A stretch of DNA of 64,000 bases, taken from Escherichia phage vB_EcoM-Ro121c4YLVW. The stretch lies in the sequence record NC_052654.1. One strand, written 5' to 3'. Both the position numbers and the translations under genes were made by a program. Under the pieces are notes generated by a model. It worked only from the letters and a program-made list of their open reading frames with translations, was not told the DNA's origin and ran no database searches. Positions 1-64,000 of this stretch are shown here, piece after piece; positions within the stretch are counted from its first letter, which is position 1, and the number at the start of each line of letters is the position of its first letter.

Positions 1-253
1 CAAAGTAAGGTGTTACCAATTCTAAACGCTTATTCTTAGGGTTGTATTGGTAAATATCCTCTCCCGAATATTCACTAATCTGTTTCCAACCATCTTTTGT
101 AAGATATTCCGTTTCAGCAGAAACACATCCAGCGGCACCACCATAAATCATAACTTCTGGCATTAAATCCATTGCAAGAGTCTGTTTACCTGGTTGAGCC
201 TTTACTTCAATATCTACTCCAGCTAAACTACCTGCTGCCTTTTTCTTTGCCAC
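1..253 (-). CDS. 5' part of a gene continuing beyond the window start; N-terminus has a glycine-rich GGAAG followed by C-V-S-A-E-T (Hint/intein-like block A resemblance)
   Basis: Open minus-strand frame from GTG (253-251) to window edge, SD GGAGGG 3-4 nt upstream; translation (M)AKKKAAGSLAGVDIEVKAQPGKQTLAMDLMPEVMIYGGAAGCVSAETEYLTKDGWKQISEY... Confidence 0.35.
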   Translation of the reverse strand, partial: MAKKKAAGSLAGVDIEVKAQPGKQTLAMDLMPEVMIYGGAAGCVSAETEYLTKDGWKQISEYSGEDIYQYNPKNKRLELVTPYF

Positions 254-262
254 ATTCCCTCC

Positions 263-607
263 TTATTCAGCAATAATACCTTTTTCTTGCAGTGTTTTAA
301 TATATGTTTGTAAACCTAAAACCTTTCGTCTATCTTGCTCCCAAAGAGCGTTGTTTTGAGTTTGGTTGTTAACAACTTCAGATCTACTAACCCCTTTTGC
401 AATTTGATTTTTAGTGTATGGCACAGGTGTCGATACTTTATCCATCAAATCCGAATCTGGACCTTTAACCTTTTCTATGGCTACAGCCTTACACTCATCA
501 ATAAGAACTGGGGAAACTTTTGTTGATGATGAACAACCCGTCATCATTAGGGGCAAAGCAAGACATACTGCCAGAATTAGTTTTTGCATAATTCGTTGTA
601 TCCTCAT
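263..607 (-). CDS. outer-membrane lipoprotein, candidate o-spanin (signal peptide with lipobox-like LMMTGC)
   Basis: ORF track; N-terminal hydrophobic signal ending in Cys; overlaps the 3' end of the upstream TM/coiled-coil gene as in spanin pairs; true start may be the internal Met at 589. Confidence 0.45.
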   Translation of the reverse strand: MRIQRIMQKLILAVCLALPLMMTGCSSSTKVSPVLIDECKAVAIEKVKGPDSDLMDKVSTPVPYTKNQIAKGVSRSEVVNNQTQNNALWEQDRRKVLGLQTYIKTLQEKGIIAE

Positions 608-890
608 TGATCGTTTGTTTCTTCTTCTCTAAATCTGCTTTTAATTGTGCATTGTTTTTAGACAAGTTGTTTATTTGGGTATTTAATAATGCTCTTTCTT
701 CATCTGCTCTTTTTTGAAGAACATCAAAATCCTGTTTTGCTTTTGCTTGGGCTGCTTGATATAATTGCGCTTGATAGGCAACACCATCTTTGTAGCCAGA
801 CTCATGTATCTTGTTATAAGCAAACATTCCGGCAAGAATAAGAACAACAATTAAAACAAAACCTAATACAGTTTTAGTCTTTAGATTCAT
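498..890 (-). CDS. N-terminal transmembrane + coiled-coil protein, candidate i-spanin
   Basis: ORF track; TM helix (VLGFVLIVVLILAGMF) followed by Q/A/K-rich coiled coil; overlaps the lipoprotein gene. Confidence 0.45.
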   Translation of the reverse strand: MNLKTKTVLGFVLIVVLILAGMFAYNKIHESGYKDGVAYQAQLYQAAQAKAKQDFDVLQKRADEERALLNTQINNLSKNNAQLKADLEKKKQTINEDTTNYAKTNSGSMSCFAPNDDGLFIINKSFPSSY

Positions 891-1089
891 TATCTTCTAC
901 TTCCTCATAAAATTTTATTTTAGGAAGAGAAGGGGCGTTGTTAACTATCTTCTTCACTTCCATCGGTTGAGCCTCCACTAGGATCTCTTCCCACGTCTTC
1001 TCTGTCATCATAAAGTTCTTCCTCCAAGTTCCAAGCCCGTGTGTAATCATTCTTTTTATCTTTATGATAAGAAGAACGGTTAAAATCAT
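874..1089 (-). CDS. hypothetical protein
   Basis: ORF track; co-oriented with neighbours. Confidence 0.3.
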   Translation of the reverse strand: MILTVLLIIKIKRMITHGLGTWRKNFMMTEKTWEEILVEAQPMEVKKIVNNAPSLPKIKFYEEVEDNESKD

Positions 1090-1169
1090 TTTTAACTACA
1101 AAATTGCGCATATTTTATCCTCCTCATATCTGATCTTATCACAAAAGTATATACAATTGCAAGCATTAA

Positions 1170-1203
1170 AAATAAAAAGCCCCTAACCTTTCGGAGAGGG
1201 GTG
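1170..1203 (-). terminator. intrinsic terminator (GC hairpin CCCCT..AGGGG followed by T-tract on minus strand)
   Basis: Hairpin and CTTTTTATTTTT read on minus strand immediately downstream of the 1253..1549 gene stop. Confidence 0.45.
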
Positions 1204-1252
1204 TTAAAAATAACAAGGAGGAGGGGGGCAAAGCCCCAAGAGAGGAGAGGGA

Positions 1253-1549
1253 TTAGATTACGATCTTTTTAGGAACGTCATCTGTATTCTGCACGGCAGG
1301 AGTTTCTTCTTCCATAGCTTCATAATGTTCTTCTAACCATTCTTCTACTTGCTCTTTAATAGCTTTAGCTGCTTGGAAGCGGAGAGGTTTTGCTGCATCC
1401 TTATCATTAACAAGTTCAACAATATATCGCATAGCTTCTAAATAATGCTCTGCAAATAATTCTTTTACACTTGCTTGCGCCGCATCCATTGCGTAGATCT
1501 GTTGCATTTCGGCTGTTGGTCTTCCACGACCACGTTTTAGTTTAGGCAT
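1253..1549 (-). CDS. small DNA-binding protein with AT-hook-like motif (KRGRGRP)
   Basis: ORF track; N-terminal PKLKRGRGRPTA matches the AT-hook RGRP core; rest acidic helical. Confidence 0.45.
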   Translation of the reverse strand: MPKLKRGRGRPTAEMQQIYAMDAAQASVKELFAEHYLEAMRYIVELVNDKDAAKPLRFQAAKAIKEQVEEWLEEHYEAMEEETPAVQNTDDVPKKIVI

Positions 1550-1616
1550 AATAAAATCCTCCTAAACTTTATCTTAACATATAAAAAATAATAAGTCAAG
1601 TTTTATTCAATAGATA

Positions 1617-1641
1617 GCAAAAAGCCTCCAATAAGGAGGCT
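1617..1641 (-). terminator. intrinsic terminator closing the tRNA operon (AGCCTCC-aataa-GGAGGCT hairpin + TTTTT on minus strand)
   Basis: Perfect 7-bp inverted repeat followed, on the minus strand, by a T-run; lies downstream of the last tRNA. Confidence 0.55.
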
Positions 1642-1756
1642 AGTAAATACTGTTAAGTTGAAATGCTTTATTATAATTGTGCGTTAATGAGTCGCACCCC
1701 TCCATCTTAGAAGGAACCAGGCAAGGTCTTCAAAGATACCGCTGGCAAGCGATATT

Positions 1757-1835
1757 TGGAGGCGGGAATCGGATTTGAACCGATGATCTCCAGCATATGA
1801 AACTGGCGAGGACGACCAGACTCCTCTATCCCGCT
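1757..1835 (-). tRNA. tRNA with anticodon CAU (Met or Ile2/lysidine)
   Basis: Hand fold: T-arm ATCGG-TTCAAAT-CCGAT, anticodon stem CCAGT/GCTGG, loop TTCATAT, CCA encoded; A1-C72 mismatch at acceptor end. Confidence 0.6.
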
Positions 1836-1841
1836 ATTATG

Positions 1842-1911
1842 TATCCCGTGCTGGATTCGAACCAGCATCACAATAAGCTGTGGAACTCTTATCCTGTAAG
1901 TCTAACGGGAA
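1842..1911 (-). tRNA. tRNA-like gene with non-canonical anticodon arm (4-bp stem CACA/TGTG with 6-nt loop); possible pseudo-tRNA
   Basis: Canonical T-arm GCTGG-TTCGAAT-CCAGC and 6-bp acceptor pairing, but no 5-bp stem / 7-nt loop anticodon arm can be drawn; about 70 nt. Confidence 0.35.
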
Positions 1912-1913
1912 AC

Positions 1914-1987
1914 TGGTTGTTTCGACAAGAATCGAACTTGTGTCTCACGATTATCAGTCGTGGGTTCTACCATTGAACTACGAAACA
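1914..1987 (-). tRNA. tRNA-Ile (anticodon GAU)
   Basis: Hand fold: acceptor TGTTTCG/CGAAACA, D-arm GTTC..GAAC, anticodon stem CACGA/TCGTG, loop CTGATAA, T-loop TTCGATT, CCA encoded. Confidence 0.7.
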
Positions 1988-1993
1988 TTTAAT

Positions 1994-2070
1994 TGGTCGG
2001 GACGGAGTGATTCGAACACTCGACCTCTCGCTCCCAAAGCGAGCGCACTACCAAGCTGTGCTACGTCCCG
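1994..2070 (-). tRNA. tRNA-Pro (anticodon UGG)
   Basis: Hand fold: acceptor CGGGACG/CGTCCCG, anticodon stem CTCGC/GCGAG, loop TTTGGGA, T-arm GAGTG-TTCGAAT-CACTC, CCA encoded. Confidence 0.7.
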
Positions 2071-2163
2071 TGATAACATTCTAAAGGTACACCGCAAAAG
2101 AAAGTGTTCGGCGGCTCCTCGTTTTTAACTTCACACTTAAGGTAGTGACTCACCTTTGTTATA

Positions 2164-2239
2164 TGGCTGGTCTGTCTGGATTTGAACCAAACCTACGACA
2201 GTCAAAGTGTCGTGTGCTACCGGACTACACTACAAACCA
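2164..2239 (-). tRNA. tRNA-Gln (anticodon UUG)
   Basis: Hand fold: acceptor TGGTTTG/CAGACCA, anticodon stem CGACA/TGTCG, loop CTTTGAC, T-loop TTCAAAT, CCA encoded, 76 nt. Confidence 0.65.
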
Positions 2240-2337
2240 ATAAATCATTTAATGAAGGGCAACCAGAAGAAGTGTGAGAGAAGGAGAAAACCATGAGTAA
2301 AAGAGAAAGTTTTCTGGCAACCCTTTATTAAATAATT

Positions 2338-2411
2338 TGGAGCGTTCTACGAGGATCGAACTCGTGCCGCCGACTTGGAAGGACGGAATGCTACCGCTAC
2401 ACCAAGAACGC
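2338..2411 (-). tRNA. tRNA-Gly (anticodon UCC)
   Basis: Hand fold: acceptor GCGTTCT/AGAACGC, T-arm ACGAG-TTCGATC-CTCGT, anticodon loop CTTCCAA (one T-T in stem), CCA encoded. Confidence 0.6.
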
Positions 2412-2422
2412 CATATATATTT

Positions 2423-2452
2423 ACTATACTACATTTTACTATTTGTTGTCAA
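2423..2452 (-). promoter_or_regulatory. sigma70-like promoter inside the tRNA cluster (TTGACA-N18-TATAGT on minus strand)
   Basis: Consensus -35 with near-consensus -10 read on minus strand, directly upstream of tRNA-Gly. Confidence 0.5.
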
Positions 2453-2725
2453 GACTTTTATTGATTGGGACAGTGACGAGTATCCCGTTGGGTGACTAGC
2501 CCTACGTTCGGTAAGCTAACTTAAAATAATACAAAACCAAAGTCAAATATTATTCTTCGTTGCTGTCGATGGGAGAGCCGCTTCTCATTTTGCCCCATCC
2601 AACCCTACTCCGGTCAAGTTTCGGGTGACTCTTTTTGTGATCAACACAATACTAAGAACACTGTCTTTCGAGCAGACCTTGTGCACAGGATACGACGATC
2701 AATCACAGTGCTCTTAATGTTGTGT
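2453..2725 (-). ncRNA. non-tRNA spacer inside tRNA operon; candidate stable small RNA(s)
   Basis: About 270 bp between tRNA-Thr and the internal promoter with no ORF and no T-loop motif; T4 carries non-tRNA stable RNAs in its tRNA region. Confidence 0.25.
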
Positions 2726-2800
2726 TGGTGCTCCCACACTGAATCGAACAGAGATCCACGGATTACAAAACCGTTGTAATAGCCATTATACTATAGGAGC
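2726..2800 (-). tRNA. tRNA-Thr (anticodon UGU)
   Basis: Hand fold: acceptor GCTCCTA/TGGGAGC (one G-U), anticodon stem ACGGT/TCCGT, loop TTTGTAA, T-loop TTCGATT, CCA encoded. Confidence 0.6.
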
Positions 2801-2806
2801 AATGCT

Positions 2807-2884
2807 GGGACTCGGCAGGATTCGATACCTGCAATTCCAGAAGCCTATTGGCGACTGGGGGGTTTACCTTAACTCTACAAGTCC
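2807..2884 (-). tRNA. tRNA-like gene with aberrant D/anticodon region (anticodon not assignable)
   Basis: Good acceptor pairing GGACTTG/CGAGTCC and T-arm GCAGG..CCTGC (8-nt loop TATCGAAT), but the central region (CCCCCC run) does not give a canonical anticodon arm; no CCA encoded. Confidence 0.3.
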
Positions 2885-2891
2885 ATAATTC

Positions 2892-2977
2892 TGGCGATGA
2901 GTATAGGATTCGAACCTATATTGTTCTTTCGAACACGGATTAACAGTCCGCCGCTTAAACCATTCAGCCAACTCATC
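2892..2977 (-). tRNA. type II (long variable arm) tRNA with anticodon GUU (Asn-decoding anticodon on a Tyr-like body)
   Basis: Hand fold: acceptor GATGAGT/ACTCATC, anticodon stem GCGGA/TCCGT, loop CTGTTAA, variable-arm hairpin GTTC-GAAA-GAAC, T-arm ATAGG-TTCGAAT-CCTAT, CCA encoded. Confidence 0.5.
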
Positions 2978-2983
2978 TTAATT

Positions 2984-3071
2984 TGGTGGTGAGTGATGGA
3001 GTCGAACCACCCGAATCGCAATGATAACAGATTTACAGTCTGCCCCGCTACCCCTACGGAATTAACTCACC
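2984..3071 (-). tRNA. tRNA-Tyr (anticodon GUA), type II
   Basis: Hand fold: acceptor GGTGAGT/ACTCACC, anticodon stem GCAGA/TCTGT, loop CTGTAAA, long variable arm, T-loop TTCGACT, CCA encoded. Confidence 0.6.
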
Positions 3072-3201
3072 TAAATACTAATATTTAAATTCTTTTTAAA
3101 ATAGCCAGTGTTCACACCACTAACTATGAGGTATCGGTAAAGTGGTTACCGCCACTTGCCGAAGATTTACTCTGCTAAAGTAAGCTACATTAAAAAGAAC
3201 T

Positions 3202-3287
3202 TGGCGGTAGATGTAGGACTCGAACCTACACGCCGTTTCCGACTACAGTTTAGCAAACTGTCGTGGCTACCATTTCACCAATCTACC
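3202..3287 (-). tRNA. tRNA-Ser (anticodon GCU), type II
   Basis: Hand fold: acceptor GGTAGAT/ATCTACC, anticodon stem ACAGT/ACTGT, loop TTGCTAA, long variable arm, T-arm TGTAGG-TTCGAGT-CCTACA, CCA encoded. Confidence 0.65.
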
Positions 3288-3292
3288 TAATC

Positions 3293-3383
3293 TGGCGGAA
3301 GGAGGGAGAGTCGAACTCCCAAGGCTCTTTCAAGCTCGGCGGTTTTCAAGACCGTTTTCGTCGCCACATCGATTTGCCCTTCC
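3293..3383 (-). tRNA. tRNA-Ser (anticodon UGA), type II
   Basis: Hand fold: acceptor GGAAGGG/TCCTTCC, anticodon stem CGGT/ACCG, loop CTTGAAA, long variable arm, T-arm GGGAG-TTCGACT-CTCCC, CCA encoded. Confidence 0.6.
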
Positions 3384-3617
3384 ATACTTATAATCTAACA
3401 TAAAATAATGTTTGTTGTCAATAGTTTTTTAAAACATTTTACCATGAATGGTGACTCCACCAACCCCCGTTCTCCACGAACGGTGCTCTTCGAGCATTTA
3501 TGTCTTCTAATATAACCGTGGCCTTTGTTTATAATGTCTGACATACTTGCCTCATTCTCTGCCACCATGATCAGTAGTGGGTTCAAATCACTTGAGCTAA
3601 TTCATGTTAAAATGTTC

Positions 3618-3692
3618 TGGTGTCTTTACAAGGAATCGAACCTTGACTAAGAGTTTAGAAGACTCCTGTGCTATCCATTACACCATAAAGAC
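3618..3692 (-). tRNA. tRNA-Arg (anticodon UCU)
   Basis: Hand fold: acceptor GTCTTTA/TAAAGAC, anticodon stem GGAGT/ACTCT, loop CTTCTAA, T-arm CAAGG-TTCGATT-CCTTG, CCA encoded. Confidence 0.7.
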
Positions 3693-3694
3693 TT

Positions 3695-3769
3695 TGGTGG
3701 CCCTGGCTGGTTTCGATCCAGCTACCTATCGGTTATGAGCCGACAGCTCTCCCATTGAGCTACAGGGCC
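3695..3769 (-). tRNA. tRNA with anticodon CAU (Met elongator or Ile2)
   Basis: Hand fold: acceptor GGCCCTG/CAGGGCC, D-arm GCTC-AATGGGAGA-GC, anticodon loop CTCATAA, T-arm GCTGG-ATCGAAA-CCAGC, CCA encoded. Confidence 0.65.
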
Positions 3770-4015
3770 ATAAATGTGGTAACAGAGACGCTGACGATTG
3801 TAGAGAACCGCTACATTCTCTAAGACCAAGCCCAACTTTCAGCGTAAAAGTTCTTGAGCCGAGACTATTCCTTTTCCTCTTTGGTAGCTAACCTCTGAAG
3901 AAGTAGTCTCTAACACTACCGCAGTGCAAGCCCCTCTTAACAAAAGTCAACGACCCTGTTACCACACTTGATGAACGTATCCTAACATATGAAGGATACG
4001 TTTGTCAATAGTTAT

Positions 4016-4264
4016 TTAAGCATATTCTGCTACTTCTTCACTATCTTTCTTTTCCAGAAGAGCAACAACCAAAGCTTCTGCGTTAAAAGTGTTAATTTCA
4101 AGATCCATCTCTCGCATCAGAGCCAAGAAATCAATAACTTTAACATCTTTAGTGATTACAATAGAAGTTGTACCATTGTTTTCAGATGTGTATTTTTCTG
4201 GATGGAAAAGAAAAACTGCATTGCCGTTACCATCTTCAAACACGTGTTTTTCTAATAGAGACAT
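4016..4264 (-). CDS. hypothetical protein
   Basis: ORF track, start moved to internal Met (MSLLEKH) preceded by AGGAGG. Confidence 0.45.
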   Translation of the reverse strand: MSLLEKHVFEDGNGNAVFLFHPEKYTSENNGTTSIVITKDVKVIDFLALMREMDLEINTFNAEALVVALLEKKDSEEVAEYA

Positions 4265-4272
4265 TGTTCCTC

Positions 4273-4524
4273 CTAATCTGTTAGTTGTTCGTCCTCTACC
4301 AAGTTTGACACGAGAACGTCTGTTATACATTGATGCTGATAAACCCTTTCGGGACTATCATCAAAAGCCAAACCTGTGCAAATAGAACAGAGGTCTGATT
4401 CCTTGATGACTCCATTTTTATCACGTCTGGAGTGGTTTGTCAAATGCCTATTACAAGCACGGCACCTAAAATAAAAACTATTTTGCATATATCCTTCGAA
4501 CCCCAAATGGGGAGTGATCGGCAT
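4273..4524 (-). CDS. hypothetical Cys-rich (zinc-binding?) protein
   Basis: ORF track; CxxC...CxxC pattern. Confidence 0.3.
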   Translation of the reverse strand: MPITPHLGFEGYMQNSFYFRCRACNRHLTNHSRRDKNGVIKESDLCSICTGLAFDDSPERVYQHQCITDVLVSNLVEDEQLTD

Positions 4525-4561
4525 CTCCTCACTTCTAGTTTAGCACGAAGGATATCTTAAG

Positions 4562-4747
4562 TCAACTAGGAATAATTTTATCCTTTTTGGTTTCATAACC
4601 AGTCCAATCTAAATCCTCCCAGCCTTCATCATCGTCTAACACATTGTCATCGTCATAAGATGCAATGTTATAAATAGAACGTGGATTACAAGACATACAA
4701 TCTTTAATAGGTACATGATGCCATTTGCACGGATTCTCGCTAATCAT
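4562..4747 (-). CDS. hypothetical acidic protein
   Basis: ORF track; SD GGAGGTG 5 nt upstream of ATG. Confidence 0.45.
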   Translation of the reverse strand: MISENPCKWHHVPIKDCMSCNPRSIYNIASYDDDNVLDDDEGWEDLDWTGYETKKDKIIPS

Positions 4748-4772
4748 TGCACACCTCCATTCTTGTTAAGAT

Positions 4773-4977
4773 GTTCCGTACTGTACTTCATACTGATCTA
4801 TAGATCAAGTATTATTTATAATAATTTATTATTTTATTTTTAATTGATAGAAGTTGATCTGTACGTACCAGTTCTGATACACTGTACCTGTTTGTTAGAT
4901 CTAATAATTATTTATTATTAATATTTAATAATTATTAATCTAGTACGGAGTACAGTACTTGAGTACAGAGTACTACA
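4773..4977. repeat. AT-rich divergent intergenic region flanked by GTAC-rich imperfect inverted repeats (GTACTGTAC / GTACAGTAC) with GATC palindromes
   Basis: Direct reading: ccgtactgtacttcatactg at about 4775 and gtacggagtacagtacttgagtacagagtac at about 4945 flank about 150 bp of more than 85% A+T; sits between minus- and plus-strand gene blocks. Confidence 0.5.
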
Positions 4978-5227
4978 TCAACAACCTAAAACCTTAACTC
5001 GCTGCGCTCGTTAATAGATTTCTAGGGTAGCATACTTCGAACACAAAAGTCAAGAGTTTTATTAAAATTATTTTCTGTGTGCAAAAACCTTGCTTAAACA
5101 GGTAGCAATAGTATAGCCTATAACATAAGCTTCATAAGAGGCTCGTAGAGCAAGTTCACTTACTAGGTAAGGTGATTTATCATCTTATATATAAAAAGTG
5201 CGTCAGAGACGCGTTTAGGAGGCTAGA

Positions 5228-5551
5228 ATGAGATTTACAAGACAAGAGGTAGTTGTGCTGGACGAAGCAATGACAATGATCGTCTTTTACTACGAGGATA
5301 TCTTCTGTGCAGCATATCATTTAAATGACATTCAGATCGAATGGCAGCAGATAGCATTTTTGTTGGACAAGAGTACTCATTTGGATGGCTTTGAGTATTT
5401 GGAATGGGATGGTGCAAAGGAAGTTAAAATTGTAGGGTTAAATCACGATCAGATTGTTGACATGCAATGTAAGTTGTGTCATTATCAGTTCTCAAACAAA
5501 GTCAAACTCGAAAGGCAATTGGAGGTGGTTAAAGATGATAGCACTAATTAG
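5228..5551 (+). CDS. hypothetical protein
   Basis: ORF track; SD AGGAGG upstream. Confidence 0.5.
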   Translation: MRFTRQEVVVLDEAMTMIVFYYEDIFCAAYHLNDIQIEWQQIAFLLDKSTHLDGFEYLEWDGAKEVKIVGLNHDQIVDMQCKLCHYQFSNKVKLERQLEVVKDDSTN

Positions 5552-5651
5552 TGAGAATCCAGTCCTGACAACAATTGTTCTGATTTTTGCCATGTGTGTG
5601 GTTCACGATGTTCTGGTAAGTTATTTTGACAACAAAGGAGGTAAGAAATGA
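5535..5651 (+). CDS. small membrane protein (38 aa)
   Basis: Internal Met of ORF 5454..5651 preceded by GGAGGTGG; hydrophobic helix. Confidence 0.35.
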   Translation: MIALISENPVLTTIVLIFAMCVVHDVLVSYFDNKGGKK

Positions 5652-5842
5652 AAGACGTTATTCAAATGGTATTCCGTGTAACTCTAGATGGTATACACGT
5701 TGTTAAAGGCACACAGAACTACACAGAAGCGAAAGAACACTTCTTAGAGTGGATTGATACACTGAAGACACAAGATGTGTCCTACAGCCGTGTTACGCTT
5801 ACTGGCGACCATACCCCAATCATGGAGTACGTAAAGAAATGA
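5648..5842 (+). CDS. hypothetical protein
   Basis: ORF track; SD AAGGAGG; stop/start overlap with neighbours. Confidence 0.5.
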   Translation: MKDVIQMVFRVTLDGIHVVKGTQNYTEAKEHFLEWIDTLKTQDVSYSRVTLTGDHTPIMEYVKK

Positions 5843-6078
5843 GCAACTATCCAATTACAGGCGTAACCTATTCTTGTGTAGCAAAAGGTGGTTTATATAC
5901 GGTAGTGGAATTTCCAAAACCTGCCGGAATATCTAAAGTGTTTGATCCTGTGGTTATCTATGAAGATCTTAGAACAGGTCAACGTTACTGGAGATTTGTG
6001 AATGACTTTTTAGATCGTATGGAGGTAGTAAGTGGCGAAAACACCGAAGAAGTTATCAAAGCCAAAGAACGTTACTAA
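5839..6078 (+). CDS. hypothetical protein
   Basis: ORF track; start overlaps upstream stop. Confidence 0.45.
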   Translation: MSNYPITGVTYSCVAKGGLYTVVEFPKPAGISKVFDPVVIYEDLRTGQRYWRFVNDFLDRMEVVSGENTEEVIKAKERY

Positions 6079-6385
6079 GAAACCGAAAAACGAGGTTCTC
6101 AAAGTAGCCAAATCAGTTCCTAAGAAAGATAAATTTGATACGGAGGCATTCGTCTTTGACACACCAATCGAGAAGATTGAAGAAGCGTTGCAACGTCTTG
6201 AGGAGCAGGAGGCAGATCCAATGGCTGAACCACTCACGGCAGACCAAATTTATTGGTGGGGAATATGGACTTTGCAACTACCAGAAGCAAAAAGAAGGGG
6301 AATGACTTCGGTTCCTACTTGTGCAAAAGAAGCGGCTGTGTTAGGTTTGTATGAGAAATCTAAAAAGAGGAGCAAAAAGAAATGA
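6032..6385 (+). CDS. hypothetical lysine-rich protein (GTG start)
   Basis: ORF track; GGAGG upstream of GTG; overlaps 3' end of upstream gene by 47 nt. Confidence 0.4.
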   Translation: MAKTPKKLSKPKNVTKKPKNEVLKVAKSVPKKDKFDTEAFVFDTPIEKIEEALQRLEEQEADPMAEPLTADQIYWWGIWTLQLPEAKRRGMTSVPTCAKEAAVLGLYEKSKKRSKKK

Positions 6386-6663
6386 TCAAGACTTTCCTGA
6401 AGTGTGTAAAAGCAACAGATAACGAGTGGTACTCTGGATTATTCACTGCTGGCAAGAAATACGAGATCCTCAACGGGACAGGCAAGAAGTTTTCTCTCGT
6501 TGTAAACGATGAAGGCACGAAGCAAATGGTATTTGCTGAAAGTTCTGTTTATGGTATTTTTGAAGTAGTGCAAGAAGGCTCTCCAATGATTCTGGAATAT
6601 CATGGCACTAATAAACCATATACTACTATGGATGTTATCAACAATAAGAGGAATGCAAAATGA
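6382..6663 (+). CDS. hypothetical protein
   Basis: ORF track; ATGA stop-start overlap. Confidence 0.5.
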   Translation: MIKTFLKCVKATDNEWYSGLFTAGKKYEILNGTGKKFSLVVNDEGTKQMVFAESSVYGIFEVVQEGSPMILEYHGTNKPYTTMDVINNKRNAK

Positions 6664-6842
6664 TTTTACTTTATTCCGGTAAGGCGAAATACATGCAAGG
6701 TGTTAAACGTGTAGAGGTTACTAAGACAGTAACAATCGGAAAATCTTTTATAGTTTATTATTTCATTATTAATGGGAAGGAGTATGCTGTAGCAAAAACC
6801 TTGGTTGATAATGGTAAAACGTGGAAAGTGGAGGCACTATGA
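6660..6842 (+). CDS. hypothetical protein
   Basis: ORF track; ATGA overlap. Confidence 0.45.
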   Translation: MILLYSGKAKYMQGVKRVEVTKTVTIGKSFIVYYFIINGKEYAVAKTLVDNGKTWKVEAL

Positions 6843-7045
6843 TCCCTGTAGCTGGGTGGGTGGTATTGGCAACACTTAATGGGAATGTTACTGTGGAGAC
6901 TAAAACCATCTTCAAAGCACCAGAAGATTGCTATAACTCCTTGGTAACTTGGCCTCGTGATGATGATGATAAGGCAGAGTATCAGTGTTTTTACATTGAG
7001 GGTAATCCTGTAGAATTTGAGGTTAAAGTGAAGGAGGAAAAATGA
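6839..7045 (+). CDS. hypothetical protein
   Basis: Internal Met of ORF 6821..7045 preceded by GGAGG. Confidence 0.45.
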   Translation: MIPVAGWVVLATLNGNVTVETKTIFKAPEDCYNSLVTWPRDDDDKAEYQCFYIEGNPVEFEVKVKEEK

Positions 7046-7512
7046 GAATTAAAGTAACTAAAGCTTACGATGATAACCCGAAGTTTATCTCTTTGAATAA
7101 GAGTTATGGTGTCGAAAACGGCGATGAGTTCGAGGTTATCGATCTTTTTGAGGACCACGGTTATATTGTCAAAGCCCCAATCACAGAGCAGGCTATTATC
7201 ATCTTACGCACAGAGGCTGTTGAGGTAGGTTCTGATGAGCCTCAATATGACAGCCCATACATGACAGAGTGGATCGTAGCTGTGGATGTTGGAGGTATGG
7301 TTTCTGTACTGAAGGCTCCTAATCTCCATCCTAGTTTTACAGAGAACGGTAAGACAGCTTTGGATTATGGGTTGCCAGAAGATGTTGAGAATACACCGCC
7401 AGGTATGTACCGTTGGATTTGCTCTTTCCATGAAGAGAAGGATTGGGAATCAGGGCTTGTTGATGATTGGCATTTTGAAGTGGAAAGTTCTTTTTTAATC
7501 ATGCCAGCTTAA
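7042..7512 (+). CDS. hypothetical protein
   Basis: ORF track; SD GGAGG. Confidence 0.5.
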   Translation: MRIKVTKAYDDNPKFISLNKSYGVENGDEFEVIDLFEDHGYIVKAPITEQAIIILRTEAVEVGSDEPQYDSPYMTEWIVAVDVGGMVSVLKAPNLHPSFTENGKTALDYGLPEDVENTPPGMYRWICSFHEEKDWESGLVDDWHFEVESSFLIMPA

Positions 7513-7522
7513 AGGAGGTTAT

Positions 7523-7867
7523 ATGAAAGTTTGGATAGATGATATGCGGAACCCAGCCGACTATGGACAGGAGGATGCAATTTGGTTTAAAACGTCACAA
7601 GAAGCTATGGCCTTTCTCAACGATCCTGCTAAACTGTATCGAAGAGTAACCGAGTGGTCTTTTGACAATGATTTAGGTATGGAGTCAGACCAAGATGGGT
7701 ATGATGTTTTCCTGTACCTGGAAGAACTTCTGGCGTTTGGTAAACCTTGCTTTGGTTCACCCACCATTTTCGTGCATACTTCTAATCCCGCCGCTGGGGA
7801 TAAATTCATGCTTGCAAAAGAATCTATGCTGCGTTATGGTATTAAAATGATTCGTGTGCACTACTAA
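7523..7867 (+). CDS. hypothetical protein
   Basis: ORF track; SD AGGAGG. Confidence 0.5.
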   Translation: MKVWIDDMRNPADYGQEDAIWFKTSQEAMAFLNDPAKLYRRVTEWSFDNDLGMESDQDGYDVFLYLEELLAFGKPCFGSPTIFVHTSNPAAGDKFMLAKESMLRYGIKMIRVHY

Positions 7868-7876
7868 GGAGAGAAC

Positions 7877-8020
7877 ATGCATCATTCGGTTTGGTCGGAA
7901 CAAGAAGAGGACGAAGGTTACTTTATCTACCGAGAAGAAGAGGATTGGCCCGACACAAGTAATGATCTTTTACTTCCAGACACTAGTTTTTTCGAGGATA
8001 ACTTAAGAGAGGAGGATTAG
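7877..8020 (+). CDS. small acidic hypothetical protein (about 47 aa)
   Basis: ATG after GGAGAG; fills gap between genes. Confidence 0.3.
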   Translation: MHHSVWSEQEEDEGYFIYREEEDWPDTSNDLLLPDTSFFEDNLREED

Positions 8021-8026
8021 GAAACA

Positions 8027-8383
8027 ATGAGTGGTATTGAAAACAATATTTGTTACCAACCTCTTACCTGGATGGGTGAGGGTCATTATGCGCAACGTGT
8101 TATCGTCTGTGCTGCAAATAAGTATATTTTGAATAATGGTGAAGAGTTAATTATTCCTTGTGTTCGACATGCAAATCCTGTACTATATGCACAGTTAAAC
8201 GTGTTGAAAGAAGCAGGTGTAATCAACAAAACTTTGTGCACACCAGATAATCAAGGCTTTATCGATCAGTATTACAATTGGTGGAGTCGTGCGGATGCTT
8301 ACATCATCGCGGAAAATGCTGACCAGATCGACCATGAGCGTAATGGTCACGACCATGAATTATTTAGCGAGGGATTATACTAA
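8027..8383 (+). CDS. hypothetical protein
   Basis: ORF track; SD GGAGGA. Confidence 0.5.
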   Translation: MSGIENNICYQPLTWMGEGHYAQRVIVCAANKYILNNGEELIIPCVRHANPVLYAQLNVLKEAGVINKTLCTPDNQGFIDQYYNWWSRADAYIIAENADQIDHERNGHDHELFSEGLY

Positions 8384-8934
8384 TGTTTATTACAAGCGAT
8401 TTGCATTTTATGCATAAACGTATTCGAGAGTTTGCTCCTGAATATCGTCCGTGGGAAGATATGGACCACATGACAGAAGCCTTGATCGAAGCATGGAACA
8501 AATGTGCTACTACTCCTGGTGTTAAGATGTGGCATTTGGGCGACTTCTGTTTCGGAACTGAAGAAGATACCCGTAAAATTGCTTCTCGTCTCCAAGGAGA
8601 TATCACCTACTGTGTTGGGAACCATGACTACAGCAAACACCGAGAAGTGCTTGCAGAGTATGGTGAAGTGGTGTATTATGACGAAGTGAAATATCAGAAG
8701 CTGTTCTTCGTCTTAAGTCATTACCCTATGGCCTCCTGGAATAAACAAGGTCGTGGATCAATCATGCTACACGGGCATTCCCACGGATCTTTCCCTGATG
8801 AAGCTTATGGTAAAATGTTAGATGTGGGTTGGGATGCACACGGAAAAATCTTGCATTTTGATGAGATAATTTCTATGATGAGTAAACGAGATATCGTGAC
8901 TGTAGACCATCACAAAATAATCAAAGGAGAGTAA
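8383..8934 (+). CDS. calcineurin-like metallophosphoesterase
   Basis: Motifs SDLH, GDFxFG, GNHD, GHSHG (metallophosphatase signature); ATGA overlap with upstream gene. Confidence 0.65.
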   Translation: MFITSDLHFMHKRIREFAPEYRPWEDMDHMTEALIEAWNKCATTPGVKMWHLGDFCFGTEEDTRKIASRLQGDITYCVGNHDYSKHREVLAEYGEVVYYDEVKYQKLFFVLSHYPMASWNKQGRGSIMLHGHSHGSFPDEAYGKMLDVGWDAHGKILHFDEIISMMSKRDIVTVDHHKIIKGE

Positions 8935-8935
8935 T

Positions 8936-9868
8936 GTGACTAAATTTAATTGCGACGATTTGGTTGAAAAAGGTTTAGTTCATAAGAAAACATATAAAGA
9001 AGGAGAGTATTCTGGTCTATCTGTTCTTAAGTATAAGAACAAAGTTTTCTGGGATAACTTATGGAGCATTGATTCTCGTCTTCTAGAATGTCGCGGAATC
9101 GTTGTTGATGCTGATGACAATGTTGTTATTTGGCCTTTCACTAAGATTTTTAATCGTTTTGAGAATGGCACAGATCTACCATTGGATGAACTTGTAGATG
9201 TGGTTCGTAAAGTAAATGGTTTTATGGCCTCTGTAGGTGTATATAAAGGTCAACTTATTGTATCGACAACAGGAAGCCTTGAATCAGATTTTGCAAGTAT
9301 TGCAAAGAATCGTATTGTTTCAGAGTGTGATGACATAGAACATTTCATCAAATGGACAGAGAGTGCAAAAGCAACTTTCCTTTTTGAAATCTGTGATCCT
9401 TCTGATCCGCATATTGTCGAAGAAGAACCAGGTGCATACTTAATTGGTGCCAGAATTCAAAATCCTGATGGGACAAGTTTTATGTTACCTGAAGGTGCTC
9501 TTGATGGAATTGCTTCTGTCACCAAATTTAAGCGTCCTGAAGTTCATCCAATGGTTAAGTTTTCAGATGTTGTTGAAATGTCTAAACATTGTAAACACGA
9601 AGGGTTTGTAGTTCGTGAAACAAACTATCCGTTCAACTTACTTTTAAAAATTAAATCACCACACTATCTTACTAAGAAGTTTCTTATGCGCGGTGGAGAT
9701 AAAAAGTGGGATCTGATTTGGGATAATCCAAAAAATGCCAAACAAATGGTTGACGAAGAATATTACGCTTTGTTAGAATGGATTCGAAATAATTTTACGA
9801 AGACTCAATGGGCTGCTTTAAATCAGCAAGAGCGACGTGAAAAAATCGAAAACTTTTTTGGAGGATAA
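8936..9868 (+). CDS. ligase-family nucleotidyltransferase, RNA-ligase-like (motif I KVNG, motif V EGFVVRE)
   Basis: GTG start; lysine nucleotidyltransferase motifs with Asn in place of Asp in motif I; sits between phosphoesterase and polynucleotide kinase. Confidence 0.45.
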   Translation: MTKFNCDDLVEKGLVHKKTYKEGEYSGLSVLKYKNKVFWDNLWSIDSRLLECRGIVVDADDNVVIWPFTKIFNRFENGTDLPLDELVDVVRKVNGFMASVGVYKGQLIVSTTGSLESDFASIAKNRIVSECDDIEHFIKWTESAKATFLFEICDPSDPHIVEEEPGAYLIGARIQNPDGTSFMLPEGALDGIASVTKFKRPEVHPMVKFSDVVEMSKHCKHEGFVVRETNYPFNLLLKIKSPHYLTKKFLMRGGDKKWDLIWDNPKNAKQMVDEEYYALLEWIRNNFTKTQWAALNQQERREKIENFFGG

Positions 9869-10273
9869 ATGAAACAACTTATCATTTTACGTGGCGTTTC
9901 AGGTGCTGGTAAATCTACAGTAGCAGAAATTATTTCTGAAGGTTATTGGCCTATCTGTGAGGCAGATCAATATCATTACACAGAGAGTGGTGTTTACGAT
10001 TGGAAGCCAGAAAATGTAGGTAAAGCACACGCATGGTGTCAGGGTATTGTTCGTGATGCTATGGCATCTAATCTTAACAAGATTATTGTTTCTAATACTT
10101 CAACCACAGAGAAAGAACTTAAACCTTATCTAGCTCTTGCTGAAGAGTTTGGTTATCAAGTTATCTCTTTAATTGTTGAAAATAGGCACGGTAATGATTC
10201 AATTCACGAGGTTCCACAATATATCCGTGATCAGCAAGAGAAACGTCTTCGTGGTTCACTTAAACTTCAATAA
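9869..10273 (+). CDS. P-loop polynucleotide-kinase-like protein
   Basis: Walker A GVSGAGKST at N-terminus, size and layout like the T4 Pnk kinase domain. Confidence 0.55.
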   Translation: MKQLIILRGVSGAGKSTVAEIISEGYWPICEADQYHYTESGVYDWKPENVGKAHAWCQGIVRDAMASNLNKIIVSNTSTTEKELKPYLALAEEFGYQVISLIVENRHGNDSIHEVPQYIRDQQEKRLRGSLKLQ

Positions 10274-10282
10274 GGAGAAATA

Positions 10283-10609
10283 ATGCAGATTTATACAGAT
10301 GATCGTAAATATGAGACAATTTTAGATGAAGATACTGGACGAATTACCGTTCTCCGTCACGGTGAAGAGTGGCGTGATGAAACGGGAGACAATTATATCT
10401 TGTCTCTGATTCATCTTATTGAACAAATGCGTGATGATTACGCTGAACTGCATTATGAAAATGAGGCTAATAAAGTAAAATTTGAAAATGAATTAGAAGA
10501 GAAAGAATCCGAAATGGTATATCTAAAAGAAGAGATCTCCCGTTTGGAGGAAGAGATTGATGCTCTTCAAGAAGAGATTTACGAACTCAACAACGAACTG
10601 AACGCTTAA
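10283..10609 (+). CDS. hypothetical coiled-coil protein
   Basis: ORF track; E/L-rich heptads. Confidence 0.45.
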   Translation: MQIYTDDRKYETILDEDTGRITVLRHGEEWRDETGDNYILSLIHLIEQMRDDYAELHYENEANKVKFENELEEKESEMVYLKEEISRLEEEIDALQEEIYELNNELNA

Positions 10610-10618
10610 GGAGGGATT

Positions 10619-10810
10619 ATGAAAAAAGATATCGTTGTTGTTGGTTGGCTGACTTGCCCTTGTGGTAGTAATGACATAACTGTAAACACAGAGGGTGATA
10701 AAAATTATTTATTCTACGGGGATAAAATCACTTGCAATACCTGCGGACGTGTTGGTATTATAGAAACCGATGATTGTTGTGCTTTTGAATCTTGGGATGA
10801 AGAAGAATGA
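10619..10810 (+). CDS. small zinc-ribbon protein (CPCG...CNTCG)
   Basis: ORF track; two CxxC pairs. Confidence 0.45.
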   Translation: MKKDIVVVGWLTCPCGSNDITVNTEGDKNYLFYGDKITCNTCGRVGIIETDDCCAFESWDEEE

Positions 10811-11028
10811 GTACTGCATTTTATGTTCGTAGCGGAGACGAGGATTTTCTAGCTACTTTTGATGACGGTGATCTTGAAGATATGTATGAAGATATGCTTG
10901 ACTATGCCAAAGGGCAAGGTTTCACAAGCATTGATTATATGTTGGCAACATCTACAACGTTACTCGACGCAGATTTGGATGAAGTGTGTAACAGATTGAA
11001 AATTTCAGTTTTTAAATGGGAGGACTAA
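10807..11028 (+). CDS. hypothetical acidic protein
   Basis: ORF track. Confidence 0.4.
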   Translation: MSTAFYVRSGDEDFLATFDDGDLEDMYEDMLDYAKGQGFTSIDYMLATSTTLLDADLDEVCNRLKISVFKWED

Positions 11029-12143
11029 TGCAACAAACAAATCAAACGCTGTATGGTAAAGATTCAAAAGGAAAACTTAAACAGTGGACAGTATATACAG
11101 ATGGTGCAGTTGTTACTGTAGCTCATGGAAGAGTAGGTGGAAAGATCACAGAAAAATCTTATACAGCAGAAGCAAAAAACATTGGTCGTTCCAATGAAAC
11201 AACACCGGAAGAACAAGCTGAACTTGAAGCTTTTGCCAAATGGACAAAACAGTTAAAGAATGGCTATTATAAAACAAAAGAAGAAGCTGAAAACCATGTT
11301 CCTTCCACACCAATGAAATGCCAGGATTATAAAGATTATCCTGAAAGGGTTGTGTTCCCTGGTTATGCACAATACAAACTGAACGGGTTACGTTCTATGA
11401 TTAACATGAAAGGGGAGTGTTTATCAAAAGCTGGGGAAGTGTATAACCTGCCACCTCATTGGAAAGGTATTCCAAACTTTATTAGTGAAGTTGTTGGTCA
11501 TCCTCTTGATGGTGAAGTGTTTGCTGGGTTAGGTGTCCTTAGTCTGCAACAAATTAACAGTGCTTGGAAGAAGCATAATGCAAATACACCTTTGCTGAAT
11601 TATTACGTATACGATATTCCAGTTCCAGGTCTACCGTTTGAAAAACGTGTTGATGCTCTTGCTGCTCTTAAGGCAGTAGTTGAAGATTATGGTCTTGACG
11701 AGCTTATTTGTGTAGTTCATACAGAGTATATTGAAAACCAAGAGCAGTTTGACGCTTTCTATGAAAAAGCTTTACTTGAGAAAGCTGAAGGTGTAGTATA
11801 TCGTAATGCTCACGGAGTTTACGAATTTGATAAACGTTCTTATGACGTTATTAAACGTAAGCCTCGCCACACCCTTGAAGTTAAAGTAACAAATTCAAAA
11901 AGCGATAAAAATGGCGATGGAGTGTTGACAGGTGAGATGGAAAATGGTAAAGTAGTCGAATTCTTAATGCGTAAAGATGCTCATGAGACTATCAATTATC
12001 GTAAAGCAGAGAATGCTTCTACCTTGATTAATCAGTTCGTTGAAATAGAGTATGAAGAATTTTCAGATGAAGGTATTCCAACAAAACCTGTTGGTGTTCG
12101 TATTCGAGAAATGATCCTAGGCACTTGGGAACCAGCAGAGTAA
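11016..12143 (+). CDS. ATP-dependent nucleic-acid ligase-like nucleotidyltransferase (motif I KLNGLR, III LDGEV, V EGVVYR) with N-terminal WGR-like domain
   Basis: Covalent nucleotidyltransferase motifs in correct order; motif I Asp replaced by Asn. Confidence 0.5.
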   Translation: MGGLMQQTNQTLYGKDSKGKLKQWTVYTDGAVVTVAHGRVGGKITEKSYTAEAKNIGRSNETTPEEQAELEAFAKWTKQLKNGYYKTKEEAENHVPSTPMKCQDYKDYPERVVFPGYAQYKLNGLRSMINMKGECLSKAGEVYNLPPHWKGIPNFISEVVGHPLDGEVFAGLGVLSLQQINSAWKKHNANTPLLNYYVYDIPVPGLPFEKRVDALAALKAVVEDYGLDELICVVHTEYIENQEQFDAFYEKALLEKAEGVVYRNAHGVYEFDKRSYDVIKRKPRHTLEVKVTNSKSDKNGDGVLTGEMENGKVVEFLMRKDAHETINYRKAENASTLINQFVEIEYEEFSDEGIPTKPVGVRIREMILGTWEPAE

Positions 12144-12152
12144 GGAGGAAAA

Positions 12153-12347
12153 ATGTTCTTAGCCATTTTAATCGTTTTCAGTGTACTTTCTTTTTATTGT
12201 ATGAATGCTTCGGAAAACTTTCCTAAGAATTCAAAGAAAAGAACCGTATGTGTTGTGATTGATTCATGTATGTCTGGAGTTGGGTATGCGGTAGTTTCTT
12301 GTTTCTTAGCTTATCATTGTTCAAAATACCTGGAGGCATTTTTATGA
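12153..12347 (+). CDS. small membrane protein
   Basis: ORF track; SD AGGAGG; two hydrophobic helices. Confidence 0.45.
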   Translation: MFLAILIVFSVLSFYCMNASENFPKNSKKRTVCVVIDSCMSGVGYAVVSCFLAYHCSKYLEAFL

Positions 12348-12526
12348 TAATTTTAGCAACAATTCTTATGATGCTGATAGCAATTGCTATTGTAATTCTG
12401 GCATCTTTTCCAGCGGATAAATGGTATTTCAATATTCCACGTATGCTTGTTTTCGGTTTCGCAGGAATTTACATGGGTGAGACTGTAGTAAATATTAGCA
12501 ACTTTCTAGAAAGCTATTTTAAATAA
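12344..12526 (+). CDS. small membrane protein
   Basis: Internal Met of ORF 12266..12526 after GGAGG; hydrophobic. Confidence 0.4.
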   Translation: MIILATILMMLIAIAIVILASFPADKWYFNIPRMLVFGFAGIYMGETVVNISNFLESYFK

Positions 12527-12535
12527 GGAGTTATA

Positions 12536-13261
12536 ATGATCGAGAATTTTTTTAAAGATATTAAGTTCGATACTGAATTTTTCAAAAATGCAGCGAAGCA
12601 CGTGATTGATTGGAATGCTAAAGCACGAGGTGGTGAACAACCTGAATTCACTCAAGAGCTATTTATGTCCCAAATCGGATTCGTTCGTGAAGAGCTTAAA
12701 GAGTATGAAACAGCCGCGAAAGTAAACGATCATGTAGAACTCTTGGATGCAGCAGCGGATATTTTTGTAGTATCCAGTTATCTGACCTACATGTTCTTTG
12801 GTGAAGAACATACGATGAATTTCTTGGACTATGCTGTAGGCGATGTTTTTACTCCAACTGTGTATACTGATTTTGATGCTTTGGAACAAACATTTACAGA
12901 GCCAGTTCAAATGGCACTAATGGCTGCTGGTATTATGCGTATGTCTCGTGACACTCTAATCCGTTCAAAATATCCAGAAAAGAAAGTTATTAAAGAGGTA
13001 TTGAAAAGTAATGATTCCAAGTATCCAACTAAACAACAGTTGCTGAAAACTTGGAAAACTTCGGATATCGATTCAGCCATTGCACAAGAATGCGCTGCAA
13101 TTGAAGAACGAAATGCCAATCGTCCAGAAGGGGCATACACTGGTGTTCATGCTGTTTATAATGAAAAACAGAAAGTGTATGTGTTCTTTGATGATAAAGG
13201 TAAGATCATGAAACCATCGACCTTTGTCAAACCTAATATTGCAGGTATTATTAACAAGTAA
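12536..13261 (+). CDS. MazG-like nucleotide pyrophosphohydrolase (tentative)
   Basis: All-alpha profile with E-x-x-E...D acidic motif (EELKEYE...DAAADI). Confidence 0.35.
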   Translation: MIENFFKDIKFDTEFFKNAAKHVIDWNAKARGGEQPEFTQELFMSQIGFVREELKEYETAAKVNDHVELLDAAADIFVVSSYLTYMFFGEEHTMNFLDYAVGDVFTPTVYTDFDALEQTFTEPVQMALMAAGIMRMSRDTLIRSKYPEKKVIKEVLKSNDSKYPTKQQLLKTWKTSDIDSAIAQECAAIEERNANRPEGAYTGVHAVYNEKQKVYVFFDDKGKIMKPSTFVKPNIAGIINK

Positions 13262-13317
13262 TGTTGTAAGCCGCCCTTTACGGGCGGTAATGTGAGATGT
13301 ATTAAATAGGAGGAAAC

Positions 13318-14196
13318 ATGTTTGTAAAATCTTTTAAATCCGCTCTGCCTATGGTTGTTGGTGACAATGCTTCTGTAGCATCCCTTAACAGCATTACAGA
13401 TATTCCTCTGGAATTTGTAACAGCAGAAGGCTCCCAGTCACACACTATCGGTCTTGTTCGTTTCGAAGATGACTCTAAATTTGTAAAAGAGTTTTCAGAT
13501 CTTGAACTGCTTAATGTAGGTCAATCTGTGAAGAAGGTAGATAAAAAGAAAGTTAAACGTATTCTGAATGAACGTCTAGAAGAAATGCGTCAGGACATGG
13601 AGAGCGAAGGTAAAGAGTTTTATGTCGATAAAGAAGTAGTCAAAGCAATGAAGGAAGATATTGAATTTGCACTATTGCCTGAAACAGAACCTGAAGATTT
13701 CTTTAACTATGTTGTCTTGGATAAAACTACGAATCTTCTTTATGTTCTTAATGGAAGTAAAAAGGTTGCAGAAGAGATTACTTCTTTCCTCCGTTCCGTT
13801 CTGGGGACTTTCCCTTCGGTAGGTTTTAGTGTGCACGAAGAAGCTATTGTAAAAGGTTTTGGTGAATTGCTGGAGAATCACGAAGCAGATCGTATTACTC
13901 TCGGAAATTATATCAAAATGGAGGATAGCGAGGGCGTTGTTGTTTGGAGTAAAGAATCCCTATACGAGTCTAAAGCTGTCGAACTAAAAGAAGATGGTAA
14001 AGATGTTGTTGCAATCGGTCTTGAATATGACGGTGTTGTAGATTTCGTAGTGGATAAAGAGTTTAAACTTTCTAAACTACGTTTTCCGAAATATTTTGCA
14101 GACGAAGAAGGCAGTATTGAAGCTTCAGTCCTTCTGTGCTTCAATGAGATTCGAGGTCTGATGGAAGATTTAACCAAAGCAACAATCCTTAAATAA
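13318..14196 (+). CDS. rdgC: RdgC-like recombination-associated protein
   Basis: Length about 290 aa and internal block VVLDKTTNLLYVLNGSKKVAEEITSFLRSVLG resembling E. coli RdgC (recalled, not aligned). Confidence 0.45.
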   Translation: MFVKSFKSALPMVVGDNASVASLNSITDIPLEFVTAEGSQSHTIGLVRFEDDSKFVKEFSDLELLNVGQSVKKVDKKKVKRILNERLEEMRQDMESEGKEFYVDKEVVKAMKEDIEFALLPETEPEDFFNYVVLDKTTNLLYVLNGSKKVAEEITSFLRSVLGTFPSVGFSVHEEAIVKGFGELLENHEADRITLGNYIKMEDSEGVVVWSKESLYESKAVELKEDGKDVVAIGLEYDGVVDFVVDKEFKLSKLRFPKYFADEEGSIEASVLLCFNEIRGLMEDLTKATILK

Positions 14197-14200
14197 GTTC

Positions 14201-14229
14201 TTGACTTGCGGGATTAGTTATGATATTAT
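14201..14229 (+). promoter_or_regulatory. sigma70-like promoter TTGACT-N17-TATTAT
   Basis: Direct reading; followed immediately by hairpin 14230-14258. Confidence 0.5.
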
Positions 14230-14258
14230 GCCTACCTACTTAATGAGGTAGGCTTTTT
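14230..14258 (+). terminator. hairpin CCTACCT..AGGTAGG + TTTTT (terminator/attenuator in 5' leader)
   Basis: 7-bp inverted repeat followed by T-run, then SD of next gene. Confidence 0.4.
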
Positions 14259-14268
14259 AGGAGGCGTT

Positions 14269-14478
14269 ATGAAAAAGATTCTGACAGTCGTTCTTTTAGC
14301 TTTTAGTTTCACAGTAGCAGCAGGTCAAATTACTTTAATCTTGTCTGATTCTGAAGTTAATGGCAATACAAAATATTGCTACTATTCTAACGCTAACCAA
14401 GATGAAGTTATAGCAATCCCGAAAAGTCGTCAATGTCCGTATACTAAAACATTCTCAACAGAGGATGACGATGAATAA
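14269..14478 (+). CDS. small secreted protein (signal peptide)
   Basis: ORF track; N-terminal MKKILTVVLLAFSFTVAAGQ. Confidence 0.5.
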   Translation: MKKILTVVLLAFSFTVAAGQITLILSDSEVNGNTKYCYYSNANQDEVIAIPKSRQCPYTKTFSTEDDDE

Positions 14479-14490
14479 TTAGGGGGAAAT

Positions 14491-15609
14491 ATTAGCGGTT
14501 ATATTTTAATTAAACCTGAAGATCTTCATTTATATGTCAACGAAGAAACAATAGCTGCAATTGATTATGATCAGATCGCTTTCCAAGCAGCGTCTGCATT
14601 AGAGAAAAGAACAATCATTGCGAAGCACATCCCTTCAGGTGCTCAAAAGGAATTTAAAAATAAGACAGAGTTTTGGGGTAAAAGCAAGACTAAAATTGGA
14701 GGTTGGCTAGGAGATACAAATGCAGAAAGAGCCTCCAAAAACAAACGTCCCTTCACAAAGGAAGAGTTCGAAATCATTGATAAGCAATACCCGCCAGAAG
14801 ATATCGGACACACCTTCCAAGCAGCTAAAACAAAAGTCTTAGGTATTCTAAAACATCTACGTTTAGAAAAATATTGCGGAGTTATTGGCGTAGGAAAAAC
14901 TTTCAGACACGCCTTCAAAATGCCTGTAGAATATAAGTCTGAACGATTAGATATCAAACCACTTCAGCTTTCAGAAACCAAAGATTATCTTGTGGAGTTC
15001 CACAATGGTGATGTTGTTACTGTAATAGAGGCTGATGATGAGTTAGAGAAGTATGGTTTCCAAGGTTATAAAGATTATAAAAGGACGGGTAAATTTTCTT
15101 ATATCGTAGTGTCTATAGATAAAGATAGTTTACATACTCCTAGTATCCTTTTTAATTTCTACAAAGAGGATGGAGTATTTAAAAATCCAGATATAATTCT
15201 TATTGACGAGTCTATTGGCGATATATGGATCGTAGATAAAGGTAAAAAGAAAGAAGTTAAAGGTTGGGGCAGTTACTGGTTAGCATATCAGATGCTAATG
15301 GGAGATAAAACAGATAGTATCCGACCTTATCAAGATTTTGATATTAAGTTCGGAGATATTACTTGTTTTAATCTTCTTTCAGCTTGTAAAACTCAAGCAG
15401 AACTTTTCCAAACAGTTAAAGATACTTACTACTCATGGTTCCCAGATGGTGTTAATTTTACTTCTTGGGATGGAGAAGAAGTCCATATGACAACAGATGA
15501 ATGGATAGAAACAATTTTCCAGTTGGTATACATGAAACGCTGGGATAATGACGATACAACATTTGAGAGTATGCTTCAGTCATACATCTCGCAACAGGAG
15601 GCAGAGTGA
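14491..15609 (+). CDS. rnh: RNase H / 5'-3' exonuclease (T4 rnh, FEN family), apparently starting at a non-AUG (ATT) codon
   Basis: 147 sense codons upstream of the first ATG (14920); upstream part IAAIDYDQIAFQAA resembles T4 RNase H ICLIDFSQIALSTA; H3TH-like LMGDKTDSIRPY; SD AGGGGG 4 nt before ATT 14491. Confidence 0.6.
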   Translation: MSGYILIKPEDLHLYVNEETIAAIDYDQIAFQAASALEKRTIIAKHIPSGAQKEFKNKTEFWGKSKTKIGGWLGDTNAERASKNKRPFTKEEFEIIDKQYPPEDIGHTFQAAKTKVLGILKHLRLEKYCGVIGVGKTFRHAFKMPVEYKSERLDIKPLQLSETKDYLVEFHNGDVVTVIEADDELEKYGFQGYKDYKRTGKFSYIVVSIDKDSLHTPSILFNFYKEDGVFKNPDIILIDESIGDIWIVDKGKKKEVKGWGSYWLAYQMLMGDKTDSIRPYQDFDIKFGDITCFNLLSACKTQAELFQTVKDTYYSWFPDGVNFTSWDGEEVHMTTDEWIETIFQLVYMKRWDNDDTTFESMLQSYISQQEAE

Positions 15610-16565
15610 GCAGATTAACAGAAGAGCAGAAAGCAGATATCCTTAGTATGAGTGCAGAGGGTATGTCTTCTCGAAATATTGCAGCAATTGTTTTAGGTAG
15701 CCCAACAAGAAAAAGCACAGTAAATGATTTCCTTGCACGTTTCAGTGGAAGTAAACAAGAACCCGTTAAAAAGAAACAACCAGTTATTAAAATTATTGAT
15801 GTTGAAACTGCACCAGAGATTGCATATACTTTCCGTCGATTCAAAGCCTTCATTTCTCCAGACCAGGTGATTCGCAGAGGTTATTTGTTATCCTACTCTT
15901 CTGCTGACCTGTATACTGGTGAAGTGGAAGGTAAGAACTTGTCTTCTTATCCTCTTTTCGATATTGATCATACAGATGATTGGGAGCTTTGCCAAGATCT
16001 TTGGAACCTTCTGAATGAGGCAGATGTAGTTGTGGCACACAACGGATATAAGTTTGACCGTGCATACATTAACCAACGATTTGCATATCACGATATGGCT
16101 CCTCCTTCTAATTATGTAGTCGTTGATACATTGAAGGCAGCTAAGAAACAATTTGCACTTCCTTCCAACTCCCTTAAAGAAATGGGAGCATATTTCGAAA
16201 CAGAAAGTGAAAAACTGGATAACGAGGGGTTCCCTTTATGGAAAGCATGTTGTGAAGGTGATCGTGATGCTTTTGAACGTATGCAGATTTACAATGATGG
16301 CGATGTTGTTTCACTCCGTGATTTGTATATGAAAATCCTTCCGTGGATTCCACAGCATCCTAACTTATCCGCTTATTACCCAGATGAGAAAGTCCGTTGT
16401 TCTCGTTGCGGCAGTGATCATGTTCACGTTGTTACTGGTAAGCAATACCACACTGCGGTAAGTTCTTTCGATATCATTCGTTGTGAATCTTGTGGAGGTT
16501 TGTCACGTAGTAGAGCAAACACCAGATCCAAAGATAAACGAGCAGCAACTATTATTGGAATCTAA
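15606..16565 (+). CDS. DEDD-family (DnaQ-like) 3'-5' exonuclease with C-terminal zinc finger
   Basis: Motifs IIDVETAPE (exo I) and VVAHNGYKFDRAY (exo II/III); C-terminal CSRCG...CESCGG. Confidence 0.55.
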   Translation: MSRLTEEQKADILSMSAEGMSSRNIAAIVLGSPTRKSTVNDFLARFSGSKQEPVKKKQPVIKIIDVETAPEIAYTFRRFKAFISPDQVIRRGYLLSYSSADLYTGEVEGKNLSSYPLFDIDHTDDWELCQDLWNLLNEADVVVAHNGYKFDRAYINQRFAYHDMAPPSNYVVVDTLKAAKKQFALPSNSLKEMGAYFETESEKLDNEGFPLWKACCEGDRDAFERMQIYNDGDVVSLRDLYMKILPWIPQHPNLSAYYPDEKVRCSRCGSDHVHVVTGKQYHTAVSSFDIIRCESCGGLSRSRANTRSKDKRAATIIGI

Positions 16566-16570
16566 TAATC

Positions 16571-16594
16571 AGGGAGCTTATTGCTCCCTTTTTT
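16571..16594 (+). terminator. intrinsic terminator GGGAGC-ttatt-GCTCCC + TTTTTT
   Basis: Direct reading downstream of exonuclease gene. Confidence 0.6.
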
Positions 16595-16623
16595 ATTGAC
16601 AAAAATTTGATATTAGTGTATAC
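16595..16623 (+). promoter_or_regulatory. sigma70-like promoter TTGACA-N17-TATACT
   Basis: Direct reading. Confidence 0.55.
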
Positions 16624-16651
16624 TCTGCTAACCACAATAAAAGGAGGAAAT

Positions 16652-16879
16652 ATGAGCATTACATTAACAGGTAACGAAATTTTTGAACTGTTTGAAATGT
16701 TAGGTTTGAACTATACCATCGAGAAAGACCCAGATTTACTTGATGTTGAAATAACAATTCAAGAAGATACAGCAATCTACAATAATGATGGTGATGTTAT
16801 CTATCAAGGTAGGGTAGCTTATTATACAGACTACCCAGAAGAAGGCGCAGTAGGAATTCAGGAGGAAAATTATGTCTAA
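16652..16879 (+). CDS. hypothetical protein
   Basis: Internal Met of ORF 16607..16879 preceded by AAGGAGG. Confidence 0.45.
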   Translation: MSITLTGNEIFELFEMLGLNYTIEKDPDLLDVEITIQEDTAIYNNDGDVIYQGRVAYYTDYPEEGAVGIQEENYV

Positions 16880-17273
16880 TGCTTTTGATAATCAGGTTGA
16901 CGGTGATCACTACACAAAAATGGCAATGCAACCTATTGAACTAGCTTATTTGGTTGGTGGCACACCTTGTTTTTGCAAATTGGCAAAATACGCAACACGT
17001 ATTAAAGGTGAACGTCAGATTAACCTAGATAAAGCTATTCATTGTATTGAACTAGAAAGAACCCTTATGCAAAATAACACGTATATGGTTCGTGAAAATT
17101 ACCCATCTATGACAAATGCAGCTAAACATGATCAAGCTATGCTTCTTATTGATTTCTTCACAAAAGATCCTTTAATCCGAGTGGCACTGAAACACATGTA
17201 TAACTCTTCTTATGTAGATGCAGTTGAAGCTATTAAACAACTTAAGGAACGTATTAGTGGCGAGCAATACTAA
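16872..17273 (+). CDS. hypothetical protein
   Basis: ORF track. Confidence 0.45.
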   Translation: MSNAFDNQVDGDHYTKMAMQPIELAYLVGGTPCFCKLAKYATRIKGERQINLDKAIHCIELERTLMQNNTYMVRENYPSMTNAAKHDQAMLLIDFFTKDPLIRVALKHMYNSSYVDAVEAIKQLKERISGEQY

Positions 17274-17451
17274 ACAATATGGAGCAGGAGAAGTTTATAA
17301 AATATTCAACCGAAAAGGTGATAAACTTTTACTAACTTTGACTATTCCAGAAACAATGTGCAAGGCGGGGTTAGACCGCCTTTTGTTTTTTAAACACAAT
17401 ATCCCACCAGGGGAATATACAGCTAAAAAGGTGAGCAATATTGGCAGGTGA
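17218..17451 (+). CDS. hypothetical protein (start uncertain; overlaps upstream gene)
   Basis: ORF track. Confidence 0.3.
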   Translation: MQLKLLNNLRNVLVASNTKQYGAGEVYKIFNRKGDKLLLTLTIPETMCKAGLDRLLFFKHNIPPGEYTAKKVSNIGR

Positions 17452-18016
17452 ACCAAAAATAATGTGGGGTGAAGGAACACCCTGGAAAACACAAGCTGAA
17501 TTTTATACTTATCTTAGGGGATGTTTTAGAAAAGCATGGATGAGACACCCTAATAAAATTAAGGTTATCAATGCAAGGCGTTTTAAAGTTGATCGAGTAG
17601 ATAAAGACGGCAATGTGATGATAGACAAGAAAACTGGAAAACCAAAACAAGTTTGGAATTGTGAGTGCGAAATATGTGGACATAGAGGAGGAATGAAAGA
17701 CTTCCAAGTGGATCATATTCACGCAGCAAAACAACTTCAATGTTTTGATGATATTCCTCTTTTTGTTTTCCGTTTAATCTATGTGAAAGAAGAAGATTTG
17801 CGAATGGTTTGTAAATTGTGCAACTCTATTCTTGCTTATGCAGACAAGCAAGGCATATCTTTTGAAGAAGCAAAAGCTGAAAAAGAAGCGATAGCTTTGT
17901 GTAGAGCTAAGAAAGATAAAGCGTGGCTGAAGAAGCGTAAAATAGAACCTGAAAGCACAGTAGCAAAACGCCGTAAACAAATAGTCAAAATCCTATTGCA
18001 GGAAATTGAAAGTTAG
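17441..18016 (+). CDS. HNH-family nuclease
   Basis: CECEICGH...DHIHA motif; TTG start with AAGGTGA SD. Confidence 0.45.
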   Translation: MAGEPKIMWGEGTPWKTQAEFYTYLRGCFRKAWMRHPNKIKVINARRFKVDRVDKDGNVMIDKKTGKPKQVWNCECEICGHRGGMKDFQVDHIHAAKQLQCFDDIPLFVFRLIYVKEEDLRMVCKLCNSILAYADKQGISFEEAKAEKEAIALCRAKKDKAWLKKRKIEPESTVAKRRKQIVKILLQEIES

Positions 18017-18052
18017 TATAAGATAACTATACTGAAAGAGAGAGGAGGTTTT

Positions 18053-18661
18053 ATGCAGATAGTATGTGATTGGGATTTAGTTGTGGCTCCATTAGATGTT
18101 GCTTGGTTAGAATGGTTGAATAAGATTAGTGGACTTGGTGTTAAGATAGATACATTCACAAAAAATGCAGACTATGATCTTACCAACTACTTTCCTGGTT
18201 TCAGGGAGGAGTTCAATATAGATCCTTACGGATTTCTGGATAATCCTCATCTCTATGATACAATGGGTTTTGTTCCAGGTATGCCAGATTTCTTAAAGTA
18301 TGTTTCAAGGAAAGGTAGCAATCTTTTGATCGCAAGTGTGACAAAAGGTGGTCACTTAAGTTCTAAACATAAGCATGTTTTAAGAACGTTAGATACGATT
18401 GATTTTAGCAAAGGATCTGGTAACGGCTTTTTTGCTACGAAAGAAAAATACTTATTGCCTTGTGATATAGCAATAGATGACAGGGCTGATAACCTACTAT
18501 ATTTTCCAGATGAAGTGGTTAAAATATATTTTAATACGCCTTATAAAGATAACCATCTAGAAGAACTAAAGAAAAAACCAAATGTTGTGATCACAGGTTT
18601 AGAAGATCAGTGGCTAACATGTTTGGATGTTTTTAACACTTTGAACAATTTTAAAAACTAA
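18053..18661 (+). CDS. HAD-superfamily 5'(3')-deoxyribonucleotidase-like protein
   Basis: N-terminal DxD (VCDWDLV) and C-terminal IDDR motif typical of NT5C-type nucleotidases. Confidence 0.45.
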   Translation: MQIVCDWDLVVAPLDVAWLEWLNKISGLGVKIDTFTKNADYDLTNYFPGFREEFNIDPYGFLDNPHLYDTMGFVPGMPDFLKYVSRKGSNLLIASVTKGGHLSSKHKHVLRTLDTIDFSKGSGNGFFATKEKYLLPCDIAIDDRADNLLYFPDEVVKIYFNTPYKDNHLEELKKKPNVVITGLEDQWLTCLDVFNTLNNFKN

Positions 18662-18670
18662 GGAGAAAAA

Positions 18671-19669
18671 ATGACAAAACAGATTTCGGCTAGTATTATT
18701 GCGCATTCCATCACTGAAGACGGAAAAGAGATTGTAACTTTCGAACTTGAATATCCACGTATTATTCATTCAGAACTGATGACTCACCGCCTGTTCAGTC
18801 GTAACGCTGCTTCTAGCCGTGCTATACCTGTTAAAACATTGATCGAAATGGTGCGAAATCAGCCTGCTCGTCCTTATCGTTTTGGGGCTAACCAACCTGG
18901 TATGCAGGACAAAGGTGTTGACCATGATGCTCTTATTGATGCAGGTTATACTGCTCAAGAGTGGTGGGATCTTGCCGCGCTTAGTGCAGCACGTTTTGCA
19001 GAAGAATTCTCTTTGGCAGGGTACCACAAACAAGTTGCAAACCGTCTTCTGGAACCTTTCCAACGAATTAAAACAGTTCTGACAGCAACAGAATATGAAA
19101 ATTTCTGGTGGCTACGTGATGACAAAGAAGCCGATCCTACTATCGAAGCTTTGGCTAAAGAGATGCACAAAGAGTATGAAGGATCTACACCAGAAGTGCT
19201 GAAACCAGGGCAATGGCACACACCTTATGTAGACCATTTCTATGATAGTATTGGCACAGAAGGTGACGATCATTTTGTTTTTGGTGGATACTACGTTCAA
19301 GATGAATCTGGAGAAGTTGTTGTGCTTACTTTGGAAGAAGCCAAAGCTATTTCAGCTTCGTGTTGTGCACAGGTTAGCTATCGTCGTTTAAATGCAACTA
19401 AAGATAAAGCTTTAGATATCTATGGTCGTTTGCTGACTGGGCGTAAGGTTCATGCTTCTCCGTTTGAACATCAAGCTACTCCAATGCAAGAAACATGCGA
19501 ACAATATGGAGAGAACTGTTTTGAAGATTTGTTTATCAATGCTCCTTGGGATTTTAACTCTTGGGAACCAGGTATTACCCATGTAGATCGTAATGGTAAG
19601 TTTTGGTCTGGCAATTTCAAAGGCTGGATTCAACATCGTCAACTTTTAACAAATCATACTAAATGGTGA
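18671..19669 (+). CDS. thyX: flavin-dependent thymidylate synthase ThyX
   Basis: ThyX signature RHRLFSRNAASSRA (RHRx7-8S). Confidence 0.8.
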   Translation: MTKQISASIIAHSITEDGKEIVTFELEYPRIIHSELMTHRLFSRNAASSRAIPVKTLIEMVRNQPARPYRFGANQPGMQDKGVDHDALIDAGYTAQEWWDLAALSAARFAEEFSLAGYHKQVANRLLEPFQRIKTVLTATEYENFWWLRDDKEADPTIEALAKEMHKEYEGSTPEVLKPGQWHTPYVDHFYDSIGTEGDDHFVFGGYYVQDESGEVVVLTLEEAKAISASCCAQVSYRRLNATKDKALDIYGRLLTGRKVHASPFEHQATPMQETCEQYGENCFEDLFINAPWDFNSWEPGITHVDRNGKFWSGNFKGWIQHRQLLTNHTKW

Positions 19670-19685
19670 TCTGTTTAAATAGTTA

Positions 19686-19713
19686 TTGACTTTAGTATTA
19701 GTTTTAGTATAAT
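19686..19713 (+). promoter_or_regulatory. sigma70-like promoter TTGACT-N16-TATAAT, followed by leader hairpin GGGAGGA..TCCTCCC
   Basis: Direct reading. Confidence 0.55.
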
Positions 19714-19767
19714 ATAGCACAATACTGGGAGGAGGTGAGTCCTCCCATTCAAAATGAAGGAGAAAAT

Positions 19768-20178
19768 ATGTCATTAGTAAATACTACAACTTGGGCTACC
19801 GTAAGCATGTCTACTGTAATGTCTACCCCTATCTGGAAACTAGAATCAAATAAACACAATGGCAATATCCCACACGAGAAACAAAATGCTGTTATTAGAG
19901 CGTCGCTTGTAATGCTGGGTATGGCTGAAGATTCACACTATTCTGTTGAGCGTAATGTGAATATCCGAAGCAATAACGATAAGCGAGTAGTGTTTGCAAA
20001 TACAACGCTTTTCACTTTCCCTGTTTCACCTAATTGTGGTTTTAAACGAATCTACCAAGAAAATGATATTTTTCATTTTGGTGATGAAGAATTTACAGGT
20101 TGGGGTGCGTCACATATTAAGATGGATGATTTCGGTAACTCTTATGATCCTGCGAAAGCAGATGATACTAATCAATGA
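19768..20178 (+). CDS. hypothetical protein
   Basis: Internal Met of ORF 19735..20178 preceded by GAAGGAG. Confidence 0.45.
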   Translation: MSLVNTTTWATVSMSTVMSTPIWKLESNKHNGNIPHEKQNAVIRASLVMLGMAEDSHYSVERNVNIRSNNDKRVVFANTTLFTFPVSPNCGFKRIYQENDIFHFGDEEFTGWGASHIKMDDFGNSYDPAKADDTNQ

Positions 20179-20429
20179 GAGGGACAATGACTGATAATAA
20201 ATATGAAGGCTGTGAAATCGAAGTCTATTTTGATGAAACTGTTGGTTGTAATGTAACTGTAATTCTAGACACTTCAAAACGTTTATCTCCTAAAAGACAA
20301 GAAGCAGACCGTCGAGCAAAAGCAAAAGGGTTTGATGACATAACTCATTTTGAAGGTTTTCTATATGCTAATGGACTTTTTAATGAAATGAAGTTCGGTT
20401 ATGATGTAGATGTTTTGAATATGCATTAA
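20175..20429 (+). CDS. hypothetical protein
   Basis: ORF track; ATGA overlap. Confidence 0.45.
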   Translation: MRGTMTDNKYEGCEIEVYFDETVGCNVTVILDTSKRLSPKRQEADRRAKAKGFDDITHFEGFLYANGLFNEMKFGYDVDVLNMH

Positions 20430-20445
20430 TAATAGGGAGGAGAAG

Positions 20446-22686
20446 TTGATTCGTTTTGTAACTAAATCTAACGGTAAGACAGAGGAGTTTAATCCAGAAA
20501 AACTTCGTAAGTGGTCTGAATTTGCAGCAGGTAAACTAAACTGGTCTGAAATTGAATTAGAAGCTGTGAAGCGGTGTTATGACGGTGTGTCTACACGTGA
20601 TCTGCATAAAGCAATGATTGCAGCGTGTATTGACAAGAAAACACAAGCTTACAGTGATATGGCAGGAAGACTTCTTCTGGGTATGATTTACAAACAGGCT
20701 CATGGGGGATACCACAGTATCCCTTCACTGAATACCTTTTATCATGATATGGTAGAACGTGGACATTGGGCTAAAATGGATTATACCGATGAAGAGATCA
20801 AAGAAATCGGTAAGATTGTAAAGCATAATAAAAATCTAACTTATGGTTATTCTGTTTTACGTCAGATGGTAGATAAATATCTTATTCGAGATGCAGTAAA
20901 CGATGTGGTGCATGAGTCTCCACAGTTTCTTTTCATTGGTATCGCAATGAAGGTTATGGAGATCCAACCAAAAGAACGCCGTATAGAAGATATTAAAAAA
21001 CTTTATACTTATGTTAGCGATCTTAAGATTAATCTGCCATCGCCGTATCTGACAACTCTACGAACTCCAATCAAAGGAAGTGCGTCTTGTTGTTTATTCC
21101 GTGCAGACGATACGGCAGAGTCTTTAGCCATTGCTAATTACTTAGCTCATGAGTATACGTTGAATAACGCAGGTATTGGTGTTAATCTTCAAACTCGTGC
21201 CACAGGTCAAGGTGTTAAGAATAATCGTATTATTCATGGTGGTCTTCTTCCGTATCTGAAATGGATGGAAGATAGTGTTGGAGCTTCAAAGCAAGCAAGT
21301 CGTGGAGGTAGTGCTACAGTTACCTTTACCATACTTGAACCAGACTTCGACGATCTGATTCGACTGAAGAATCCAACAACACCTATAGATAAACGAGTAG
21401 ACAAACTGGATTATTCTATTGTTGTTAACCGTTCGTTCTTGCGTCGAGCAGCTAAAAACGAAGACTGGATGTTAGTTAGTTGTGATGATGCTCCTGAACT
21501 TTATGAAGCTTTGTATAAAAGTGAAGAAGAGTTTGATGCAGTTTATGACAAAGTAAGCCGACGTCGCATTAAGAAAAAATTCGTCAAGGCTCGTGATCTT
21601 CTTACAGAGATTATTGTTCAACGTGCAGAAACAGGACGTATTTACATGTTCTTTGCTGACAACGTTAACAACCATACACCTTTCTTGGATACGGTGTATC
21701 AATCAAACCTGTGTCAAGAGATCTTCTTACCAACTAAAGCTTTCCACAGTATGCCGGATCTCTTTACTGGTGAAAATACAGAAGATCAAGAATTGGCTTT
21801 ATGTTTCTTATCTTCTATTGTTGCTGGTCGTGTATTACCTGAAGAATATGAGGATGTTGCATACTACACTGTATTGACAATTGACAACGTTATTGAAACA
21901 ATGGATTATCCATTTAAACATAACGAAATAACTGCTAAAGCACGTAGATCTATTGGTGTAGGCATTACAAACTTAGCACATTACTTGGCAAGTAATTTTG
22001 TAAATTATTCAGATGATTATGCTAAAAAATTAATGCATGAACTTGCAGAACGTCATTACTTTTGGTTGGCAAAAGCCTCTTTGCGTCTGGCTAAGGAAAA
22101 AGGTAATGCAGAATGGATCGATAAGACCAAATGGCCTCAAGGTTGGCTACCAATTGACACCTATGCTAAAGCAGTAGATAGTGTCGGTAACTTTGATCTT
22201 AAAATGGACTGGGAAGGTTTACGTGCTGAAATCATTGAACAAGGTGGTATCCGTAATAGTGTCTTGGCTGCTATTGCACCTAATGAGTCCAGCAGTTTGG
22301 TAAGCAATACTACTAACTCTCTGTACCCTGTTCGTGATACTATTATGTATAAACAAAGTCAGAAAGGTAGTGTATTATTTATTGTTCCAGACTACGAAAA
22401 ACTGAAAATGTTCTACCAATCCGCCTGGGATACTCCGGCTAAAGATCTTGCAGAAATGTATGGTATCTTTACCAAGTTTACGGACCAAGGAATTTCTTGT
22501 GATTCTTGGCTAGATTATTCTAAATTGGTAGGTGGACGTTTATCAGTGAAAGCCGAGATGCAGTTTATTCTGAATTTTGCTAGATTGGGTGGCAAGTCAT
22601 TGTATTACCTTAATAGTAGAACAAAATCAGCAGATTCTTTAGCACAAGAAGATTCTGATGGTGGTTGTGAAGCTTGCAAGATGTGA
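20446..22686 (+). CDS. nrdA: ribonucleoside-diphosphate reductase large subunit (class Ia NrdA)
   Basis: N-terminal ATP-cone, active-site NLCQEI, size 746 aa; TTG start after GGGAGGAG. Confidence 0.9.
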   Translation: MIRFVTKSNGKTEEFNPEKLRKWSEFAAGKLNWSEIELEAVKRCYDGVSTRDLHKAMIAACIDKKTQAYSDMAGRLLLGMIYKQAHGGYHSIPSLNTFYHDMVERGHWAKMDYTDEEIKEIGKIVKHNKNLTYGYSVLRQMVDKYLIRDAVNDVVHESPQFLFIGIAMKVMEIQPKERRIEDIKKLYTYVSDLKINLPSPYLTTLRTPIKGSASCCLFRADDTAESLAIANYLAHEYTLNNAGIGVNLQTRATGQGVKNNRIIHGGLLPYLKWMEDSVGASKQASRGGSATVTFTILEPDFDDLIRLKNPTTPIDKRVDKLDYSIVVNRSFLRRAAKNEDWMLVSCDDAPELYEALYKSEEEFDAVYDKVSRRRIKKKFVKARDLLTEIIVQRAETGRIYMFFADNVNNHTPFLDTVYQSNLCQEIFLPTKAFHSMPDLFTGENTEDQELALCFLSSIVAGRVLPEEYEDVAYYTVLTIDNVIETMDYPFKHNEITAKARRSIGVGITNLAHYLASNFVNYSDDYAKKLMHELAERHYFWLAKASLRLAKEKGNAEWIDKTKWPQGWLPIDTYAKAVDSVGNFDLKMDWEGLRAEIIEQGGIRNSVLAAIAPNESSSLVSNTTNSLYPVRDTIMYKQSQKGSVLFIVPDYEKLKMFYQSAWDTPAKDLAEMYGIFTKFTDQGISCDSWLDYSKLVGGRLSVKAEMQFILNFARLGGKSLYYLNSRTKSADSLAQEDSDGGCEACKM

Positions 22687-22692
22687 TGAAAC

Positions 22693-22715
22693 TAGGGGCT
22701 TCGGCCCCTTTTTAT
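22693..22715 (+). terminator. intrinsic terminator AGGGGC-TTCG-GCCCCT + TTTTT
   Basis: Direct reading; same hairpin recurs at 28862 and 40961. Confidence 0.6.
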
Positions 22716-22730
22716 TGAGGAGAATTTTAA

Positions 22731-23816
22731 ATGGCAGCAATTAATTTACACAATGAAGTTTACAAAACAGGAAAATATCCAGTATTTTTAGGGGAACAAT
22801 TAGGGATTTTTGATTCTGTTAACGTAACTTATCCAGAGATGCACAAACTCTACAAACTTCAAAAAGCACAAGATTGGGATGAGAATGAAGTCAATCTGGA
22901 TCAAACACGTAAAGATTTCGTAGCTTGTTCTAAAAACAACTATGATGTTATGATTAAAAACTTATCGTTCCAATGGGAAAATGATTCTCTTGCAAAATCA
23001 ATCATCACTTTGTTCTCTCCATTCTTGAGTAACAATGAAGCCTGTGCTATGATGATGAAGCAGAGTGAAATGGAAGTTCTCCATGCGTTAACGTATTCTG
23101 AAATAATCCGTCAATGTACTCCAGATCCAATCGAAGTCATCAATCAGATTATGATTAATGATAAAATTTTCAATCGTATGGGTATCATTGCTGATATCAT
23201 GGGTCAGTTGGAAGAAGCTGGTCATAAGTATGCTCTAGGATTGATTGAAGCTAACGATGAACTTCGACTGCTGATTCTTAAAGGGATGGTAGCCCTGATT
23301 GGATTAGAAGGTATTCAGTTTATATCTTCCTTCTCTGCTACTTTTGCTATGGCAGAACAACAACTGTTTGTTGGGGCTTGTAAACTGATCCAGAAAATTA
23401 TGCTAGATGAAATCTTGCATGTTAAGATGGATTACGCTGTAATTGATGCATTGATGCATGACCCAATTTGGCGTAAAATTTACGAAGATAATATTGAAGA
23501 GTTGACTTTGATCCTCGACACTGTTGTTGAACAAGAGGAACAGTGGTGTGACTACCTGTTTAGTGAAGGGCGTTTTATTGTAGGTCTTAACGCCGAATTG
23601 TCTAAACAGTGGGTTTATTTCAATGCTGCTCCTATTTATCGTCGATTGAAAATGAAAGCCAAGTTTAAAGCACCTAAACATAGTCCTTTAGCTTGGATGG
23701 AAAAATGGTTGAATCCTGATTTGATTCAGTCAGCAGCCCAAGAGATTCAGTTAACTAATTACAAATTGAATTCAGCTAACAAAGATCTCTCTGATGATGA
23801 GGAGCTTGACTTCTAA
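22731..23816 (+). CDS. nrdB: ribonucleoside-diphosphate reductase small subunit NrdB
   Basis: Size and position after nrdA, ferritin-like helical profile with conserved E/H ligands. Confidence 0.8.
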   Translation: MAAINLHNEVYKTGKYPVFLGEQLGIFDSVNVTYPEMHKLYKLQKAQDWDENEVNLDQTRKDFVACSKNNYDVMIKNLSFQWENDSLAKSIITLFSPFLSNNEACAMMMKQSEMEVLHALTYSEIIRQCTPDPIEVINQIMINDKIFNRMGIIADIMGQLEEAGHKYALGLIEANDELRLLILKGMVALIGLEGIQFISSFSATFAMAEQQLFVGACKLIQKIMLDEILHVKMDYAVIDALMHDPIWRKIYEDNIEELTLILDTVVEQEEQWCDYLFSEGRFIVGLNAELSKQWVYFNAAPIYRRLKMKAKFKAPKHSPLAWMEKWLNPDLIQSAAQEIQLTNYKLNSANKDLSDDEELDF

Positions 23817-24025
23817 TGATTTTGAGATGTGTTGGTATAATCGACACATTCAAAGACGTTTTTGATAAAGGGGCTTCTTATGAAGCCTCTGAAATGAAGA
23901 ATGGTTTTTGTGATGTATTCGGTAAACGCCTGAAGAAAAACGGCGATCCTTGGCTAGGAGTTATGTCTTGTGGTCATATTATTGTAAATGGTGTTGCCAA
24001 ATTTGAAATAATTAAGGAGGAATAG
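23816..24025 (+). CDS. hypothetical protein
   Basis: ORF track; ATGA overlap with nrdB stop. Confidence 0.4.
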   Translation: MILRCVGIIDTFKDVFDKGASYEASEMKNGFCDVFGKRLKKNGDPWLGVMSCGHIIVNGVAKFEIIKEE

Positions 24026-24177
24026 TGGCTGAAAAACTTATTTTTTGTCCTGTGTGCGGTGGGACGGGACAGATGGAAGTGGAAATTATGGTAACATTTC
24101 CTTGCCTGAATTGTCATGGTGAGGGGCGAGTAGTAGTCTTTGAAAAAGAAGGGTTGGAGGTAGAAGATGGAGAGTGA
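24025..24177 (+). CDS. small zinc-ribbon protein (CPVCGG...CLNCHG)
   Basis: GTG after AAGGAGG; two CxxC pairs. Confidence 0.35.
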   Translation: MAEKLIFCPVCGGTGQMEVEIMVTFPCLNCHGEGRVVVFEKEGLEVEDGE

Positions 24178-24331
24178 AAAAGAGTATGTCCGCATTCCAC
24201 GAGAATTAACAGATCACATTGCAGAAGCAATAGCTTTCGAAGCTAGATGTTGTGGAGGTATTGCTTACGATATTTATGAAGCAATTATTAAAGCTGCTCA
24301 AGAAGAGGAGGAGATGAATAATGGGTATTGA
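24167..24331 (+). CDS. small hypothetical protein
   Basis: ATG after GGAGGT; overlaps neighbours at both ends. Confidence 0.3.
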   Translation: MESEKEYVRIPRELTDHIAEAIAFEARCCGGIAYDIYEAIIKAAQEEEEMNNGY

Positions 24332-24647
24332 TATCGAATGGCGTATGTTACAGGGTGCACCATATGATAAATGGAAAGAAATATTTGGAGACGACCCACA
24401 AGTTGAAGACCAGTTCGATGGGGACTTTAATTGGTTTCTCTGCGAAGGTTTGGGCTTGGAAAACATTTCCCCGTGGTACGATGCAGATCCTGAAGATTGT
24501 GTCTTCGGTGTCAAGCTGTGTAGCGGCTGTGGTGCTTGTGCCATAGACCTCACAAGCTTAAATAAAAAAGCGAATGAGATCTATTTTGAACTGCTTAATA
24601 AGTATAATATTGAAACTGAAACATTAGTATCACAAAACGTCTGGTAA
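24321..24647 (+). CDS. hypothetical Cys-containing protein
   Basis: ORF track. Confidence 0.45.
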   Translation: MGIDIEWRMLQGAPYDKWKEIFGDDPQVEDQFDGDFNWFLCEGLGLENISPWYDADPEDCVFGVKLCSGCGACAIDLTSLNKKANEIYFELLNKYNIETETLVSQNVW

Positions 24648-24656
24648 GGAGAACTG

Positions 24657-25649
24657 ATGCGCTATCTGGTAACAGGTGGTCTTGGTTTTATTGGGAGTGC
24701 CGTGGTGCGCTCTCTTTGTCAAGATCCTAATAACGAAGTTTTTGTCGTTGATAAGATGAGCTATGCAGCAGATATTGAGAATGTAGGCGATATCACTCAC
24801 GTTAAACTAAGCATGACAGATTTGGCAAACGAAGCCCAAGTAAAAAGTTTAGTAGTAGAGTGCAATCCCGATTTCATCATTCACTTAGCGGCAGAGAGTC
24901 ATGTGGATAATTCTATCAAGAATCCACGAGTTTTCATCGACTCCAATATTATTGGTACATACAATTTATTGGAAGCTGCAAGGCTCCTCCCAAAGAATAA
25001 ACTGAAGATGTTCGTACACGTCTCCACAGACGAAGTGTACGGCGATATGGCAGACTCTGGCGTTCCCTTTACCGAAGAGACAGCTTATGCCCCTTCAAGC
25101 CCATACAGTGCGTCTAAGGCAGCATCTGACCATCTTGTGAAAGCTTGGCACCGTACCTACGATTTGCCTGTTGTGATAACCAACTGCTCCAATAACTTTG
25201 GACCTTATCAACATCCAGAAAAGCTGATCCCAAAAATCATCACAAGTATTTTGACGAATAAAGAGATTCCGGTGTATGGTAAAGGCGATCAGGTGCGAGA
25301 CTGGCTTTTTGTTGAGGATCATGCGAGAGCTATTCTTCAAGTGGCAACAGGTGGAGAACCAGGCCAAACGTATAACGTTGGAACACGTAATCCCAAAACC
25401 AATATGGAGATCATCTATATGGTTTGTGACTACATGGATGCTGTACATCCAGAAGCAGGAACCTACCCTTCTTCCAACTTGATAACTTTTGTTGAAGATC
25501 GTAAAGGACATGACTTGCGTTATGAAATCAATCCTTCTAAGATAGAGTCTGAACTGGGTTGGAGTGCAAACTCTACATTTGAACAAGATCTCTACTCAAC
25601 GATTGAATGGTACTTAAACAACCCTCAATGGTGGAGTGAGAAGATTTAA
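24657..25649 (+). CDS. rmlB: dTDP-glucose 4,6-dehydratase
   Basis: Rossmann GGLGFIGS, catalytic YxxxK (YSASK), SDR-extended family length. Confidence 0.85.
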
Positions 25650-25657
25650 GGAGGGCT

Positions 25658-26536
25658 ATGAAAGGTATTATTTTGGCTGGAGGAAGTGGAACCCGCCTTC
25701 ATCCGGTAACACGCAGCGTGAGCAAGCAATTGCTCCCTGTGTATGACAAACCCATGATCTACTACCCTTTATCGGTATTGATGTTGGCTGACATTAAGGA
25801 TATCTTAATCATCACCACACCAGGCGATCAGGAAGACTTTGAGTATCTTCTCGGAGATGGGTCTATGTTTGGGATAAAACTCACTTACGCAATCCAATCC
25901 GAGCCACGAGGTCTTGCGGACGCTTTCATCATCGGTAAAGATTTTATCGGAGAAGACTCTGTTGCTCTTATTTTAGGTGACAACCTATTCTTCGGACAAA
26001 GCTTTGGTAAACTACTGATTAACGCCAGTGAGATGGTAGATGTTTGGGGCGGAGCTTGTATCTTCGGGTATTTGGTGAAAGATCCTGAACGATTCGGTGT
26101 GGTTGAATTTGGGAGTAATCGTCAAGCTATTTCTATTGAAGAGAAACCTGAAAATCCTAAATCAGATTACGCTGTCACAGGTTTGTATTTCTATGATAAC
26201 TCTGTTGTTCAACGTGCATTAGAAGTAACCCCTTCCGCGCGTGGAGAACTGGAGATCACAGATATCAATCGCAGCTACCTCGAAGACAGGAAGTTACAAG
26301 TGGAAGTTCTCGGACGAGGATTTACTTGGCTTGACACAGGAACACACGCCAGTCTGATGGAAGCTGGTCAATTCGTGCAGACTATTGAGAACCGGCAAGG
26401 ATTGAAGATTGCGTGCCTGGAAGAAATTGCTTTCAAAAAAGGGTGGATTTCTTTAGAGACTTTGGTGTATCATGGAAACTCACTGAAGAAAACAGAATAC
26501 GGGCAATACCTACTCAAATTAGCGGAGAGAAAATGA
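25658..26536 (+). CDS. rmlA: glucose-1-phosphate thymidylyltransferase
   Basis: N-terminal [16 protein letters not shown] nucleotidyltransferase signature; 292 aa. Confidence 0.85.
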
Positions 26537-27099
26537 AAGTAGAAAAAACAAAAATTGAAGGTGCGGTAATTATCAAACCAGACGTTTATAAAGATGATCG
26601 TGGTTTCTTTTTAGAAACATATAATGAACAAAAATACGAAGATATTATTGGTAGACAAACTTTCGTTCAAGATAACATGTCTAAATCAAACTTCGGTGTT
26701 TTGCGAGGAATGCACTTTCAAACAAATAATCCGCAAGGTAAGCTTGTTCGTTGTGTAAGTGGGGAAGTATTGGATTTCGCTGTAGACCTACGTAAAGATA
26801 GTCCTACTTACGGTGCTTGGGACGGTGTTGTTCTTCGTGCACGACACCATACACAGTTCTGGCTTCCACCTGGTTTGGCACATGGTTTTATAGTGTTGAG
26901 TATGGATGCTATCTTCGAATACAAATGCACAACTCCATACGACCCTTCCAGCGAACAAAGTTTACGTTGGGATGATCCTGATATAGGGATTGATTGGGGC
27001 TTCGATATGATTTTTGACGAAGATTTTAAACCTATCTTATCAACAAAAGATGCAATGGCTAAGTCTTTTCAACAGCTACGTAGCGAGGGTGTATGCTAA
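26533..27099 (+). CDS. rmlC: dTDP-4-dehydrorhamnose 3,5-epimerase
   Basis: Cupin-type RmlC (about 188 aa) beginning [14 protein letters not shown]; ATGA overlap with rmlA. Confidence 0.8.
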
Positions 27100-27935
27100 C
27101 ATATCTGGTATTGGGCGGTAATGGACAACTGGGACAAGCTTTACGTAAAGTGGCTCCTTCAAATGTATCTTTAATTTATCCTAAAGAACGTGTAGATATT
27201 ACAAATTTTGAAGCTGTGCGAAACGCTATTGTTGAAGATTATGTAGATGGTGTTATTAATTGCGCTGCTTATACGGCTGTAGATAAAGCAGAACATGATT
27301 TTGCTACTGCTTTGGCTGTTAATTCCTACGGCCCTGCAAACATTGCAGCAGTGTGCAGTAAACTTAAAATTGATTTTGTGCATATTTCTACAGACTATAT
27401 TTTTAATTACTCTCATCCTATTTTTGAAGATACTACACCTAACCCAATAAACAATTATGGGTATACGAAAGAACTTGGTGAAAAAATGGTGCGAGGAGTT
27501 AACCCAAATGCATATATTATTCGAACAGCCTCGGTATATAGCGAATTTGGAAATAACTTTCTAAAAACCATGTTGTCTCGCTATAATGATGGACAACGTG
27601 ATTTTATTATTGTTGCTGATCAGTTCTCTTGTCCAACATATGCTCCAGATTTAGCAGAAGCTATTTTTGAAGTATTAAAAACAGGTTGGTCAAGGTCTGT
27701 TAAGACTTACCATTTTGCAGGAAGCCATCTTATTTCTTGGGCGGAGTTTGCGGAAAAGATCTTGACACAGATGCCAGAACCTGTTAAGATATCGGCGGTA
27801 TCAGCTTCAACCTATAATGCTCCAGCAGCACGTCCGGTGAAGTCACAATTAGTAACCAGTCACTATCTTACAAAATCAGATTTAAATAAAGGTATTGAAC
27901 GGTCTTTAGCAGTATTACTTAATAAGGAGAGGTAA
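27093..27935 (+). CDS. rmlD: dTDP-4-dehydrorhamnose reductase
   Basis: Rossmann LVLGGNGQLG; completes the B-A-C-D operon. Confidence 0.75.
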   Translation: MLTYLVLGGNGQLGQALRKVAPSNVSLIYPKERVDITNFEAVRNAIVEDYVDGVINCAAYTAVDKAEHDFATALAVNSYGPANIAAVCSKLKIDFVHISTDYIFNYSHPIFEDTTPNPINNYGYTKELGEKMVRGVNPNAYIIRTASVYSEFGNNFLKTMLSRYNDGQRDFIIVADQFSCPTYAPDLAEAIFEVLKTGWSRSVKTYHFAGSHLISWAEFAEKILTQMPEPVKISAVSASTYNAPAARPVKSQLVTSHYLTKSDLNKGIERSLAVLLNKER

Positions 27936-28195
27936 TGGAATTTGTAATTTTTGGTAAACCTAACTGTCAATTTTGCGAAATGTCAAAACAACTATTAACC
28001 ATGCGCAATAAACAGTTTGAATATTTAAGTCTTGACCAAGACTACGATTTAGAATCAATGACTAAAACAGTTGTTGATCTTACCGGAGTTCCTCCACGCA
28101 CATTTCCACAAATTCTGTCTGAAGTGAACGGGGAGGTAACATACGTAGGCGGTTTTACCGAACTGCGTGATCTCATGGCTCAAATTGCGGAGTAA
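27935..28195 (+). CDS. glutaredoxin/NrdH-like thioredoxin-fold protein (CQFC)
   Basis: CxxC after beta-strand near N-terminus; 86 aa. Confidence 0.55.
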   Translation: MEFVIFGKPNCQFCEMSKQLLTMRNKQFEYLSLDQDYDLESMTKTVVDLTGVPPRTFPQILSEVNGEVTYVGGFTELRDLMAQIAE

Positions 28196-28199
28196 CACT

Positions 28200-28349
28200 T
28201 ATGAAAAGTAAACAGAAACGTAAGATCTTTTCTCGTGCTTTGGCAAATGAGCTGAAGTCCAACATAAAGAAAACGAAACCAAAACGTGAAACTTCTCCAG
28301 AACATCTGTTGTTTAATGAGTTGGATCACGGAGTAGGAGACGACGAATA
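28200..28349 (+). CDS. small basic hypothetical protein
   Basis: Short ORF filling gap. Confidence 0.25.
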
Positions 28350-28357
28350 GGAAGTAA

Positions 28358-28858
28358 ATGGCTAAAGTAGTAGATGAGTTTGATATGCTACGAGTCGATG
28401 AAGGACTGAAGCTTACTGTTTATCAAGACCATCTTGGTTATTGGACAGTCGGCATAGGACACCTTCTGACTAAAATAAAAGATAAAGCAAAGGCTATTCA
28501 AATCTTAGATAATCTCCTTGGTCGTAAGACCAATGGAGTTATCACAGAAAAAGAAGCCCGTCAAATCTTTGCTGACGATGTTGCAAAAGTGAAGAGAGAC
28601 ATAAAAAACAGTGCTATCTTATCACCAATCTATGATAAGGTGAGTGATACTCGTAAATTGGGAATAATCAACATGGTTTTCCAGTTGGGGTTAAAAGGTG
28701 CTGAAGGGTTTAAAAATAGCTTGACTTTAATCAGCAATGCATATTATACTCAAGCAGGTAAAAACATGCGTAAAAGCCGATGGTATAGCCAGACGCCAAA
28801 CCGTGCTGAACGAGTAATTAAAGTTCTGACTTCTGGAACTTTAGATGCTTACAACTAA
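28358..28858 (+). CDS. e: T4-type lysozyme (endolysin, gene e homolog)
   Basis: EMLRVDEGLKLTVYQD..GYWTVGIGHLLTK matches T4 lysozyme catalytic region (Glu, Asp, Thr). Confidence 0.9.
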   Translation: MAKVVDEFDMLRVDEGLKLTVYQDHLGYWTVGIGHLLTKIKDKAKAIQILDNLLGRKTNGVITEKEARQIFADDVAKVKRDIKNSAILSPIYDKVSDTRKLGIINMVFQLGLKGAEGFKNSLTLISNAYYTQAGKNMRKSRWYSQTPNRAERVIKVLTSGTLDAYN

Positions 28859-28860
28859 TA

Positions 28861-28880
28861 AAGGGGCTTCGGCCCCTTCT
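28861..28880 (+). terminator. hairpin AGGGGC-TTCG-GCCCCT
   Basis: Direct reading. Confidence 0.45.
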
Positions 28881-28895
28881 AAAAGGAGTGCTACT

Positions 28896-29654
28896 ATGGG
28901 AAATAAAACCGCAGCTAAAACACAACGGCAGAAACTGGCTAATTCAGCAAAGATTGAAAGCCGTTATGCAGCAAAAGCGGTAGGTAATGACGATTACCGT
29001 TTAGATGAATTTATGCCTGAAGGGGACCAAAATAAGATTGTTCAAAGCATGATTTGGAATGATCTGACTGTTGTAAATGCTCCGGCAGGGACTGGTAAAA
29101 CCTCTGTTGCTTTATGGAAAGCTTTGCAGATGCTTCGTTCAGGAGACTTCCGTAAACTACTTTTTATCAAGAACCCTACTGAAGTCGGAGATGACCAGAT
29201 TGGTTTCTTGTCTGGGGATAAAACAGATAAACTAGCAGCACACTATGAATCTACAAAACGTATTTTCCAGCAATTCATGACAGCCAACAAATTGGAAAAC
29301 GATATTGGATCAGGTAAGATCGAATTGAATATTCCTAACTATTTGTTGGGGGCTACCCTGGATAATACAATCGTCATTATTGACGAAGCACAACTCATGT
29401 CAACAGAAACACTTAAACTTCTTATTGAACGTGCAGGTATTAATACGCATGTTATTGTATTAGGCGATGTTCGCCAGACATATGCAATTAAAAAACGTAG
29501 CAATGGTCTGCATCAAATTTTGGAACTTTTATATCCAGAAAATGAAGAAGGTGTTCGTGAGCCAATTGTAGATTTTATTGGATACGTTGAACTGACAACG
29601 GACGATAATAAACGTGGACGTTTGTCTAAACTGATTACTGAAGTGTTTATTTAA
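28896..29654 (+). CDS. phoH: PhoH-like ATPase
   Basis: Walker A NAPAGTGKTS; start moved to Met after AAAAGGAG. Confidence 0.75.
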   Translation: MGNKTAAKTQRQKLANSAKIESRYAAKAVGNDDYRLDEFMPEGDQNKIVQSMIWNDLTVVNAPAGTGKTSVALWKALQMLRSGDFRKLLFIKNPTEVGDDQIGFLSGDKTDKLAAHYESTKRIFQQFMTANKLENDIGSGKIELNIPNYLLGATLDNTIVIIDEAQLMSTETLKLLIERAGINTHVIVLGDVRQTYAIKKRSNGLHQILELLYPENEEGVREPIVDFIGYVELTTDDNKRGRLSKLITEVFI

Positions 29655-29686
29655 TAATGTGGCAGGGAAGCCATTTATAAGGAGGA

Positions 29687-30190
29687 TTGATGGGTGTAGC
29701 AACAATAGCTATCGGAAGAAGCGGTATAGATGAGTGCTATCAAACGGGACTCGTAAAACCTAACGAATTTCGTCAAATTTGTGTAAACCATATTGAAAAA
29801 GAGATTGCTCTTACTTTAGAGAATATGACCCTCCGAGATAAACTGGAAATGTTTAAATGTTGGTGTCTAGGAGAAGATTGGCTTTTAAACCATTTTCAAG
29901 AACTTTCTGATAGTAAAGAAAGCTTGTTTGATTGTATAATAGGAATAGCTGGCTCCGATCCTAGCCTTCTGCACATAACAGAAGAAGAGGCGAAGTTACT
30001 GTTCTTAAGTAATTTGTTTAATAAGAAAGCACTGCTTGTTCGTGATTGTAGTGATCTTCTTAATAACCCGCTCGCAACGTCTGATCAAATTTTTGTTGAC
30101 AAAGAGACACTACGTGCGATAGAATACATCTGCAAATATGTGAATGGCGGGAAAGCGGTTCTTAAAACATTAACAGAGGAGGAAGAATAG
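29687..30190 (+). CDS. hypothetical protein
   Basis: ORF track. Confidence 0.45.
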   Translation: MMGVATIAIGRSGIDECYQTGLVKPNEFRQICVNHIEKEIALTLENMTLRDKLEMFKCWCLGEDWLLNHFQELSDSKESLFDCIIGIAGSDPSLLHITEEEAKLLFLSNLFNKKALLVRDCSDLLNNPLATSDQIFVDKETLRAIEYICKYVNGGKAVLKTLTEEEE

Positions 30191-30882
30191 TGACGACAAT
30201 TATTGCAACCAAAAATAAGATTTTGAGTGACGGTAAGGTAACTTTTGGTGGACGTGTAGATTCTATTAATTTCAAAAAGGTCCGAAAAATTGGAGATTAC
30301 CTTGTAGGTGGTGCTGGTCGTCTGACCTCCGTGCTTTCTTTCTTTCAATGGTTTGAACAAAATCTACAGTGCGAAGCAGCACGTGATGCTGTCCCTGGTT
30401 TGATGATTCACTCTGATCCAGATAAAGAAGATGAAGAGTTTATTGCACTTGTTGTTCATCCAGACGGACGTATTTTCCTGCACGAAGGTAATAACCCAAC
30501 ACGTGCATATCCGATTGATGAAGAATATTATGCGGTAGGAAGCGGGTCAGACTTTGCTTTAGCTGCTCTTGATGCAGGGGCAACACCAGAACAGGCTATG
30601 GAAGTAGCTAAAAAGCGAGATGCTTTTTCTGGTGGTGAAACATTTATTGAAGAACAAGACGAGATTATTGAATTAACAGATGATGATTTAGAAAACTTCT
30701 CCAAAGAAGAATTGATCAATCTTTTGAAATTCGGTAATCCCTACGGTGAAGAAGAACCTCGTAACGTGGCAGGTAACGAGGCGGATACTGAAGAAAAATC
30801 TGTTGCAGAAAACAACTTGACTTCTAAATCTGAAAATATTAATCTCGTAAATGTGGCGGATTTCGAAGGAACCGCTATTTAA
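30190..30882 (+). CDS. HslV-like Ntn-hydrolase peptidase
   Basis: N-terminal MTTIIAT (Thr nucleophile after Met), GG and AVGSGSDFALAA blocks; acidic C-terminal extension. Confidence 0.5.
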   Translation: MTTIIATKNKILSDGKVTFGGRVDSINFKKVRKIGDYLVGGAGRLTSVLSFFQWFEQNLQCEAARDAVPGLMIHSDPDKEDEEFIALVVHPDGRIFLHEGNNPTRAYPIDEEYYAVGSGSDFALAALDAGATPEQAMEVAKKRDAFSGGETFIEEQDEIIELTDDDLENFSKEELINLLKFGNPYGEEEPRNVAGNEADTEEKSVAENNLTSKSENINLVNVADFEGTAI

Positions 30883-30887
30883 CAAAC

Positions 30888-30908
30888 TGCCCCTTCGGGG
30901 GCATTTCT
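30888..30908 (+). terminator. intrinsic terminator GCCCC-TTCG-GGGGC + TTTCTT
   Basis: Direct reading. Confidence 0.5.
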
Positions 30909-30927
30909 TAAACATAGGAGATTAATA

Positions 30928-31362
30928 ATGTTACAAGTTCCTGCTAAGTTTGTTGAAGGCGCTATCCACTCTTACCGTCAAACATGTAAGAGGGCAAGAA
31001 ACTGTTTAGATGGTCTGGTGGCAAAAACCTATACTGTTGAAAAGAAGAAACGTTGGTTTGGCAAAGATGTTTACGAAGTTAATATTTTTGGTGAACATAA
31101 ACTAAACCACGATACTCCTGAAAACATGTTAGAAATATTTCTAAGAGATGACAAAATATCTCCTATGGATTACCAACTTTTAAAATTTTATGATTCTTCT
31201 TTGGCTATTGATAAGTTTGTTGAAGATATTCTGTCTAGAAAAACAGATAAAAACACTTATCCTCTAGAGGCTGATCAAATAGGATTATTAAACGAGATTT
31301 CATCCTTTAAAGAGTTGGATAATATTACAAAAGAGGAGATTTTAGATGGCATTAGATTATGA
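30928..31362 (+). CDS. hypothetical protein
   Basis: ORF track. Confidence 0.45.
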   Translation: MLQVPAKFVEGAIHSYRQTCKRARNCLDGLVAKTYTVEKKKRWFGKDVYEVNIFGEHKLNHDTPENMLEIFLRDDKISPMDYQLLKFYDSSLAIDKFVEDILSRKTDKNTYPLEADQIGLLNEISSFKELDNITKEEILDGIRL

Positions 31363-31855
31363 TCGCCCAACGAGCGATTATTATCCGACACCGCAAAAAG
31401 CAATCAATAGTTTGTTTAGTGTTATAGATTTCAAAAATCTAAAGGAAGAAGGTTGGGTTTTTGCAGAACCTTGCAGAGGTGAAGCTGAAGCGATTTATCG
31501 CCATTTTCCTGAAGGTTCAGAATATTGCGAACTTGAAGAAGGTAAAGATTATTTTAGTCATGAATGGGAAAATCGTCCCGACATTATAATCACAAATCCT
31601 CCATTTAAGTTAGCAATGGAGTTCTTGGAAAAGAGCTTAAAAGAGGCGGATGTTTGTATTTATCTTCTTCGGTTGGGCTTCTTGGAGTCAAAGAAACGAC
31701 GAGAGTTCCATCAAAAGAATCCACCAACAAACCTTATAGTCCTTTCAGAACGGCCTTCGTTTGTTGCAGGTGGAACAGATAAGACAGCATACGCTTGGTA
31801 TGTATACGACCCAAAGAATCGTTTGGGCCTCTCTCAACCATTTTATTTTGTTTAA
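31346..31855 (+). CDS. phage Dam-type N6-adenine DNA methyltransferase (small, NPPF motif)
   Basis: IIITNPPF catalytic motif in about 170-aa protein. Confidence 0.5.
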   Translation: MALDYDRPTSDYYPTPQKAINSLFSVIDFKNLKEEGWVFAEPCRGEAEAIYRHFPEGSEYCELEEGKDYFSHEWENRPDIIITNPPFKLAMEFLEKSLKEADVCIYLLRLGFLESKKRREFHQKNPPTNLIVLSERPSFVAGGTDKTAYAWYVYDPKNRLGLSQPFYFV

Positions 31856-31867
31856 GGAGTGTGAACT

Positions 31868-32104
31868 ATGGGTAAACTAATTATGACAGTGGCTATTGAT
31901 TTTGATGAAGTAGATGAAAGCCTCAACCTTTCACTTTCTACTGACGTAGATGGCGAAATGGATAATATTGAAGCAGCTACTGCTCTTTTCTTCAAAAAAG
32001 CCATTGAAGTTTATGCCGAACATGCTGCAAATCAGGCAGTAGATTACGGTGGTATCGTGCGAGCTTTAGTTCACTCTACCGAGGGCAATGACTGGGAAGA
32101 TTAA
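31868..32104 (+). CDS. hypothetical acidic protein
   Basis: ORF track. Confidence 0.4.
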   Translation: MGKLIMTVAIDFDEVDESLNLSLSTDVDGEMDNIEAATALFFKKAIEVYAEHAANQAVDYGGIVRALVHSTEGNDWED

Positions 32105-32307
32105 TGGCTTACAATTATTACTGCATTTATGCACATGAAAAGAAAAAAGGTGACACTGGGACTAACGTTTATGCAGAGTCCGAATCTCATGCAAAAGAGA
32201 TTGGTGCTATCCTTTTATCACGCTGGACTGGAAATAATTACAGTGCAGAAGATATGTTTGCAGAAGTGGATTCTAGTATCCAAGAAGACAACATAACAAC
32301 TACGTGA
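32104..32307 (+). CDS. hypothetical protein
   Basis: ORF track. Confidence 0.4.
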   Translation: MAYNYYCIYAHEKKKGDTGTNVYAESESHAKEIGAILLSRWTGNNYSAEDMFAEVDSSIQEDNITTT

Positions 32308-32352
32308 TATACTTATACTCCCTTTTCGGAGGGAGTATTTTAAGGAGGGATT

Positions 32353-32547
32353 ATGCAGAGCGGAGAAGAACTTTTAGAGAAACAATTCTCAACGCGTCAA
32401 CAAGCTTTAAGTTATATGGTTTTTCTAAGCAATCTTGATGTGAATGAGATACTTTTACGGCGCGAAGGTAATTTCTGGAGCGTTAAATATCATGCAACAA
32501 GGTCTGTAATCTACCTGGAAGAGGCGGAATTCTCTTTGGTAGAATGA
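32353..32547 (+). CDS. hypothetical protein
   Basis: ORF track; SD AAGGAGGG. Confidence 0.45.
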   Translation: MQSGEELLEKQFSTRQQALSYMVFLSNLDVNEILLRREGNFWSVKYHATRSVIYLEEAEFSLVE

Positions 32548-33134
32548 TCCGAGGAGTAGTTATGCGTTCAACTTTCACTGGCAAAATAAATGCTGGTTTG
32601 ATTTTTACAGCAGTAAGCATTCTTAGCAAAAAGTTTAAAGTTGTTAACTTACCTGTGTGTGTCGATTTCGATCATGTTTTTGATCCTTCGAACCCCACTC
32701 GTTGCATAGTAAGGAGTAATGTTGAAAACCCAACAGAAAATCTTTTTTATGTAACAAAACCATCTCAAAGCATACTTAACCAGGTTGAGGCGAAATTGAT
32801 ACCTAACGGTAAATATTACTCCTTTTTACCTTGTAAGTCGGTTGAAGTAGAGAATAGCAATACTTTCGCTAATAACTTGTCTGTATTCGTTTTCTTTGTT
32901 TCACAGGAAGACGAAACAGATGAAATGGTAGCAACAGTGAGATCACTTTATGACTCTTTAGGGGTTGTTTATAGTCAACAGGTGTGCGAAAATAATAAAT
33001 CCTGTGTAGATTTCATTATCAACGGTATTTGTGTTTGTAGAGTAGAATCTTTTTGGCTGCACGATACATATGTGACTGTAGCAGAGGTTATATCTGAACC
33101 AAGATTTAGTCATGCGGTTTCGTTAATAATTTGA
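32544..33134 (+). CDS. hypothetical protein
   Basis: ORF track. Confidence 0.45.
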   Translation: MIRGVVMRSTFTGKINAGLIFTAVSILSKKFKVVNLPVCVDFDHVFDPSNPTRCIVRSNVENPTENLFYVTKPSQSILNQVEAKLIPNGKYYSFLPCKSVEVENSNTFANNLSVFVFFVSQEDETDEMVATVRSLYDSLGVVYSQQVCENNKSCVDFIINGICVCRVESFWLHDTYVTVAEVISEPRFSHAVSLII

Positions 33135-33144
33135 GGAGGAAGGA

Positions 33145-33474
33145 ATGGAAATTACTACAGAACAAGCCCTTATCGACGAGGGTCGTAAAATCTTAGAAAA
33201 GTATTTAGGGGAGATTCATAAAACCCCTGGCTATTTGGGTTGGAGAATTGTTGAAGCTGTAGATTTCCTTCCTCGTAACAGTAAAAGCGTCGAAATGCGA
33301 TCTCTTTTCTTATTAGTAAAGGTGGACGGGGATACACCTTTTAAAGATGCCGCAGAACATATTGAAAAAGTTGAAGAGAAAGCTTATGCAGAATTTGCCG
33401 ATCTTGTTTTAGAACAAGAGATTGAAGGAAAGGTGAATATTTTTATTTTCTTAGATTTTGAGGAGGATAAGTGA
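33145..33474 (+). CDS. hypothetical protein
   Basis: ORF track. Confidence 0.45.
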   Translation: MEITTEQALIDEGRKILEKYLGEIHKTPGYLGWRIVEAVDFLPRNSKSVEMRSLFLLVKVDGDTPFKDAAEHIEKVEEKAYAEFADLVLEQEIEGKVNIFIFLDFEEDK

Positions 33475-34214
33475 TCATACACAGAGAAATTACTGTTAAA
33501 AGCGATCAAGATCTTTTTATAATTGGAGATCTACACGGTTGTTATAATTTGTATGAAAAAGGAAAGGCAAAGTTAGGTATCCGAGATACAGATGTGGTTG
33601 TATCTCTAGGAGATCTTACTGACCGTGGAAAGCAAAACTTTCGTTGTGTTTTAGAATTTACTCGTAAACACAATCGCTACGCTATTCGTGGCAATCATGA
33701 AGACATGATGATTAAAGGTATGCTGGAAGGAGATCGTAGCTACTACGAGTGTTGGTATCAAAATGGAGGATATACGGTCTTTGAAGAATGTGGTGAAGAA
33801 GGAGCTACAGCCTTAGCAATGATGACAGAAGATTTACCTGTTGTTCTCATTGTTAACTACAGAGGCATGAAACTTGCGTTTATTCATGGTGGGTATCCAT
33901 CTTCTTTGGAATATCTCCCTGTAACAGATATTCCAGAATACATTTCGAAGATGACAAAAACACAGGAAAACCGTTTTGCTGAAGCACTTATGTGGGACAG
34001 AGATATGGTAGACTGTGCTAAAGAGGGAATGAAACTTCCTGTTGTGATGGGTGTGGATTATGTGTTTCATGGACACTCTTATGTAAAAACACCTATTATC
34101 AATGCGAATCGTGTTTATATGGATACTGGATCTGTGTTCAATAATAACTTAACATTTGCTTATTTCGATATGGACGGTGGTCTTCAATTTTATTCAACTC
34201 TTGAGGAGGATTAA
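33471..34214 (+). CDS. PPP-family Ser/Thr protein phosphatase (lambda-phosphatase-like)
   Basis: GDLHG, GDLTDRG, GNHE metallophosphatase motifs. Confidence 0.7.
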   Translation: MIIHREITVKSDQDLFIIGDLHGCYNLYEKGKAKLGIRDTDVVVSLGDLTDRGKQNFRCVLEFTRKHNRYAIRGNHEDMMIKGMLEGDRSYYECWYQNGGYTVFEECGEEGATALAMMTEDLPVVLIVNYRGMKLAFIHGGYPSSLEYLPVTDIPEYISKMTKTQENRFAEALMWDRDMVDCAKEGMKLPVVMGVDYVFHGHSYVKTPIINANRVYMDTGSVFNNNLTFAYFDMDGGLQFYSTLEED

Positions 34215-34522
34215 TGTATAAGATTACAATTATTCAAAGTGTAGGTAATATCCGTAAAGAAGTTATCTTAGAAACAGAAGATGTTAATCTTGTTCGTGAG
34301 ATTGTTCTTAAGGAAGATAACCTGCAAGCTGTAGAATCAGATGCACCGAATCTTATGGTGGATCAAGAATATTCTGAACTTCGTCGTATTTTTGAAGAGA
34401 TTCAGAAGAAAGAAACACAACCTACCATAAAACCTTTTGGCCCTTATGATCCGAGCAATCCTAGCAGTCCTTGGATCATGAGAAATACGGAACCCTATAC
34501 ACCTTTTGAAATTACTTGTTGA
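34214..34522 (+). CDS. hypothetical protein
   Basis: ORF track. Confidence 0.4.
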   Translation: MYKITIIQSVGNIRKEVILETEDVNLVREIVLKEDNLQAVESDAPNLMVDQEYSELRRIFEEIQKKETQPTIKPFGPYDPSNPSSPWIMRNTEPYTPFEITC

Positions 34523-34529
34523 GGTGATT

Positions 34530-35111
34530 ATGGCAGAACTGTTCTATACGGGAGTTGGAAGTAGAGACATATCCGAAGAAGAGTGGGCTTTGATGGTAGG
34601 CATAGGGAAATGGCTTTCAAACCTTGGGTTTAAATTAAGGTCTGGGAAGGCAGAGGGTAGTGATTCTGCTTTTGAAACAGGTGTCCAAGAGTCTGAAAAT
34701 CCTACTAACAAGGAGATTTATGTTCCTTGGGAAAATTTCAAAGGTAATCAGATTCCAGGGGATGTTATTGTTCTTGCAAAACCAGATACAATGAACTATG
34801 CTATCTCTGTGCAATGGATCAAAGATGTTCACCCAGCCTATGAAAAGCTTAAGCAGGGTGCTAGAAAATTGCACCAACGTAATGTGCATCAAGTGTTAGG
34901 TAGAGATTTGGAGAATCCTGCTCCATCATGTTTCTTGTTGGCTTGTGCTAATACTGATAAACATGGAGATGCAAAAGGTGGAACAGCTACGGCTTGGAAG
35001 ATAGCTAAAGCCAATAATGTTCCTTGTTTAAACATTCGTGGGAAAACAAAACAAGAGATTTACGATTTTCTACGACCTTTGGTAATGAGGGCAATAACAA
35101 GTGATTCCTAA
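34530..35111 (+). CDS. Rossmann-like SLOG/DprA-like nucleotide-binding protein (tentative)
   Basis: GVGSR...SGKAEGSD glycine-rich pattern; start moved to Met after GAGGTG. Confidence 0.3.
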   Translation: MAELFYTGVGSRDISEEEWALMVGIGKWLSNLGFKLRSGKAEGSDSAFETGVQESENPTNKEIYVPWENFKGNQIPGDVIVLAKPDTMNYAISVQWIKDVHPAYEKLKQGARKLHQRNVHQVLGRDLENPAPSCFLLACANTDKHGDAKGGTATAWKIAKANNVPCLNIRGKTKQEIYDFLRPLVMRAITSDS

Positions 35112-35613
35112 ACGTAAACGTGGTGAACAAAGAACAAACTTGGCAGAAATCTTAGATTACAACATGGTTAATGATGTGACAAAAGAAATTCTGCCTGTTG
35201 TAGAAGATATTCTTCAAAGAGGGTTACGATTCTGCTCGGATCGGGTGCATTTCATGTGGACACATAAAAGTGACTCCGCTTTGAATTTCTATCCTTTGGA
35301 TTATACTCTGAACAATACAGAGATGAAAGATATCAACAAATACTTAATGGGATATAAAGATATAACCGAAACCGTTCTTGGAGAATTGGCAGAAATCTTG
35401 GCTAACGATATCCTTAGAAATATTAATAAGGCTCTTGACAGAAGCCCAGCAGGAGTAGTAGTATCTTTTGCTGTGCCAGATATGGTTAAATATGAGTCTA
35501 CAATACCTAATAAAGCTTATGCCTTTCTTCGGAGAGACGTTCGTGGAAATGTGTTGGAGATGGAGTCAAACTACAAGATTGAGGAGGTTTTATGGCAGAG
35601 TTCGGATCAGTAA
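35101..35613 (+). CDS. hypothetical protein (GTG start)
   Basis: ORF track. Confidence 0.4.
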   Translation: MIPKRKRGEQRTNLAEILDYNMVNDVTKEILPVVEDILQRGLRFCSDRVHFMWTHKSDSALNFYPLDYTLNNTEMKDINKYLMGYKDITETVLGELAEILANDILRNINKALDRSPAGVVVSFAVPDMVKYESTIPNKAYAFLRRDVRGNVLEMESNYKIEEVLWQSSDQ

Positions 35614-35882
35614 CAAGTTTTGAAAGTAACTTCGTTACCGCTTGGGAAGCTTGGGATGAAATGGGTGTTGGGGAACTTTATTTTTACAATGTAACACTAC
35701 GTCCAGAGTATGCTTACCTGGTACCAGAAGGAACAGTTCAAATTGGCATGTATCTGTCTTCTCAAGACGGTGTTGTTCAATTTGAGTTTTATTCAAACAC
35801 AACGGACAACGAATTTACATATCGTGCATTTCATGTCAACATGTCTTTAGGAGAGGAGAAATTTTATGACGACCAAGTTTAA
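35592..35882 (+). CDS. hypothetical protein
   Basis: ORF track. Confidence 0.4.
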   Translation: MAEFGSVTSFESNFVTAWEAWDEMGVGELYFYNVTLRPEYAYLVPEGTVQIGMYLSSQDGVVQFEFYSNTTDNEFTYRAFHVNMSLGEEKFYDDQV

Positions 35883-36063
35883 AACAGTAGAAGAAGCCGT
35901 AAAAGCAGCTTATGAGGCTTTAGCGGAAGCAGAGCAGTTAGCAGATGAGACTGGTAAAGGTTTCCGTTTCTCCCCTGAATATGGGATGGGTGGCTATTAT
36001 GATCCAGAAGATGAAAATGAGAATACTGGAACAAATTGGCATCCATCTTCTTTAAGTTGTTAA
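35866..36063 (+). CDS. small protein, C-terminal W-H-P-S-S-L-S-C family member 1
   Basis: ORF track; shares C-terminal WxSSxC tail with two downstream genes. Confidence 0.45.
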   Translation: MTTKFKTVEEAVKAAYEALAEAEQLADETGKGFRFSPEYGMGGYYDPEDENENTGTNWHPSSLSC

Positions 36064-36074
36064 TAGGAGGTAGA

Positions 36075-36350
36075 GTGGGAATCGAAGATATCAAAGGTTA
36101 TAAGGCGCATACTGACGATAAGATTGGCAAGGTTAACGCTATTAAAGATGCAGAAGAGCGTTTAGGTTTAATCTTCAAAGCTTTAGAGGAAGAGTATTGT
36201 GAAGCATATCATGGGTCTTTTGACGGCACAGAAAAAGAATTAGGTCTTGCATACGAACGTATTGATCAAATCCGTTGTGCTATTAGACATTTAAAAGAAG
36301 CTAGTATGTGGGCTTGTCGTTCAGTTTTCCAACCAGAGGAGAAATACTAA
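36075..36350 (+). CDS. hypothetical protein (GTG start)
   Basis: GTG after AGGAGG within ORF 36036..36350. Confidence 0.4.
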   Translation: MGIEDIKGYKAHTDDKIGKVNAIKDAEERLGLIFKALEEEYCEAYHGSFDGTEKELGLAYERIDQIRCAIRHLKEASMWACRSVFQPEEKY

Positions 36351-36568
36351 TGAGTGATCGTAATGTTGAAGAATTAACTGAAAAAGCCCAAGCTATTATG
36401 GCTTTAGTGGACGAACTTACAAAAGAAGCTGAAGATGCTGGTTTTGGTCTTAGTTTAGAAAATGACGCAATCTGTTTTGAAGATTGGCAATCCTCTTCTT
36501 GTTATGGTGAAGGTGATGATGGTTTCGTCGTTAATTCTCAAGGTGTTTGGCACAGTAGTAGCTGTTAA
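36350..36568 (+). CDS. small protein, C-terminal W-H-S-S-S-C family member 2
   Basis: Internal Met after GAGGAG. Confidence 0.45.
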   Translation: MSDRNVEELTEKAQAIMALVDELTKEAEDAGFGLSLENDAICFEDWQSSSCYGEGDDGFVVNSQGVWHSSSC

Positions 36569-36577
36569 GGAGAGATT

Positions 36578-36850
36578 GTGGAGTCTGAAGGCGAACTGCT
36601 GATAAAAAAGAAAGTTAAAGAGATGGAACAAGCACAAAGAAAGTTTCGTAAGGAGATTGAAGAACTTTGTGAACAGTTTCAGGAACAAGCTTGGATAGGT
36701 GACTACGGTAACGGAGAAACTTATTACCCTACAGGAACGCCAGCCGCAGATCACTATATTGATTTCATTTGTGAAGATTATGGTGTAGAGTTGGATGAAA
36801 ATGGTTTAACCACAAGAGGTGTTTGGATCTCTTCTTCCTCAATGTGTTAG
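36578..36850 (+). CDS. small protein, C-terminal W-I-S-S-S-S-M-C family member 3
   Basis: ORF track; GTG start after AAGGAGAG. Confidence 0.45.
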   Translation: MESEGELLIKKKVKEMEQAQRKFRKEIEELCEQFQEQAWIGDYGNGETYYPTGTPAADHYIDFICEDYGVELDENGLTTRGVWISSSSMC

Positions 36851-36858
36851 TAAATAAT

Positions 36859-36881
36859 AACCCGCTTCGGCGGGTTTTTTA
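36859..36881 (+). terminator. intrinsic terminator ACCCGC-TTCG-GCGGGT + TTTTTT
   Basis: Direct reading. Confidence 0.6.
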
Positions 36882-36910
36882 TTGACAGGAATCTGGAAGC
36901 TTGATAAACT
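36882..36910 (+). promoter_or_regulatory. sigma70-like promoter TTGACA-N17-TAAACT
   Basis: Direct reading. Confidence 0.45.
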
Positions 36911-36940
36911 TAACCTATCAACCAATAGAGGAGAAATATT

Positions 36941-37882
36941 ATGGTGTTAATTGGTAGCCGTGCATTGCAAATTCATGCTATGGACATGGGAAAAGACTTG
37001 TATCGCCCTTGTGTAGATTTAGATTACCTGTGTACAGAACAAGAGTGGGAAGAATTATCAAAAATGTTCTCTCAAGAGGAGTTTGTTGAACTTGTAGAAC
37101 GTAAAGGAAACAAAGGCCATGTCAAAATGATAGCTGGTGCACATTTGGAATACGATATTGCTTCTCAAGGAGATAGCACAGAAGCTTTGATTAGTTATTG
37201 TGAAGATTCTGATGATGTTCGTCGAACTTACGCTGGACATGTTGTTGCTCCTTTAGATGTGCTCTACCTTCTTAAAATGAGTCATCGTTTTAAAAAGGAT
37301 AGTCCTCACTTCTTTAAAACTATGAAAGATATTCATTTCATGCGGTCACTGGGCGCAAAGATCCCAGAAAATCTTAAGAGTATTTATGAGTTGCGTGAGA
37401 AAGAAACATACACTTACTCTCATCCGAACTTAAACGTAAAAAGTAAAGACTTTTTTAAAGGTGATGAGGTTCCGTATGTTTATGATCATGATTCTATCCA
37501 TGAAGCAATCGCGGTAATGGATGCTCCGGCATATAAATCTTATATGAAAGATGGAAGTGAAGTTATGACCAGCAAAGAAAAGTTTTTTGCTCAACCAAAA
37601 CATGTGCGCCTGTTAGGTGTTTATGAAGAAGCGTGTGTTTTGGCTTTGGAACGTTCACAAATTCCTTTCGGTGGAGAGATCGGAGGTCCAACCCCTAAGC
37701 AAAGTTTTATAATGGCTTTATCTAAAGTCTGCACATCCATCACTAGTGGTTGGTTTAGGGAATATGCTTGGGAAAACTTTTATGTTGTTATTAAGCTATA
37801 TGAAAACATGGGCGAAAACGACTATGTTGAACGTTTTAAAGCTAATCAACATGTAGTAAAGCCTTTTGAAGGAGGTTATTAA
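36941..37882 (+). CDS. hypothetical protein (313 aa)
   Basis: ORF track. Confidence 0.5.
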   Translation: MVLIGSRALQIHAMDMGKDLYRPCVDLDYLCTEQEWEELSKMFSQEEFVELVERKGNKGHVKMIAGAHLEYDIASQGDSTEALISYCEDSDDVRRTYAGHVVAPLDVLYLLKMSHRFKKDSPHFFKTMKDIHFMRSLGAKIPENLKSIYELREKETYTYSHPNLNVKSKDFFKGDEVPYVYDHDSIHEAIAVMDAPAYKSYMKDGSEVMTSKEKFFAQPKHVRLLGVYEEACVLALERSQIPFGGEIGGPTPKQSFIMALSKVCTSITSGWFREYAWENFYVVIKLYENMGENDYVERFKANQHVVKPFEGGY

Positions 37883-37883
37883 T

Positions 37884-38279
37884 ATGTGTGGATATCTTTC
37901 AGAAAGTTATTTCAAAGTGACGCACGAGGATTTAGAAAAAGCACGATTGAAACTGACAGCTATTATTGAATACTCTAATACTGTTGATCACAGATTAAAG
38001 ACTACTAAAGTATCTGTTCCTTGTTGGTTAGGTTTACGGCATAAAATAATGTCTCAACATGACCATGTTGTTCGAGAGATGCATGGTTGGTGTTGGTTTC
38101 ACGATGTGGCTCTGCATTTTGGTTATATTACAGAAGAAGAGCATAGATTCTGTGAACTAACATATCGTATTCCAACCCTTCACGATTTAGATTTGTGGAA
38201 GAAAGCAAACGAGATTTTTCTTACAGAAAGTGATTGGCGTAAAGTTATGGCTTGTCTTGAATGGAGGGGTAATGAGTAA
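37884..38279 (+). CDS. hypothetical protein
   Basis: Internal Met of ORF 37866..38279 after GGAGG. Confidence 0.45.
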   Translation: MCGYLSESYFKVTHEDLEKARLKLTAIIEYSNTVDHRLKTTKVSVPCWLGLRHKIMSQHDHVVREMHGWCWFHDVALHFGYITEEEHRFCELTYRIPTLHDLDLWKKANEIFLTESDWRKVMACLEWRGNE

Positions 38280-38955
38280 AACAGTTTTGTCTATGTTTGA
38301 CGGATCTGGGATCATGGTGTTACGTTATGCCGAAGCAGGTCACAAGTGTTTTTGTGTAAACGCTGATGAAGGGGATCACGGTAAATACGAGGTTAGGATG
38401 GAGCACCCAAACATAACCTATGTGAATGCCTGGATAGATTCTACATTCAACCCTGAAGATCATGGGATACCTAAACCCGATATTATTTTTGGATTTCCAC
38501 CTTGCACTATGTTAGCAGGTAGTGGTAGCAAACACGAACGCAGCACAGAGGAATTGGATGAAGCTTTAGCTAATATTCGTGTAGTGGAAGCTTTGGGTAA
38601 CAAATATAATGTTCCTTGGATGATTGAGAACCCAGTAGGTAAACTTTCAACCTTATGGCGTAAACCCGATTTTTACTTTGATCCTTATGAGTATGGTGGG
38701 TATTTGTTTGAAGAGGAAGGAAGCTTTCATCCTAAAATGCCTACCCGTGATGGGTATACAAAGAAAACTTGTATTTGGCACGGCAATGGTTTTGTTCAAC
38801 CAGTGAAGAAACCAGTAGATCATATAGGCTGCTTCTGGGGTTGGAAAAGCTTAGGTGGAGCTAGTGCAAAAACAAAACAACTTAGATCACTAACCGCACG
38901 TGGTTTTGCTCGTGCAGTGTTTTTGTCTAACAATCTTCTAGATAAGGAGAAATAA
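38272..38955 (+). CDS. C5-cytosine-methyltransferase-like SAM-dependent enzyme (tentative)
   Basis: Motif order FDGSG (I), GFPPC (IV, PC), ENP (VI-like), R-rich C-terminus; short for a complete Dcm. Confidence 0.4.
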   Translation: MSKTVLSMFDGSGIMVLRYAEAGHKCFCVNADEGDHGKYEVRMEHPNITYVNAWIDSTFNPEDHGIPKPDIIFGFPPCTMLAGSGSKHERSTEELDEALANIRVVEALGNKYNVPWMIENPVGKLSTLWRKPDFYFDPYEYGGYLFEEEGSFHPKMPTRDGYTKKTCIWHGNGFVQPVKKPVDHIGCFWGWKSLGGASAKTKQLRSLTARGFARAVFLSNNLLDKEK

Positions 38956-39608
38956 TGTTAAATTCAAAACCAGTGGTTGCTTATCAAGTAGATCGTAATG
39001 ATGGTGAAGGAAGTGTTGTTATTTTCAGTACACACGGTCTTGAGGCTCGTCGAAAAGGTGCATATCGTTTAGAATGTGAGTTTGAAGACTGCACAAGCCA
39101 CCGTGTCAAACAATTCGATCAATATGCTGATAAAGGCTTCGTCCCTATCAAAGCGTTACTGGAAGATGGTTGGTGGGTATATTCTGCTTTTGATTACTCA
39201 AAACTGGAGGAGTCAGCTTCGTGCGCCTCCGAGATCGAATATGATGATTACTATGACACTCTATACCTTCCAGAATGGCTTGTCTTTTCTCCTGATGAGA
39301 GAAGTGTCTGGAAAACGTGGGAAGAAATGGAGAGACATGCGTATAGCATCAATGAAGCTTTAGATCGTAAAACTTGGTTTATTGAGGCAGTAAAGGCGGC
39401 ATACCCCCAATTCTCATTCTGTGATTTCACTGGCGGCCCAGGATACATTACACATACAGCCTCTTTTGAGTTTCCTGGTTCACGTTATAAGGGTAATGTT
39501 TATTGGGACTGGGATGAAAATAAACAACCTTCGGCTCAAGACTTCCGTTGCTATGTTTGTCAAGGCGATCAAGAAGCCCTTGACAAATACCTACAAAATC
39601 TGGTATAG
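38955..39608 (+). CDS. hypothetical protein
   Basis: ORF track. Confidence 0.45.
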   Translation: MLNSKPVVAYQVDRNDGEGSVVIFSTHGLEARRKGAYRLECEFEDCTSHRVKQFDQYADKGFVPIKALLEDGWWVYSAFDYSKLEESASCASEIEYDDYYDTLYLPEWLVFSPDERSVWKTWEEMERHAYSINEALDRKTWFIEAVKAAYPQFSFCDFTGGPGYITHTASFEFPGSRYKGNVYWDWDENKQPSAQDFRCYVCQGDQEALDKYLQNLV

Positions 39609-39624
39609 TGCCAGCATCTGAACA

Positions 39625-39653
39625 AAGCCTCCTGTTTCAGGGGGCTTTTCTTT
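39625..39653 (+). terminator. intrinsic terminator AGCCTCCTG-tttc-AGGGGGCT + TTTTCTTTT
   Basis: Direct reading. Confidence 0.55.
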
Positions 39654-39666
39654 TATAGGAGGGAAT

Positions 39667-40152
39667 ATGTTTCAAGTAAATGTCAATGTGCATAATAGTT
39701 ACTCTGATTGTGAAACGTGTGGCTATAATTCATCTAATGTTATTCGTATTAGTGGCGATTTAGGAGAAGCTTCTTTTGGAGAAGAAGCAAGTTGCTTTAG
39801 TGGTATGGATGCAGAATGGAATGATATTGCACATTGGTTAGTGAGCAAACTAAAAGAAAAAGAGAAACCATTTCCTACTCTGCTTGATCGTTCTCTTGTG
39901 GAAGATGCAGGTAAAGCATATGCAGACTATGCGTATGCAGACGGGAAATATTTGGAAGATGATAAGGCTAACCATTTGCTTTATGTTTACTATGAAGCTG
40001 AATCTGCCTACGATAATTATTACAGCATGTCTAACATCCTACGTCTGTTTGCAGAGTTTGATATTTATTTCGAAGTAGAATTTTCAGAAGATGATACTTA
40101 CGAGTACAATTCTTATGATCCATTTGAGGAGGAAGAATGCCAAGACGAGTGA
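39667..40152 (+). CDS. hypothetical acidic protein
   Basis: ORF track. Confidence 0.45.
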   Translation: MFQVNVNVHNSYSDCETCGYNSSNVIRISGDLGEASFGEEASCFSGMDAEWNDIAHWLVSKLKEKEKPFPTLLDRSLVEDAGKAYADYAYADGKYLEDDKANHLLYVYYEAESAYDNYYSMSNILRLFAEFDIYFEVEFSEDDTYEYNSYDPFEEEECQDE

Positions 40153-40952
40153 TTTTTGTAAGCGGTGCAGGTTTAAGTGCAGACAGTGGGATTCGAACAT
40201 TTAGAACAGACACAGATAGTGGTCGTGCTTTATGGGAAGAATATGATTTAGAAGAGGTCTGCGATATTGGAGCTTTCCAAGCAGGTTATCGTGTTAGAAC
40301 ATCTCCAGATCTTCCAGTGGTCGGTGGTGTAGACGAGAACGGTATGGATTTGTATGCCAAAACACACGAATTTTATAACAAAAGACGTGTTGAGCTTAAA
40401 GATGTACAACCTAATGCTGCACATATTCAAATAGCAAAGTGGTTTAAGGAATATCCTAACCAAATAGTAAACTTGACAACAAACGTTGATGATCTACTAG
40501 AGCGAGCAGGTGTAGACAGAGATTCTGTTATTCACGTACACGGATATCTTCCTGAAGTAGTTTACCGTATGCATCCCGGAGATTACAAAACACTGGTAGA
40601 TATTGGTTACAATAGTATAAACATAGATGATTATAACTGGGTGAAGCCTAATGTTGTATTTTTTGGTGAGGCTGCACCTTTGTATGCAGATATGGCTCAC
40701 TTGTTCGATACTTTGACCATGCAAGATTTGGTTGTAGTAGTAGGATGTTCAAACCAAGTTATCAATTTTAATTGGGAATTATTTCCTGCACTTAGTATGG
40801 GTACAAAAATGGTTGTAGTTAACCCTGGAGTTAATTACGAAGAAACACTTCTCTATGAAGATCGTGGAGTTTTTGTTTACCGAGAAAAAGCTGCAACAGC
40901 CTTCAGCAATGAAGGTTTCATTAAAATGGTCGAAGACCACTTAAACAAATAA
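40137..40952 (+). CDS. Sir2-family (sirtuin-like) NAD-dependent protein
   Basis: N-terminal FVSGAGLSADSGIRTFR matches sirtuin NAD-binding signature; VHVHGYL catalytic His region. Confidence 0.65.
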   Translation: MPRRVIFVSGAGLSADSGIRTFRTDTDSGRALWEEYDLEEVCDIGAFQAGYRVRTSPDLPVVGGVDENGMDLYAKTHEFYNKRRVELKDVQPNAAHIQIAKWFKEYPNQIVNLTTNVDDLLERAGVDRDSVIHVHGYLPEVVYRMHPGDYKTLVDIGYNSINIDDYNWVKPNVVFFGEAAPLYADMAHLFDTLTMQDLVVVVGCSNQVINFNWELFPALSMGTKMVVVNPGVNYEETLLYEDRGVFVYREKAATAFSNEGFIKMVEDHLNK

Positions 40953-40960
40953 ACCACTCA

Positions 40961-40983
40961 AGGGGCTTCGGCCCCTTTCTTAT
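40961..40983 (+). terminator. intrinsic terminator AGGGGC-TTCG-GCCCCT + TTTCTT
   Basis: Direct reading. Confidence 0.55.
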
Positions 40984-40995
40984 TAGGAGAATAAA

Positions 40996-41268
40996 ATGAC
41001 TGAAGAAATCCGTGATTACTACCTTGCACATTACGTTTACTACTTTGCCAATGCTACACAAAAAGGGGAAGGTAATCTTTACTTGGCAACAGGACATGGA
41101 ACAGGCGTTAGGAAATCAAATATTGATAATGCCTTGGCTCAAGTGGCTGCGGGGCTAGAAGATAAACTTCAAACACCTGTAGTTGTAGTGATGCAAAATA
41201 TAAATTACCTAGCAAGTTGTACTGAAACCGAATTTAACGCGTCTGAGACGCAATCTAACGAAGAATAA
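40996..41268 (+). CDS. hypothetical protein
   Basis: ORF track; SD AGGAGAA. Confidence 0.45.
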   Translation: MTEEIRDYYLAHYVYYFANATQKGEGNLYLATGHGTGVRKSNIDNALAQVAAGLEDKLQTPVVVVMQNINYLASCTETEFNASETQSNEE

Positions 41269-41282
41269 AACAAAGGCACCCA

Positions 41283-41312
41283 AGTGGGTGCCTTTTCTAT
41301 TTTAGAGCGTCT
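41283..41312. terminator. bidirectional terminator between convergent gene blocks (GGCACCC-aagt-GGGTGCC flanked by T/A runs)
   Basis: Direct reading. Confidence 0.55.
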
Positions 41313-41337
41313 CTGTTCGATTTAGGTGGGTTCTAGC

Positions 41338-41568
41338 TTACTTGTGTAGTGCTCTCTCGTATAACTCAATGATCAATTCATCCTCTACTGTAATACGCGC
41401 CATTTGATCCGTCTTAAGTATTGTTGGTTGGTAGTGGTGCATTTCACTATTGATACTACAATCCCATTCGTCATAACCTAAATACTCTCCTACATGGACC
41501 TTAACCATAAAGGGAAACGGGTTATCTACCAAAAATGCCATACAACCTTCTTCGATTTTATTTAACAC
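41338..41568 (-). CDS. hypothetical protein
   Basis: ORF track. Confidence 0.4.
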   Translation of the reverse strand: MLNKIEEGCMAFLVDNPFPFMVKVHVGEYLGYDEWDCSINSEMHHYQPTILKTDQMARITVEDELIIELYERALHK

Positions 41569-41596
41569 ACGACCTCCTATTGCTACAGATATGAAA

Positions 41597-41620
41597 AAAC
41601 CCGCCGAAGCGGGTTCTATT
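41597..41620 (-). terminator. intrinsic terminator ACCCGC-TTCG-GCGGGT + TTTTTT (minus strand), flanked by 10-bp direct repeat ctattgctac
   Basis: Direct reading. Confidence 0.5.
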
Positions 41621-41659
41621 GCTACGATAGGATCACTATCCTATAGTATTGTTTCTGTG

Positions 41660-41941
41660 TCAAGCCTTAGCGTAGAAAAACTTCTCATATTCAGATTTTG
41701 TTACGATTGTGGGGCAATCTTTTGTTCCATCCTCGATAACAGGGGCTTCTACCATTCTGGTGTTGAATAAGCAATAAGTTCCACGCATGTAAATACCCAG
41801 TTTTGTTTCTACGATGTGCTCTTTACTTACGCTTGAAAACTTAATCTCACCATCGGAGTCTCTTATAGCAATAAGCGCATGTTCGGGCCAATCTTTTCCT
41901 TTTGCTCCTAAAGCATTATACAATTCTTGAACGAGTTCCAT
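41660..41941 (-). CDS. hypothetical protein
   Basis: ORF track. Confidence 0.4.
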   Translation of the reverse strand: MELVQELYNALGAKGKDWPEHALIAIRDSDGEIKFSSVSKEHIVETKLGIYMRGTYCLFNTRMVEAPVIEDGTKDCPTIVTKSEYEKFFYAKA

Positions 41942-41953
41942 ATGACCTCCTTA

Positions 41954-42127
41954 TTAAATAACAAATTTTTCTTCTTCTGGCTTATCGTAATCTGGAGAAT
42001 AAACATGTGCGGGATTAAAACCTTTAAAATTTCCGCGACCTTTACGTGGACAGTTGAATGTGCGAGCTTGATGATCCCCAAAAGATTTCCCACAATGCAT
42101 ACATTTAAAATCAGTGCGTTTAGTCAT
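41954..42127 (-). CDS. small zinc-finger protein
   Basis: Internal Met (MTKRTDFKCMHCG) after AAGGAG; CxxC...C motif. Confidence 0.4.
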   Translation of the reverse strand: MTKRTDFKCMHCGKSFGDHQARTFNCPRKGRGNFKGFNPAHVYSPDYDKPEEEKFVI

Positions 42128-42182
42128 GCCATATCTCCTTTTAAAAGGCTGCACCTATTGAAGATGCAGCTTTGATAGATTA

Positions 42183-42284
42183 TTTAGATGAGTCTAAAAT
42201 GTCTTTTACTTTTGCCGTGATAACGTCTTGATATTTGTTAATAAGATAGCCTACAACTACACCTACGATAAATGAAACCATTAT
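42183..42284 (-). CDS. small membrane peptide (about 33 aa)
   Basis: ATG after AAGGAGAAATA; single hydrophobic helix. Confidence 0.25.
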
Positions 42285-42290
42285 TTCTCC

Positions 42291-42899
42291 TTATTTAAGT
42301 GGTGAGAGAACAATCTCTCGGTTTTTTAAGAACCAAAGCACGTCATCTTGATCATAGTCTGATCCCTCTGTAGTAGAATTTTTGATAGAATCAAAAAACC
42401 AACGAGGTATACCAAAACAACTTCCAGATGACTGCATGTCTTTCTGCGACATTTTAAATGTGATTGGAAAATCACAATTATCAATCTCTCGGATATCTGC
42501 TGAAGATAAGATTGTAACTTCAACCAGTTCGTCGTTAGATGTAGTATCGTTGTCTTCCTGAATAATGTCAAATGCTTTTTGCACATCTTTTGCATCTAAT
42601 GTTAAACCTGTGGCTTTCTGAAAAGCCGAAACAAAAATTAGAGCTTCTTCAGAGCAAGGGGCTTCCAGCAAATGAGCCATAATAGGTGACAAGCAAATGT
42701 TAAGATCTTTGTCATACCAACGAACAATCCACACAGGCGTTGCTCCGTTTTGTTTGTCACGAGCCAAAATTGTAACGTGCTGACCTTCTTCTGGTATATG
42801 ATACAAACCAGAAAAACCAGGACCTGTAGTAGATTTTTTGACACGCGCTACGTGTCCAACTTCTAAAGGATCTTTACCATCCCAAATCTTCTCTTCCAT
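42291..42899 (-). CDS. hypothetical protein (202 aa)
   Basis: ORF track. Confidence 0.45.
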   Translation of the reverse strand: MEEKIWDGKDPLEVGHVARVKKSTTGPGFSGLYHIPEEGQHVTILARDKQNGATPVWIVRWYDKDLNICLSPIMAHLLEAPCSEEALIFVSAFQKATGLTLDAKDVQKAFDIIQEDNDTTSNDELVEVTILSSADIREIDNCDFPITFKMSQKDMQSSGSCFGIPRWFFDSIKNSTTEGSDYDQDDVLWFLKNREIVLSPLK

Positions 42900-42907
42900 A
42901 TAACCTC

Positions 42908-43171
42908 CTAAATAACATCTTTGAAATAGTGAATCACTTCAATATTATGGTACAAAGTGCTTCGCTCTTTTGTGTACTCTGTTTTAGTAACAAACACTTT
43001 TGCAATACCGTACTTATGCGCTGGTAGGCTTGGATTGGTTTGCATAATTTCTTTCACTACACTTATAGTTTCGTGCTCGGATTCCCAATAAGTGAAGTAA
43101 CCCTCACCATCAACGATTAAAGACTCGTTTTCAAGATCTACAAAACAGAAAAATATTGACGGATGGCTCAT
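42908..43171 (-). CDS. hypothetical protein
   Basis: ORF track. Confidence 0.4.
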   Translation of the reverse strand: MSHPSIFFCFVDLENESLIVDGEGYFTYWESEHETISVVKEIMQTNPSLPAHKYGIAKVFVTKTEYTKERSTLYHNIEVIHYFKDVI

Positions 43172-43335
43172 TCTTTTTCTTCAACCTTCCTCAAAGCTTT
43201 TTGATCGAATATGGCGTGTTGCAATTCCCCGTTTTCATCGAACCAAGTTACTTTACAAGATTCACCATAACTTTCTATTACTGTCATTTGTTTGTTTGCA
43301 CCTTTAAGGCAAACCACATCACCTACTTGCATCAT
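43168..43335 (-). CDS. small hypothetical protein (about 55 aa)
   Basis: ATGA stop-start coupling at both ends. Confidence 0.3.
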   Translation of the reverse strand: MMQVGDVVCLKGANKQMTVIESYGESCKVTWFDENGELQHAIFDQKALRKVEEKE

Positions 43336-43781
43336 GATTGAGTTCCTTTTTGTTTTTCAATAGCTGCACGAATTTCTGCTAAAGGTTCTGCTACCAAGTC
43401 TTCAACTTCTTGGATTTGTTCATTCATCACATCACGAACCATTTGAATACGCTCTTCAAGGGAAACAGCAAGTTCATCTGCATAAGCCATATTAAGAACG
43501 TGGTAGAAATTTTCTTGTGCACTTAAAGCACCAGATAACAAATAATCCTGATCTTCCTCTGGTAAAAGCATGTGTTGCTCATATTCAGCAAAAGTGTTTT
43601 TGTTAATCTCAAGCAAAGCACCCATCATAACATCATACTGATAATCTTTATGACCAGGGTTGTTTAAAATAACATCTTCAAAAATATTAAGAAGAATCTT
43701 AGTAACAAAAGCATTGTTTTCGGCACCTTCCATCTGACGGATTACCGTGATTACTTCTTTTTCTTTAGCGTTTTGGCTCAT
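43332..43781 (-). CDS. hypothetical protein
   Basis: ORF track. Confidence 0.45.
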   Translation of the reverse strand: MSQNAKEKEVITVIRQMEGAENNAFVTKILLNIFEDVILNNPGHKDYQYDVMMGALLEINKNTFAEYEQHMLLPEEDQDYLLSGALSAQENFYHVLNMAYADELAVSLEERIQMVRDVMNEQIQEVEDLVAEPLAEIRAAIEKQKGTQS

Positions 43782-43971
43782 AGTGTTTCTCCTCTGATTC
43801 TATTTGGATATAACCTGTGGTTTTGCACGGGTTACACTCGTAAATTTGACCTACGTCCGCCATAACATATCCTGCACCACCACAATAGGGGCAAGGCATA
43901 GGAGGACAAGGTATGGACGTAGTGATTGTTACGACATTATCAATTTCCAACATTTTCGCCATTACTACCAT
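43765..43971 (-). CDS. small zinc-ribbon protein
   Basis: ORF track; CPYCGG...CNPCK. Confidence 0.4.
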   Translation of the reverse strand: MVVMAKMLEIDNVVTITTSIPCPPMPCPYCGGAGYVMADVGQIYECNPCKTTGYIQIESEEKHYEPKR

Positions 43972-44213
43972 TCCGCTATTAACGTCAAACCAAGTGCATC
44001 GTTAAAACGCTCAACATTTGAGTATAGGTATGGAGGGGTTATTTGCTCTAAAATTTGTGCTGCTTCCACTTGGTGTTCTATGTTTTGAGAAGTTCGGGCA
44101 TAAACTAAGACACCCATTTTATTCAAAATAAAAACAGAATCAGACCCATCCAGCTTATCAACGGCTGCATACATTTTAGTCATATTTTCTCCTGGATTAC
44201 CATTCAGCAACAA
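43965..44213 (-). CDS. hypothetical protein
   Basis: ORF track. Confidence 0.4.
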   Translation of the reverse strand: MLLNGNPGENMTKMYAAVDKLDGSDSVFILNKMGVLVYARTSQNIEHQVEAAQILEQITPPYLYSNVERFNDALGLTLIAEW

Positions 44214-44412
44214 GACTAGGATTCATAGCAAAAGCTTTGAAAGTTGTTATGTCATGACTAACATTAAAACTAACACCTTTTACTTTCTCTAGTATTTGAA
44301 CTTTTGTCTCTCCGTCCCACGGTAGGATGATAACACCATCTCCTGTGATCAACCACCAATGGTTCTCTCCATCTCGTGAATCTTTTGCTTTGTATAGAAA
44401 ATTGGAACTCAT
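44197..44412 (-). CDS. hypothetical protein
   Basis: ORF track; SD AGGAGGAAG. Confidence 0.45.
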   Translation of the reverse strand: MSSNFLYKAKDSRDGENHWWLITGDGVIILPWDGETKVQILEKVKGVSFNVSHDITTFKAFAMNPSLVAEW

Positions 44413-44450
44413 TCTTCCTCCTGTTCGGTATTATTCACCTGTGAGACACA

Positions 44451-44479
44451 ATGTAACACAAGCTTTGTGAGTTTGTCAA
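44451..44479 (-). promoter_or_regulatory. sigma70-like promoter TTGACA-N17-TTACAT (minus strand)
   Basis: Direct reading within 360-bp intergenic region with short direct repeats (TTGATAGGT x2, ACTATAGG x2). Confidence 0.4.
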
Positions 44480-44772
44480 GGATCTAATTACATTCTACAG
44501 AAGAAGAGGGTTAATAACTATAGGAATAGTCTTACTATAGGTGCAATACTAGTTAAGACTTAGATTGATAGGTAAGACTTATCTTAAACAGATAATTGAT
44601 AGGTGAATCAGCATTGACTTTTTCAAAAAAATATGGTACCCTAAACATATGTTTACGAGCGATAGCGAGTAGTAGATTTCTATATAATAATGTTTCATGT
44701 TACTCACGATAGTGAGGTATGAAACGTAAGTGAAGGTAGATAAACTATGATCATCTATCTACCATCTATTAA

Positions 44773-44982
44773 TCAGTATAGATCCAATGTTAGACTAACA
44801 GTTATCCAACAAACAATAACAGTCCATATAACAAGTAATGATCTACAAACTACATCCCATTCAAATACATTGTATGTTAACCATTCTCCCATCACAACAC
44901 AAGAACCTAACCAACATCCAACAATAACTATAATCCAATAAAAGAATCCTACAGTAGAGTATATAGCAAAAGCTTTTAACAT
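44773..44982 (-). CDS. small membrane protein
   Basis: ORF track; SD GGAGGAAAG; two TM helices. Confidence 0.45.
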   Translation of the reverse strand: MLKAFAIYSTVGFFYWIIVIVGCWLGSCVVMGEWLTYNVFEWDVVCRSLLVIWTVIVCWITVSLTLDLY

Positions 44983-45395
44983 CTTTCCTCCAGAAGTTGT
45001 TCAACAGTTTGACGAGTATGATTGTCCCAGTAAACCTTAGTGAAGTCAAGAGTCCCTTGTTCGTTTCTCTTAGTTTCGAAGAAGTATCCGCCTTCTCTTT
45101 CTACTCTGTCTCTAATGTGCTCTATAAGGTGCTTTTTACAAGATGCTGATAAACAATAGTCATACTCCCCACGAAGCAATGCTATAGCTGCAAGCCTGTT
45201 ATCACCAACTTGAGATATTGTCCAAGAAAGCATACTACCTTTTATACCTAAAGGTGTTTGTCGAATGGAATATCCACCATGCCGACTGATAGAAATTATG
45301 GCAAGTGGTTCTCCTGTTAGGGATCTTCCTAATGCACCTTCTGTTGGACTTCCTTCAATAACACGTTTGAAAAAAGCTTTGATCTTACCTAACAT
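44976..45395 (-). CDS. hypothetical protein
   Basis: ORF track. Confidence 0.45.
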   Translation of the reverse strand: MLGKIKAFFKRVIEGSPTEGALGRSLTGEPLAIISISRHGGYSIRQTPLGIKGSMLSWTISQVGDNRLAAIALLRGEYDYCLSASCKKHLIEHIRDRVEREGGYFFETKRNEQGTLDFTKVYWDNHTRQTVEQLLEERC

Positions 45396-45413
45396 AAGTC
45401 CCCCTTAAAAACT

Positions 45414-45548
45414 TACTTGTTTAAAGTATCTCTTACTTGTTCTGCTTGACGTTTAGTAATAAAAGTCCCAACCGAAACGTTAAATTCATTGACTACAGAG
45501 AACGATCCATCACGATTCTCACGAATATTAAACAATTTCTTACTCATT
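45414..45548 (-). CDS. small hypothetical protein (about 44 aa)
   Basis: ATG after GGAGGTAGAA. Confidence 0.25.
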
Positions 45549-45743
45549 TCTACCTCCTTCGATGCTTTGTGCCGTACCATCCCAAGCCATTAGAATATTT
45601 GCCAATAGTTCACGAGGCTCTTTAAACCAAACTTCCATTTCATCAAGAATCTCGTCCGTGTCGTAAGTATAACCTGGAACACCAAGTTCGCATTTCTTAA
45701 GATAGCTTTCTAACCAGCGGTGATAATTCTTAACCCCATTCAT
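45540..45743 (-). CDS. hypothetical protein
   Basis: ORF track. Confidence 0.4.
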   Translation of the reverse strand: MNGVKNYHRWLESYLKKCELGVPGYTYDTDEILDEMEVWFKEPRELLANILMAWDGTAQSIEGGRNE

Positions 45744-46068
45744 ACTGTGCTACCTTTTCTTTTACCCAATCTACACGATCTTTATCATAATGTTGAGTGC
45801 CAAGGAAAAGACCATTGTGGAAACTTTCCTCACCGAAAGGATAAATCGGATCTAAACCATCTTCTTCAAATAACATTTTTAGTCTCTGTGATGTAGATTT
45901 CTTAGTTTCTGAGTTGTAGTTTGTGGTTATAAGCCAATCTTCCAAACAACGACACAAACCTTGACGAGAATCCCAAGGAAAAACACAATCTCCGACAGGA
46001 GCTTGTTCAGCCCATTTCAACCAGCCTTTAAAAAAGTTATACAGTATGTAGTCTTCAGTGTAATACAT
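45730..46068 (-). CDS. paralogous family A member (GLCxCL / PF(N,G) / R-x-x-WVKDR motifs)
   Basis: Start moved to Met after AAGGAGGAG; shares motifs with five other ORFs in this block. Confidence 0.5.
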   Translation of the reverse strand: MYYTEDYILYNFFKGWLKWAEQAPVGDCVFPWDSRQGLCRCLEDWLITTNYNSETKKSTSQRLKMLFEEDGLDPIYPFGEESFHNGLFLGTQHYDKDRVDWVKEKVAQYEWG

Positions 46069-46119
46069 TATCTCCTCCTTTACGTATACAATAACACCCC
46101 GAAGAACGGGGTGCAACTG

Positions 46120-46731
46120 TTATTTAATCTGTTTGAAAATTTCGTTTGGAACGGTACCGTTTAAAATACCTTCTACGATCTCCTGTGCAGACGTGTAAGA
46201 GAGTCCAAAAGAAGCTACGCCTAAAATTGCCTCCTTCAAAGGATCTGGCAGGGGTTCAAAATTACCTGCAACAAAGCCACCTGCACAAGCAGCGCCTTCA
46301 TCATCCCAGAAAACAACTGCTACATCGTTACCATGCGAAGTTGTGCGATGTGCAATAACTTCAACTTCTGTTCCTTCTTTAGGAACAGAATAAGAACTGT
46401 CCCAAGAATATCTTTCCAAATCAGGAACAAAGATAACCTTTTCACCTACTGGCGGCAGTTCACAACGATAATACCAAGAATTTTTTTCGTTCATTGTTTT
46501 ATTTTCCTCCACGTCTTCAAAAGTAACGATCCAATCGTAGCCGTAAGAAAACGGATATTTTAGATCTAAAGAATAAGTTTGACCTAGATCGTCCTCAACA
46601 AGAACCATCCTGTCAAAGTTTGCGATGTTAGGATTATGTTTAATGATAGGGTATGTTTCCCCTACAGTAAATTGCCCCAAATGGTAAAGTTCATCTCTCC
46701 AAGTAATTTGGATATGAGTGCATTGAATCAT
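46120..46731 (-). CDS. hypothetical protein (203 aa)
   Basis: ORF track. Confidence 0.45.
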   Translation of the reverse strand: MIQCTHIQITWRDELYHLGQFTVGETYPIIKHNPNIANFDRMVLVEDDLGQTYSLDLKYPFSYGYDWIVTFEDVEENKTMNEKNSWYYRCELPPVGEKVIFVPDLERYSWDSSYSVPKEGTEVEVIAHRTTSHGNDVAVVFWDDEGAACAGGFVAGNFEPLPDPLKEAILGVASFGLSYTSAQEIVEGILNGTVPNEIFKQIK

Positions 46732-46735
46732 AAAA

Positions 46736-47008
46736 TCACCCCCAAGAAATATTTATATATCTTACAATGTTTGCACTGTCTAAAGCCATGTTTGCACCAC
46801 ACCCACGCTCGCGCCAGTAACTAACAATACCTTCACAGATACTCTCTTGTATCTTCTTATCACTTGGCATTTCTAGTATAAGACTTGGATTGTGGATGTT
46901 TATGTTATAATATCCTTCCTCTGCGGCTTGAGCTACCAATTTACTTACTTTTTCAAAGTACGGGGAATTAGTGGCATCTGCCATTGTTTTTAAGGTTTGT
47001 CTATCCAT
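46736..47008 (-). CDS. hypothetical protein
   Basis: ORF track. Confidence 0.4.
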   Translation of the reverse strand: MDRQTLKTMADATNSPYFEKVSKLVAQAAEEGYYNINIHNPSLILEMPSDKKIQESICEGIVSYWRERGCGANMALDSANIVRYINISWG

Positions 47009-47373
47009 TATTCTGCCTCATCATAGAAGAAATCCAACTCTTGTTCCAGTTGTTTAACTCGATCCTTAACCCACTGTACACGTTTTTCATTAAACATGCA
47101 ACGTTTTTCCTTACACTCTTGCTCAAAAGATTTTGCTGTGTTAAACGGGAAAGTTGTATCTAAACCAGCATTTTCAAAACTGGCTAATTGCATACCATAA
47201 ACAGAATATGCTAAAGAATGATCGGCTCGAAATTCATCACTTATATACATACGTAGACCTCGGCATAAGCCAACATCAGCGTAACCACTTTCTCGTGGAA
47301 AGAGACGGAGGTGTTCTAACCAATTATTATAGAAATCTAAAAGAATCCTCTTACACTTCAAATCAATTGTCAT
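47008..47373 (-). CDS. paralogous family A member
   Basis: Start moved to Met after GAAGGAGAAAC; motifs FYNNWL, GLCRGL, FPFN, VQWVKDRV. Confidence 0.5.
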   Translation of the reverse strand: MTIDLKCKRILLDFYNNWLEHLRLFPRESGYADVGLCRGLRMYISDEFRADHSLAYSVYGMQLASFENAGLDTTFPFNTAKSFEQECKEKRCMFNEKRVQWVKDRVKQLEQELDFFYDEAE

Positions 47374-47773
47374 AAAAAGTTTCTCCTTCATCGAACAAGT
47401 TGGCAAGATTGTTCACCGCAATTTGGGTGGAAAGAAGACAACTGTTTGCAGACACATAAGCACGGGCTATTTTGTAAACATAAGCTTTCGTATTGCAATC
47501 TTCTAAAATCGGAAGACTTTCATCGATAGCATCTATAACACTAAACATTACATCTAAAACTTTAATGGTGAGTGTTGTATTTGTATCTTCGTAACCTTTT
47601 TCAATCCGACCTGAATAGAAAGTATAGTCCTCAACAGTTCGTCGTTTAAATTGGCGCATAAAATCAGAACCATCTGTAGCAGAATTGAACAAATTTTCAA
47701 AAAATACCTCCCATCCGGCAAAAAGGGCTGACAGCATGATTAAGTGGTCTACAGATTCATTTTCTTGTTTCAT
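47363..47773 (-). CDS. hypothetical protein
   Basis: ORF track. Confidence 0.4.
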   Translation of the reverse strand: MKQENESVDHLIMLSALFAGWEVFFENLFNSATDGSDFMRQFKRRTVEDYTFYSGRIEKGYEDTNTTLTIKVLDVMFSVIDAIDESLPILEDCNTKAYVYKIARAYVSANSCLLSTQIAVNNLANLFDEGETFYDN

Positions 47774-47781
47774 ATCCTCTC

Positions 47782-48459
47782 CTATTTAATGTTCAATCTA
47801 GCACACAAGCGAGAAACAGTTTTAGCATCCCACTTACCACCACGTGCTGTTGCGATTTTCTTACTATTGAATTTTTCAGCAATAGTTTTGTAAGGTGTAT
47901 TTAAATCTCTAAGGATCTCCAAGCGTTCACGGAATGTCTCTGCAAAAGCGTCTGCTTTAACAGAATTGTATTCCATTTTTCCTTTTCTACGTGCAGCGGC
48001 AGTTTTAGGATTAGCACTGCCTAATAAAACACCTTTGCTTTTTGCTACAGCAAGACCCTTTTTAATACGATCAGCAATACCTCTGACTTCTTGTTCAGCC
48101 AGAACAGACAGAAGCTGTATAACCATTTTATCTGCATCTGGCATGATGGCTATCTTAACATCGATCATTTCTAGAAGAGTTGCTACGGAGGCGTTGTTAC
48201 GACCCAAGCGGTCAACTTTAGCTACCAATAAAGTTGCTCCGGTAGCTTTACACATTTCAACCGCTTTGACCAGTTCCTTACGTTGCTTCCAATCGCCCTT
48301 ACCCGAATAGTATTCAGAAAATTGACCAATAACTTCAGCATCAGGCACAGAGTCTAAGAAGTAACGGATATCGTTCTCTTGGCTCTCCATACCATATTGT
48401 GCCTCACCTTTTTTCTGTTTAGAAAGACGACTGTAAACAACAAACTTTTTCATAACCAC
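47782..48459 (-). CDS. small serine recombinase (resolvase/invertase family)
   Basis: N-terminal VYSRLSKQKK (catalytic Ser region), LLVAKVDRLGRN, C-terminal HTH-like basic tail; 225 aa. Confidence 0.7.
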   Translation of the reverse strand: MVMKKFVVYSRLSKQKKGEAQYGMESQENDIRYFLDSVPDAEVIGQFSEYYSGKGDWKQRKELVKAVEMCKATGATLLVAKVDRLGRNNASVATLLEMIDVKIAIMPDADKMVIQLLSVLAEQEVRGIADRIKKGLAVAKSKGVLLGSANPKTAAARRKGKMEYNSVKADAFAETFRERLEILRDLNTPYKTIAEKFNSKKIATARGGKWDAKTVSRLCARLNIK

Positions 48460-48482
48460 TCCTAAACCATTGCTGTATTCTC

Positions 48483-48511
48483 ACTTTACAAAACGAATAA
48501 ACACTTGTCAA
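48483..48511 (-). promoter_or_regulatory. sigma70-like promoter TTGACA-N17-TAAAGT driving the recombinase gene
   Basis: Direct reading on minus strand. Confidence 0.45.
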
Positions 48512-48523
48512 GGTATTTATTAT

Positions 48524-48736
48524 TTACAGCCATTCTACTTTTAAGCAGTATTCTTCGACATGTTGTTTACGCTTGTTTTTGTCTATGTAAGTGTATTCAA
48601 CAAATGTCCCAAGATAATCCTTGTCCACATTGTGTTGGCTATTAATTGGACATTTAGTACGACAAACCCGTTGCCACTGACGAAGAATTACGGCTTTGTT
48701 TTTAGGATCAAAGGGATGAGGGTAATGTGCCTTCAT
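48524..48736 (-). CDS. hypothetical protein
   Basis: ORF track. Confidence 0.4.
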   Translation of the reverse strand: MKAHYPHPFDPKNKAVILRQWQRVCRTKCPINSQHNVDKDYLGTFVEYTYIDKNKRKQHVEEYCLKVEWL

Positions 48737-49060
48737 TCACGCCTCCTGTTTTAGTCGAAAAATATTTTGAATAACTAGAGATGTATAGTTATCACTTAGT
48801 CCCATAAGTTCTACTTCCAAGTTTCGAATATCTTCCACCGTAGGAGGATATGTTGGTAAAAATGCTTGAGCATTGCCAGATCCGACCTCATTGCTGTAAG
48901 CAGTTGTAAAATTGTAAGATACAAAACATGAAACACCTTTTTGTCGGTACCCGATTAATCGACGAATACACCAGATAAGAGCCAAACCTATGAGAACACC
49001 TCCTAAACCAGCCAACAAGAAGGATAAGTTCATAATAGCTTCGTTAACAACTGCTTGCAT
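48737..49060 (-). CDS. membrane protein
   Basis: ORF track; TM helix. Confidence 0.4.
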   Translation of the reverse strand: MQAVVNEAIMNLSFLLAGLGGVLIGLALIWCIRRLIGYRQKGVSCFVSYNFTTAYSNEVGSGNAQAFLPTYPPTVEDIRNLEVELMGLSDNYTSLVIQNIFRLKQEA

Positions 49061-49070
49061 TCTTTTCTCC

Positions 49071-49418
49071 TTAGTTATGTAAACCCAAATGTGCTACAAC
49101 TTCTCTACGATAAGATAACTGCATAGCGATTTTATAGCCAGGATGAAAACCATTTACATCAATGTCATCAAACCAAACCTCAAACGAACCGTGCTTAAGG
49201 GTCATTAAGTTGATATACCATTCGATAGTATAATGATCGTTAGCAATACCTTCGATGTAAAACTCTCGGCAACAATGAGATAAATCTTCACTTGTTTCAC
49301 GTTTCCAGTCTTTGATAGCACCCTTCTCTTTAGCTTTATTCAGAATGTGGATCAGGTCTTCAACTTGCATATTCTCTCCTTTAGTTCCAACTAATAACGA
49401 TGTGTTTGATAATCCCAA
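49071..49418 (-). CDS. hypothetical protein
   Basis: ORF track. Confidence 0.4.
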   Translation of the reverse strand: MGLSNTSLLVGTKGENMQVEDLIHILNKAKEKGAIKDWKRETSEDLSHCCREFYIEGIANDHYTIEWYINLMTLKHGSFEVWFDDIDVNGFHPGYKIAMQLSYRREVVAHLGLHN

Positions 49419-49935
49419 AAATACTGTGCTCTGCGGTTGCCAATGTTACATCCAAACCTTTTGCACGTAGCATTGTAGCTACAACATTTGCCCCTCTTTT
49501 CTGTTCACTTATCTGTTCATAAGAAGAAGGGTTATTGCACAAACCAAAACTGGAAGGTTCAAAGTATTTTTCAAACTTCCCTTGTTCTGCACAATCTTCA
49601 ATCTCTAATAGAACGGCGTCTACCATTTCAGTAAAATGGGAATTTGCTTGCAGTGCTTTATTACGCAGTTTATCACGTAAACTTCCCGTAGATTCTTCCT
49701 GCTCTTCTGTCTGTCCATCTTCACAGAAAGGATGAAGTTCAGCCCAGTCCCAAGCATCTCCTTCTAAAGCAAATGGAGTGTTGTAATTGAAGAAAGTGCA
49801 GCGCGGATATTCCCCGTTGAAAGAATCTTTCAGCAGAATATATTTCTTACCGTTTGCATGGAAGAGTTCTCCTTTGATAACCTTACCTACAAGGATATCA
49901 CTGTTAGTGGAACGGGTGCAAATAAATTTTTTCAT
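49381..49935 (-). CDS. hypothetical protein
   Basis: ORF track. Confidence 0.4.
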   Translation of the reverse strand: MKKFICTRSTNSDILVGKVIKGELFHANGKKYILLKDSFNGEYPRCTFFNYNTPFALEGDAWDWAELHPFCEDGQTEEQEESTGSLRDKLRNKALQANSHFTEMVDAVLLEIEDCAEQGKFEKYFEPSSFGLCNNPSSYEQISEQKRGANVVATMLRAKGLDVTLATAEHSIFGIIKHIVISWN

Positions 49936-49997
49936 GATTTTCTCCTCTTTGTTTCGATGAGATGATTATGACAAAGACAGATCCTTCTGTCAACTAT

Positions 49998-50219
49998 TTA
50001 TTTCCATTCCCCTTGGTGTTCTTTGATCTCATAAGAGTAGTATTCGAACATGCTCATACAAACCACACCAGACATTTCTAAACAAAGAGGTTTACTATTA
50101 TAAAAGGCACTTATCATTCTTCCAGCTTTATCTGCTGACTCTTTAGTATCACATCCGCAAACTGTTCTCACCCAAGGATTAGGGCCATCATACTTAAGAC
50201 GCACAATCCACATGATCAT
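49998..50219 (-). CDS. hypothetical protein
   Basis: ORF track. Confidence 0.4.
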   Translation of the reverse strand: MIMWIVRLKYDGPNPWVRTVCGCDTKESADKAGRMISAFYNSKPLCLEMSGVVCMSMFEYYSYEIKEHQGEWK

Positions 50220-50443
50220 TCTTCCATCTCAAACCATTCAGGGAACACTTTGCGGAAGACCCGCGTGTTTTCTAAGAGAAATTCCAACTCTTTTTCCAAA
50301 TCTGCGTTCCAACCGTTTATTTTAACACGGATTGCCAATGCACTTGCACGGCGACTCAATTCTTGACAGATTGGATCACGCAGAACTATTGAGTCATAAA
50401 ACTGACAAACAGCCTCAAGTTCATACCAGTTATAATCCGACAT
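50216..50443 (-). CDS. hypothetical protein
   Basis: ORF track. Confidence 0.4.
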   Translation of the reverse strand: MSDYNWYELEAVCQFYDSIVLRDPICQELSRRASALAIRVKINGWNADLEKELEFLLENTRVFRKVFPEWFEMEE

Positions 50444-50769
50444 TATTCATCCTCCTCTGCAATACGATCTCTTACCCAATTAATCCTGTCCACGTTCAGG
50501 TGACATACCTCTGCATCTGATTCTAAGATATATGCATCGTAGTTCTCATTGAAAGGGAGTGCTTGACTCAACCCTTTGTGGTAAAACTGTGCGTGCATTT
50601 CATCTGACAAGATTGTTATAATGGGGTTGTAATTACCTCTGTGCACATAATCGAACAAGTTGGCACACAAACCACAATCCCGCCGAAAAGGTTTACCATC
50701 AGGAGCACCAACATCAATCCATGCTAGATAAATTTTATAAAACTCCATCAACCTTGTGCTTGTTTTCAT
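50443..50769 (-). CDS. paralogous family A member
   Basis: SD GAGGTGG; motifs FYKIYLAWI, GLCANL, LPFN, INWVRDRI. Confidence 0.5.
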   Translation of the reverse strand: MKTSTRLMEFYKIYLAWIDVGAPDGKPFRRDCGLCANLFDYVHRGNYNPIITILSDEMHAQFYHKGLSQALPFNENYDAYILESDAEVCHLNVDRINWVRDRIAEEDE

Positions 50770-51007
50770 TTAGCCACCTCGTTAGTTTTTCTTGCTCTTT
50801 GTTTGCGCGTTCTAAGCTTCTGAACTTTAAACAGAGGGAACGAGAATCCCTACCCATGCACAAGCTTTCATCTAAGCTGTGCTCCCCAACCAACCAAAGA
50901 GAGTATGTTTGAACATCTAACCCATAGTTTCTGTCTTTCCATAATCTCACCCCAAGAACATCAAAAGGAGCTTCCGCGACTAAAGAAAGAAACCGATCTT
51001 TATTCAT
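50735..51007 (-). CDS. hypothetical protein
   Basis: ORF track. Confidence 0.35.
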   Translation of the reverse strand: MNKDRFLSLVAEAPFDVLGVRLWKDRNYGLDVQTYSLWLVGEHSLDESLCMGRDSRSLCLKFRSLERANKEQEKLTRWLNENKHKVDGVL

Positions 51008-51069
51008 ATTACACCACCTTGCTCACGTTGATAATGTATGTATACCATACATAAAATAAATGTCAAGGC

Positions 51070-51270
51070 TTATCGACACAGATAGTTGTAACGATCTGCT
51101 TTATCCTCGGCTTCAGCAAAGTCAGCAATCAAGGAAGTTTTGAGTTCTTCCAACTCTTTCACCCAAGAGTCGTAATCGTTCTGTGTTTCTCCAATAGTTT
51201 GGAGAAAACAATCGTCGTAGCCAATAGACATGGCTAACTCGATAATACGTTCCAGTTTTTCTTCCATCAC
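51070..51270 (-). CDS. hypothetical protein
   Basis: ORF track. Confidence 0.4.
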   Translation of the reverse strand: MMEEKLERIIELAMSIGYDDCFLQTIGETQNDYDSWVKELEELKTSLIADFAEAEDKADRYNYLCR

Positions 51271-51629
51271 TTCTCTCCTTCTACAGACTTCTGTTTAACA
51301 TAAAAGTAAGCACCACGAGCAAGATACAAATCATGTTCAATATCGCTCACAGGAAAACCATCTGGATTTTTAAAACCGTCTTCTACAGCCAAAATGAGAG
51401 ATCGTAAACTGATAGCTAACAACTCCATTTGATCTTGTAGTTTTCTATTTTCTGCATAAAGGTTTTTGCATTTTTGTTCTGCATTTTTCCATTGTTCTAA
51501 TGCATGATCATAGTTTCGCATAAGGATAGCTTTTTCTTGTTCACGTTTAAAAGTTTCTTCACAAATGAAACCCGTGCCTAAACCAGTTTCTTCATCTTTG
51601 ACAAACACTTCAACAAAATCTTTAGACAT
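51267..51629 (-). CDS. hypothetical coiled-coil protein
   Basis: Start moved to internal Met after AGGAGATAAT. Confidence 0.4.
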   Translation of the reverse strand: MSKDFVEVFVKDEETGLGTGFICEETFKREQEKAILMRNYDHALEQWKNAEQKCKNLYAENRKLQDQMELLAISLRSLILAVEDGFKNPDGFPVSDIEHDLYLARGAYFYVKQKSVEGEK

Positions 51630-51630
51630 A

Positions 51631-51894
51631 TTATCTCCTATTTGCTTTTGGATACTCCCAACCCTCTGGGAGATCTTCTTTACACATCCACTCAAAAGGC
51701 CAGCGACAATAACTGTGCCACTTTCCATCGAGATACAAGCAATCTTCATCCACTGGTCCACAAGGGTTGATAACTACAACACACCCTTTTGCTCGCCAAT
51801 ATTGAACTATTTCAGGGTAAAAACAAGAAACGTCGGTCCACTCCCAAATACGTTCATCATTCAAACGGTATGCTGCTGGCAATGTCTCTTTCAT
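51631..51894 (-). CDS. Cys/Trp-rich hypothetical protein
   Basis: ORF track. Confidence 0.4.
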   Translation of the reverse strand: MKETLPAAYRLNDERIWEWTDVSCFYPEIVQYWRAKGCVVVINPCGPVDEDCLYLDGKWHSYCRWPFEWMCKEDLPEGWEYPKANRR

Positions 51895-51898
51895 ATTA

Positions 51899-52345
51899 TT
51901 AAACCTCTGTCAAAGAGAAACGCCAATCCTTACTACTACCTACACCAAGGAAGATATAGTCTCCGGTACTAACGGAATATCTCCAAGCGGGAATCCAATC
52001 AGGAATCTCTGGCTTATGGCTGTAGCCATAACGCTCGCCACTCGAATCTGTTGCAATATAATTAACAAATTCAGGAACCTCTAAAGTTTCACCTTGATAC
52101 TCTACACGCTTGAAGCCATCTTCCACTTCTTTCTCACCTTCTACCAGAAGGGCAAGAAATTTGATGTGAGGGCAAGTGAAATCTTGTCCTGGATAACGTG
52201 AACGGATATCTGTTAACAATGCGACTACAGCATCCGATAACTCTTTATAATCCTCATATCTTACAAATGTGCCTTCTGTCGGATCATCAGGACACAAACG
52301 CCAAACATCGTTGCAGTTTACAGCGTAATGTCTCATTTTAGTCAT
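51899..52345 (-). CDS. hypothetical protein
   Basis: ORF track. Confidence 0.45.
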   Translation of the reverse strand: MTKMRHYAVNCNDVWRLCPDDPTEGTFVRYEDYKELSDAVVALLTDIRSRYPGQDFTCPHIKFLALLVEGEKEVEDGFKRVEYQGETLEVPEFVNYIATDSSGERYGYSHKPEIPDWIPAWRYSVSTGDYIFLGVGSSKDWRFSLTEV

Positions 52346-52354
52346 AAATCCCCC

Positions 52355-52753
52355 TTATCGTTGCGTACAATCAGCTTCTAGAGTAAGAACATTCGTTATT
52401 GTTTTATCATTTTTTAGAAATGCAAACCAAGCCAAAGTGTCTCGATACTCTGTGCGCATCATTACTACTTCAGTAGTGCCAATAAATTGTTGTGAACCGT
52501 ACATAGCACTACCATCTTTACTTTTTTCTCCTGTGTATTGCAGAATGCCACTCATCAAAGCACCACCTGAATTTTTAAGGATAAAGGAGTTATCTTTATT
52601 AATGACAACAGAAGCCATTTTCTTAGGACCAGAAATCACTTCACCTTTCAGATTTTTAACAACCACATCTGACACACACTCATAAACTTGAGACGCATTT
52701 GCTGTTCCAAGTGATGCAACGAGTAGCAATAAACCTACAATGATCTTTTTCAT
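52355..52753 (-). CDS. secreted protein (signal peptide)
   Basis: ORF track; N-terminal MKKIIVGLLLLVASLGTANA. Confidence 0.45.
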   Translation of the reverse strand: MKKIIVGLLLLVASLGTANASQVYECVSDVVVKNLKGEVISGPKKMASVVINKDNSFILKNSGGALMSGILQYTGEKSKDGSAMYGSQQFIGTTEVVMMRTEYRDTLAWFAFLKNDKTITNVLTLEADCTQR

Positions 52754-52848
52754 ATAAACTCTCCTCTTTATTTACCCGACGCGCCCCTGTTGGGCGGAAA
52801 GGGTTGTACGCAAAATTTTTAGCTCCAATCGTCGGGTGTCCCGACTCC

Positions 52849-53055
52849 TTACGCTTTTAATGTTTTAACAGAATGACAAGCTTTGCAAACCATAACCGGA
52901 ACAAGTTCATCTCCATTATCCGCATAAATCACTGTTTTCTTCATTCTGCCACCGCATGAACAATACTCTGTATGATCCGCAGGAATATTAAATATTCCGT
53001 AATCACTTTCATACTGTTTCTTACATATGGACACTGCTTTCGTAAAACAAGACAT
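52849..53055 (-). CDS. small zinc-ribbon protein
   Basis: ORF track; CxC...CxxC. Confidence 0.4.
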   Translation of the reverse strand: MSCFTKAVSICKKQYESDYGIFNIPADHTEYCSCGGRMKKTVIYADNGDELVPVMVCKACHSVKTLKA

Positions 53056-53057
53056 GC

Positions 53058-53279
53058 CTACTCCGCAAGAACCTTCACTTCGTCAGAGAAGAATACGTAA
53101 TCACAACCTTCCCAAACATCTTCTTCAAACCACTCCCATCCCTCGACTTTGGACATTTCTTCTATCGTAACAAAGAATGTTGTCATATCCTCACTAACAA
53201 GATGTGCTTCAACAACAAAAGGAATCTGAACATTCTCAAAACCAACATAACCCAATACATCACAAACTCTAATTTTCAT
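53058..53279 (-). CDS. paralogous family B member (MKIR..., W-x-W-F-E-E, DYVFF)
   Basis: ORF track; similar to 56571..56792. Confidence 0.45.
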   Translation of the reverse strand: MKIRVCDVLGYVGFENVQIPFVVEAHLVSEDMTTFFVTIEEMSKVEGWEWFEEDVWEGCDYVFFSDEVKVLAE

Positions 53280-53280
53280 A

Positions 53281-53481
53281 TTATGCTCCTTTGTAGATTA
53301 TGTTGGTGCGTTCACACTCTGCCACCAGCAAGCGATTAGCAATGTTGTCCATAGGAACATCAATCTCTACGCTCCAAGCGTTGATATACACTTCTTCAAT
53401 CTTTGCTCCAAGCATTTGTGCGATCAGAGCAACAGCGCCAGCATACTCAAGTTTAATCTCAATTACCATTTTGCACCTCAA
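53281..53481 (-). CDS. hypothetical protein
   Basis: ORF track. Confidence 0.4.
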   Translation of the reverse strand: MRCKMVIEIKLEYAGAVALIAQMLGAKIEEVYINAWSVEIDVPMDNIANRLLVAECERTNIIYKGA

Positions 53482-53483
53482 GG

Positions 53484-53720
53484 TTATTTGTCTTGCTTGT
53501 ATCTTACAAGGCGATCACACTCCAGGTCAAGAAATTTCTCCGCATTTCGTTCATGTTTGAGCACAATACATTGTTCTTTCCAGTCTGTAGCTCTTTGCTG
53601 CGCTGCTCCTGGGTCAAAATCCCAAAGCCATGCCGCGAAAAGAACAACCATAACAATTACCAAGAAACTAAACACTATTGGCATTGCACATCCTCCTGTG
53701 TAGCATGATCTTTTACCCAT
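53484..53720 (-). CDS. small membrane protein
   Basis: ORF track; TM helix. Confidence 0.4.
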   Translation of the reverse strand: MGKRSCYTGGCAMPIVFSFLVIVMVVLFAAWLWDFDPGAAQQRATDWKEQCIVLKHERNAEKFLDLECDRLVRYKQDK

Positions 53721-53989
53721 TTTATACGGGCAGCATTCAAATGCAATAGCCCGTTTCTTTGTGCAAAATCATATTTAAACCAGTCTCCGTCATCAAACGG
53801 GTATTCTTCAGACAATCCTGCTTCTCGAAATTGCATTTGCATTTCATAATTTAGGTCATCATAACCACCAGACCAAAGATAGAGGCAACTGCACAAACCT
53901 TTATCGTGCCAGAAAGGATTATTATCTGGAGCACCAGCTAACAGCCAATTATGATAGGCTTGATAAAATTCTTTAAGTTCTTCTGACAT
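53675..53989 (-). CDS. paralogous family A member
   Basis: SD AGGGGG; motifs FYQAYHNWL, GLCSCL, YPFD, IKWVKDH. Confidence 0.5.
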   Translation of the reverse strand: MSEELKEFYQAYHNWLLAGAPDNNPFWHDKGLCSCLYLWSGGYDDLNYEMQMQFREAGLSEEYPFDDGDWFKYDFAQRNGLLHLNAARIKWVKDHATQEDVQCQ

Positions 53990-54187
53990 TTAACCCCCTG
54001 TGTACAGTGTTGAAAGATACACAGCAAAAGCATTCTCGGCTGTTTTAACCTCCTCTTCAAGATCTTCACGCTCTGCTGGCGTTAGCGCATTTCGCACAGC
54101 AGCGTCTGCTTCTCGGATTTTTCTTACTAAACGTGAAACATCTTTCAGTTGTTGAAAAGTAGCCATAATCTTCCTCCTTTTAGTCAA
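53990..54187 (-). CDS. hypothetical protein
   Basis: ORF track. Confidence 0.4.
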   Translation of the reverse strand: MTKRRKIMATFQQLKDVSRLVRKIREADAAVRNALTPAEREDLEEEVKTAENAFAVYLSTLYTGG

Positions 54188-54479
54188 ACCAGTTGTATTC
54201 GGAAGGGTAACGAGCGTAGTTTGGCTTGTACCCCAGTCTTTTCATCTTAACAGACATACGAGTGAAGCCAAAGGTTGTTTTGCCCTTAGACATAAACTTC
54301 TTCCCACTCTTCATTGGCTTCTTAGGGTTTTTGATCGTCTGGTGTAACGCTCGCGCAAGCCACAAAGTGTATGCGCTCGGCACTTGATTAACTTTCATCT
54401 TGTTACCTTTCATCGAAACCTCCTCAGTGAACTTCGTGCCAAGTGCCAAACTCTTCTGCTGATACTTTAGGAACGGCAT
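54180..54479 (-). CDS. hypothetical basic protein
   Basis: ORF track. Confidence 0.4.
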   Translation of the reverse strand: MPFLKYQQKSLALGTKFTEEVSMKGNKMKVNQVPSAYTLWLARALHQTIKNPKKPMKSGKKFMSKGKTTFGFTRMSVKMKRLGYKPNYARYPSEYNWFD

Positions 54480-54651
54480 GAGTTTCTCGGTATTTGTTTA
54501 AAGCTTTCTCAATGGCTGTAGCAAAAACATCTTGTGATTTATAAGGCATATAATAAGAGCGTCCCATGTATGCCACTGCATCACGTAATTCTTCTGCTTG
54601 CTCTTGTGTAACTGTCAATGTGATAGTAACCATTATTTCACCTCCGACCAA
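54424..54651 (-). CDS. hypothetical protein
   Basis: ORF track. Confidence 0.35.
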   Translation of the reverse strand: MVGGEIMVTITLTVTQEQAEELRDAVAYMGRSYYMPYKSQDVFATAIEKALNKYRETHAVPKVSAEEFGTWHEVH

Positions 54652-54932
54652 TCAATAGTGATCCACTCGTATGCCCCGTTCAGATCCATTTCTTTATAAA
54701 CAATAAGCCCACGCTCACGAAGAATTGCTACTGCTTCATCCATCCACTTCACCTGATTGTAGATCTCCCCTGGGTGGGTAGGGGAATTATCCAGACCAAA
54801 ATCAGATGGCGTGAAATTTCTTGAAGAGTTTCCCGCTCGTGCTTCAGCAAAACATGTCTCGATCACTTCTTCAACAGGGAAGTTGAAGGAAGCTTCTTTT
54901 GCAATACGGCGTAACTGTTCGGTCAGATTCAT
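54633..54932 (-). CDS. hypothetical protein
   Basis: ORF track. Confidence 0.4.
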   Translation of the reverse strand: MNLTEQLRRIAKEASFNFPVEEVIETCFAEARAGNSSRNFTPSDFGLDNSPTHPGEIYNQVKWMDEAVAILRERGLIVYKEMDLNGAYEWITIDWSEVK

Positions 54933-54959
54933 TTTATTCTCCTTTCGTTGTGCGAAACA

Positions 54960-55397
54960 TTACAGCAGATCTAATGCTTTCAACTCTTCTTTCAATGATT
55001 CAGGCAGGTCACATTCAATGTCAATCAGAGATAACAAGTGACCAACAATGCCTTCCAGATGTTGATACTCACTATAACTTATAAATTCAGAATTGTAAAC
55101 AGAAACATCCTTAGTTTCTTTCACAACTTCCCCCGCAGACACGCACATAAAAAAGTTACGCTCTCCGCGAGCTAACAATATCTCCCAACTTCTGAACGGA
55201 TACTGTCCAGCTTCAATAATATCTCCGCTGTCCAATAAGGTCAATGAGCAAACAGACCCTGATTCACTAACATCTTCGACGCGGAAACAAGACCCTTCAA
55301 TCAAAGCTGCCATTTTGAAATTTTCATCAGAGATCATAGAGAAAGCTTCACATGCAGCTTTGCTTTTGAAACAGTAAACAGCATTAATTTTAAACAT
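54960..55397 (-). CDS. hypothetical protein
   Basis: ORF track. Confidence 0.45.
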   Translation of the reverse strand: MFKINAVYCFKSKAACEAFSMISDENFKMAALIEGSCFRVEDVSESGSVCSLTLLDSGDIIEAGQYPFRSWEILLARGERNFFMCVSAGEVVKETKDVSVYNSEFISYSEYQHLEGIVGHLLSLIDIECDLPESLKEELKALDLL

Positions 55398-55409
55398 AAC
55401 ATTCTCCTT

Positions 55410-55868
55410 TTAAACAAAAGATACGCCGATGGTAGCAACAACCAAACGTTTATAAACTTCAACCTCTTCTGTAGGATTAGCCATTTTATGCTCCGCTGCT
55501 TCTTTCAAAGCTTCTTCATAATTTTGAGATCCAGAAATACAGGTGTCACCAGTCATTACAACATACCACTCTTCTTTTGTTGTATCAACAGGTTCTTCTT
55601 GGGGTTTTCCACGACCACCACGAACACCACCGTCAACAAAATAATCTATATGAGCAGAATTGATTATGTAACGATCCCCATCACCAGCAGTGATAATACC
55701 ATCTCTCATACCTATTACAACCATTGACAAGATATTACCATTTGCATCAGTGCTCAACACCTCGAAAAAATTCTCTCCAATGATAGCCGCAATACTGTTA
55801 TCAAAGGTAGAATATAGTCGCATATAATCCTCATCCTGGAAACGGTAGACATGACCTTCTTTAAACAT
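55410..55868 (-). CDS. hypothetical protein
   Basis: ORF track. Confidence 0.45.
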   Translation of the reverse strand: MFKEGHVYRFQDEDYMRLYSTFDNSIAAIIGENFFEVLSTDANGNILSMVVIGMRDGIITAGDGDRYIINSAHIDYFVDGGVRGGRGKPQEEPVDTTKEEWYVVMTGDTCISGSQNYEEALKEAAEHKMANPTEEVEVYKRLVVATIGVSFV

Positions 55869-56322
55869 TGCTCTCTCCTCCTAGTTCATCATACCATTTC
55901 AAAGCGTCTTTTGGAAGCATACCAAAATCTTCTTTTAGCTCTTTTTCAATCTCTTCTTGCATTTCCATCAGCATTTTCAATTGACGGACTTTTTTGTGCA
56001 TAGCCACATTCCTTTCATTAAGGTTTGTCACTACATTATTTGCACGACTCGGTGGAAACGACAAAGGTTTCACGGGAAGATAATCTTCGATATTATCTAG
56101 TGCGTTACGAAAATTATGATCCAAGAAACGCACATCTACACGATTGTAATCGGCAGCTACAACAGTGAACACTTTAAACGGCACATTGGATAAAGTATGT
56201 TGCACACAGACAGTACCCATATTACCTTCAATTTTACTGGTAACTTCCAGCACACCTGTATGAGCACTAACATAATCGTGAACACATTGCACATAGGCTG
56301 CCAGTATAGTGAATTGTCTCAT
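55861..56322 (-). CDS. hypothetical protein
   Basis: ORF track. Confidence 0.45.
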   Translation of the reverse strand: MRQFTILAAYVQCVHDYVSAHTGVLEVTSKIEGNMGTVCVQHTLSNVPFKVFTVVAADYNRVDVRFLDHNFRNALDNIEDYLPVKPLSFPPSRANNVVTNLNERNVAMHKKVRQLKMLMEMQEEIEKELKEDFGMLPKDALKWYDELGGESNV

Positions 56323-56567
56323 TTTCTACCTCCCCATAATGCTAACATTTTATTGAAAATGGAAACGCGTCGTGCGCGAGATGCCATATCATAATTCATT
56401 CTTTCCGTCTCTGCAAGAAATTGATCTACGGTAATCAACGCTTTTGTCTTCTCTTTCAGAGTTTGCATATTCATCCATTCACATTCAGAGTACCAATTAT
56501 CGAAATACAAACTATCGAGAAGATCCATTGCTGCTTCATTCTGTTGTGGTGTGATCATTGCACACAA
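56319..56567 (-). CDS. hypothetical protein
   Basis: ORF track. Confidence 0.4.
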   Translation of the reverse strand: MCAMITPQQNEAAMDLLDSLYFDNWYSECEWMNMQTLKEKTKALITVDQFLAETERMNYDMASRARRVSIFNKMLALWGGRK

Positions 56568-56570
56568 CCC

Positions 56571-56792
56571 TTAATAGACAATTTCATATTCGTGAGGAAA
56601 GAAAACATAATCTTCCCCTTCTCGTGCATCTATCTCGTCCCAAAACCATTCCTGCACTTCCATCATCTTCGAGAATCGCACATGAGCAAGCCCACTGTAT
56701 TCCACCGTAGCTTCCAACACAAGTGGGAATTTTGCACGGGTAAGTCCTTTATAACCACCATCATTCTCAATACGAATTTTCATGCGTTTCAT
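56571..56792 (-). CDS. paralogous family B member
   Basis: ORF 56571..56801 with probable start at second Met; MKIRIENDGG...VQEWFWDEID...DYVFF. Confidence 0.45.
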   Translation of the reverse strand: MKRMKIRIENDGGYKGLTRAKFPLVLEATVEYSGLAHVRFSKMMEVQEWFWDEIDAREGEDYVFFPHEYEIVY

Positions 56793-56793
56793 G

Positions 56794-57003
56794 TTATGCA
56801 TCCTTCAGACCCTTAATAAAGTAACGACCAACCGGATTCCCTCGGAAGTATTCGTTAATGAAATCGATAACACACGTTTCACTGCCTGTCACAACGGACG
56901 GCTTAAAGTTTTGGAATTCTACAGCTACACGGCTGGCTTTAGCCAGTGCTTGCACACGTGTAGGATCAGTCAAGAACATTGTGACAGTTTTCAAATTCTT
57001 CAT
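56794..57003 (-). CDS. hypothetical protein
   Basis: ORF track. Confidence 0.4.
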   Translation of the reverse strand: MKNLKTVTMFLTDPTRVQALAKASRVAVEFQNFKPSVVTGSETCVIDFINEYFRGNPVGRYFIKGLKDA

Positions 57004-57052
57004 TTCATCTCCTCATTGGCTATCTGCTATGTCATCCATTATACAAACATCT

Positions 57053-57436
57053 TTATTCAATGCAAGCATTATTTGCATCTTCAATGCGATCTTTCACCCA
57101 TTGCACACGAAACTTGTTGGTATGACACGCTAAAGCTATACACTCTGAAAGGTAATCCATGCAATCTGCATTGAACGGAAGATTGTAGTCCAGCCCTGCA
57201 CATGTAAATTGTTTCCTCATTTCATATTTCAAACGGTCTAACAAATGATCACGCCATCTTCTATCTTCTTCTCTAGTTGTCTCACCAACAAAATCATCTA
57301 CATAGTCTACCAGACAACCACATAAGCCACTCGTTGTGCGATTCATTGCAGGATAGTTGGCAATCCATGCTTTATAGAAGCGAAGCAATGTTGCACTACT
57401 CAACGGAATACTATTTGTCATTTTTCTCTCCTTCAT
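57053..57436 (-). CDS. paralogous family A member
   Basis: SD AAGGAGAG; motifs FYKAWI, GLCGCL, LPFN, VQWVKDRI. Confidence 0.5.
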   Translation of the reverse strand: MKERKMTNSIPLSSATLLRFYKAWIANYPAMNRTTSGLCGCLVDYVDDFVGETTREEDRRWRDHLLDRLKYEMRKQFTCAGLDYNLPFNADCMDYLSECIALACHTNKFRVQWVKDRIEDANNACIE

Positions 57437-57755
57437 AATCTTGAATTCTATCTAGCACCCATTGTATACGATGTTTGTTTTTATGGCAAATATGTTTTTT
57501 ATGTTCGAAGGTGTATTCCTCATAACCACCTTCATTAAACGGGAAATTGTAATCCAATCCTGCACCAATAAACTGTGATTTCATCTCCTGTTGTAGACGA
57601 GGTAACAGTTCATCAGGATATGTTCCCTCTACATACTTAATCAAACATATGCACAAACCACTCGTTGTGTGACCTTCTACCTCACCAGCAAGCCAAGCTT
57701 TGTAAAACTTCATTAGACGTAAACTGCTCAACGGAACATTTTTACTCTTTTGCAT
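57411..57755 (-). CDS. paralogous family A member
   Basis: SD GAGGAGA; motifs FYKAWL, GLCICL, FPFN, IQWVLDRI. Confidence 0.5.
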   Translation of the reverse strand: MQKSKNVPLSSLRLMKFYKAWLAGEVEGHTTSGLCICLIKYVEGTYPDELLPRLQQEMKSQFIGAGLDYNFPFNEGGYEEYTFEHKKHICHKNKHRIQWVLDRIQDYEGEKNDK

Positions 57756-57759
57756 GACA

Positions 57760-59270
57760 ATCTCCTCTCATCGTTAGCCATCTTTCATGGCAATCATCAA
57801 TCACCAACATCATACGATCAATCTTAGGGAATTACAATCGAATTATCATAGGGGATTCCTATCAATTATCCCATATATACCGATTATTTTTGACACCCCA
57901 CTCTTGTATAAAAAGTAACCCAAAATATCTACGGGGAGAGATTATTTCGGGACACCCTGTTTCATAGCAATCATGGCAAGAATATCTAATAGAATCAATA
58001 TGATATGGCAAAAATCATGGCGCATACGTAAGAAGTGCTTAACGCGAATTTTCGGGCCGTCAGGTCCACGCAGCGACAATTCCCAAATATCATGCGAATG
58101 AGAATAATTATCATTCGTATTCAATGACTTATGCAAGGCTCATGCCAACATAGCGACAAGGTGGGCCACTTGATTATAAATCACACAAACACTTATTTAT
58201 CAATGGTTTGGCAACTTCATCATATGACGGAACAATGTCAACTGATCCCGCTCATGACAAGCAGACTATTATTTATATGAGAATGATTATTATTTAAACG
58301 TTTATTAACATATAAACTAAAATAAATCAAGAATTTTCTGATTTTATTTACGTTTAAGAGAAGGTGCTCAACATATCGCTACGCGATAGTATTCGCCCCC
58401 AAAAGATTAGCCTTTATTTTCTTGTATGTTTATACACTGCGTGTACATCTATGTGCACACTATGCAACCTGTCGCTATTCGCTCATGTTGCTACGTGCAA
58501 TTATTCATCTTGCTAATGATTTCATATTGTAACTATTACAATGACTATTGTTATTGCGCTAATGTTATGATCTTGGTAATTACATATAATGCTAATAATA
58601 AGCCAGCGCAATAAGTGTAAGCGTCATTACGCTTGCAATTATTGCAAGCTACGCAGTAACAAGAAATAACCGTCACCGATGGTTATGATTGTTGGGGTGT
58701 AGTTGGCTTATTATTAGCTCGCTATGTGTCCGGCATAGCGTGCTAATGATGACTCTGTGAATGATTCGTTTTGTAATGATTTCATTCAGGCACTATTTTG
58801 CTAATAGTTATTATTTTAATGGTTTCGTTTGTTATTGTTCGTTAGTTGGTTGTTTTGTCGTGTTATCGTTATCTTGCTTAGTATTCATCATGGTTTGATT
58901 GTTTGTCATTATCAATCATCTTGCTATTATTCCTTTGATTATGATTAGTTTGCTTATTGTTTTAGGTTGTTGGTTGGTTAGTTGTTGCGAACTATTATCA
59001 ACATTATAGTTATGCACTTATATTGCATAGATAAACATGGATAGATGATAATGGTTATCATTGCACCAGAAAGGAGGTAAAAGGGTGTTTTTGATGGTTT
59101 GTTGTTGGTTGTTGATCGATTTTAACCGCTTTAAATGGCTCTCTAACAGCCTGTTACCCTGGGAGGTATGGTTATTCATTTAATGGTTGATTAGCTTGAT
59201 ACCACTATTTATTCAGTTTTGTTCTGTGTCGGTTTTCCATAGGCGGAATCTATCAACATTGTTCGGGCAA
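57760..59270. repeat. 1.5-kb non-coding, repeat-rich region (GCTAAT-type short direct repeats, palindromes, G+T-skewed tract)
   Basis: No credible ORF; repeated gctaatg / gtaatgatttcat / ttgttattg motifs; palindromes aagcgtcattacgctt and cttgcaattattgcaag; long GT-rich tract 58800-59000. Confidence 0.5.
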
Positions 59271-59297
59271 AAAGAAAGGGCGCTTGGTGCGCCCCTT
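59271..59297 (-). terminator. intrinsic terminator GGGCGC-ttggt-GCGCCC + TTTCTTT (minus strand)
   Basis: Direct reading. Confidence 0.55.
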
Positions 59298-59310
59298 GTT
59301 TTGTTGTCGA

Positions 59311-59730
59311 TTATAACGCTTCATAGATTGAGTAGATCCGGTTTGCCAGGTCATTACGAAAGCGGAATTTTTCATCACGTTTAATCATCAGATCCTTAAA
59401 ACCGCATTCTTTCAAGGCTTCATTAACTTTATGGCGGCAAACGTTCATATTATCCTGCGCGTCACCAATAAACTTATTACTGTGATGCATTGCTTTGATC
59501 TCTTCCTCTAATACCAGGGCAACTACACGGACCGGATCAAGCTGATATGCGGTAACATCCATGCGGCATTGTAAACGGCTTTTAACATCGTTTACAGGAT
59601 ACACTGCAACCTCTTCCCCGTCAACGTTCACGATAACCAATTTACCATCGATTTCGAAGCCTTTGGCGGCGCTACCGTGACAAAAAGCGTTATCGAAGGA
59701 GTAAGCTGGATTATTTGATTTAATGTTCAT
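59311..59730 (-). CDS. hypothetical protein
   Basis: ORF track; own promoter and terminator. Confidence 0.5.
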   Translation of the reverse strand: MNIKSNNPAYSFDNAFCHGSAAKGFEIDGKLVIVNVDGEEVAVYPVNDVKSRLQCRMDVTAYQLDPVRVVALVLEEEIKAMHHSNKFIGDAQDNMNVCRHKVNEALKECGFKDLMIKRDEKFRFRNDLANRIYSIYEAL

Positions 59731-59775
59731 GATGTTGTCCTTTGTTTCGTTTCGTTGTTTGCTGCCAGTAAGTTA

Positions 59776-59804
59776 AATATAATATAACGCCGATCCCCTG
59801 TCAA
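59776..59804 (-). promoter_or_regulatory. sigma70-like promoter TTGACA-N17-TATATT (minus strand)
   Basis: Direct reading. Confidence 0.55.
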
Positions 59805-59837
59805 TAGGGGATAGCGCATTATTTACATTTCTTTACG

Positions 59838-59865
59838 TTAAAGGGCGCTTAGTGCGCCCTTGTAT
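59838..59865 (-). terminator. hairpin GGGCGC-ttagt-GCGCCC (terminator between monocistronic units)
   Basis: Direct reading. Confidence 0.45.
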
Positions 59866-59869
59866 AATC

Positions 59870-60238
59870 TTACTTTGTGCTGTTGTAAACGTTATCGCGT
59901 TCAACCATCAGGGCAAGGCGGATCAGTTGATCAGTTGTATCGCTTAAGCTTTTAGGCCATGTTTTACTGTTCCAGCTATCAAGATTAGATTGAATATATG
60001 TATCAATGGCTTGATCCATGTTGTCAAACAAGTTTTCTTCTAAGCTCTCGGCTGTTTCACACTGGAAAGCATTAGCCACACTATTAATCAGTAAGCAAGC
60101 CAGTAAATCAGCGTTACGCCAATTTTTACGGATAGTTTCATCTGTCAGATAACCAACGAGATTAACCTTTGCGCCAGTGGTGGACGTTGCGATCACTTCT
60201 TGCGCTTTTTCAACTGCTTTAATTGCTGATTTGCTCAT
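59870..60238 (-). CDS. hypothetical protein
   Basis: ORF 59870..60316 with start moved to Met after AGAGGAAAATAAA; upstream part overlaps promoter. Confidence 0.45.
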   Translation of the reverse strand: MSKSAIKAVEKAQEVIATSTTGAKVNLVGYLTDETIRKNWRNADLLACLLINSVANAFQCETAESLEENLFDNMDQAIDTYIQSNLDSWNSKTWPKSLSDTTDQLIRLALMVERDNVYNSTK

Positions 60239-60287
60239 TTTATTTTCCTCTTTGTGGGCTTGCTGTATTGCTTGCCCTACGAGATAA

Positions 60288-60316
60288 ATAATAATATAAG
60301 GGTGATCCGGTGTCAA
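60288..60316 (-). promoter_or_regulatory. sigma70-like promoter TTGACA-N17-TATTAT (minus strand)
   Basis: Direct reading. Confidence 0.55.
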
Positions 60317-60490
60317 TAGGTAGAATTGTAAAGATTCGATAGTTTATCTCTTTGATGTTTTGTTGTTTGATAGGTGTTAGCTATCAATATATAGCGGGGT
60401 CGTCCGGTGATTATCTTCCCTGTTGCCAGTGCCGCCCGTTCAATAAGCATAACAAAAAACAGGACAAAAACAAGCCCTGTTTTGTAAAGA

Positions 60491-60694
60491 TTAGATGATC
60501 TGCATATCCTCCACGATAATTTCTAATTTCCAAACAAGATGATCTAAGCTCCCTGATAAAAATGATTCCGATACATAACCGCCATCGGATACCGTAGCAA
60601 GGATCTCGCCATTTGCTTGCTCTTTGATTTGAACATCCAGGCGGTTAGCCTTTGCTTTATTCAGGACGGCGATCAGGCGGTTAGCTGTAGTCAT
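60491..60694 (-). CDS. hypothetical protein
   Basis: ORF 60491..60745; first 17 codons are translation of the leader hairpin repeat, so start moved to internal Met. Confidence 0.4.
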   Translation of the reverse strand: MTTANRLIAVLNKAKANRLDVQIKEQANGEILATVSDGGYVSESFLSGSLDHLVWKLEIIVEDMQII

Positions 60695-60699
60695 GGTGT

Positions 60700-60728
60700 T
60701 TCCTTCCAGTGGTGAGCGGCACCATTGC
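60700..60728 (-). repeat. GC-rich 5'-leader hairpin repeat (GTAGGGCGGCAATGGTGCCGCTCAC family), copy 1
   Basis: Near-identical copies at about 62040, 63285 and 63650, each 10-30 nt upstream of a minus-strand start codon. Confidence 0.55.
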
Positions 60729-60777
60729 CGCCCTACAAAACACATCTTACACTATCCGGCACATTGTGCAAGCTATT

Positions 60778-60969
60778 TTAAATCTTATCGCCAATATAAT
60801 CTGATCTGTTCTTCTCTGTCATGCGCTTTAATAATTCTTGCATATTGCTTATAGCTTGCAAGGTGTCTTCTTCCAGACTTGAATCAACATAATCAGGATC
60901 ATTCTTCACCTTGCTATAGTTGTGATAGCGTAACGCTGCTAATACCTTTCTAACTTGTTCCACGTTCAT
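60778..60969 (-). CDS. hypothetical protein
   Basis: ORF track. Confidence 0.4.
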   Translation of the reverse strand: MNVEQVRKVLAALRYHNYSKVKNDPDYVDSSLEEDTLQAISNMQELLKRMTEKNRSDYIGDKI

Positions 60970-61115
60970 AATGTACCCTTAAAATAGTGTGCCGATGGAA
61001 GATAGCAGGTCACTAACAACTAAAACCAGATCTACTATCACATATCTAATCAGGAAGGGGATAAGCGCCAGCGTCGCTACTATGATCCCCATTGTGATGA
61101 TCACCTTTCTCATCG

Positions 61116-61400
61116 TTAGCGGCTTACGTAGGCTTTACCGTTTACGGTCATCGGTATGGCTTCAAGGTCTGGATCTTCCTTAAGGTCGCGTGCAAGCTCA
61201 CCGCAGCGGATACCCTCGAATCCGTGATATTCTGTTACACCGTCGTTAAATGTTTTAGCGGCAAGGCATAGGCGATAATTAACGCCGATCCGGTTTATTG
61301 CGTTGATATCGGTTAGCGTGATGGATTCTGGCAACTCATTAGCCAGTACAGGCGCGTTAATACCAACAACCAGGGCAACTACTGCGATCATCTTTTTCAT
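61116..61400 (-). CDS. secreted protein (signal peptide)
   Basis: ORF track; MKKMIAVVALVVGINAPVLA. Confidence 0.45.
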   Translation of the reverse strand: MKKMIAVVALVVGINAPVLANELPESITLTDINAINRIGVNYRLCLAAKTFNDGVTEYHGFEGIRCGELARDLKEDPDLEAIPMTVNGKAYVSR

Positions 61401-61454
61401 GTGTCTATCCTCTTCCTATTGCGTTTAATGGGGCGTTACCGCCCCGCTTATGGT

Positions 61455-61691
61455 TTATTGATTGATGTTATGATGAAAGTTATTTTCTTCAATAGCTTTT
61501 AAAATAAAAGCCGTGATCGCTTTCGTGTCTACTTGTTCGAACGTATCAGAATAAGCCCAATAATAATCATCCCCTACTTTCGGCGGGTAAACCTGGACAA
61601 GGAGATCGCCACCTGGTTGATCTATAAGCTCAACATGCAAGCCGGATGATTCAGCGGTTTTAACGGCGTTTAATACTGTTGCAATACTCAT
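61455..61691 (-). CDS. hypothetical protein
   Basis: ORF track. Confidence 0.4.
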   Translation of the reverse strand: MSIATVLNAVKTAESSGLHVELIDQPGGDLLVQVYPPKVGDDYYWAYSDTFEQVDTKAITAFILKAIEENNFHHNINQ

Positions 61692-61735
61692 AATCTTTCC
61701 CTTTCTGATGTGGGGCGTTGCCGCCCCTTTGTTGA

Positions 61736-62035
61736 TTAGATCGCTGTTTCCAGTAGTTCGGCTAACGTCTTACCGCCTGATAGTTGGTCTAACGTTTGCT
61801 CTTCTGGCAAGAAATTAGCTGATATTAATCCGACTTGATTTCCTTTGTGCCAATTAGCTTGACGGATGATTCCATCCTTTAAAGATTTTACCGCCATTGT
61901 GCAACCGTCGCCAAATGATTCATTTTTATGATCCATTACTTCATAAGCGCCCAGCTTGCTGCTGTTAGGCACCATTAATGCGAATACATCACCAACAACC
62001 AGTTTTTCTACGGTAACAATAGCGATAGTTTCCAT
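61736..62035 (-). CDS. hypothetical protein
   Basis: ORF track. Confidence 0.4.
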   Translation of the reverse strand: METIAIVTVEKLVVGDVFALMVPNSSKLGAYEVMDHKNESFGDGCTMAVKSLKDGIIRQANWHKGNQVGLISANFLPEEQTLDQLSGGKTLAELLETAI

Positions 62036-62116
62036 TTTACTTTCCTCATTATCGGCGGCACCATTGCCGCCCTACGTGGTAAATATTAGCACACTGGCGA
62101 TCTGTGTCAATACTTT

Positions 62117-62503
62117 TTATTCAATATAAATCAAATTATCTTCACCAATGTAAGCCGACACGTTCGGCATAAACTTAGCTGCATTGGTTAGGCGGTTCGC
62201 CGTGTTAGTGGTGTATATTTCAGGGCGATCCCAAAAGCCTACGCCGTGACTGTTACGGGTAAAATGTAAATCATTCCCGATCTGGTTGGCTGTTGCGCCG
62301 TCGCTCATTGCCTCAGAGATAGCGGCATTATTGGCATCACAAAACGCCGCCACGTCACGTATGATCCGCTGATGGGCTTGATCTGAAAATTCATAATCAG
62401 TCATGTCATCTATAAAATTACCTTCATGATCCCTTGCGGATTCAGCAAAAATAAAGGCTTCTTTATAACCGTTGATGATTTCAATAATGATTTCTGTTTT
62501 CAT
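62117..62503 (-). CDS. hypothetical protein
   Basis: ORF track. Confidence 0.45.
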   Translation of the reverse strand: MKTEIIIEIINGYKEAFIFAESARDHEGNFIDDMTDYEFSDQAHQRIIRDVAAFCDANNAAISEAMSDGATANQIGNDLHFTRNSHGVGFWDRPEIYTTNTANRLTNAAKFMPNVSAYIGEDNLIYIE

Positions 62504-62724
62504 GCTGTACGCTCGACAATAATAATGGTTTGCGGTATCTCGTTTTCTACTACTAATAAGGCTTTTTTCTGCGTGATAGATATTTTAACACGTTGTAAAG
62601 TAGCGGTAAAATCTTTCATTTCATTATGCGCGGATTTAGTGCAATGCCAGATCTCAGGCTTACCTATTTGCAAGCCGCGTAAAAATTCTGTTTTACCTGT
62701 CTTATTCGTGATCATTTGATTCAC
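62500..62724 (-). CDS. hypothetical protein
   Basis: ORF track; ATGA overlap. Confidence 0.4.
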   Translation of the reverse strand: MNQMITNKTGKTEFLRGLQIGKPEIWHCTKSAHNEMKDFTATLQRVKISITQKKALLVVENEIPQTIIIVERTA

Positions 62725-62902
62725 CTTAACCGATACCGTGGGAAGATAGGATCATATTAGCCATAGTTGCAACCACTCCAACCGATAACGCCAGGCCCAC
62801 TATTACAACCGTGAAAATTTTCTCTAACATGATTCTACCCTCATTAATGGGCGTTGCCTTATTGCCCCGCCCTACGAAATACATTCTATCAGATAACAAA
62901 TT

Positions 62903-63049
62903 ATCGTCAAGATTTATTTTTTACTTCCCAAACGGAAAATTCGCTGCCTGTTGGGATCATCTTTTTAATCTTGTTTGCTGCCGCTACCAGGTCAACGGCT
63001 TGCACTGTAATAATATAACCAATTGTCGAGGCTGTTGCGTTGAAAGTTT
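62903..63049 (-). CDS. small hypothetical protein (about 48 aa)
   Basis: Minus-strand ATG downstream of hairpin GGCGGGA-TTAA-TCCCGCC. Confidence 0.25.
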
Positions 63050-63097
63050 TCATTATATTACCCTTTAATACAGGCGGGATTAATCCCGCCTTGTTGA

Positions 63098-63268
63098 TTA
63101 CTCTTCATCGTCGCCGTTATAGTATTCAATGCCATTTTCATCGGTTACGGTGATGTTAACGCCACCGATAGCAACACGATCACGGGCAAACGTCATGGCT
63201 TCATTTAAATCTTCAGACCAAAAAATATTGTGACCTTTGCGCGATACATAAAACATAGTCGGGATCAT
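63098..63268 (-). CDS. hypothetical protein
   Basis: ORF 63098..63352 with start moved to internal Met (upstream codons are the hairpin repeat). Confidence 0.35.
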   Translation of the reverse strand: MIPTMFYVSRKGHNIFWSEDLNEAMTFARDRVAIGGVNITVTDENGIEYYNGDDEE

Positions 63269-63353
63269 GATTTGTTTCTCTTCTGTTGTGAGCGGTGGAC
63301 CATTCCGCCGCCCTATGTGGTAAACTTTACTACGTTGTTTGCGTGCTGTCAAA

Positions 63354-63638
63354 TTATTTTTTAATGTTTTGCCCTACAAAATTAATCATTTCCTTAAGCT
63401 GTCTCTCTGTCATGATCGTACCTGGTAACTCTTCTTTAATTTCTTCCGGTAAATAAATATTACCGCGCCAGGTTAACAAACAACCGTTTTGATCTTCGCA
63501 GATAGAATAGGAAAACATCCACTCGCAATCATTTTCAAGCTCCCAAAAACACAAAAAGTCTTCTTTCCCTAAGTTTTCAACGGTTAAACATAATCCGCGA
63601 CGTGCTGCATAATTAGTTAGGCTTTTTGTGATTTTCAT
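63354..63638 (-). CDS. hypothetical protein
   Basis: ORF 63354..63689 with start moved to internal Met (MKITKSL). Confidence 0.4.
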   Translation of the reverse strand: MKITKSLTNYAARRGLCLTVENLGKEDFLCFWELENDCEWMFSYSICEDQNGCLLTWRGNIYLPEEIKEELPGTIMTERQLKEMINFVGQNIKK

Positions 63639-63717
63639 GATTTTTCTCTCTTCTTGTGAGCGGCACCATTGCCGCCCTACAAGATACATATTACCAGACT
63701 AAGCCGACTTGTCAAAC

Positions 63718-63828
63718 TATTTTTTCTTTTTCTTTGCTTCCAACCGTCTAAGGTTACGGCTTGACTTATTGCGCAAGGCGCTTAGATCGTCGTACCCTTT
63801 CCATGCTTGCATATCTTTCGGATTCATG
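63718..63828 (-). CDS. small basic hypothetical protein (about 36 aa)
   Basis: ATG after AAGGGGATAAC. Confidence 0.2.
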
Positions 63829-63840
63829 TTATCCCCTTAC

Positions 63841-63957
63841 TTGTTAGCCGGATTATATGCCAGGACCGCGCCGCTTGCTTTCACGCTTTCCGCTTCATAG
63901 TTGCGCAGATCGTTTTCTGTAAGGTTGAGCGCGATCACTTCCTCGATCTCAACGTCA
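63841..63957 (-). CDS. small hypothetical protein, may extend beyond the window
   Basis: Minus-strand ORF at window edge. Confidence 0.2.
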
Positions 63958-64000
63958 GCGGCAAGGGCGATCTCTTTGATAATGTCTGCTGTTTTCATAG

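Follow-up and report, generated by a model that had tools for sequence, protein, structure and literature searches.

The window analysed here, a 64,000-nucleotide stretch of Escherichia phage vB_EcoM-Ro121c4YLVW (NC_052654.1), comes from a Phapecoctavirus (Stephanstirmvirinae), a phAPEC8-like coliphage with 99% identity to dozens of GenBank genomes, and the interval from 12536 to 20429 is a stretch of its early/middle DNA-metabolism block. A MazG-like pyrophosphohydrolase, an NT5C-like phosphatase and a ThyX homologue are encoded there, followed downstream by a ribonucleotide reductase. The features are listed below; hairpins and promoters come from a consensus scan and are pattern matches only.

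12536-13261, + strand: all-alpha NTP pyrophosphohydrolase of the MazG/HisE clan, 241 aa (Pfam, PHROG, predicted fold)
14230-14253: terminator-like hairpin
16571-16624, + strand: terminator-like hairpin (16571-16589), then a near-consensus sigma-70 promoter, TTGACA-17-TATACT (16596-16624)
17362-17382: terminator-like hairpin
18053-18661, + strand: HAD-superfamily phosphatase of the NT5C 5'(3')-deoxyribonucleotidase family, 202 aa (Pfam NT5C, phrog_420, motifs)
18671-19669, + strand: homologue of flavin-dependent thymidylate synthase (ThyX), permuted 'long' subfamily with a THRx7SxR motif, 332 aa (Pfam, PHROG, Foldseek)
19686-19713, + strand: near-consensus sigma-70 promoter, TTGACT-16-TATAAT
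20446-22686, + strand: NrdA, class Ia ribonucleotide reductase large subunit (Pfam Ribonuc_red_lgC 327.7 bits, lgN, weak ATP-cone)
22731-23816, + strand: NrdB, ribonucleotide reductase small subunit (Pfam Ribonuc_red_sm 114.8 bits)
24657-27935, + strand: rmlB-rmlA-rmlC-rmlD, dTDP-L-rhamnose synthesis (Pfam; context outside the interval)
27935-28195, + strand: glutaredoxin (Pfam Glutaredoxin 38.1 bits)

The original prediction placed the three ORFs and NrdAB correctly, all on the + strand, and its family assignments (MazG-like, NT5C-like HAD, ThyX, NrdAB) were upheld by HMM searches, none of which failed to support them; the three proteins pass Pfam gathering scores, but weakly, and their PHROG matches are much stronger. 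Its T4 framing was mistaken, as the window is 99% identical to many Phapecoctavirus records and is not T4-like, and that same wrong guess of phage type underlay the claim that ThyX takes the place of T4's usual intron-containing ThyA. Nor do the genes form the compact nucleotide-pool set that had been proposed. The 7.9-kb interval also carries RdgC, two exonucleases, an HNH endonuclease and six small ORFs, and recombination genes, exonuclease genes, the HNH gene and terminators lie between the MazG-like gene and the NT5C-like/ThyX-like pair, which with a gap of 9 bases is the only adjacent pair of the trio. By pattern match, 16571-16624 may mark a transcription-unit boundary inside the interval, and the intervening hairpins and promoters would therefore give the MazG-like gene a transcription unit separate from that of the NT5C-like and ThyX-like genes. 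The promoter at 19686-19713 lies just 3' of the ThyX stop codon and 5' of two small ORFs and nrdA.

The MazG-like protein was described from the outset as all-alpha, and this description stands: Pfam PRA-PH, a family of the MazG clan, scores 28.2 bits (cut-off 21.3), a PHROG nucleotide pyrophosphohydrolase family matches at 7.5e-29, the model is helical almost throughout, and the MazG-type EExxE...ExxD metal site (E52 E53 E56 / E68 D71 D75) shows no variation among 26 homologues. The sequence has diverged too far for a match to any solved structure, and the predicted fold is closest to the dimeric all-alpha dUTPases (PF08761), such as those of a Staphylococcus phage (Dut, 5myd), Leishmania major (2yay) and Campylobacter jejuni (1w2y), with which it has in common a similar size and a carboxylate metal site on two helices, at 8-11% identity in structural alignments. 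A C-terminal beta-hairpin region in which lysines are invariant sets it apart from these enzymes. Because of its fold, and because a 99%-identical genome has no other candidate dUTPase in its annotation, the modelled protein is a candidate dUTP (possibly dCTP) pyrophosphatase. Pfam dUTPase_2 (PF08761) matches neither the protein nor any of the 26 homologues; phiNM1 Dut, a genuine phage dimeric dUTPase, passes this profile at 68.7 bits, and profile comparison of the two proteins is insignificant. T4 gp56, a dCTPase/dUTPase that excludes cytosine from T4 DNA, belongs broadly to the same all-alpha NTP pyrophosphohydrolase superfamily and matches PF08761 weakly, with no significant profile similarity to the MazG-like protein (E 0.17). 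In T4, gp56 is partnered by a dCMP hydroxymethylase, whereas none is annotated in the 99%-identical genome of the present phage.

The NT5C-like protein passes Pfam NT5C marginally (26.1 bits, cut-off 24.8) and matches phrog_420 at 2.4e-34; neither sequence nor profile searches detected a PDB relative. The DxD...IDDR signature originally read as that of a HAD nucleotidase is present as D6, D8 and D142-D143-R144, and all four HAD motifs, D6xD8 (I), S95/T97 (II), K130/K132 (III) and D142-D143-R144 (IV), are invariant in 23 homologues, which shows an intact HAD site. The cellular enzymes cdN and mdN (NT5C, NT5M; PF06941), for which kinase/nucleotidase substrate cycles are established, have the same DxDxV, S/T, K and (I/V)DDR motifs. 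The phage gene occurs in 414 phage records; in relatives, it lies beside genes for thymidine kinase or dNMP kinase, an arrangement that echoes these cycles.

The ThyX homologue matches phrog_85, thymidylate synthase, at 1.7e-108 and Pfam Thy1 at 33.4 bits (cut-off 24.8), the latter over profile positions 59-190 only, and its score of 31 for the NCBI equivalog TIGR02170 is far under the cut-off of 87.9. The family had been recognized correctly, but the RHRx7-8S motif on which it was recognized had not, since the sequence reads T38-H39-R40-x7-S48-x-R50 (THRx7SxR); T38 occurs in all of 38 close homologues and in 120 of 124 distant ones. No PDB match was found at the sequence level, even with a profile. 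In Foldseek, only ThyX appears among PDB matches with E <= 0.001, and the matches listed are all ThyX or the ThyX-like PolB. The core aligns at 97.5% probability with a profile of 63 canonical ThyX sequences, those of the type of Thermotoga maritima TM0449, PBCV-1 A674R and M. tuberculosis Rv2754c (PF02511), and its residues match S88, R90 and R174 of the T. maritima enzyme. Equivalents of canonical H79, R80, S88, R90, R174 and H53-x-T/S-P-F-E-H59 are invariant in the subfamily; among them are the HxSPFEH motif and S48, R50 and R149, which bind uracil in canonical ThyX.

As read from these alignments, the homologue is one of a large subfamily in which the order of the parts is circularly permuted compared with canonical ThyX. 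The canonical N-terminal module, consisting of two strands, two helices and HxSPFEH, is placed after the core at residues 178-267, and the protein, longer than canonical ThyX by ~110 residues, has an additional strand at the N-terminus and a C-terminal tail of 65 residues. The subfamily comprises >5,000 sequence clusters and is without a solved structure, and no description of its permutation was found. It further differs from canonical ThyX by R78→T (THR not RHR), Y91→A, E86→A/S and R74→S/A, changes that make the product of the homologue uncertain. PolB (PDB 4p5a), a flavin-dependent UMP/dUMP C5-methylase of polyoxin biosynthesis, has the ThyX fold with altered substrate loops and is the third-best Foldseek match (TM-score 0.51-0.52 on target, 15-16% identity); judged by its collinear 216-217-column alignment, it is apparently not permuted, and its setting, antibiotic biosynthesis in Streptomyces, is unrelated to the phage context. 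The permutation is the one unexpected point about the trio.

NrdA, annotated as such in relatives, and NrdB were confirmed by Pfam downstream of the ThyX homologue, and the glutaredoxin is likely the reductant for NrdAB. The rml genes have Pfam scores of 270 (GDP_Man_Dehyd/Epimerase), 246 (NTP_transferase), 224 (dTDP_sugar_isom) and 246 bits (RmlD_sub_bind); dTDP-L-rhamnose synthesis uses up dTTP. Orthologues of the trio occur in the same order throughout the rV5/phi92/phAPEC8 supergroup (341-414 phage records), and these nucleotide-supply genes are conserved among phAPEC8-like coliphages and had been annotated before. For example, in the BASEL phage Bas59 (Vequintavirus), the NT5C-like, ThyX-like (53% identical) and NrdAB genes are syntenic within a conserved order of kinase, NT5C-like, ThyX-like, NrdA, NrdB, glutaredoxin and NrdDG, with the glutaredoxin gene directly 3' of NrdB and without rml genes.

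The trio, NrdAB and the glutaredoxin probably form a host-independent line for the supply and clean-up of ordinary thymidine nucleotides. Class Ia reductases reduce ribonucleoside diphosphates, and NrdAB with glutaredoxin would in this way give rise to dUDP and dUTP. The all-alpha pyrophosphohydrolase may then convert dUTP, and possibly also dCTP or aberrant dNTPs, into monophosphate and pyrophosphate, which would keep uracil out of phage DNA and yield dUMP; this step is suggested by the metal site, which is intact, by the predicted fold, which resembles that of dimeric dUTPases, and by the lack of another annotated dUTPase. The permuted ThyX homologue would methylate dUMP to dTMP, as its homology and retained uracil-binding residues imply. 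The NT5C-like phosphatase would dephosphorylate deoxynucleoside monophosphates that are in excess or not wanted, of which dUMP and dTMP are the likeliest by analogy with the cellular enzymes, and could act as a pool-balancing drain opposing the kinases whose genes adjoin its own in related phages, although a dUMP/dTMP nucleotidase beside a thymidylate synthase looks wasteful unless regulated. The dTTP made would enter DNA and, in this phage, also dTDP-rhamnose via RmlA. The annotation of the whole 99%-identical genome PQ433349.1 includes no trimeric dUTPase, dCMP deaminase, ThyA or DHFR. Nothing here requires replacement of a canonical base, and the published phenotypes of relatives argue against it.

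There is a minor chance that the nucleotidase, with or without the pyrophosphohydrolase, instead handles host-DNA breakdown products or damaged nucleotides, with pools rebuilt via NrdAB, NrdDG and ThyX. Aerobic and anaerobic reductases and the phage's own thymidylate synthase would permit such de novo supply, several nucleases lie in the same block, and the phosphatase site is intact; T5 Dmp, a deoxynucleoside-5'-monophosphatase, likewise dephosphorylates dNMPs freed from the host chromosome, and T5 too makes precursors itself. However, the likeness to Dmp is functional only, an analogy with no sequence relationship (hhalign E 0.32). Dmp, which has no Pfam match, is encoded by a pre-early gene on first-step-transfer DNA, whereas the NT5C-like gene lies immediately upstream of ThyX in no obvious pre-early position, and the adjoining salvage kinases in relatives fit pool balancing better than bulk disposal. 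It is improbable that one or both hydrolases act in counter-defence, degrading nucleotide-based immune signals or offsetting host depletion or corruption of dNTP pools, rather than in precursor synthesis. A review (PMC7824862) gives the proposal that MazG-like triphosphatases of phages target nucleotide pools in conflicts, and the MazG-like gene is transcriptionally apart from ThyX by the pattern scan; against this, the hydrolases match no family except PRA-PH and NT5C in the HMM searches, and both genes lie in the replication/nucleotide-metabolism block, a placement conserved across a large phage group.

The original prediction suggested clearance of particular nucleotides, perhaps canonical or damaged ones, as consistent with a modified base in the phage DNA. 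Pyrophosphohydrolases and nucleotidases are indeed the classes employed by base-replacing phages, with parallels in T4 gp56, the PBS2 dTMP phosphatase and the SPO1 dTTPase, and the dTDP-rhamnose pathway lies in the DNA-metabolism block of a genome with four tandem glycosyltransferases; one paper speculates about rhamnose on hydroxymethylated nucleotides (PMC7552041). BASEL phages of this supergroup, Vequintavirus and phi92-like relatives rather than a Phapecoctavirus itself, are nevertheless reported to be 'exceptionally susceptible' to RM systems and without effective protection (PMC8594841) while carrying the orthologous, syntenic trio, and two further reports are in keeping with unmodified phage DNA (PMC10844046; PMC13463889). 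A substituted base is unlikely in phages whose relatives are so easily cut by restriction enzymes. In addition, the annotation of the 99%-identical genome contains no ThyA-family hydroxymethylase, aminotransferase or other synthase for a modified nucleotide, the MazG-like protein has no detectable sequence similarity to gp56, the ThyX homologue retains its uracil-binding Ser and Arg, and the trio is conserved in phages without rml genes and is also kept by another Phapecoctavirus, from which rmlA and rmlB are missing. Replacement of thymine would moreover be defeated by a thymidylate synthase homologue beside a dTMP-destroying enzyme, and selective destruction of one canonical deoxynucleotide in favour of a modified base is thus very improbable.

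Least probable of all is that the permuted ThyX homologue yields another product (5-hydroxymethyl-dUMP) or uses another substrate (a ribonucleotide, like PolB) and feeds a partial thymidine hypermodification elaborated by Rml and the glycosyltransferases, for although the four canonical-position changes are fixed across the subfamily, PolB is among the best structural matches, the exocyclic methylene of the ThyX reaction could be trapped by water (mechanism, PMC8989533) and rml and glycosyltransferase genes are present, no flavin-dependent hydroxymethylase of such a kind was found in the literature searched, the relatives are RM-sensitive, the uracil-binding residues and HxSPFEH are invariant, and this very large subfamily also occurs in phages that carry no rml genes.

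Sixty-six phage genomes align to 80% or more of the interval that carries the three genes (12536-20429), the best of them, at 99% identity, being Escherichia phages Mt1B1_P17, phAPEC8 and its relatives, and ESCO13, and Klebsiella phage ZCKP1. The closest genomes belong to the genus Phapecoctavirus (subfamily Stephanstirmvirinae), and a T4-like phage (Straboviridae) was ruled out because the window is 99% identical to Phapecoctavirus genomes. The original prediction, which has ThyX standing in for the usual intron-containing ThyA of T4, therefore starts from the wrong premise. Its family assignments (MazG-like, NT5C-like, and ThyX) were borne out, as all three proteins score above the curated Pfam cut-offs, although by narrow margins, and PHROG profile support is strong. 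Deposited records label the three genes as phosphoribosyl-ATP pyrophosphohydrolase or nucleotide pyrophosphohydrolase, deoxyribonucleotidase or 5'-3' deoxyribonucleotidase, and thymidylate synthase, respectively.

Features in and around the interval (positions in the window; hairpins and promoters from consensus scans)
11016-12143, plus strand, ATP-dependent ligase
12536-13261, plus strand, MazG-like protein (Pfam PRA-PH, 28.2 bits against a cut-off of 21.3)
13318-14196, plus strand, RdgC
14230-14253, terminator-like hairpin after RdgC
14269-14478, plus strand, 69-aa protein with a hydrophobic, signal-peptide-like N-terminus
14920-15609 (as listed), plus strand, 5'-exonuclease
15606-16565, plus strand, DnaQ-like polymerase exonuclease subunit
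16571-16589, terminator-like hairpin after the polymerase exonuclease subunit
16596-16624, near-consensus sigma-70 promoter
Between the polymerase exonuclease subunit and the HNH gene, plus strand, small ORFs
17362-17382, terminator-like hairpin
17441-18016, plus strand, HNH endonuclease
18053-18661, plus strand, NT5C-like protein (Pfam NT5C, 26.1 bits against 24.8)
18671-19669, plus strand, ThyX-like protein (Pfam Thy1, 33.4 bits against 24.8)
19686-19713, near-consensus sigma-70 promoter
Between the ThyX-like gene and nrdA, plus strand, two small ORFs
20446-22686, plus strand, NrdA (Pfam, unambiguous)
22694-22709, terminator-like hairpin after nrdA
22731-23816, plus strand, NrdB (Pfam, unambiguous)

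The hairpins and promoters are no more than pattern matches; they are in line with the gene layout and suggest that the interval may be divided into several transcription units. Within the trio, the NT5C-like gene directly adjoins the ThyX-like gene, and no other pair is adjacent. Rfam returned only tRNAs across the window, 11 genes clustered at 1760-3769 on the minus strand; in the deposited relative LR597654.1, the tRNAs are placed on the opposite strand in the aligned orientation, possibly through an annotation error.

The ThyX-like protein is the most unusual of the three. Its Thy1 match covers only positions 59-190 of the 191-position profile, the second two-thirds, and its sole NCBIfam match, the thyX equivalog TIGR02170, falls below the cut-off (31.1 bits against 87.9). 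Sequence searches with the protein alone or with a 38-sequence profile found no PDB chain. An AlphaFold model (pLDDT 78, pTM 0.80) gave two PDB matches at E <= 0.001 in Foldseek, both to PBCV-1 ThyX, while the remaining listed matches (E to ~0.009, probability 0.98-1.00, target TM 0.4-0.54) were to ThyX or to the ThyX-like methylase PolB; the model thus predicts a ThyX fold. Residues 21-176 align with residues 61-201 of T. maritima ThyX, and the RHRx7-8S motif first read in this protein is in fact THRx7SxR (T38-H39-R40-x7-S48-x-R50-A51, against the canonical R-H-R-x7-S-x-R-Y), in which the serine and second arginine are kept and the first arginine is lost. T38 is found in 120 of 124 members of the subfamily of long homologues, and H39, S48, R50, A51, R149, H183, S236, H261, and R323 are found in all 124; R50, R149, H261, and H267 are invariant or nearly so. 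R50 and R149 are equivalent to the uracil/dUMP-binding R90 and R174 of T. maritima ThyX, and the HxT/SPFEH segment (H53) is kept, whereas the equivalent of T. maritima R147 is ambiguous, the aligned residue being N124 with the invariant R125 adjacent. Such tight constraint indicates that these proteins are probably active enzymes rather than decayed copies. At 50% clustering (E <= 0.001), the subfamily comprises 5,433 representatives, a few of them tandem proteins of ~640 aa, and no biochemical study or solved structure of this permuted, THR-type group was found.

The alignments further indicate that the long ThyX is circularly permuted relative to the canonical enzyme. The module that is N-terminal in canonical ThyX (two strands, two helices, and HxSPFEH) corresponds to residues 178-267 and lies behind the catalytic core (21-176), where residues 230-267, SCCAQVSYRR...KVHASPFEH, resemble the canonical N-terminal AARVSF...GHETPFEH. 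Placing residues 177-267 before 21-176 raised the Pfam score of the query from 33.4 to 45.3 bits and extended coverage to 14-190, and when five members with only 37-45% identity to the query were rearranged in the same way, each gained 8-17 bits, with coverage beginning at position 12-15, so that all six re-permuted sequences gained. An HMM of the subfamily (the query plus 123 diverse members) matched T. maritima ThyX non-collinearly (HMM 217-259 to 20-60, 27-56 to 61-90, and 138-177 to 160-199); the N-terminal 60 residues of the T. maritima protein alone scored 12.7 bits, a value reached by none of 1000 shuffles, of which none exceeded 4.1. Against a canonical profile of 63 ThyX genes from bacterial genomes, hhalign aligned the core at 97.5% probability (E 6.7e-12) and returned a second, non-collinear match of long ThyX 178-307 to canonical 22-165 (E 2.6e-5, 75% probability), the meaningful part of which is the pairing of residues 178-267 with the canonical N-terminal module. 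With M. tuberculosis ThyX, the N-terminal segment gave no score against the long-ThyX HMM, so the case for permutation is drawn from T. maritima ThyX, the Pfam model, and the 63 canonical sequences. Checks on the T. maritima and M. tuberculosis sequences used were indirect only: known residue numbers fit, the two proteins align sensibly with each other, and real Thermotogae genes match at 55-69% identity. No description of a ThyX permutation was found in the open-access literature, which is absence of evidence and not proof of novelty.

For the MazG-like protein, the protein database contains 49 homologue clusters, every one of them from the same phage group, and the gene occurs in 341 phage records. 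PRA-PH matches were obtained for 26 of 26 homologues, in the alignment of which E52, E53, E56, E68, D71, and D75 are invariant, as are W26, N27, Q46, S158, N159, K162, K223, and K226; the carboxylates make up the EExxE...ExxD metal site by which the superfamily of all-alpha NTP pyrophosphohydrolases is recognised. MazG proper (PF03819) did not match the query and matched only 2 of the 26 homologues weakly (best E 0.021), and dUTPase_2 (PF08761) matched none of the 26 at E <= 1, with phiNM1 Dut (gp31) scoring 68.7 bits as the positive control. Profile comparisons of the family with phiNM1 Dut (hhalign E 0.2) and with T4 gp56 were insignificant, and a single-sequence search of solved structures gave nothing meaningful. 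The predicted fold resembles the dimeric dUTPases, and the protein is best described as a superfamily member of dimeric-dUTPase-like shape rather than a demonstrated member of the PF08761 family. The complete genome of vB_Ec-G1, a 99%-identical relative (PQ433349.1), is annotated without a trimeric dUTPase, dCMP or dCTP deaminase, ThyA, or DHFR, which leaves the MazG-like protein as the sole phage dUTPase candidate.

The Pfam match of the NT5C-like phosphatase is marginal (profile positions 5-161 of 180), and precomputed PF06941 matches exist for 11 of its 23 homologue clusters. HAD motifs I-IV are invariant in 23 homologues (D6-x-D8, S95/T97, K130/K132, and D142-D143-R144), and motif IV stands within the IDDR sequence that typifies 5'(3')-deoxyribonucleotidases. 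Neither single-sequence nor profile searches detected a solved structure. The gene is present in 414 phage records, which span Stephanstirmvirinae, Vequintavirinae, and related Vibrio, Pectobacterium, and Cronobacter phages; in phi92-like phages it overlaps or adjoins a gene for thymidine kinase, and in rV5-like phages one for a dNMP kinase or P-loop NTPase.

The best-supported account, which we consider rather probable, is that the genes provide a self-sufficient pathway for ordinary dTTP, all of whose substrate assignments we infer. NrdAB with glutaredoxin would supply deoxyribonucleotides, the dimeric-dUTPase-like pyrophosphohydrolase would remove dUTP to yield dUMP, the permuted ThyX would convert dUMP to dTMP, and the NT5C-like phosphatase would trim monophosphate pools in opposition to salvage kinases. 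The direct observations are the presence of the genes, their family membership, intact catalytic residues, fold, conservation, and synteny; beyond these, thymidylate synthesis by the ThyX homologue is more secure than the dUTP specificity of the pyrophosphohydrolase. Disposal of host-derived nucleotides in the manner of T5 is unlikely: in profile comparison, the NT5C-like family and T5 Dmp gave an insignificant match and are unrelated, and since the comparisons with T4 gp56 and the phiNM1 dimeric dUTPase were insignificant as well, all three are analogies at most. A counter-defence role for one or both hydrolases seems improbable.

The original prediction had taken the nucleotidase together with the dNTP pyrophosphatase to suggest selective clearance of specific, perhaps canonical or damaged, nucleotides, consistent with a modified base in phage DNA, and this reading is very doubtful, as relatives bearing the trio are restriction-sensitive and no replacement-nucleotide enzyme (ThyA-family hydroxymethylase, dCTP deaminase, or similar) appears in the depositors' annotation of the complete PQ433349.1. 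On that annotation the phage would differ from the base-replacement systems of T4 (gp56 with gp42), SPO1, and PBS2. BASEL phages, relatives that have been called "exceptionally susceptible" to RM systems (PMC8594841), are among the matches of both the NT5C-like and the MazG-like proteins. The DNA of trio-carrying phages is stated in the literature on relatives to be cut by ordinary restriction enzymes, and base-substituted, restriction-resistant virion DNA was not encountered in that literature, which is confined to such relatives; a search for restriction digests or direct chemical analysis of Phapecoctavirus DNA found none. A 2026 study reports that Stephanstirmvirinae are targeted by Druantia III and ARMADA II, both of which its authors think recognise unmodified DNA (PMC13463889).

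Rhamnose genes also bear on the question of modification. Directly after nrdB, rmlB, rmlA, rmlC, and rmlD, together with a glutaredoxin gene, occupy 24657-28195, the four rml genes making up a complete dTDP-L-rhamnose pathway; beyond the window, the genome of the close relative vB_Ec-G1 encodes four tandem glycosyltransferases (PQ433349.1, ~88-91 kb), NrdD/NrdG, and several DNA methyltransferases. Of the candidate targets for the sugar (DNA, virion proteins, or the host surface), published speculation favours DNA (PMC7552041), yet relatives remain restriction-sensitive, and a later paper that repeats the speculation notes that some such phages are sensitive to many RM systems (PMC10844046). 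The BASEL phage Bas59 (EduardKellenberger, Vequintavirus) has the gene order P-loop NTPase, NT5C-like, small ORF, ThyX-like (53% identical, E 3e-122), two small ORFs, NrdA, NrdB, glutaredoxin, NrdD, and NrdG. This syntenic block is found without any rml operon in Bas59, which argues that the trio is older than the rhamnose genes and does not depend on them; rmlA and rmlB are likewise absent from the otherwise 99%-identical Mt1B1_P17, which retains the trio. Least probable of all, and barely credible, is that the permuted THR-type ThyX is not a plain thymidylate synthase but feeds partial thymidine hypermodification, a scheme in which it might release a reactive or hydroxymethylated C5 product in phages like this one, the dTDP-rhamnose pathway and the four glycosyltransferases would elaborate that product, the dUTPase-like enzyme and the nucleotidase would shape the feeding pools, and sparse or site-limited modification need not protect against the restriction systems tested so far; literature searches for a ThyX-type hydroxymethylase found nothing relevant.

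The trio is standard equipment in a well-sampled group of coliphages that are candidates for therapy, and its detection adds little, since GenBank records of near-identical phages already carry the same labels. That no exotic DNA is implied is useful for restriction mapping, sequencing, and engineering of these phages. ThyX has been studied both as an antibacterial target and as a mechanistic oddity, and a naturally permuted enzyme whose flavin- and phosphate-contacting residues are altered could be informative for both. Only two points are worth passing on: the subfamily of permuted ThyX proteins and the start codon of the exonuclease gene, which is apparently mis-annotated.

The 5'-exonuclease is annotated in relatives as a 229-aa protein from the ATG at 14920. 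Its frame is open from 14479, with no in-frame ATG, GTG, or TTG upstream of 14920, and translation from 14491 gives a 372-aa protein that can be aligned along its whole length with the 379-aa Bas59 orthologue (37% identity, E 1e-83). A strong Shine-Dalgarno-like GGGGGA (14482-14487) precedes ATT at 14491, and at the corresponding position the more distantly related Klebsiella phage phi1_175008 has AGGAGG and then ATC; the upstream 69-aa ORF stops a few codons before this site, in the same frame, in both phages. These features suggest initiation, or coupled re-initiation, at AUU/AUC, in which case the GenBank annotation would be truncated.

The 133-aa ORF at 16872-17273 is called a nucleotide kinase in the annotation of one relative, a label that looks unsupported because the ORF has no Pfam match and no significant similarity to T7 gp1.7, and it was dropped as a kinase of the pathway on the same grounds. 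By eye, its N-terminus (DGDHY...KLAKYATRIKG) recalls the DUF3310/T7 gp1.7 pattern. An HNH endonuclease gene (17441-18016) lies directly upstream of the NT5C-like gene, and in vB_Ec-G1 another HNH endonuclease gene and a small ORF are inserted between nrdA and nrdB (PQ433349.1, 17247-18283), a junction that here spans 44 bases (22686-22731) and holds the terminator-like hairpin at 22694-22709; the nucleotide-metabolism block thus seems to vary in which homing-endonuclease genes it carries. The 69-aa ORF at 14269-14478, whose N-terminus (MKKILTVVLLAFSFTVAAG...) was judged hydrophobic and signal-peptide-like by eye, stands between RdgC and the exonuclease amid cytoplasmic DNA-metabolism genes and is conserved (phrog_4641, 7.3e-27).

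Follow-up and report, generated by a model that had tools for sequence, protein, structure and literature searches.

An exonuclease gene of phAPEC8-like coliphages with a probable AUU start codon

In E. coli, IF3 discriminates against AUU, AUC and AUA as initiation codons. Initiation at these three codons reaches 1-2% of the level obtained with AUG, and the only confirmed AUU starts in this bacterium are those of infC and pcnB (bioRxiv 10.1101/063800). In a reporter, AUU was 6-8 times below AUG, and an AUU placed at a coupled infC-type junction yielded 2 times the single-cistron AUU value, which is 4 times less than AUG (PMC3592434). In both infC, which encodes IF3, and pcnB, which encodes poly(A) polymerase I, the AUU is located behind a Shine-Dalgarno (SD) sequence. 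The infC start lies near the stop codon of the preceding gene. For pcnB, the presumed role of the weak start is to hold down the translation of a protein whose excess would be harmful or superfluous.

The exonuclease gene described here, which is found in the window (the whole 64,000-nucleotide stretch of phage DNA that was analysed), resembles both genes: its putative AUU start follows an SD sequence, the stop codon of the preceding gene is close by, and the presumed effect on protein yield is the same. It differs from infC in being a phage gene with no evidence of the IF3 autoregulatory logic. Homologues of pcnB are reported to start with AUG, GUG or UUG (bioRxiv 10.1101/063800), whereas the exonuclease start alternates between AUU, AUC and AUA across a viral clade. 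The infC and pcnB starts are confirmed, whereas that of the exonuclease is proposed here from sequence comparison. The same protein family (phrog_107) is represented in Vequintavirinae (rV5, Mydovirus and Seunavirus-like phages, with 37-47% identity) and by ICP1 gp176 and PAK_P5 gp058. These homologues are likewise located beside replication and recombination genes and exhibit an SD sequence and a short spacer, but they have a canonical TTG, GTG or ATG at the homologous site.

A reading frame without a conventional start codon

The exonuclease gene is the second of a three-gene unit. The features of the locus are as follows.

14201..14229, + strand: promoter-like sequence, TTGACT-17 nt-TATTAT, TG-extended; predicted by a consensus scan with 10/12 matches; upstream of the three-gene unit
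14230..14258, + strand: terminator-like hairpin, GCCTACCT...AGGTAGGC followed by T5, abutting the -10 element of the promoter-like site
14269..14478, + strand: upstream 69-codon gene, phrog_4641, with a signal-peptide-like N-terminus; its TAA at 14476-14478 ends 12 nt before the ATT
14481..14486, + strand: SD sequence AGGGGG; duplex with the 16S 3' end of -9.3 kcal/mol
14487-14490, + strand: spacer AAAT between AGGGGG and ATT
14491..14493, + strand: ATT, proposed initiation codon (AUU read by fMet-tRNA), first near-cognate after the stop
14491..15609, + strand: predicted full-length coding sequence of the FEN-family 5'-3' exonuclease, 372 codons and TGA
14563..14571, + strand: codons of Asp25-Tyr26-Asp27, first catalytic-type acidic cluster, at the end of the first beta-strand
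14920..14922, + strand: ATG (Met144), the start given by most gene callers and records, producing a truncated 229-aa product
15606..16565, + strand: downstream gene for a DNA polymerase exonuclease subunit, phrog_403; the GTG at which it starts shares bases with the stop codon of the exonuclease gene (GTGA), with AGGAGG 4 nt upstream
16571..16589, + strand: terminator-like hairpin closing the unit; predicted, and also annotated in phage ASO2A

The order of the unit is therefore promoter-like site, 69-aa gene, exonuclease, GTG-started polymerase exonuclease subunit and terminator. The counterpart of the hairpin at 14230..14258 is annotated in ASO2A as a rho-independent terminator, and this hairpin is probably where the upstream RdgC transcript terminates.

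Direct reading and a script agreed that the frame of the ATG at 14920 is open back to the TAA at 14476-14478, confirming the observation from which the original prediction started. The 147 sense codons at 14479-14919 comprise no ATG, GTG, TTG or CTG. Near-cognates are present, namely ATT at 14491, 14503 and 14509 and ATA at 14551, with more further on. The window has 71 stop-to-stop reading frames of 120 codons or more; their median number of start-less leading codons is 6, which makes a leader of 147 an extreme outlier. The next-longest leaders of this kind in the window, of 75, 55 and 48 codons, are all antisense shadows of minus-strand genes; the long start-less reading frames at 53251-53703, 55263-55727 and 27171-27560 are antisense shadows. 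Given the window's own frequency of ATG, GTG and TTG (5.35%), the probability of 143 codons devoid of them is 4e-4.

The window is not alone in having this arrangement. Over positions 13300-16600, it shares 98.7-99.6% identity with 63 independent phage genome records, in which the arrangement is identical, and the same arrangement is observed in IMG/VR and in metagenome contigs. All 8/8 of the near-identical records inspected are classified as Phapecoctavirus (phAPEC8-like, Stephanstirmvirinae). By its sequence, the window belongs to a phAPEC8-like coliphage of this genus.

The codons preceding the ATG had been predicted to be translated, and several observations bear this out. A tblastn search matched 1231 phage records, 899/1231 of them covering at least 80% of the query, and in the sampled matches (rV5, PAK_P5 and ICP1) the alignment begins at residue 1-7, well before Met144. 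Hundreds of phages retain the N-terminal part, at identities as low as 26-37%. In this part, the substitutions at the first, second and third codon positions amount to 42/29/83 in the comparison with phage alia and to 34/18/67 in the comparison with phage phiWec181; as the differences are mainly at third positions, the protein is under purifying selection. The amino acids at residues 2-9 (SGYILIKP) are conserved while their codons vary synonymously; among these changes, a Ser codon goes from AGC to TCA in one locus (L024). An alignment of 50 sequences shows no variation at D25, F55 or R139, and at least 90% of the sequences share D27; each of these four positions precedes Met144. The structural model places a strand at residues 16-25, ending at the D25/D27 region, followed by a helix at residues 26-37. 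The N-terminal 143 residues are coding and are needed for the fold and for the active site.

The initiation site and the alternatives to it

The original prediction designated the ATT at 14491, behind AGGGGG, as the only credible start and proposed an initiation of the infC type. In the window, the 4-nt spacer between AGGGGG and ATT is the modal spacing of the genes, the range in the genome being 3-7 nt. Homologous genes were taken from annotated phages, IMG/VR, Logan/ENA contigs and metagenomes, and their 5' ends were compared. At 53% identity or more, the relatives provided 19 distinct contexts, with the codon in register being ATC in 10, ATT in 6 and ATA in 3. ATG, GTG or TTG was found at this site in 0/19 contexts. 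In all 19, the ATH codon is located 3-5 nt after a (T)AGGAGG-like SD of -7 to -11.5 kcal/mol, and most of them lack ATG, GTG and TTG throughout the stretch upstream of the catalytic Asp. Four loci (L017, L088, L089 and L091) have an in-frame TAA immediately before the ATC (GGAGGAGTAA-ATC, GGAGGATTAA-ATC). As the TAA directly precedes the ATC in these loci, upstream starts and readthrough are excluded.

The invariance of ATH would also fit a conserved internal isoleucine; the case for initiation therefore depends on there being no start upstream and on the adjacent stop in the four loci. Two lineages of 53-57% identity (L074 and L075) carry an ATG 9-10 codons downstream, which is a possible substitute start. 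The RNA around the start does not fold into a significant structure (z -1.26), and no structural enhancer was found there.

In more distant relatives, the homologous site is occupied by TTG in rV5, Ro1 and L077 (with a TAA directly before the TTG in L077), by GTG in Mydovirus and ICP1, and by ATG in Seunavirus-like contigs, PAK_P5, K8, 11895-B1 and Barba. The idea that weak starts are a property of the whole family holds only in part: TTG or GTG prevails in Vequintavirinae, and ATG is found in Seunavirus-like phages, PAK_P5, K8, 11895-B1 and Barba. The comparison indicates that the initiation site is ancient and fixed in place; in the Stephanstirmvirinae-like clade, its codon changed to AUH and then drifted among the three near-cognates.

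The locus combines the lack of any canonical in-frame start upstream of essential residues, an SD sequence at a functional spacing and a conserved near-cognate. With a probability of roughly 85%, translation of the exonuclease begins at the AUU at 14491, in the manner of infC and pcnB. The interpretation put forward in the original prediction is supported overall.

A variant of this reading, which does not exclude it, is that initiation at the AUU occurs mainly or only by termination-reinitiation after the TAA at 14476, with little de novo binding of 30S subunits. The distance from stop to start is 8-12 nt in the window, in alia and in L017, and the SD there overlaps the upstream stop or directly follows it. 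The doubling of single-cistron AUU expression at a coupled infC-type AUU junction in reporters (PMC3592434) is also in its favour. On the other hand, a strong, optimally spaced SD suffices for de novo initiation. The upstream neighbour differs in Vequintavirinae relatives, being an HNH endonuclease in one of them, so coupling to the 69-codon gene is not ancestral. A dominant role of reinitiation is possible but is not what we would expect, and termination-reinitiation is likely a contributor rather than an alternative.

Initiation at the AUU at 14491 is also to be weighed against the use of another near-cognate, such as the ATT at 14503 or the ATT at 14509, which are the Ile codons of Tyr-Ile-Leu-Ile. 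These are likewise kept as ATH in relatives, but their distances from the SD, 16 and 22 nt, greatly exceed the 3-7 nt used by the genes of the genome, and the amino acids at positions 2-4 (Ser-Gly-Tyr or Gly-Tyr) are retained while their codons change synonymously. We consider a start at either of them improbable.

Even less probable is that the ATG at 14920 is the true start, with a functional 229-aa product and 440 nt of untranslated remnant upstream. This ATG is the call of most gene finders, 14500-14700 carries no annotation in about 50 of the 60 listed records, and more than 385 contigs have the 229-aa form. However, purifying selection acts on the protein encoded by the upstream part, which is conserved in hundreds of phages, and the 229-aa form lacks D25, D27, F55 and R139 together with the first strands of the FEN fold. 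The ATG is not preceded by an SD sequence (TTCAGACACGCCTTCAAA ATG), and in close relatives with different downstream codons the gene callers place the start at scattered, non-homologous positions.

A fusion with the 69-aa protein, either by readthrough of the TAA at 14476, which the original prediction had listed as an alternative, or by a T4 gene-60-like hop from GAA 14473 to GAA 14518, has a negligible probability. Both reading frames are in one frame in the window, but the upstream gene is in another frame in alia and phiWec181, and in L017, L088, L089 and L091 two in-frame stops (TAG..TAA) separate the genes. With regard to the hop, the upstream gene ends with GAT GAA and a stop, and a GAA is found in a conserved KPEDL motif in several lineages. 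In contrast, the upstream gene ends with GAT TAA in L018-L025 and L024, which have no matching landing codon, and the codons to be skipped are conserved as protein; the GAA match is a coincidence in some lineages. A 444-aa "fusion" protein (P0005) in the output of one metagenome gene caller is an artefact, since the DNA has a TAG that the caller read as Gln. Neither a conserved single leaky stop, as expected for readthrough, nor conserved matched take-off and landing codons with a non-coding gap, as in T4 gene 60, were found at this locus. Finally, a sequencing or assembly error, also raised in the original prediction, or a decaying pseudogene without its ATG, would have the missing ATG in its favour and nothing more; error is excluded because 63 independently sequenced genomes share the arrangement, in agreement with IMG/VR and metagenome contigs, and decay is excluded by a full-length reading frame that is intact and under purifying selection in all lineages at 53-100% identity.

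Fold and family of the exonuclease

The whole reading frame matches PHROG 107, "exonuclease", with an E-value of 1e-55, and the N-terminal 147 codons alone match it with an E-value of 5e-7. In contrast to this clear assignment to a phage family, Pfam and NCBIfam gave 0 matches for the window protein, and a HMMER search of PDB chain sequences with the protein or with a 50-sequence profile yielded nothing relevant. Fifteen of 50 homologues reached PF02739 (5_3_exonuc_N) with E-values of 1e-5 to 1e-6 and 24-28 bits; the gathering cutoff is 34.3, a score attained neither by the window protein nor by these 15 homologues. As the PDB, Pfam, NCBIfam and hhalign searches were empty or weak, the family was assigned from the predicted fold.

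The predicted model exhibits a PIN-like alpha/beta core with FEN topology. The later-listed matches of the window protein include EXO1, FEN1, XPG and GEN1, and Foldseek is in agreement. D25, E180, D182, D183, D210, D212, D272, D275, Y148 and K149 are kept in 50/50 homologues, and R152 in at least 90%. These residues provide the carboxylates for two metal sites and the Tyr, Lys and Arg of the arch that are typical of FENs; the carboxylates were assigned to the metal sites by motif alignment with T4 RNase H and from established knowledge, not by superposition. The model places the exonuclease in a divergent FEN subfamily, whose membership rests on the fold. The product of 14491-15609 is thus modelled as a 372-residue 5'-3' exonuclease of the flap endonuclease family, with a predicted nuclease activity.

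T5 D15, E. coli ExoIX (Xni), M. smegmatis FenA and T4 RNase H belong to the same FEN / 5'-3' exonuclease family (Pfam PF02739 / PF01367). The window protein is about 70-130 residues longer than its bacterial and phage FEN matches, which comprise 239-317 residues. In the model, it differs from these matches by an inserted region of beta-hairpin and helix at about residues 38-100, after the first strand and helix. Its sequence identity with members of the FEN family is 12-20%.

The original prediction had named the protein an RNase H (rnh) homolog on the strength of an N-terminal nuclease block of T4 RNase H. Compared by hhalign with an authentic T4-type RNase H, the protein gave a weak match (probability 17%). 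The catalytic motifs YK.NR, EADD and S.D.D are aligned, and that N-terminal block falls outside the alignment. The window protein is no closer specifically to T4 RNase H than to other FENs, and the label is right at the superfamily level only.

Annotation and expression of the gene

The start at this ATT is already annotated, together with its ribosome binding site, in the record of phage ESCO13 (KX552041.2 / NC_047770.1), and the 372-aa protein is public (AQM50955.1 / YP_009786567.1). Among 60 listed Phapecoctavirus records, only ESCO13 and its RefSeq copy have an exonuclease coding sequence over 14500-14700; about 50/60 are blank there, and five have a "hypothetical protein". The ESCO13 genome announcement makes no mention of the start of the exonuclease gene, and in the literature on ATT/AUU starts in phages and in the phAPEC8 and ESCO13 papers no discussion of this gene was found. 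A 229-aa fragment without the first catalytic aspartates is what about 95% of the publicly available Phapecoctavirus records, and the majority of metagenome calls, contain. This misannotation leaves a 440-nt "gap" or spurious small reading frames, and genome annotations made for phage therapy inherit the error. While the start itself is already in the ESCO13 record, the present comparison points to a clade-wide addition to the few AUU starts of the E. coli system, those of infC and pcnB.

On the mRNA, the AGGGGG at 14481-14486 would place the P site of the 30S subunit over the AUU 4 nt downstream, where the initiator fMet-tRNA would probably pair with the AUU despite the mismatch at the third position. 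The product would start with Met-Ser-Gly-Tyr-Ile-Leu, and an AUU start predicts (M)SGYILIKPEDLHLYVNEETIAAIDYDQIAFQAASALEK or SGYILIK as N-terminal peptides. Ribosomes that end at the stop of the 69-codon gene, 12 nt upstream and next to the SD, probably add some re-initiation.

The AUU would act as a built-in throttle, keeping the nuclease scarce relative to its neighbours in the operon. A weak AUU start, almost certainly that of the exonuclease, is a rare but known way to keep a protein scarce. A whole viral clade keeps AUH on this one gene and never takes the one-step mutation to AUG. As ATG is avoided throughout the clade, we infer that the low yield may itself be a selected trait. This drift among AUH codons that never reaches AUG provides a natural-history argument for selected weak initiation, which presumably limits a DNA nuclease. 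The locus offers a compact natural system (an SD, 4 nt and an AUH, 12 nt after a stop) for near-cognate initiation, discrimination by IF3 and translational coupling during infection.

As a counterpoint to a selected weak start, the distant phages PAK_P5, K8 and Barba manage with ATG.

The clade also carries a conserved initiator-like tRNA(CAU), located in the window at 1757-1835 on the minus strand and 74% identical to E. coli tRNA-fMet. It exhibits a 1:72 mismatch, a G2-G6 acceptor, A11:U24 and an identical T arm, and lacks two of the three G:C pairs of the anticodon stem. In an initiator tRNA, these G:C pairs are inspected by IF3 and by the P site. The AUH start might conceivably be part of a phage-specific initiation programme, in which this tRNA(CAU) or an IF3 stringency altered by infection boosts AUH, rather than just a passive throttle, but we regard this as improbable. 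If it were so, exonuclease synthesis would be turned on at a set point in the infection cycle, and the stringency of start-codon selection would be used as a viral timer. The phage tRNA-Ile(GAU) at 1914-1987 was also considered as a special initiator and was set aside, being an ordinary elongator.

The proposed exonuclease start site and phage tRNAs

With regard to relatives of the exonuclease, two lineages at 53-57% identity, represented by L074 (an ENA ERZ1524533 contig) and by L075/L076 (from Logan), retain the arrangement of a Shine-Dalgarno motif followed after 4-5 nt by ATT or ATA. Both lineages exhibit an additional ATG 9-10 codons downstream, which is not preceded by a Shine-Dalgarno motif. 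They may be intermediates in the evolution of the start codon.

Among the ten phage tRNAs, one tRNA(CAU) is initiator-like; it is listed below with a second tRNA(CAU) and a tRNA-Ile(GAU).

1757-1835, - strand: initiator-like tRNA(CAU)
3695-3769, - strand: second tRNA(CAU), resembling a tRNA-Ile2 (lysidine type, AUA-reading)
1914-1987, - strand: tRNA-Ile(GAU), an ordinary elongator

The top E. coli match to the initiator-like tRNA is the tRNA-fMet gene (74% identity). Both have G2-G6 in the acceptor, a mismatch at 1:72 (A1.C72 in the phage tRNA) and A11:U24, and their T arms are identical. The phage tRNA differs in having U at the discriminator position and a longer D loop. Of the three successive G:C pairs that initiators typically carry in the anticodon stem, two are missing from its stem, CCAGU/GCUGG. 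Throughout the Stephanstirmvirinae this tRNA is conserved at no less than 92%; this is the clade in which the proposed exonuclease start is ATT, ATC or ATA. A connection between this tRNA and AUH initiation is speculative. The second tRNA(CAU) is judged tRNA-Ile2-like by comparison with E. coli ileX.

Junctions flanking the exonuclease

14201-14258: region containing a promoter-like site, TTGACT-17-TATTAT with extended TG, a good match
14230-14253: terminator hairpin, followed by T5
15596-15609: GTG 15606, start codon of the downstream polymerase exonuclease subunit, which overlaps the stop of the exonuclease as GTGA and is preceded by AGGAGG at a distance of 4 nt

The terminator hairpin begins exactly at the 3' limit of the promoter-like site. 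RNAs initiated at this site would have their 5' end within the 5' arm of the hairpin, and would evade the terminator that probably halts transcripts coming from the upstream RdgC gene. Because of the GTGA overlap and the nearby AGGAGG, translation of the polymerase exonuclease subunit may be partly coupled to that of the presumably weakly translated exonuclease.

Gene calls in the exonuclease region

Several records fill the approximately 440 nt preceding ATG 14920 with an out-of-frame 40-aa ORF (phAPEC8_00121, EcG1_049) or with other hypothetical proteins. These fall within the coding sequence of the exonuclease, at the coordinates below, and are in all likelihood spurious.

14720-14842, + strand: gap-filling ORF
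14643-14957, - strand: gap-filling ORF

In a public metagenome gene call (L011, positions 1501-2835 of Logan contig SRR30397360_28145), the upstream 69-aa gene and the exonuclease are joined as a 444-aa protein, P0005. This fusion was rejected: the caller translated as Gln an in-frame codon that is a plain TAG in the DNA. It appears that an ORF with no canonical start led the caller to select the wrong genetic code.

Follow-up and report, generated by a model that had tools for sequence, protein, structure and literature searches.

Six short stem-loops, each capped by a UUCG tetraloop and located just past a stop codon, are present in the window (the whole 64-kb stretch of phage DNA analysed here), and judging from sequence and predicted folding they are probably leaky intrinsic terminators that double as stabilisers of mRNA 3' ends. 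The window belongs to a Phapecoctavirus, a phAPEC8-like E. coli myophage of the Stephanstirmvirinae. The hairpins are already known, being of the standard, very stable C(UUCG)G kind found downstream of E. coli phage genes in the role of leaky terminator or RNA-end protector: they are annotated as terminators in near-identical public genomes and are found letter for letter in T4. The GenBank entry MK373788.1, which is 99.9% identical to the window, carries ARNold terminators at four of the six hairpin sites (window positions 22695, 36860, 40962, and 41599), and the phAPEC8 and ASO2A records also contain terminator features in the Sir2 region. No transcript 3'-end data or transcript maps for Phapecoctavirus were found in the searchable literature; we therefore infer termination, as well as leakiness and RNA stabilisation, from what is shown directly, i.e., the sequence and position of these elements, the way they are oriented and conserved, the fold predicted for them, and their presence elsewhere.

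The 16-nt sequence AGGGGCTTCGGCCCCT occurs exactly three times in the window, always on the + strand (22694-22709, 28862-28877, and 40961-40976), and 100 dinucleotide-preserving shuffles of the window contained no occurrence of it. The sequence-only reading, which had placed one 16-nt stem-loop after nrdA, a lysozyme gene, and a Sir2-like gene, is thus borne out, and its gene names agree with the Pfam assignments of the three upstream genes (NrdA, phage lysozyme, and Sir2). Copy 1, AGGGGC-UUCG-GCCCCU with the tail UUUUAUUG (22694..22717, + strand), is located 7 nt past the nrdA stop codon and has a predicted minimum free energy (MFE) of -12.7 kcal/mol; the nrdB SD lies downstream, with the nrdB ATG at 22731, and the hairpin is annotated in MK373788.1 as an ARNold terminator (-13.9). 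With their A:U extension, copies 2 and 3 read AAGGGGC-TTCG-GCCCCTT in the DNA (28861-28878 and 40960-40977). Copy 2 (AAGGGGC-UUCG-GCCCCUU, 28861..28878, + strand) is found 2 nt past the lysozyme stop codon and 5 nt upstream of the SD of a PhoH-like gene; its U tract is poor (CUAAAAGG past the stem, with T at one of eight positions), and MK373788.1 has no terminator call at this copy. Copy 3 (AAGGGGC-UUCG-GCCCCUU with the tail UCUUAUUA, 40960..40985, + strand) lies 7 nt past the Sir2 stop codon, with the next ATG at 40996, and is again an ARNold terminator (-13.9) in MK373788.1.

Three variants, noted before at 30888, 36859, and 41598 (the last given as 41600), are real and as described. The first, UGCCCC-UUCG-GGGGCA with the tail UUUCUUAA (30888..30911, + strand; TGCCCC-TTCG-GGGGCA at 30888-30903), is located downstream of an HslV/proteasome-like gene and has a fold z-score of -3.5 against shuffles; there is no ARNold call for it in MK373788.1. 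The second, AACCCGC-UUCG-GCGGGUU with the tail UUUUAUUG (36859..36884, + strand; AACCCGC-TTCG-GCGGGTT at 36859-36876), follows a 93-aa ORF and has the canonical shape of a terminator (fold z-score -4.3; ARNold terminator, -12.7, in MK373788.1). The third has the same stem and loop with the tail UUUUCAUA (41590..41615, - strand; hairpin at 41598-41615, where TTCG is read on the - strand) and lies between two - strand ORFs, homologues of gp133 and gp134 of the complete relative ukendt (fold z-score -3.95; ARNold terminator, -13.7, - strand, in MK373788.1). All six hairpins in the window are thus of the C(UUCG)G type, i.e., a UUCG loop on a C:G closing pair. Two other terminators were located in the same region. 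A 10-bp bidirectional terminator, AAAGGCACCC-AAGU-GGGUGCCUUU (41272..41295; -17.9 and -19.0 kcal/mol), which MK373788.1 also lists as a terminator, marks the point where the + and - gene blocks converge, and the GC skew switches sign there. A non-UUCG hairpin, AAAGCCUCCUG-UUU-CAGGGGGCUUU followed by a U tract (39624..39648, + strand), is an ARNold terminator in MK373788.1 and sits in the same gene block as the + strand UUCG hairpins.

The placement of the six hairpins is uniform: each occupies a short intergenic gap, 2-8 nt past the stop codon, with UUCG reading in the local gene direction. In ukendt, all eight C(UUCG)G hairpins are likewise intergenic and in sense orientation, CGAA being found in sense in none of the eight; by a tally from the ukendt gene table, non-coding DNA makes up only approximately 3.8% of the + strand cluster of 36 kb. 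The stems are perfect, 6-9 bp in length including the A:U extension, and contain five G:C pairs, with predicted MFE values of -12 to -13.7 kcal/mol and z-scores of -1.9 to -4.3 against shuffles. Tails with at least five T in eight positions follow five of the six hairpins (at 22710, 30904, 36877, 40978, and, on the - strand, 41597). The post-stop position, the strict sense orientation, the T-rich tails, and the ARNold calls at four of the six sites support the terminator or mRNA-stability role that the sequence-only reading had suggested. A DNA-level palindrome (protein site or cruciform) was rejected as the main reading, since the loop and the T tail, which alone lack symmetry, follow transcription at 6/6 window sites and 8/8 ukendt sites. 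With the ViennaRNA parameters used here UUCG earns no special bonus, and the energies of UUCG, GNRA, and UUUU loops on the GGGGC stem are much alike; the property "hyperstable" is therefore taken from published experiments, the stability of C(UUCG)G over other loops resting on melting and NMR work (PMC4371310).

We propose that the short G+C stems with C(UUCG)G caps would act at the RNA level, on the sense strand and past stop codons. The long co-directional operons that carry them are probably transcribed by the host RNA polymerase; no annotated RNA polymerase was found in the ukendt gene table. Once transcribed, a hairpin would fold fast, and where a U-rich tail follows (22694, 30888, 36859, 40960, and 41598) intrinsic (Rho-independent) termination may result. 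The gaps between nrdA and nrdB and after Sir2 are 37-44 nt long and contain no promoter of their own for nrdB or for the following ORF; because these are internal operon positions with no downstream promoter, termination there would be partial, and such internal hairpins could determine how much upstream message is made relative to downstream message. A 3' hairpin that remains on RNA after termination or processing may also shield it against 3' exonucleases. Immediately past the 36859 terminator there is a sigma-70-type promoter, TTGACA-17-TAAACT with an extended -10 TG (36882..36910, + strand), and TTGACA followed by TAAACT or TAGACT is kept downstream of this hairpin in the relatives L127, L128, L130, and alia; since a conserved promoter stands directly past the hairpin, the latter probably forms a unit boundary. 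With its nearly absent U tract, the copy between the lysozyme and PhoH-like genes most likely serves chiefly to stabilise the 3' end or the RNA structure, or else as a very weak attenuator.

Although this lysozyme-PhoH hairpin has a poor U tract in all lineages, it is kept without exception 5-8 nt ahead of the SD, as would be expected if the hairpins were not terminators at all and served only after transcription, either as barriers to 3' exonucleases once RNase E has cut the AU-rich spacer or as fold insulators that free the nearby SD. We consider this unlikely. The absence of promoters for nrdB and the post-Sir2 ORF within their 37-44 nt gaps speaks in its favor, as transcription must therefore pass through the hairpins; against it are the T-rich tails at five of the six hairpins, the four calls by the terminator predictor, and the conserved promoter past 36859, which is expected of a real unit end. 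The same hairpin is, moreover, preferentially followed by T runs in unrelated contigs: the 16-mer was found in at least 120 IMG/VR stretches of 33-64% GC with 115 distinct flank contexts, among which a T-rich tail accompanies 70 in the UUCG orientation vs. 32 in the other, and a stop codon lies within 12 nt upstream in 95. (The IMG/VR loci are uninformative as a gauge of GGGGC usage among UUCG terminators, the sample having been selected on that stem.) Several observations count against our own reading: the stems are short, 6-7 bp and up to 9 bp when the additional A:U pairs are included; a ribosome that halts 2-8 nt upstream would melt the hairpin for a time; the lysozyme-PhoH copy has no usable U tract; and ARNold is silent on this copy and on the one after the HslV-like gene.

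A hairpin is present at each site in all relatives examined, the more distant Sir2 loci excepted. Between the lysozyme and PhoH-like genes the stem is invariant and the loop is UUCG, GCAA, GUAA, or GAAA; after nrdA the loop is either UUCG or GAAA, except where the hairpin takes the form GGGGG-CUUUGU-CCCCC; after Sir2 the loop is UUCG, UACG, or GAAA. The hairpin downstream of the HslV-like gene becomes AACCCC-CUCAC-GGGGUU in alia, with the two outer pairs altered on both sides. The 36859 hairpin is invariant in all relatives examined, though its upstream protein falls to 35-46% identity, and the 41598 hairpin is kept in L136, L138, L139, and alia. Because loops are swapped on a kept stem in related genera, selection appears to act on a stable hairpin and not on a UUCG signal for a dedicated factor; in other words, it is the structure, not the UUCG letters, that seems to be selected. 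The GGGGC/GCCCC stems at the three sites show no compensatory change over 70-100% protein identity, a sequence conservation higher than selection on structure alone would strictly demand and a point against the reading proposed here. Because GAAA caps both the lysozyme and the Sir2 hairpins in alia, the three copies were at first suspected of concerted evolution or gene conversion; this was rejected as a rule, since contig 3300014004_000001 has three stems capped by three loops (UUCG, GCAA, and UACG) and L128 has GAAA and GUAA.

The sequence-only reading had concluded from exact reuse that the 16-mer is a dedicated element read by a specific factor. A three-fold occurrence of the 16-mer is indeed far above the chance expectation for random sequence. 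Within the class of hairpins whose 5-bp G/C stem closes on a C:G pair, the probability that three of 6-9 hairpins share one stem is ~0.07-0.24 when all 16 all-G/C stems are given equal weight, and ~0.001 with a 256-stem space; the departure of exact stem reuse from randomness is therefore only mild to moderate. If a particular protein of the phage or its host (e.g., a processing nuclease, antiterminator, or regulator) bound the 16-mer as a dedicated signal, this would account for the three exact copies in 64 kb and for a GGGGC/GCCCC stem that stays the same across genera at three sites, with no compensatory change; such a signal is nonetheless extremely improbable. The loop, which is the most accessible specific part, is freely swapped for GNRA or UACG at orthologous sites, and loops differ among the three sites inside one genome. 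The counting of the exact motif and the comparison with related phages, both suggested before, show that the motif is not special to this phage, given its presence with diverse flanks in IMG/VR and in T4, and that the UUCG loop is exchanged on the same stem. An RNase III site needs about two turns, or roughly 20 bp, of dsRNA; the longest helix here is 6-9 bp even with the flanks, and the RNase III processing site entertained earlier is thus unlikely. An Rfam 15 scan of the 64-kb window at gathering score returned tRNAs only, leaving the hairpins without a family. The C(UUCG)G hairpin was first found in T4 mRNA, and the published view of the CUUCGG loop is that "No proteins bind to it" (PMC4371310). 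In our reading, the three copies are identical not because a factor recognises their sequence but because an old GGGGC/GCCCC stem has been conserved at each of the three sites and, in this genus, happens to carry the same stable tetraloop at all of them.

Copies 1 and 3 share ~14/16 further downstream bases (read by eye), comprising the T tract and SD, and within the + strand block GGAGAAT directly precedes the start codon at these two copies only. Such sharing could arise if hairpin, T-rich tail, and SD formed a portable "terminator-RBS cassette", copied between intergenic sites by recombination and marking module boundaries, comparable to the mobile promoter/stem-loop cassettes of T4-type phages. 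The nrdA-nrdB junction just past the hairpin is an indel hot spot, where relatives carry an extra ORF or an HNH endonuclease; five of the at least 120 IMG/VR stretches contain two copies of the 16-mer within 15 kb; and a 10-nt direct repeat flanks the 41598 hairpin. Target-site duplications or flanking repeats were sought at all six hairpins and none were found at the five other sites, an empty site was found in no relative, loops are not homogenised within genomes (UUCG, GCAA, and UACG in L127/L138), and a shared T tract and SD are obtainable from function alone, so that we consider the portable cassette very improbable. A copied cassette that acts as a recombination joint for gene-module exchange is also improbable; if true, it would account both for one stem having stayed unchanged across genera at three sites and for the gain and loss of ORFs and homing endonucleases between nrdA and nrdB.

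Read as leaky terminators and 3'-end stabilisers, the hairpins have little import beyond annotation and imply no new mechanism. For the phAPEC8-type block of nucleotide-metabolism genes they would locate the points of attenuation and those of the transcription units, and two unannotated hairpins of the same kind are added, those following the lysozyme and HslV-like genes. The cross-genus comparison provides a natural example in which UNCG and GNRA tetraloops appear interchangeable on one conserved terminator stem.

Among known systems, the closest are the C(UUCG)G hairpins of T4 intercistronic regions, reportedly described by Tuerk et al. (1988, PNAS 85:1364). The first 50 kb of T4 contain seven such hairpins, seven in sense and none in antisense, and the identical 18-mer AAGGGGCUUCGGCCCCUU is found between regA and gene 43 (T4 29952-29969). 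Both sets have a UUCG loop with a C:G closing pair, lie between cistrons, and occur on the sense strand only; the phage families are unrelated (T4 belongs to the Straboviridae, this phage to the Stephanstirmvirinae), whereas the element itself is the same. As in the intrinsic terminators of E. coli and its phages (ARNold, TransTermHP), a G+C stem with a tetraloop follows the stop codon, at five of the six sites with a T-rich tail, and UUCG and GNRA tetraloops are said to be over-represented in E. coli terminators (d'Aubenton-Carafa et al. 1990). Unlike typical intrinsic terminators, the window stems are at the short end (five G:C plus 1-3 A:U pairs), several are located at operon positions that rule out complete termination, and the lysozyme-PhoH hairpin lacks a U tract. 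REP hairpins, e.g., in malE-malF, are intercistronic mRNA-stabilising stem-loops; like them, the window hairpins are stable structures directly past a cistron in a polycistronic message, with unequal expression of the upstream and downstream genes as the likely result, but REP elements are longer, imperfect, and protein-bound, whereas the window hairpins are minimal tetraloop hairpins with T tails.

The window comes from a phAPEC8-like E. coli myophage of the genus Phapecoctavirus (Stephanstirmvirinae; ~150 kb). It shares 98.8% identity with phage KKP 3954 across 8 kb and, across the Sir2 region, 99.9% with Schickermooser. Genes between ~5 kb and 41.27 kb are on the + strand and those further on are on the - strand; the GC skew flips at the switch, and a 10-bp bidirectional terminator (41272-41295, both strands) marks the convergence of the two gene blocks. 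By our own tally of gene-table gaps in the complete relative ukendt (NC_052661, joined from four fetched pieces), non-coding sequence makes up only ~3.8% of the 36-kb + strand cluster, and a G+C hairpin sits in nearly all its gaps of ≥35 nt. No RNA polymerase is annotated in the complete ukendt genome, and therefore host polymerase and host-type terminators are expected. A tRNA cluster of 10-11 genes (Met x2, Ile, Pro, Gln, Gly, Thr, Asn, Ser, Arg) lies at 1757-3769 on the - strand; the tRNA at 2987-3071 is an extra one scored by Rfam and not listed by ARAGORN.

The 16-mer AGGGGCTTCGGCCCCT, i.e. the hairpin AGGGGC-TTCG-GCCCCT, occurs in exactly three copies in the window, all on the + strand at 22694 (copy 1), 28862 (copy 2), and 40961 (copy 3), as the sequence-only reading had described, and is absent from 100 of 100 dinucleotide-preserving shuffles of the window. 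Pfam agrees with that reading on the genes ending just 5' of the copies (NrdA, phage lysozyme, and a Sir2-family protein) and places NrdB and a PhoH-like ATPase after copies 1 and 2. The variants noted near 30888, 36859, and 41600 were recovered in our own scan for perfect G+C-rich tetraloop hairpins: TGCCCC-TTCG-GGGGCA 3' of HslV at 30888-30903 (+ strand), and AACCCGC-TTCG-GCGGGTT at both 36859-36876 (+ strand) and 41598-41615 (TTCG read on the - strand). The + strand has six G+C-rich tetraloop hairpins at 22-42 kb; five of them, and likewise the - strand hairpin at 41598, have C(UUCG)G, a UUCG tetraloop closed by a C:G pair, in the local gene direction. There are 25 CTTCGG hexamers on the two strands of the window, with stems of ≥6 bp at only the six UUCG hairpins. 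Each of these begins 2-8 nt 3' of a stop codon, copies 1-3 end 5-10 nt 5' of the next Shine-Dalgarno (SD) sequence, and the predicted folding energy is -12 to -13.7 kcal/mol. The helix is too short for an RNase III processing site, another proposal of the sequence-only reading, which is thereby ruled out.

Counted genome-wide in ukendt, C(UUCG)G hairpins number eight, all eight intergenic and all eight reading UUCG in the direction of the adjacent genes; hairpins with CGAA in sense are absent from the complete genome. The stem is GGGGC/GCCCC in three and CCCGC/GCGGG in two. A fourth GGGGC/GCCCC hairpin, AAGGGGC-UUCU-GCCCCUU at ukendt 138544-138561 (- strand) 3' of the DNA polymerase gene, has a UUCU loop and is followed by UAUAGGAG without a T tract, and the remaining terminator-like hairpins have GNRA or longer loops. 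Since loop and T tail are the only asymmetric parts, their strict sense orientation points to a function in RNA, not DNA.

Orthologous junctions were compared in Justusliebigvirus alia and in IMG/VR relatives retrieved with the PhoH-like and Sir2 proteins (loci L125-L140). Between lysozyme and PhoH, the stem GGGGC/GCCCC is invariant across 70-100% PhoH identity, and the loop is UUCG in the window and L126, GCAA in L127, GUAA in L128 and L130-132, and GAAA in alia, L129, and L133. After nrdA the same stem carries UUCG in the window and L127 and GAAA in L128 and L131/132; the alia group has GGGGG/CCCCC, in the hairpin GGGGG-CUUUGU-CCCCC. After Sir2, GGGGC/GCCCC is capped by UUCG in the window, UACG in L138, and GAAA in L136/137 and L139/140, and no hairpin is present at the loci of Sir2 homologues with 52-59% identity. 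The HslV hairpin is TGCCCC/GGGGCA in the window and AACCCC/GGGGTT in alia, i.e. two outer pairs are altered on both sides, and AACCCGC-UUCG-GCGGGUU (36859 and 41598) is invariant in all relatives compared. In a single contig, 3300014004_000001 (L127 + L138), the same stem is capped by UUCG, GCAA, and UACG at the three sites. Across these junctions, the pattern is a conserved stem plus any cap from the UNCG/GNRA stable-tetraloop repertoire, with loops unhomogenised within a genome, and the three identical copies in Phapecoctavirus are one state of this system. A conserved stem with exchanged loops argues for selection for a compact stable hairpin, not for a loop-specific recognition signal.

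The exact 16-mer is not special to this phage: an IMG/VR scan found it in at least 120 stretches, and among the matches listed (33-64% G+C) there are at least 115 distinct 12+12-nt flank contexts. Among these listed matches, a stop codon lies ≤12 nt upstream in 95 of 115 contexts and an SD-like motif ≤25 nt downstream in 51 of 115; ≥5 T in the 8 nt after the hairpin were counted in 70 of 115 in the UUCG orientation vs 32 in the opposite one. At least five of the listed stretches hold two copies, so reuse inside one phage is not unusual. A dedicated protein-recognised element, which the sequence-only reading had drawn from the exact reuse, is disfavoured by the loop exchange at orthologous sites, by the ubiquity of the 16-mer in other phages, T4 included, and by the published literature; the generic part of that interpretation, a terminator or stability hairpin, stands.

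How improbable the reuse is hinges on the assumed size of the usable stem space. With 16 equally likely all-G/C 5-bp stems closed by C:G, three identical stems among 6-9 hairpins have P ~0.07-0.24, and in a 256-stem space P ~0.001; the shared stem is mildly to moderately non-random. It is old, since every genus examined has it at each of the three sites, and may have arisen by either duplication or convergence on a favoured stem.

A portable terminator-RBS cassette is hinted at, and nothing compels it. By our own reading copies 1 and 3 have ~14/16 downstream nt in common, and only there within the block does GGAGAAT lie directly 5' of the start codon. The nrdA/nrdB joint (22710-22731), immediately 3' of the nrdA hairpin, is a hot spot for indels among relatives (compared in L125, L127, L128, and L131), where the insert is either an HNH endonuclease (nieznany, EF1-1) or a small ORF of ~110 aa (alia gp199); in the window nrdB follows directly, without insert. 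The 41598 hairpin is flanked by a 10-nt direct repeat, GTAGCAATAG, in Phapecoctavirus only.

T-rich tails are present at five of the six hairpins, the best at 36859 and 41598. The 36859 hairpin, with its good tail and a sigma-70 promoter (TTGACA ... TAAACT or TAGACT) next downstream in the window and always in the relatives compared, looks like a true transcription-unit end. The nrdA and Sir2 copies lie within gaps of 37-44 nt that have no promoter ahead of the next gene and so would be read through some of the time, as probable leaky terminators whose hairpin would also protect the 3' end of the upstream message. Directly 3' of the lysozyme/PhoH stem is CUAAAAGG; this tail is similarly poor across all lineages compared, which makes a stabiliser or very weak attenuator more likely there, and a purely post-transcriptional role of some copies is possible. 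As the stop codons are 2-8 nt upstream of the hairpins, ribosomes that terminate there would briefly melt these structures, and termination efficiency may hinge on transcription-translation coupling.

Other promoter-hairpin arrangements were observed. On the - strand at 41560-41670, a promoter-like TTGACA-17-GATAGT (GATACT in L138) lies upstream of the 41598 terminator, its -10 overlapped by the palindrome ATAGGAT-AGTG-ATCCTAT, in L138 GTAGGAT-ACTG-ATCCTAC with the outer pair altered on both sides. A near-consensus promoter, TTGACA-18-TATAGT with TG (39580-39609, + strand), inside the end of an ORF, stops 15 nt short of a terminator hairpin (39624-39648, + strand), so its transcripts would start nearly at the terminator and be either very short RNAs or carry a hairpin in the 5' leader. 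At 58000-64000 (- strand) a ~60-nt intergenic cassette recurs between small early genes: a strong sigma-70-type promoter (TTGACA-16-TAATAT, extended -10 TG), the hairpin GCGGCA-AUGG-UGCCGC 12-13 nt beyond without a T tract, then SD and ATG. Examples on the - strand are promoter 63715-63688 with hairpin 63675-63660, promoter 62110-62083 with hairpin 62071-62054, and a hairpin at 60731-60716; ukendt has at least seven copies, and alia has variants GGCGGGAAA-UGG-UUUCCCGCC. These resemble hairpins in the 5' leaders of early transcripts.

In the Schickermooser record (MK373788.1), features labelled 'putative transcriptional terminator, determined by ARNOLD' fall at window 22695 (+, -13.9), 36860 (+, -12.7), 40962 (+, -13.9), and 41599 (-, -13.7), and non-UUCG hairpins are annotated at window ~32316, 39627, and 41275. 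The lysozyme/PhoH (28861) and HslV (30888) hairpins have no terminator annotation there, in keeping with their weaker T tails. In the Sir2 region, terminator features are present in the records of phAPEC8 and ASO2A too. Terminator predictions are routine in papers on related phages, with 20 Rho-independent terminators and E. coli-type promoters listed for rV5 (PMC3606486) and 55 such terminators for Phapecoctavirus ASO2A (PMC10612097). No transcript maps for the Phapecoctavirus group were found in the searchable literature.

The first 50 kb of T4, a stretch with all genes on one strand, has seven C(UUCG)G hairpins, all of them in sense, and the regA/gene 43 hairpin, AAGGGGC-UUCG-GCCCCUU, is identical to copies 2 and 3. 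The C(UUCG)G hairpin class was reportedly discovered in T4 mRNA in 1988. A factor-specific reading is not borne out; the feature is of the kind described then, already annotated in public records of Phapecoctavirus.
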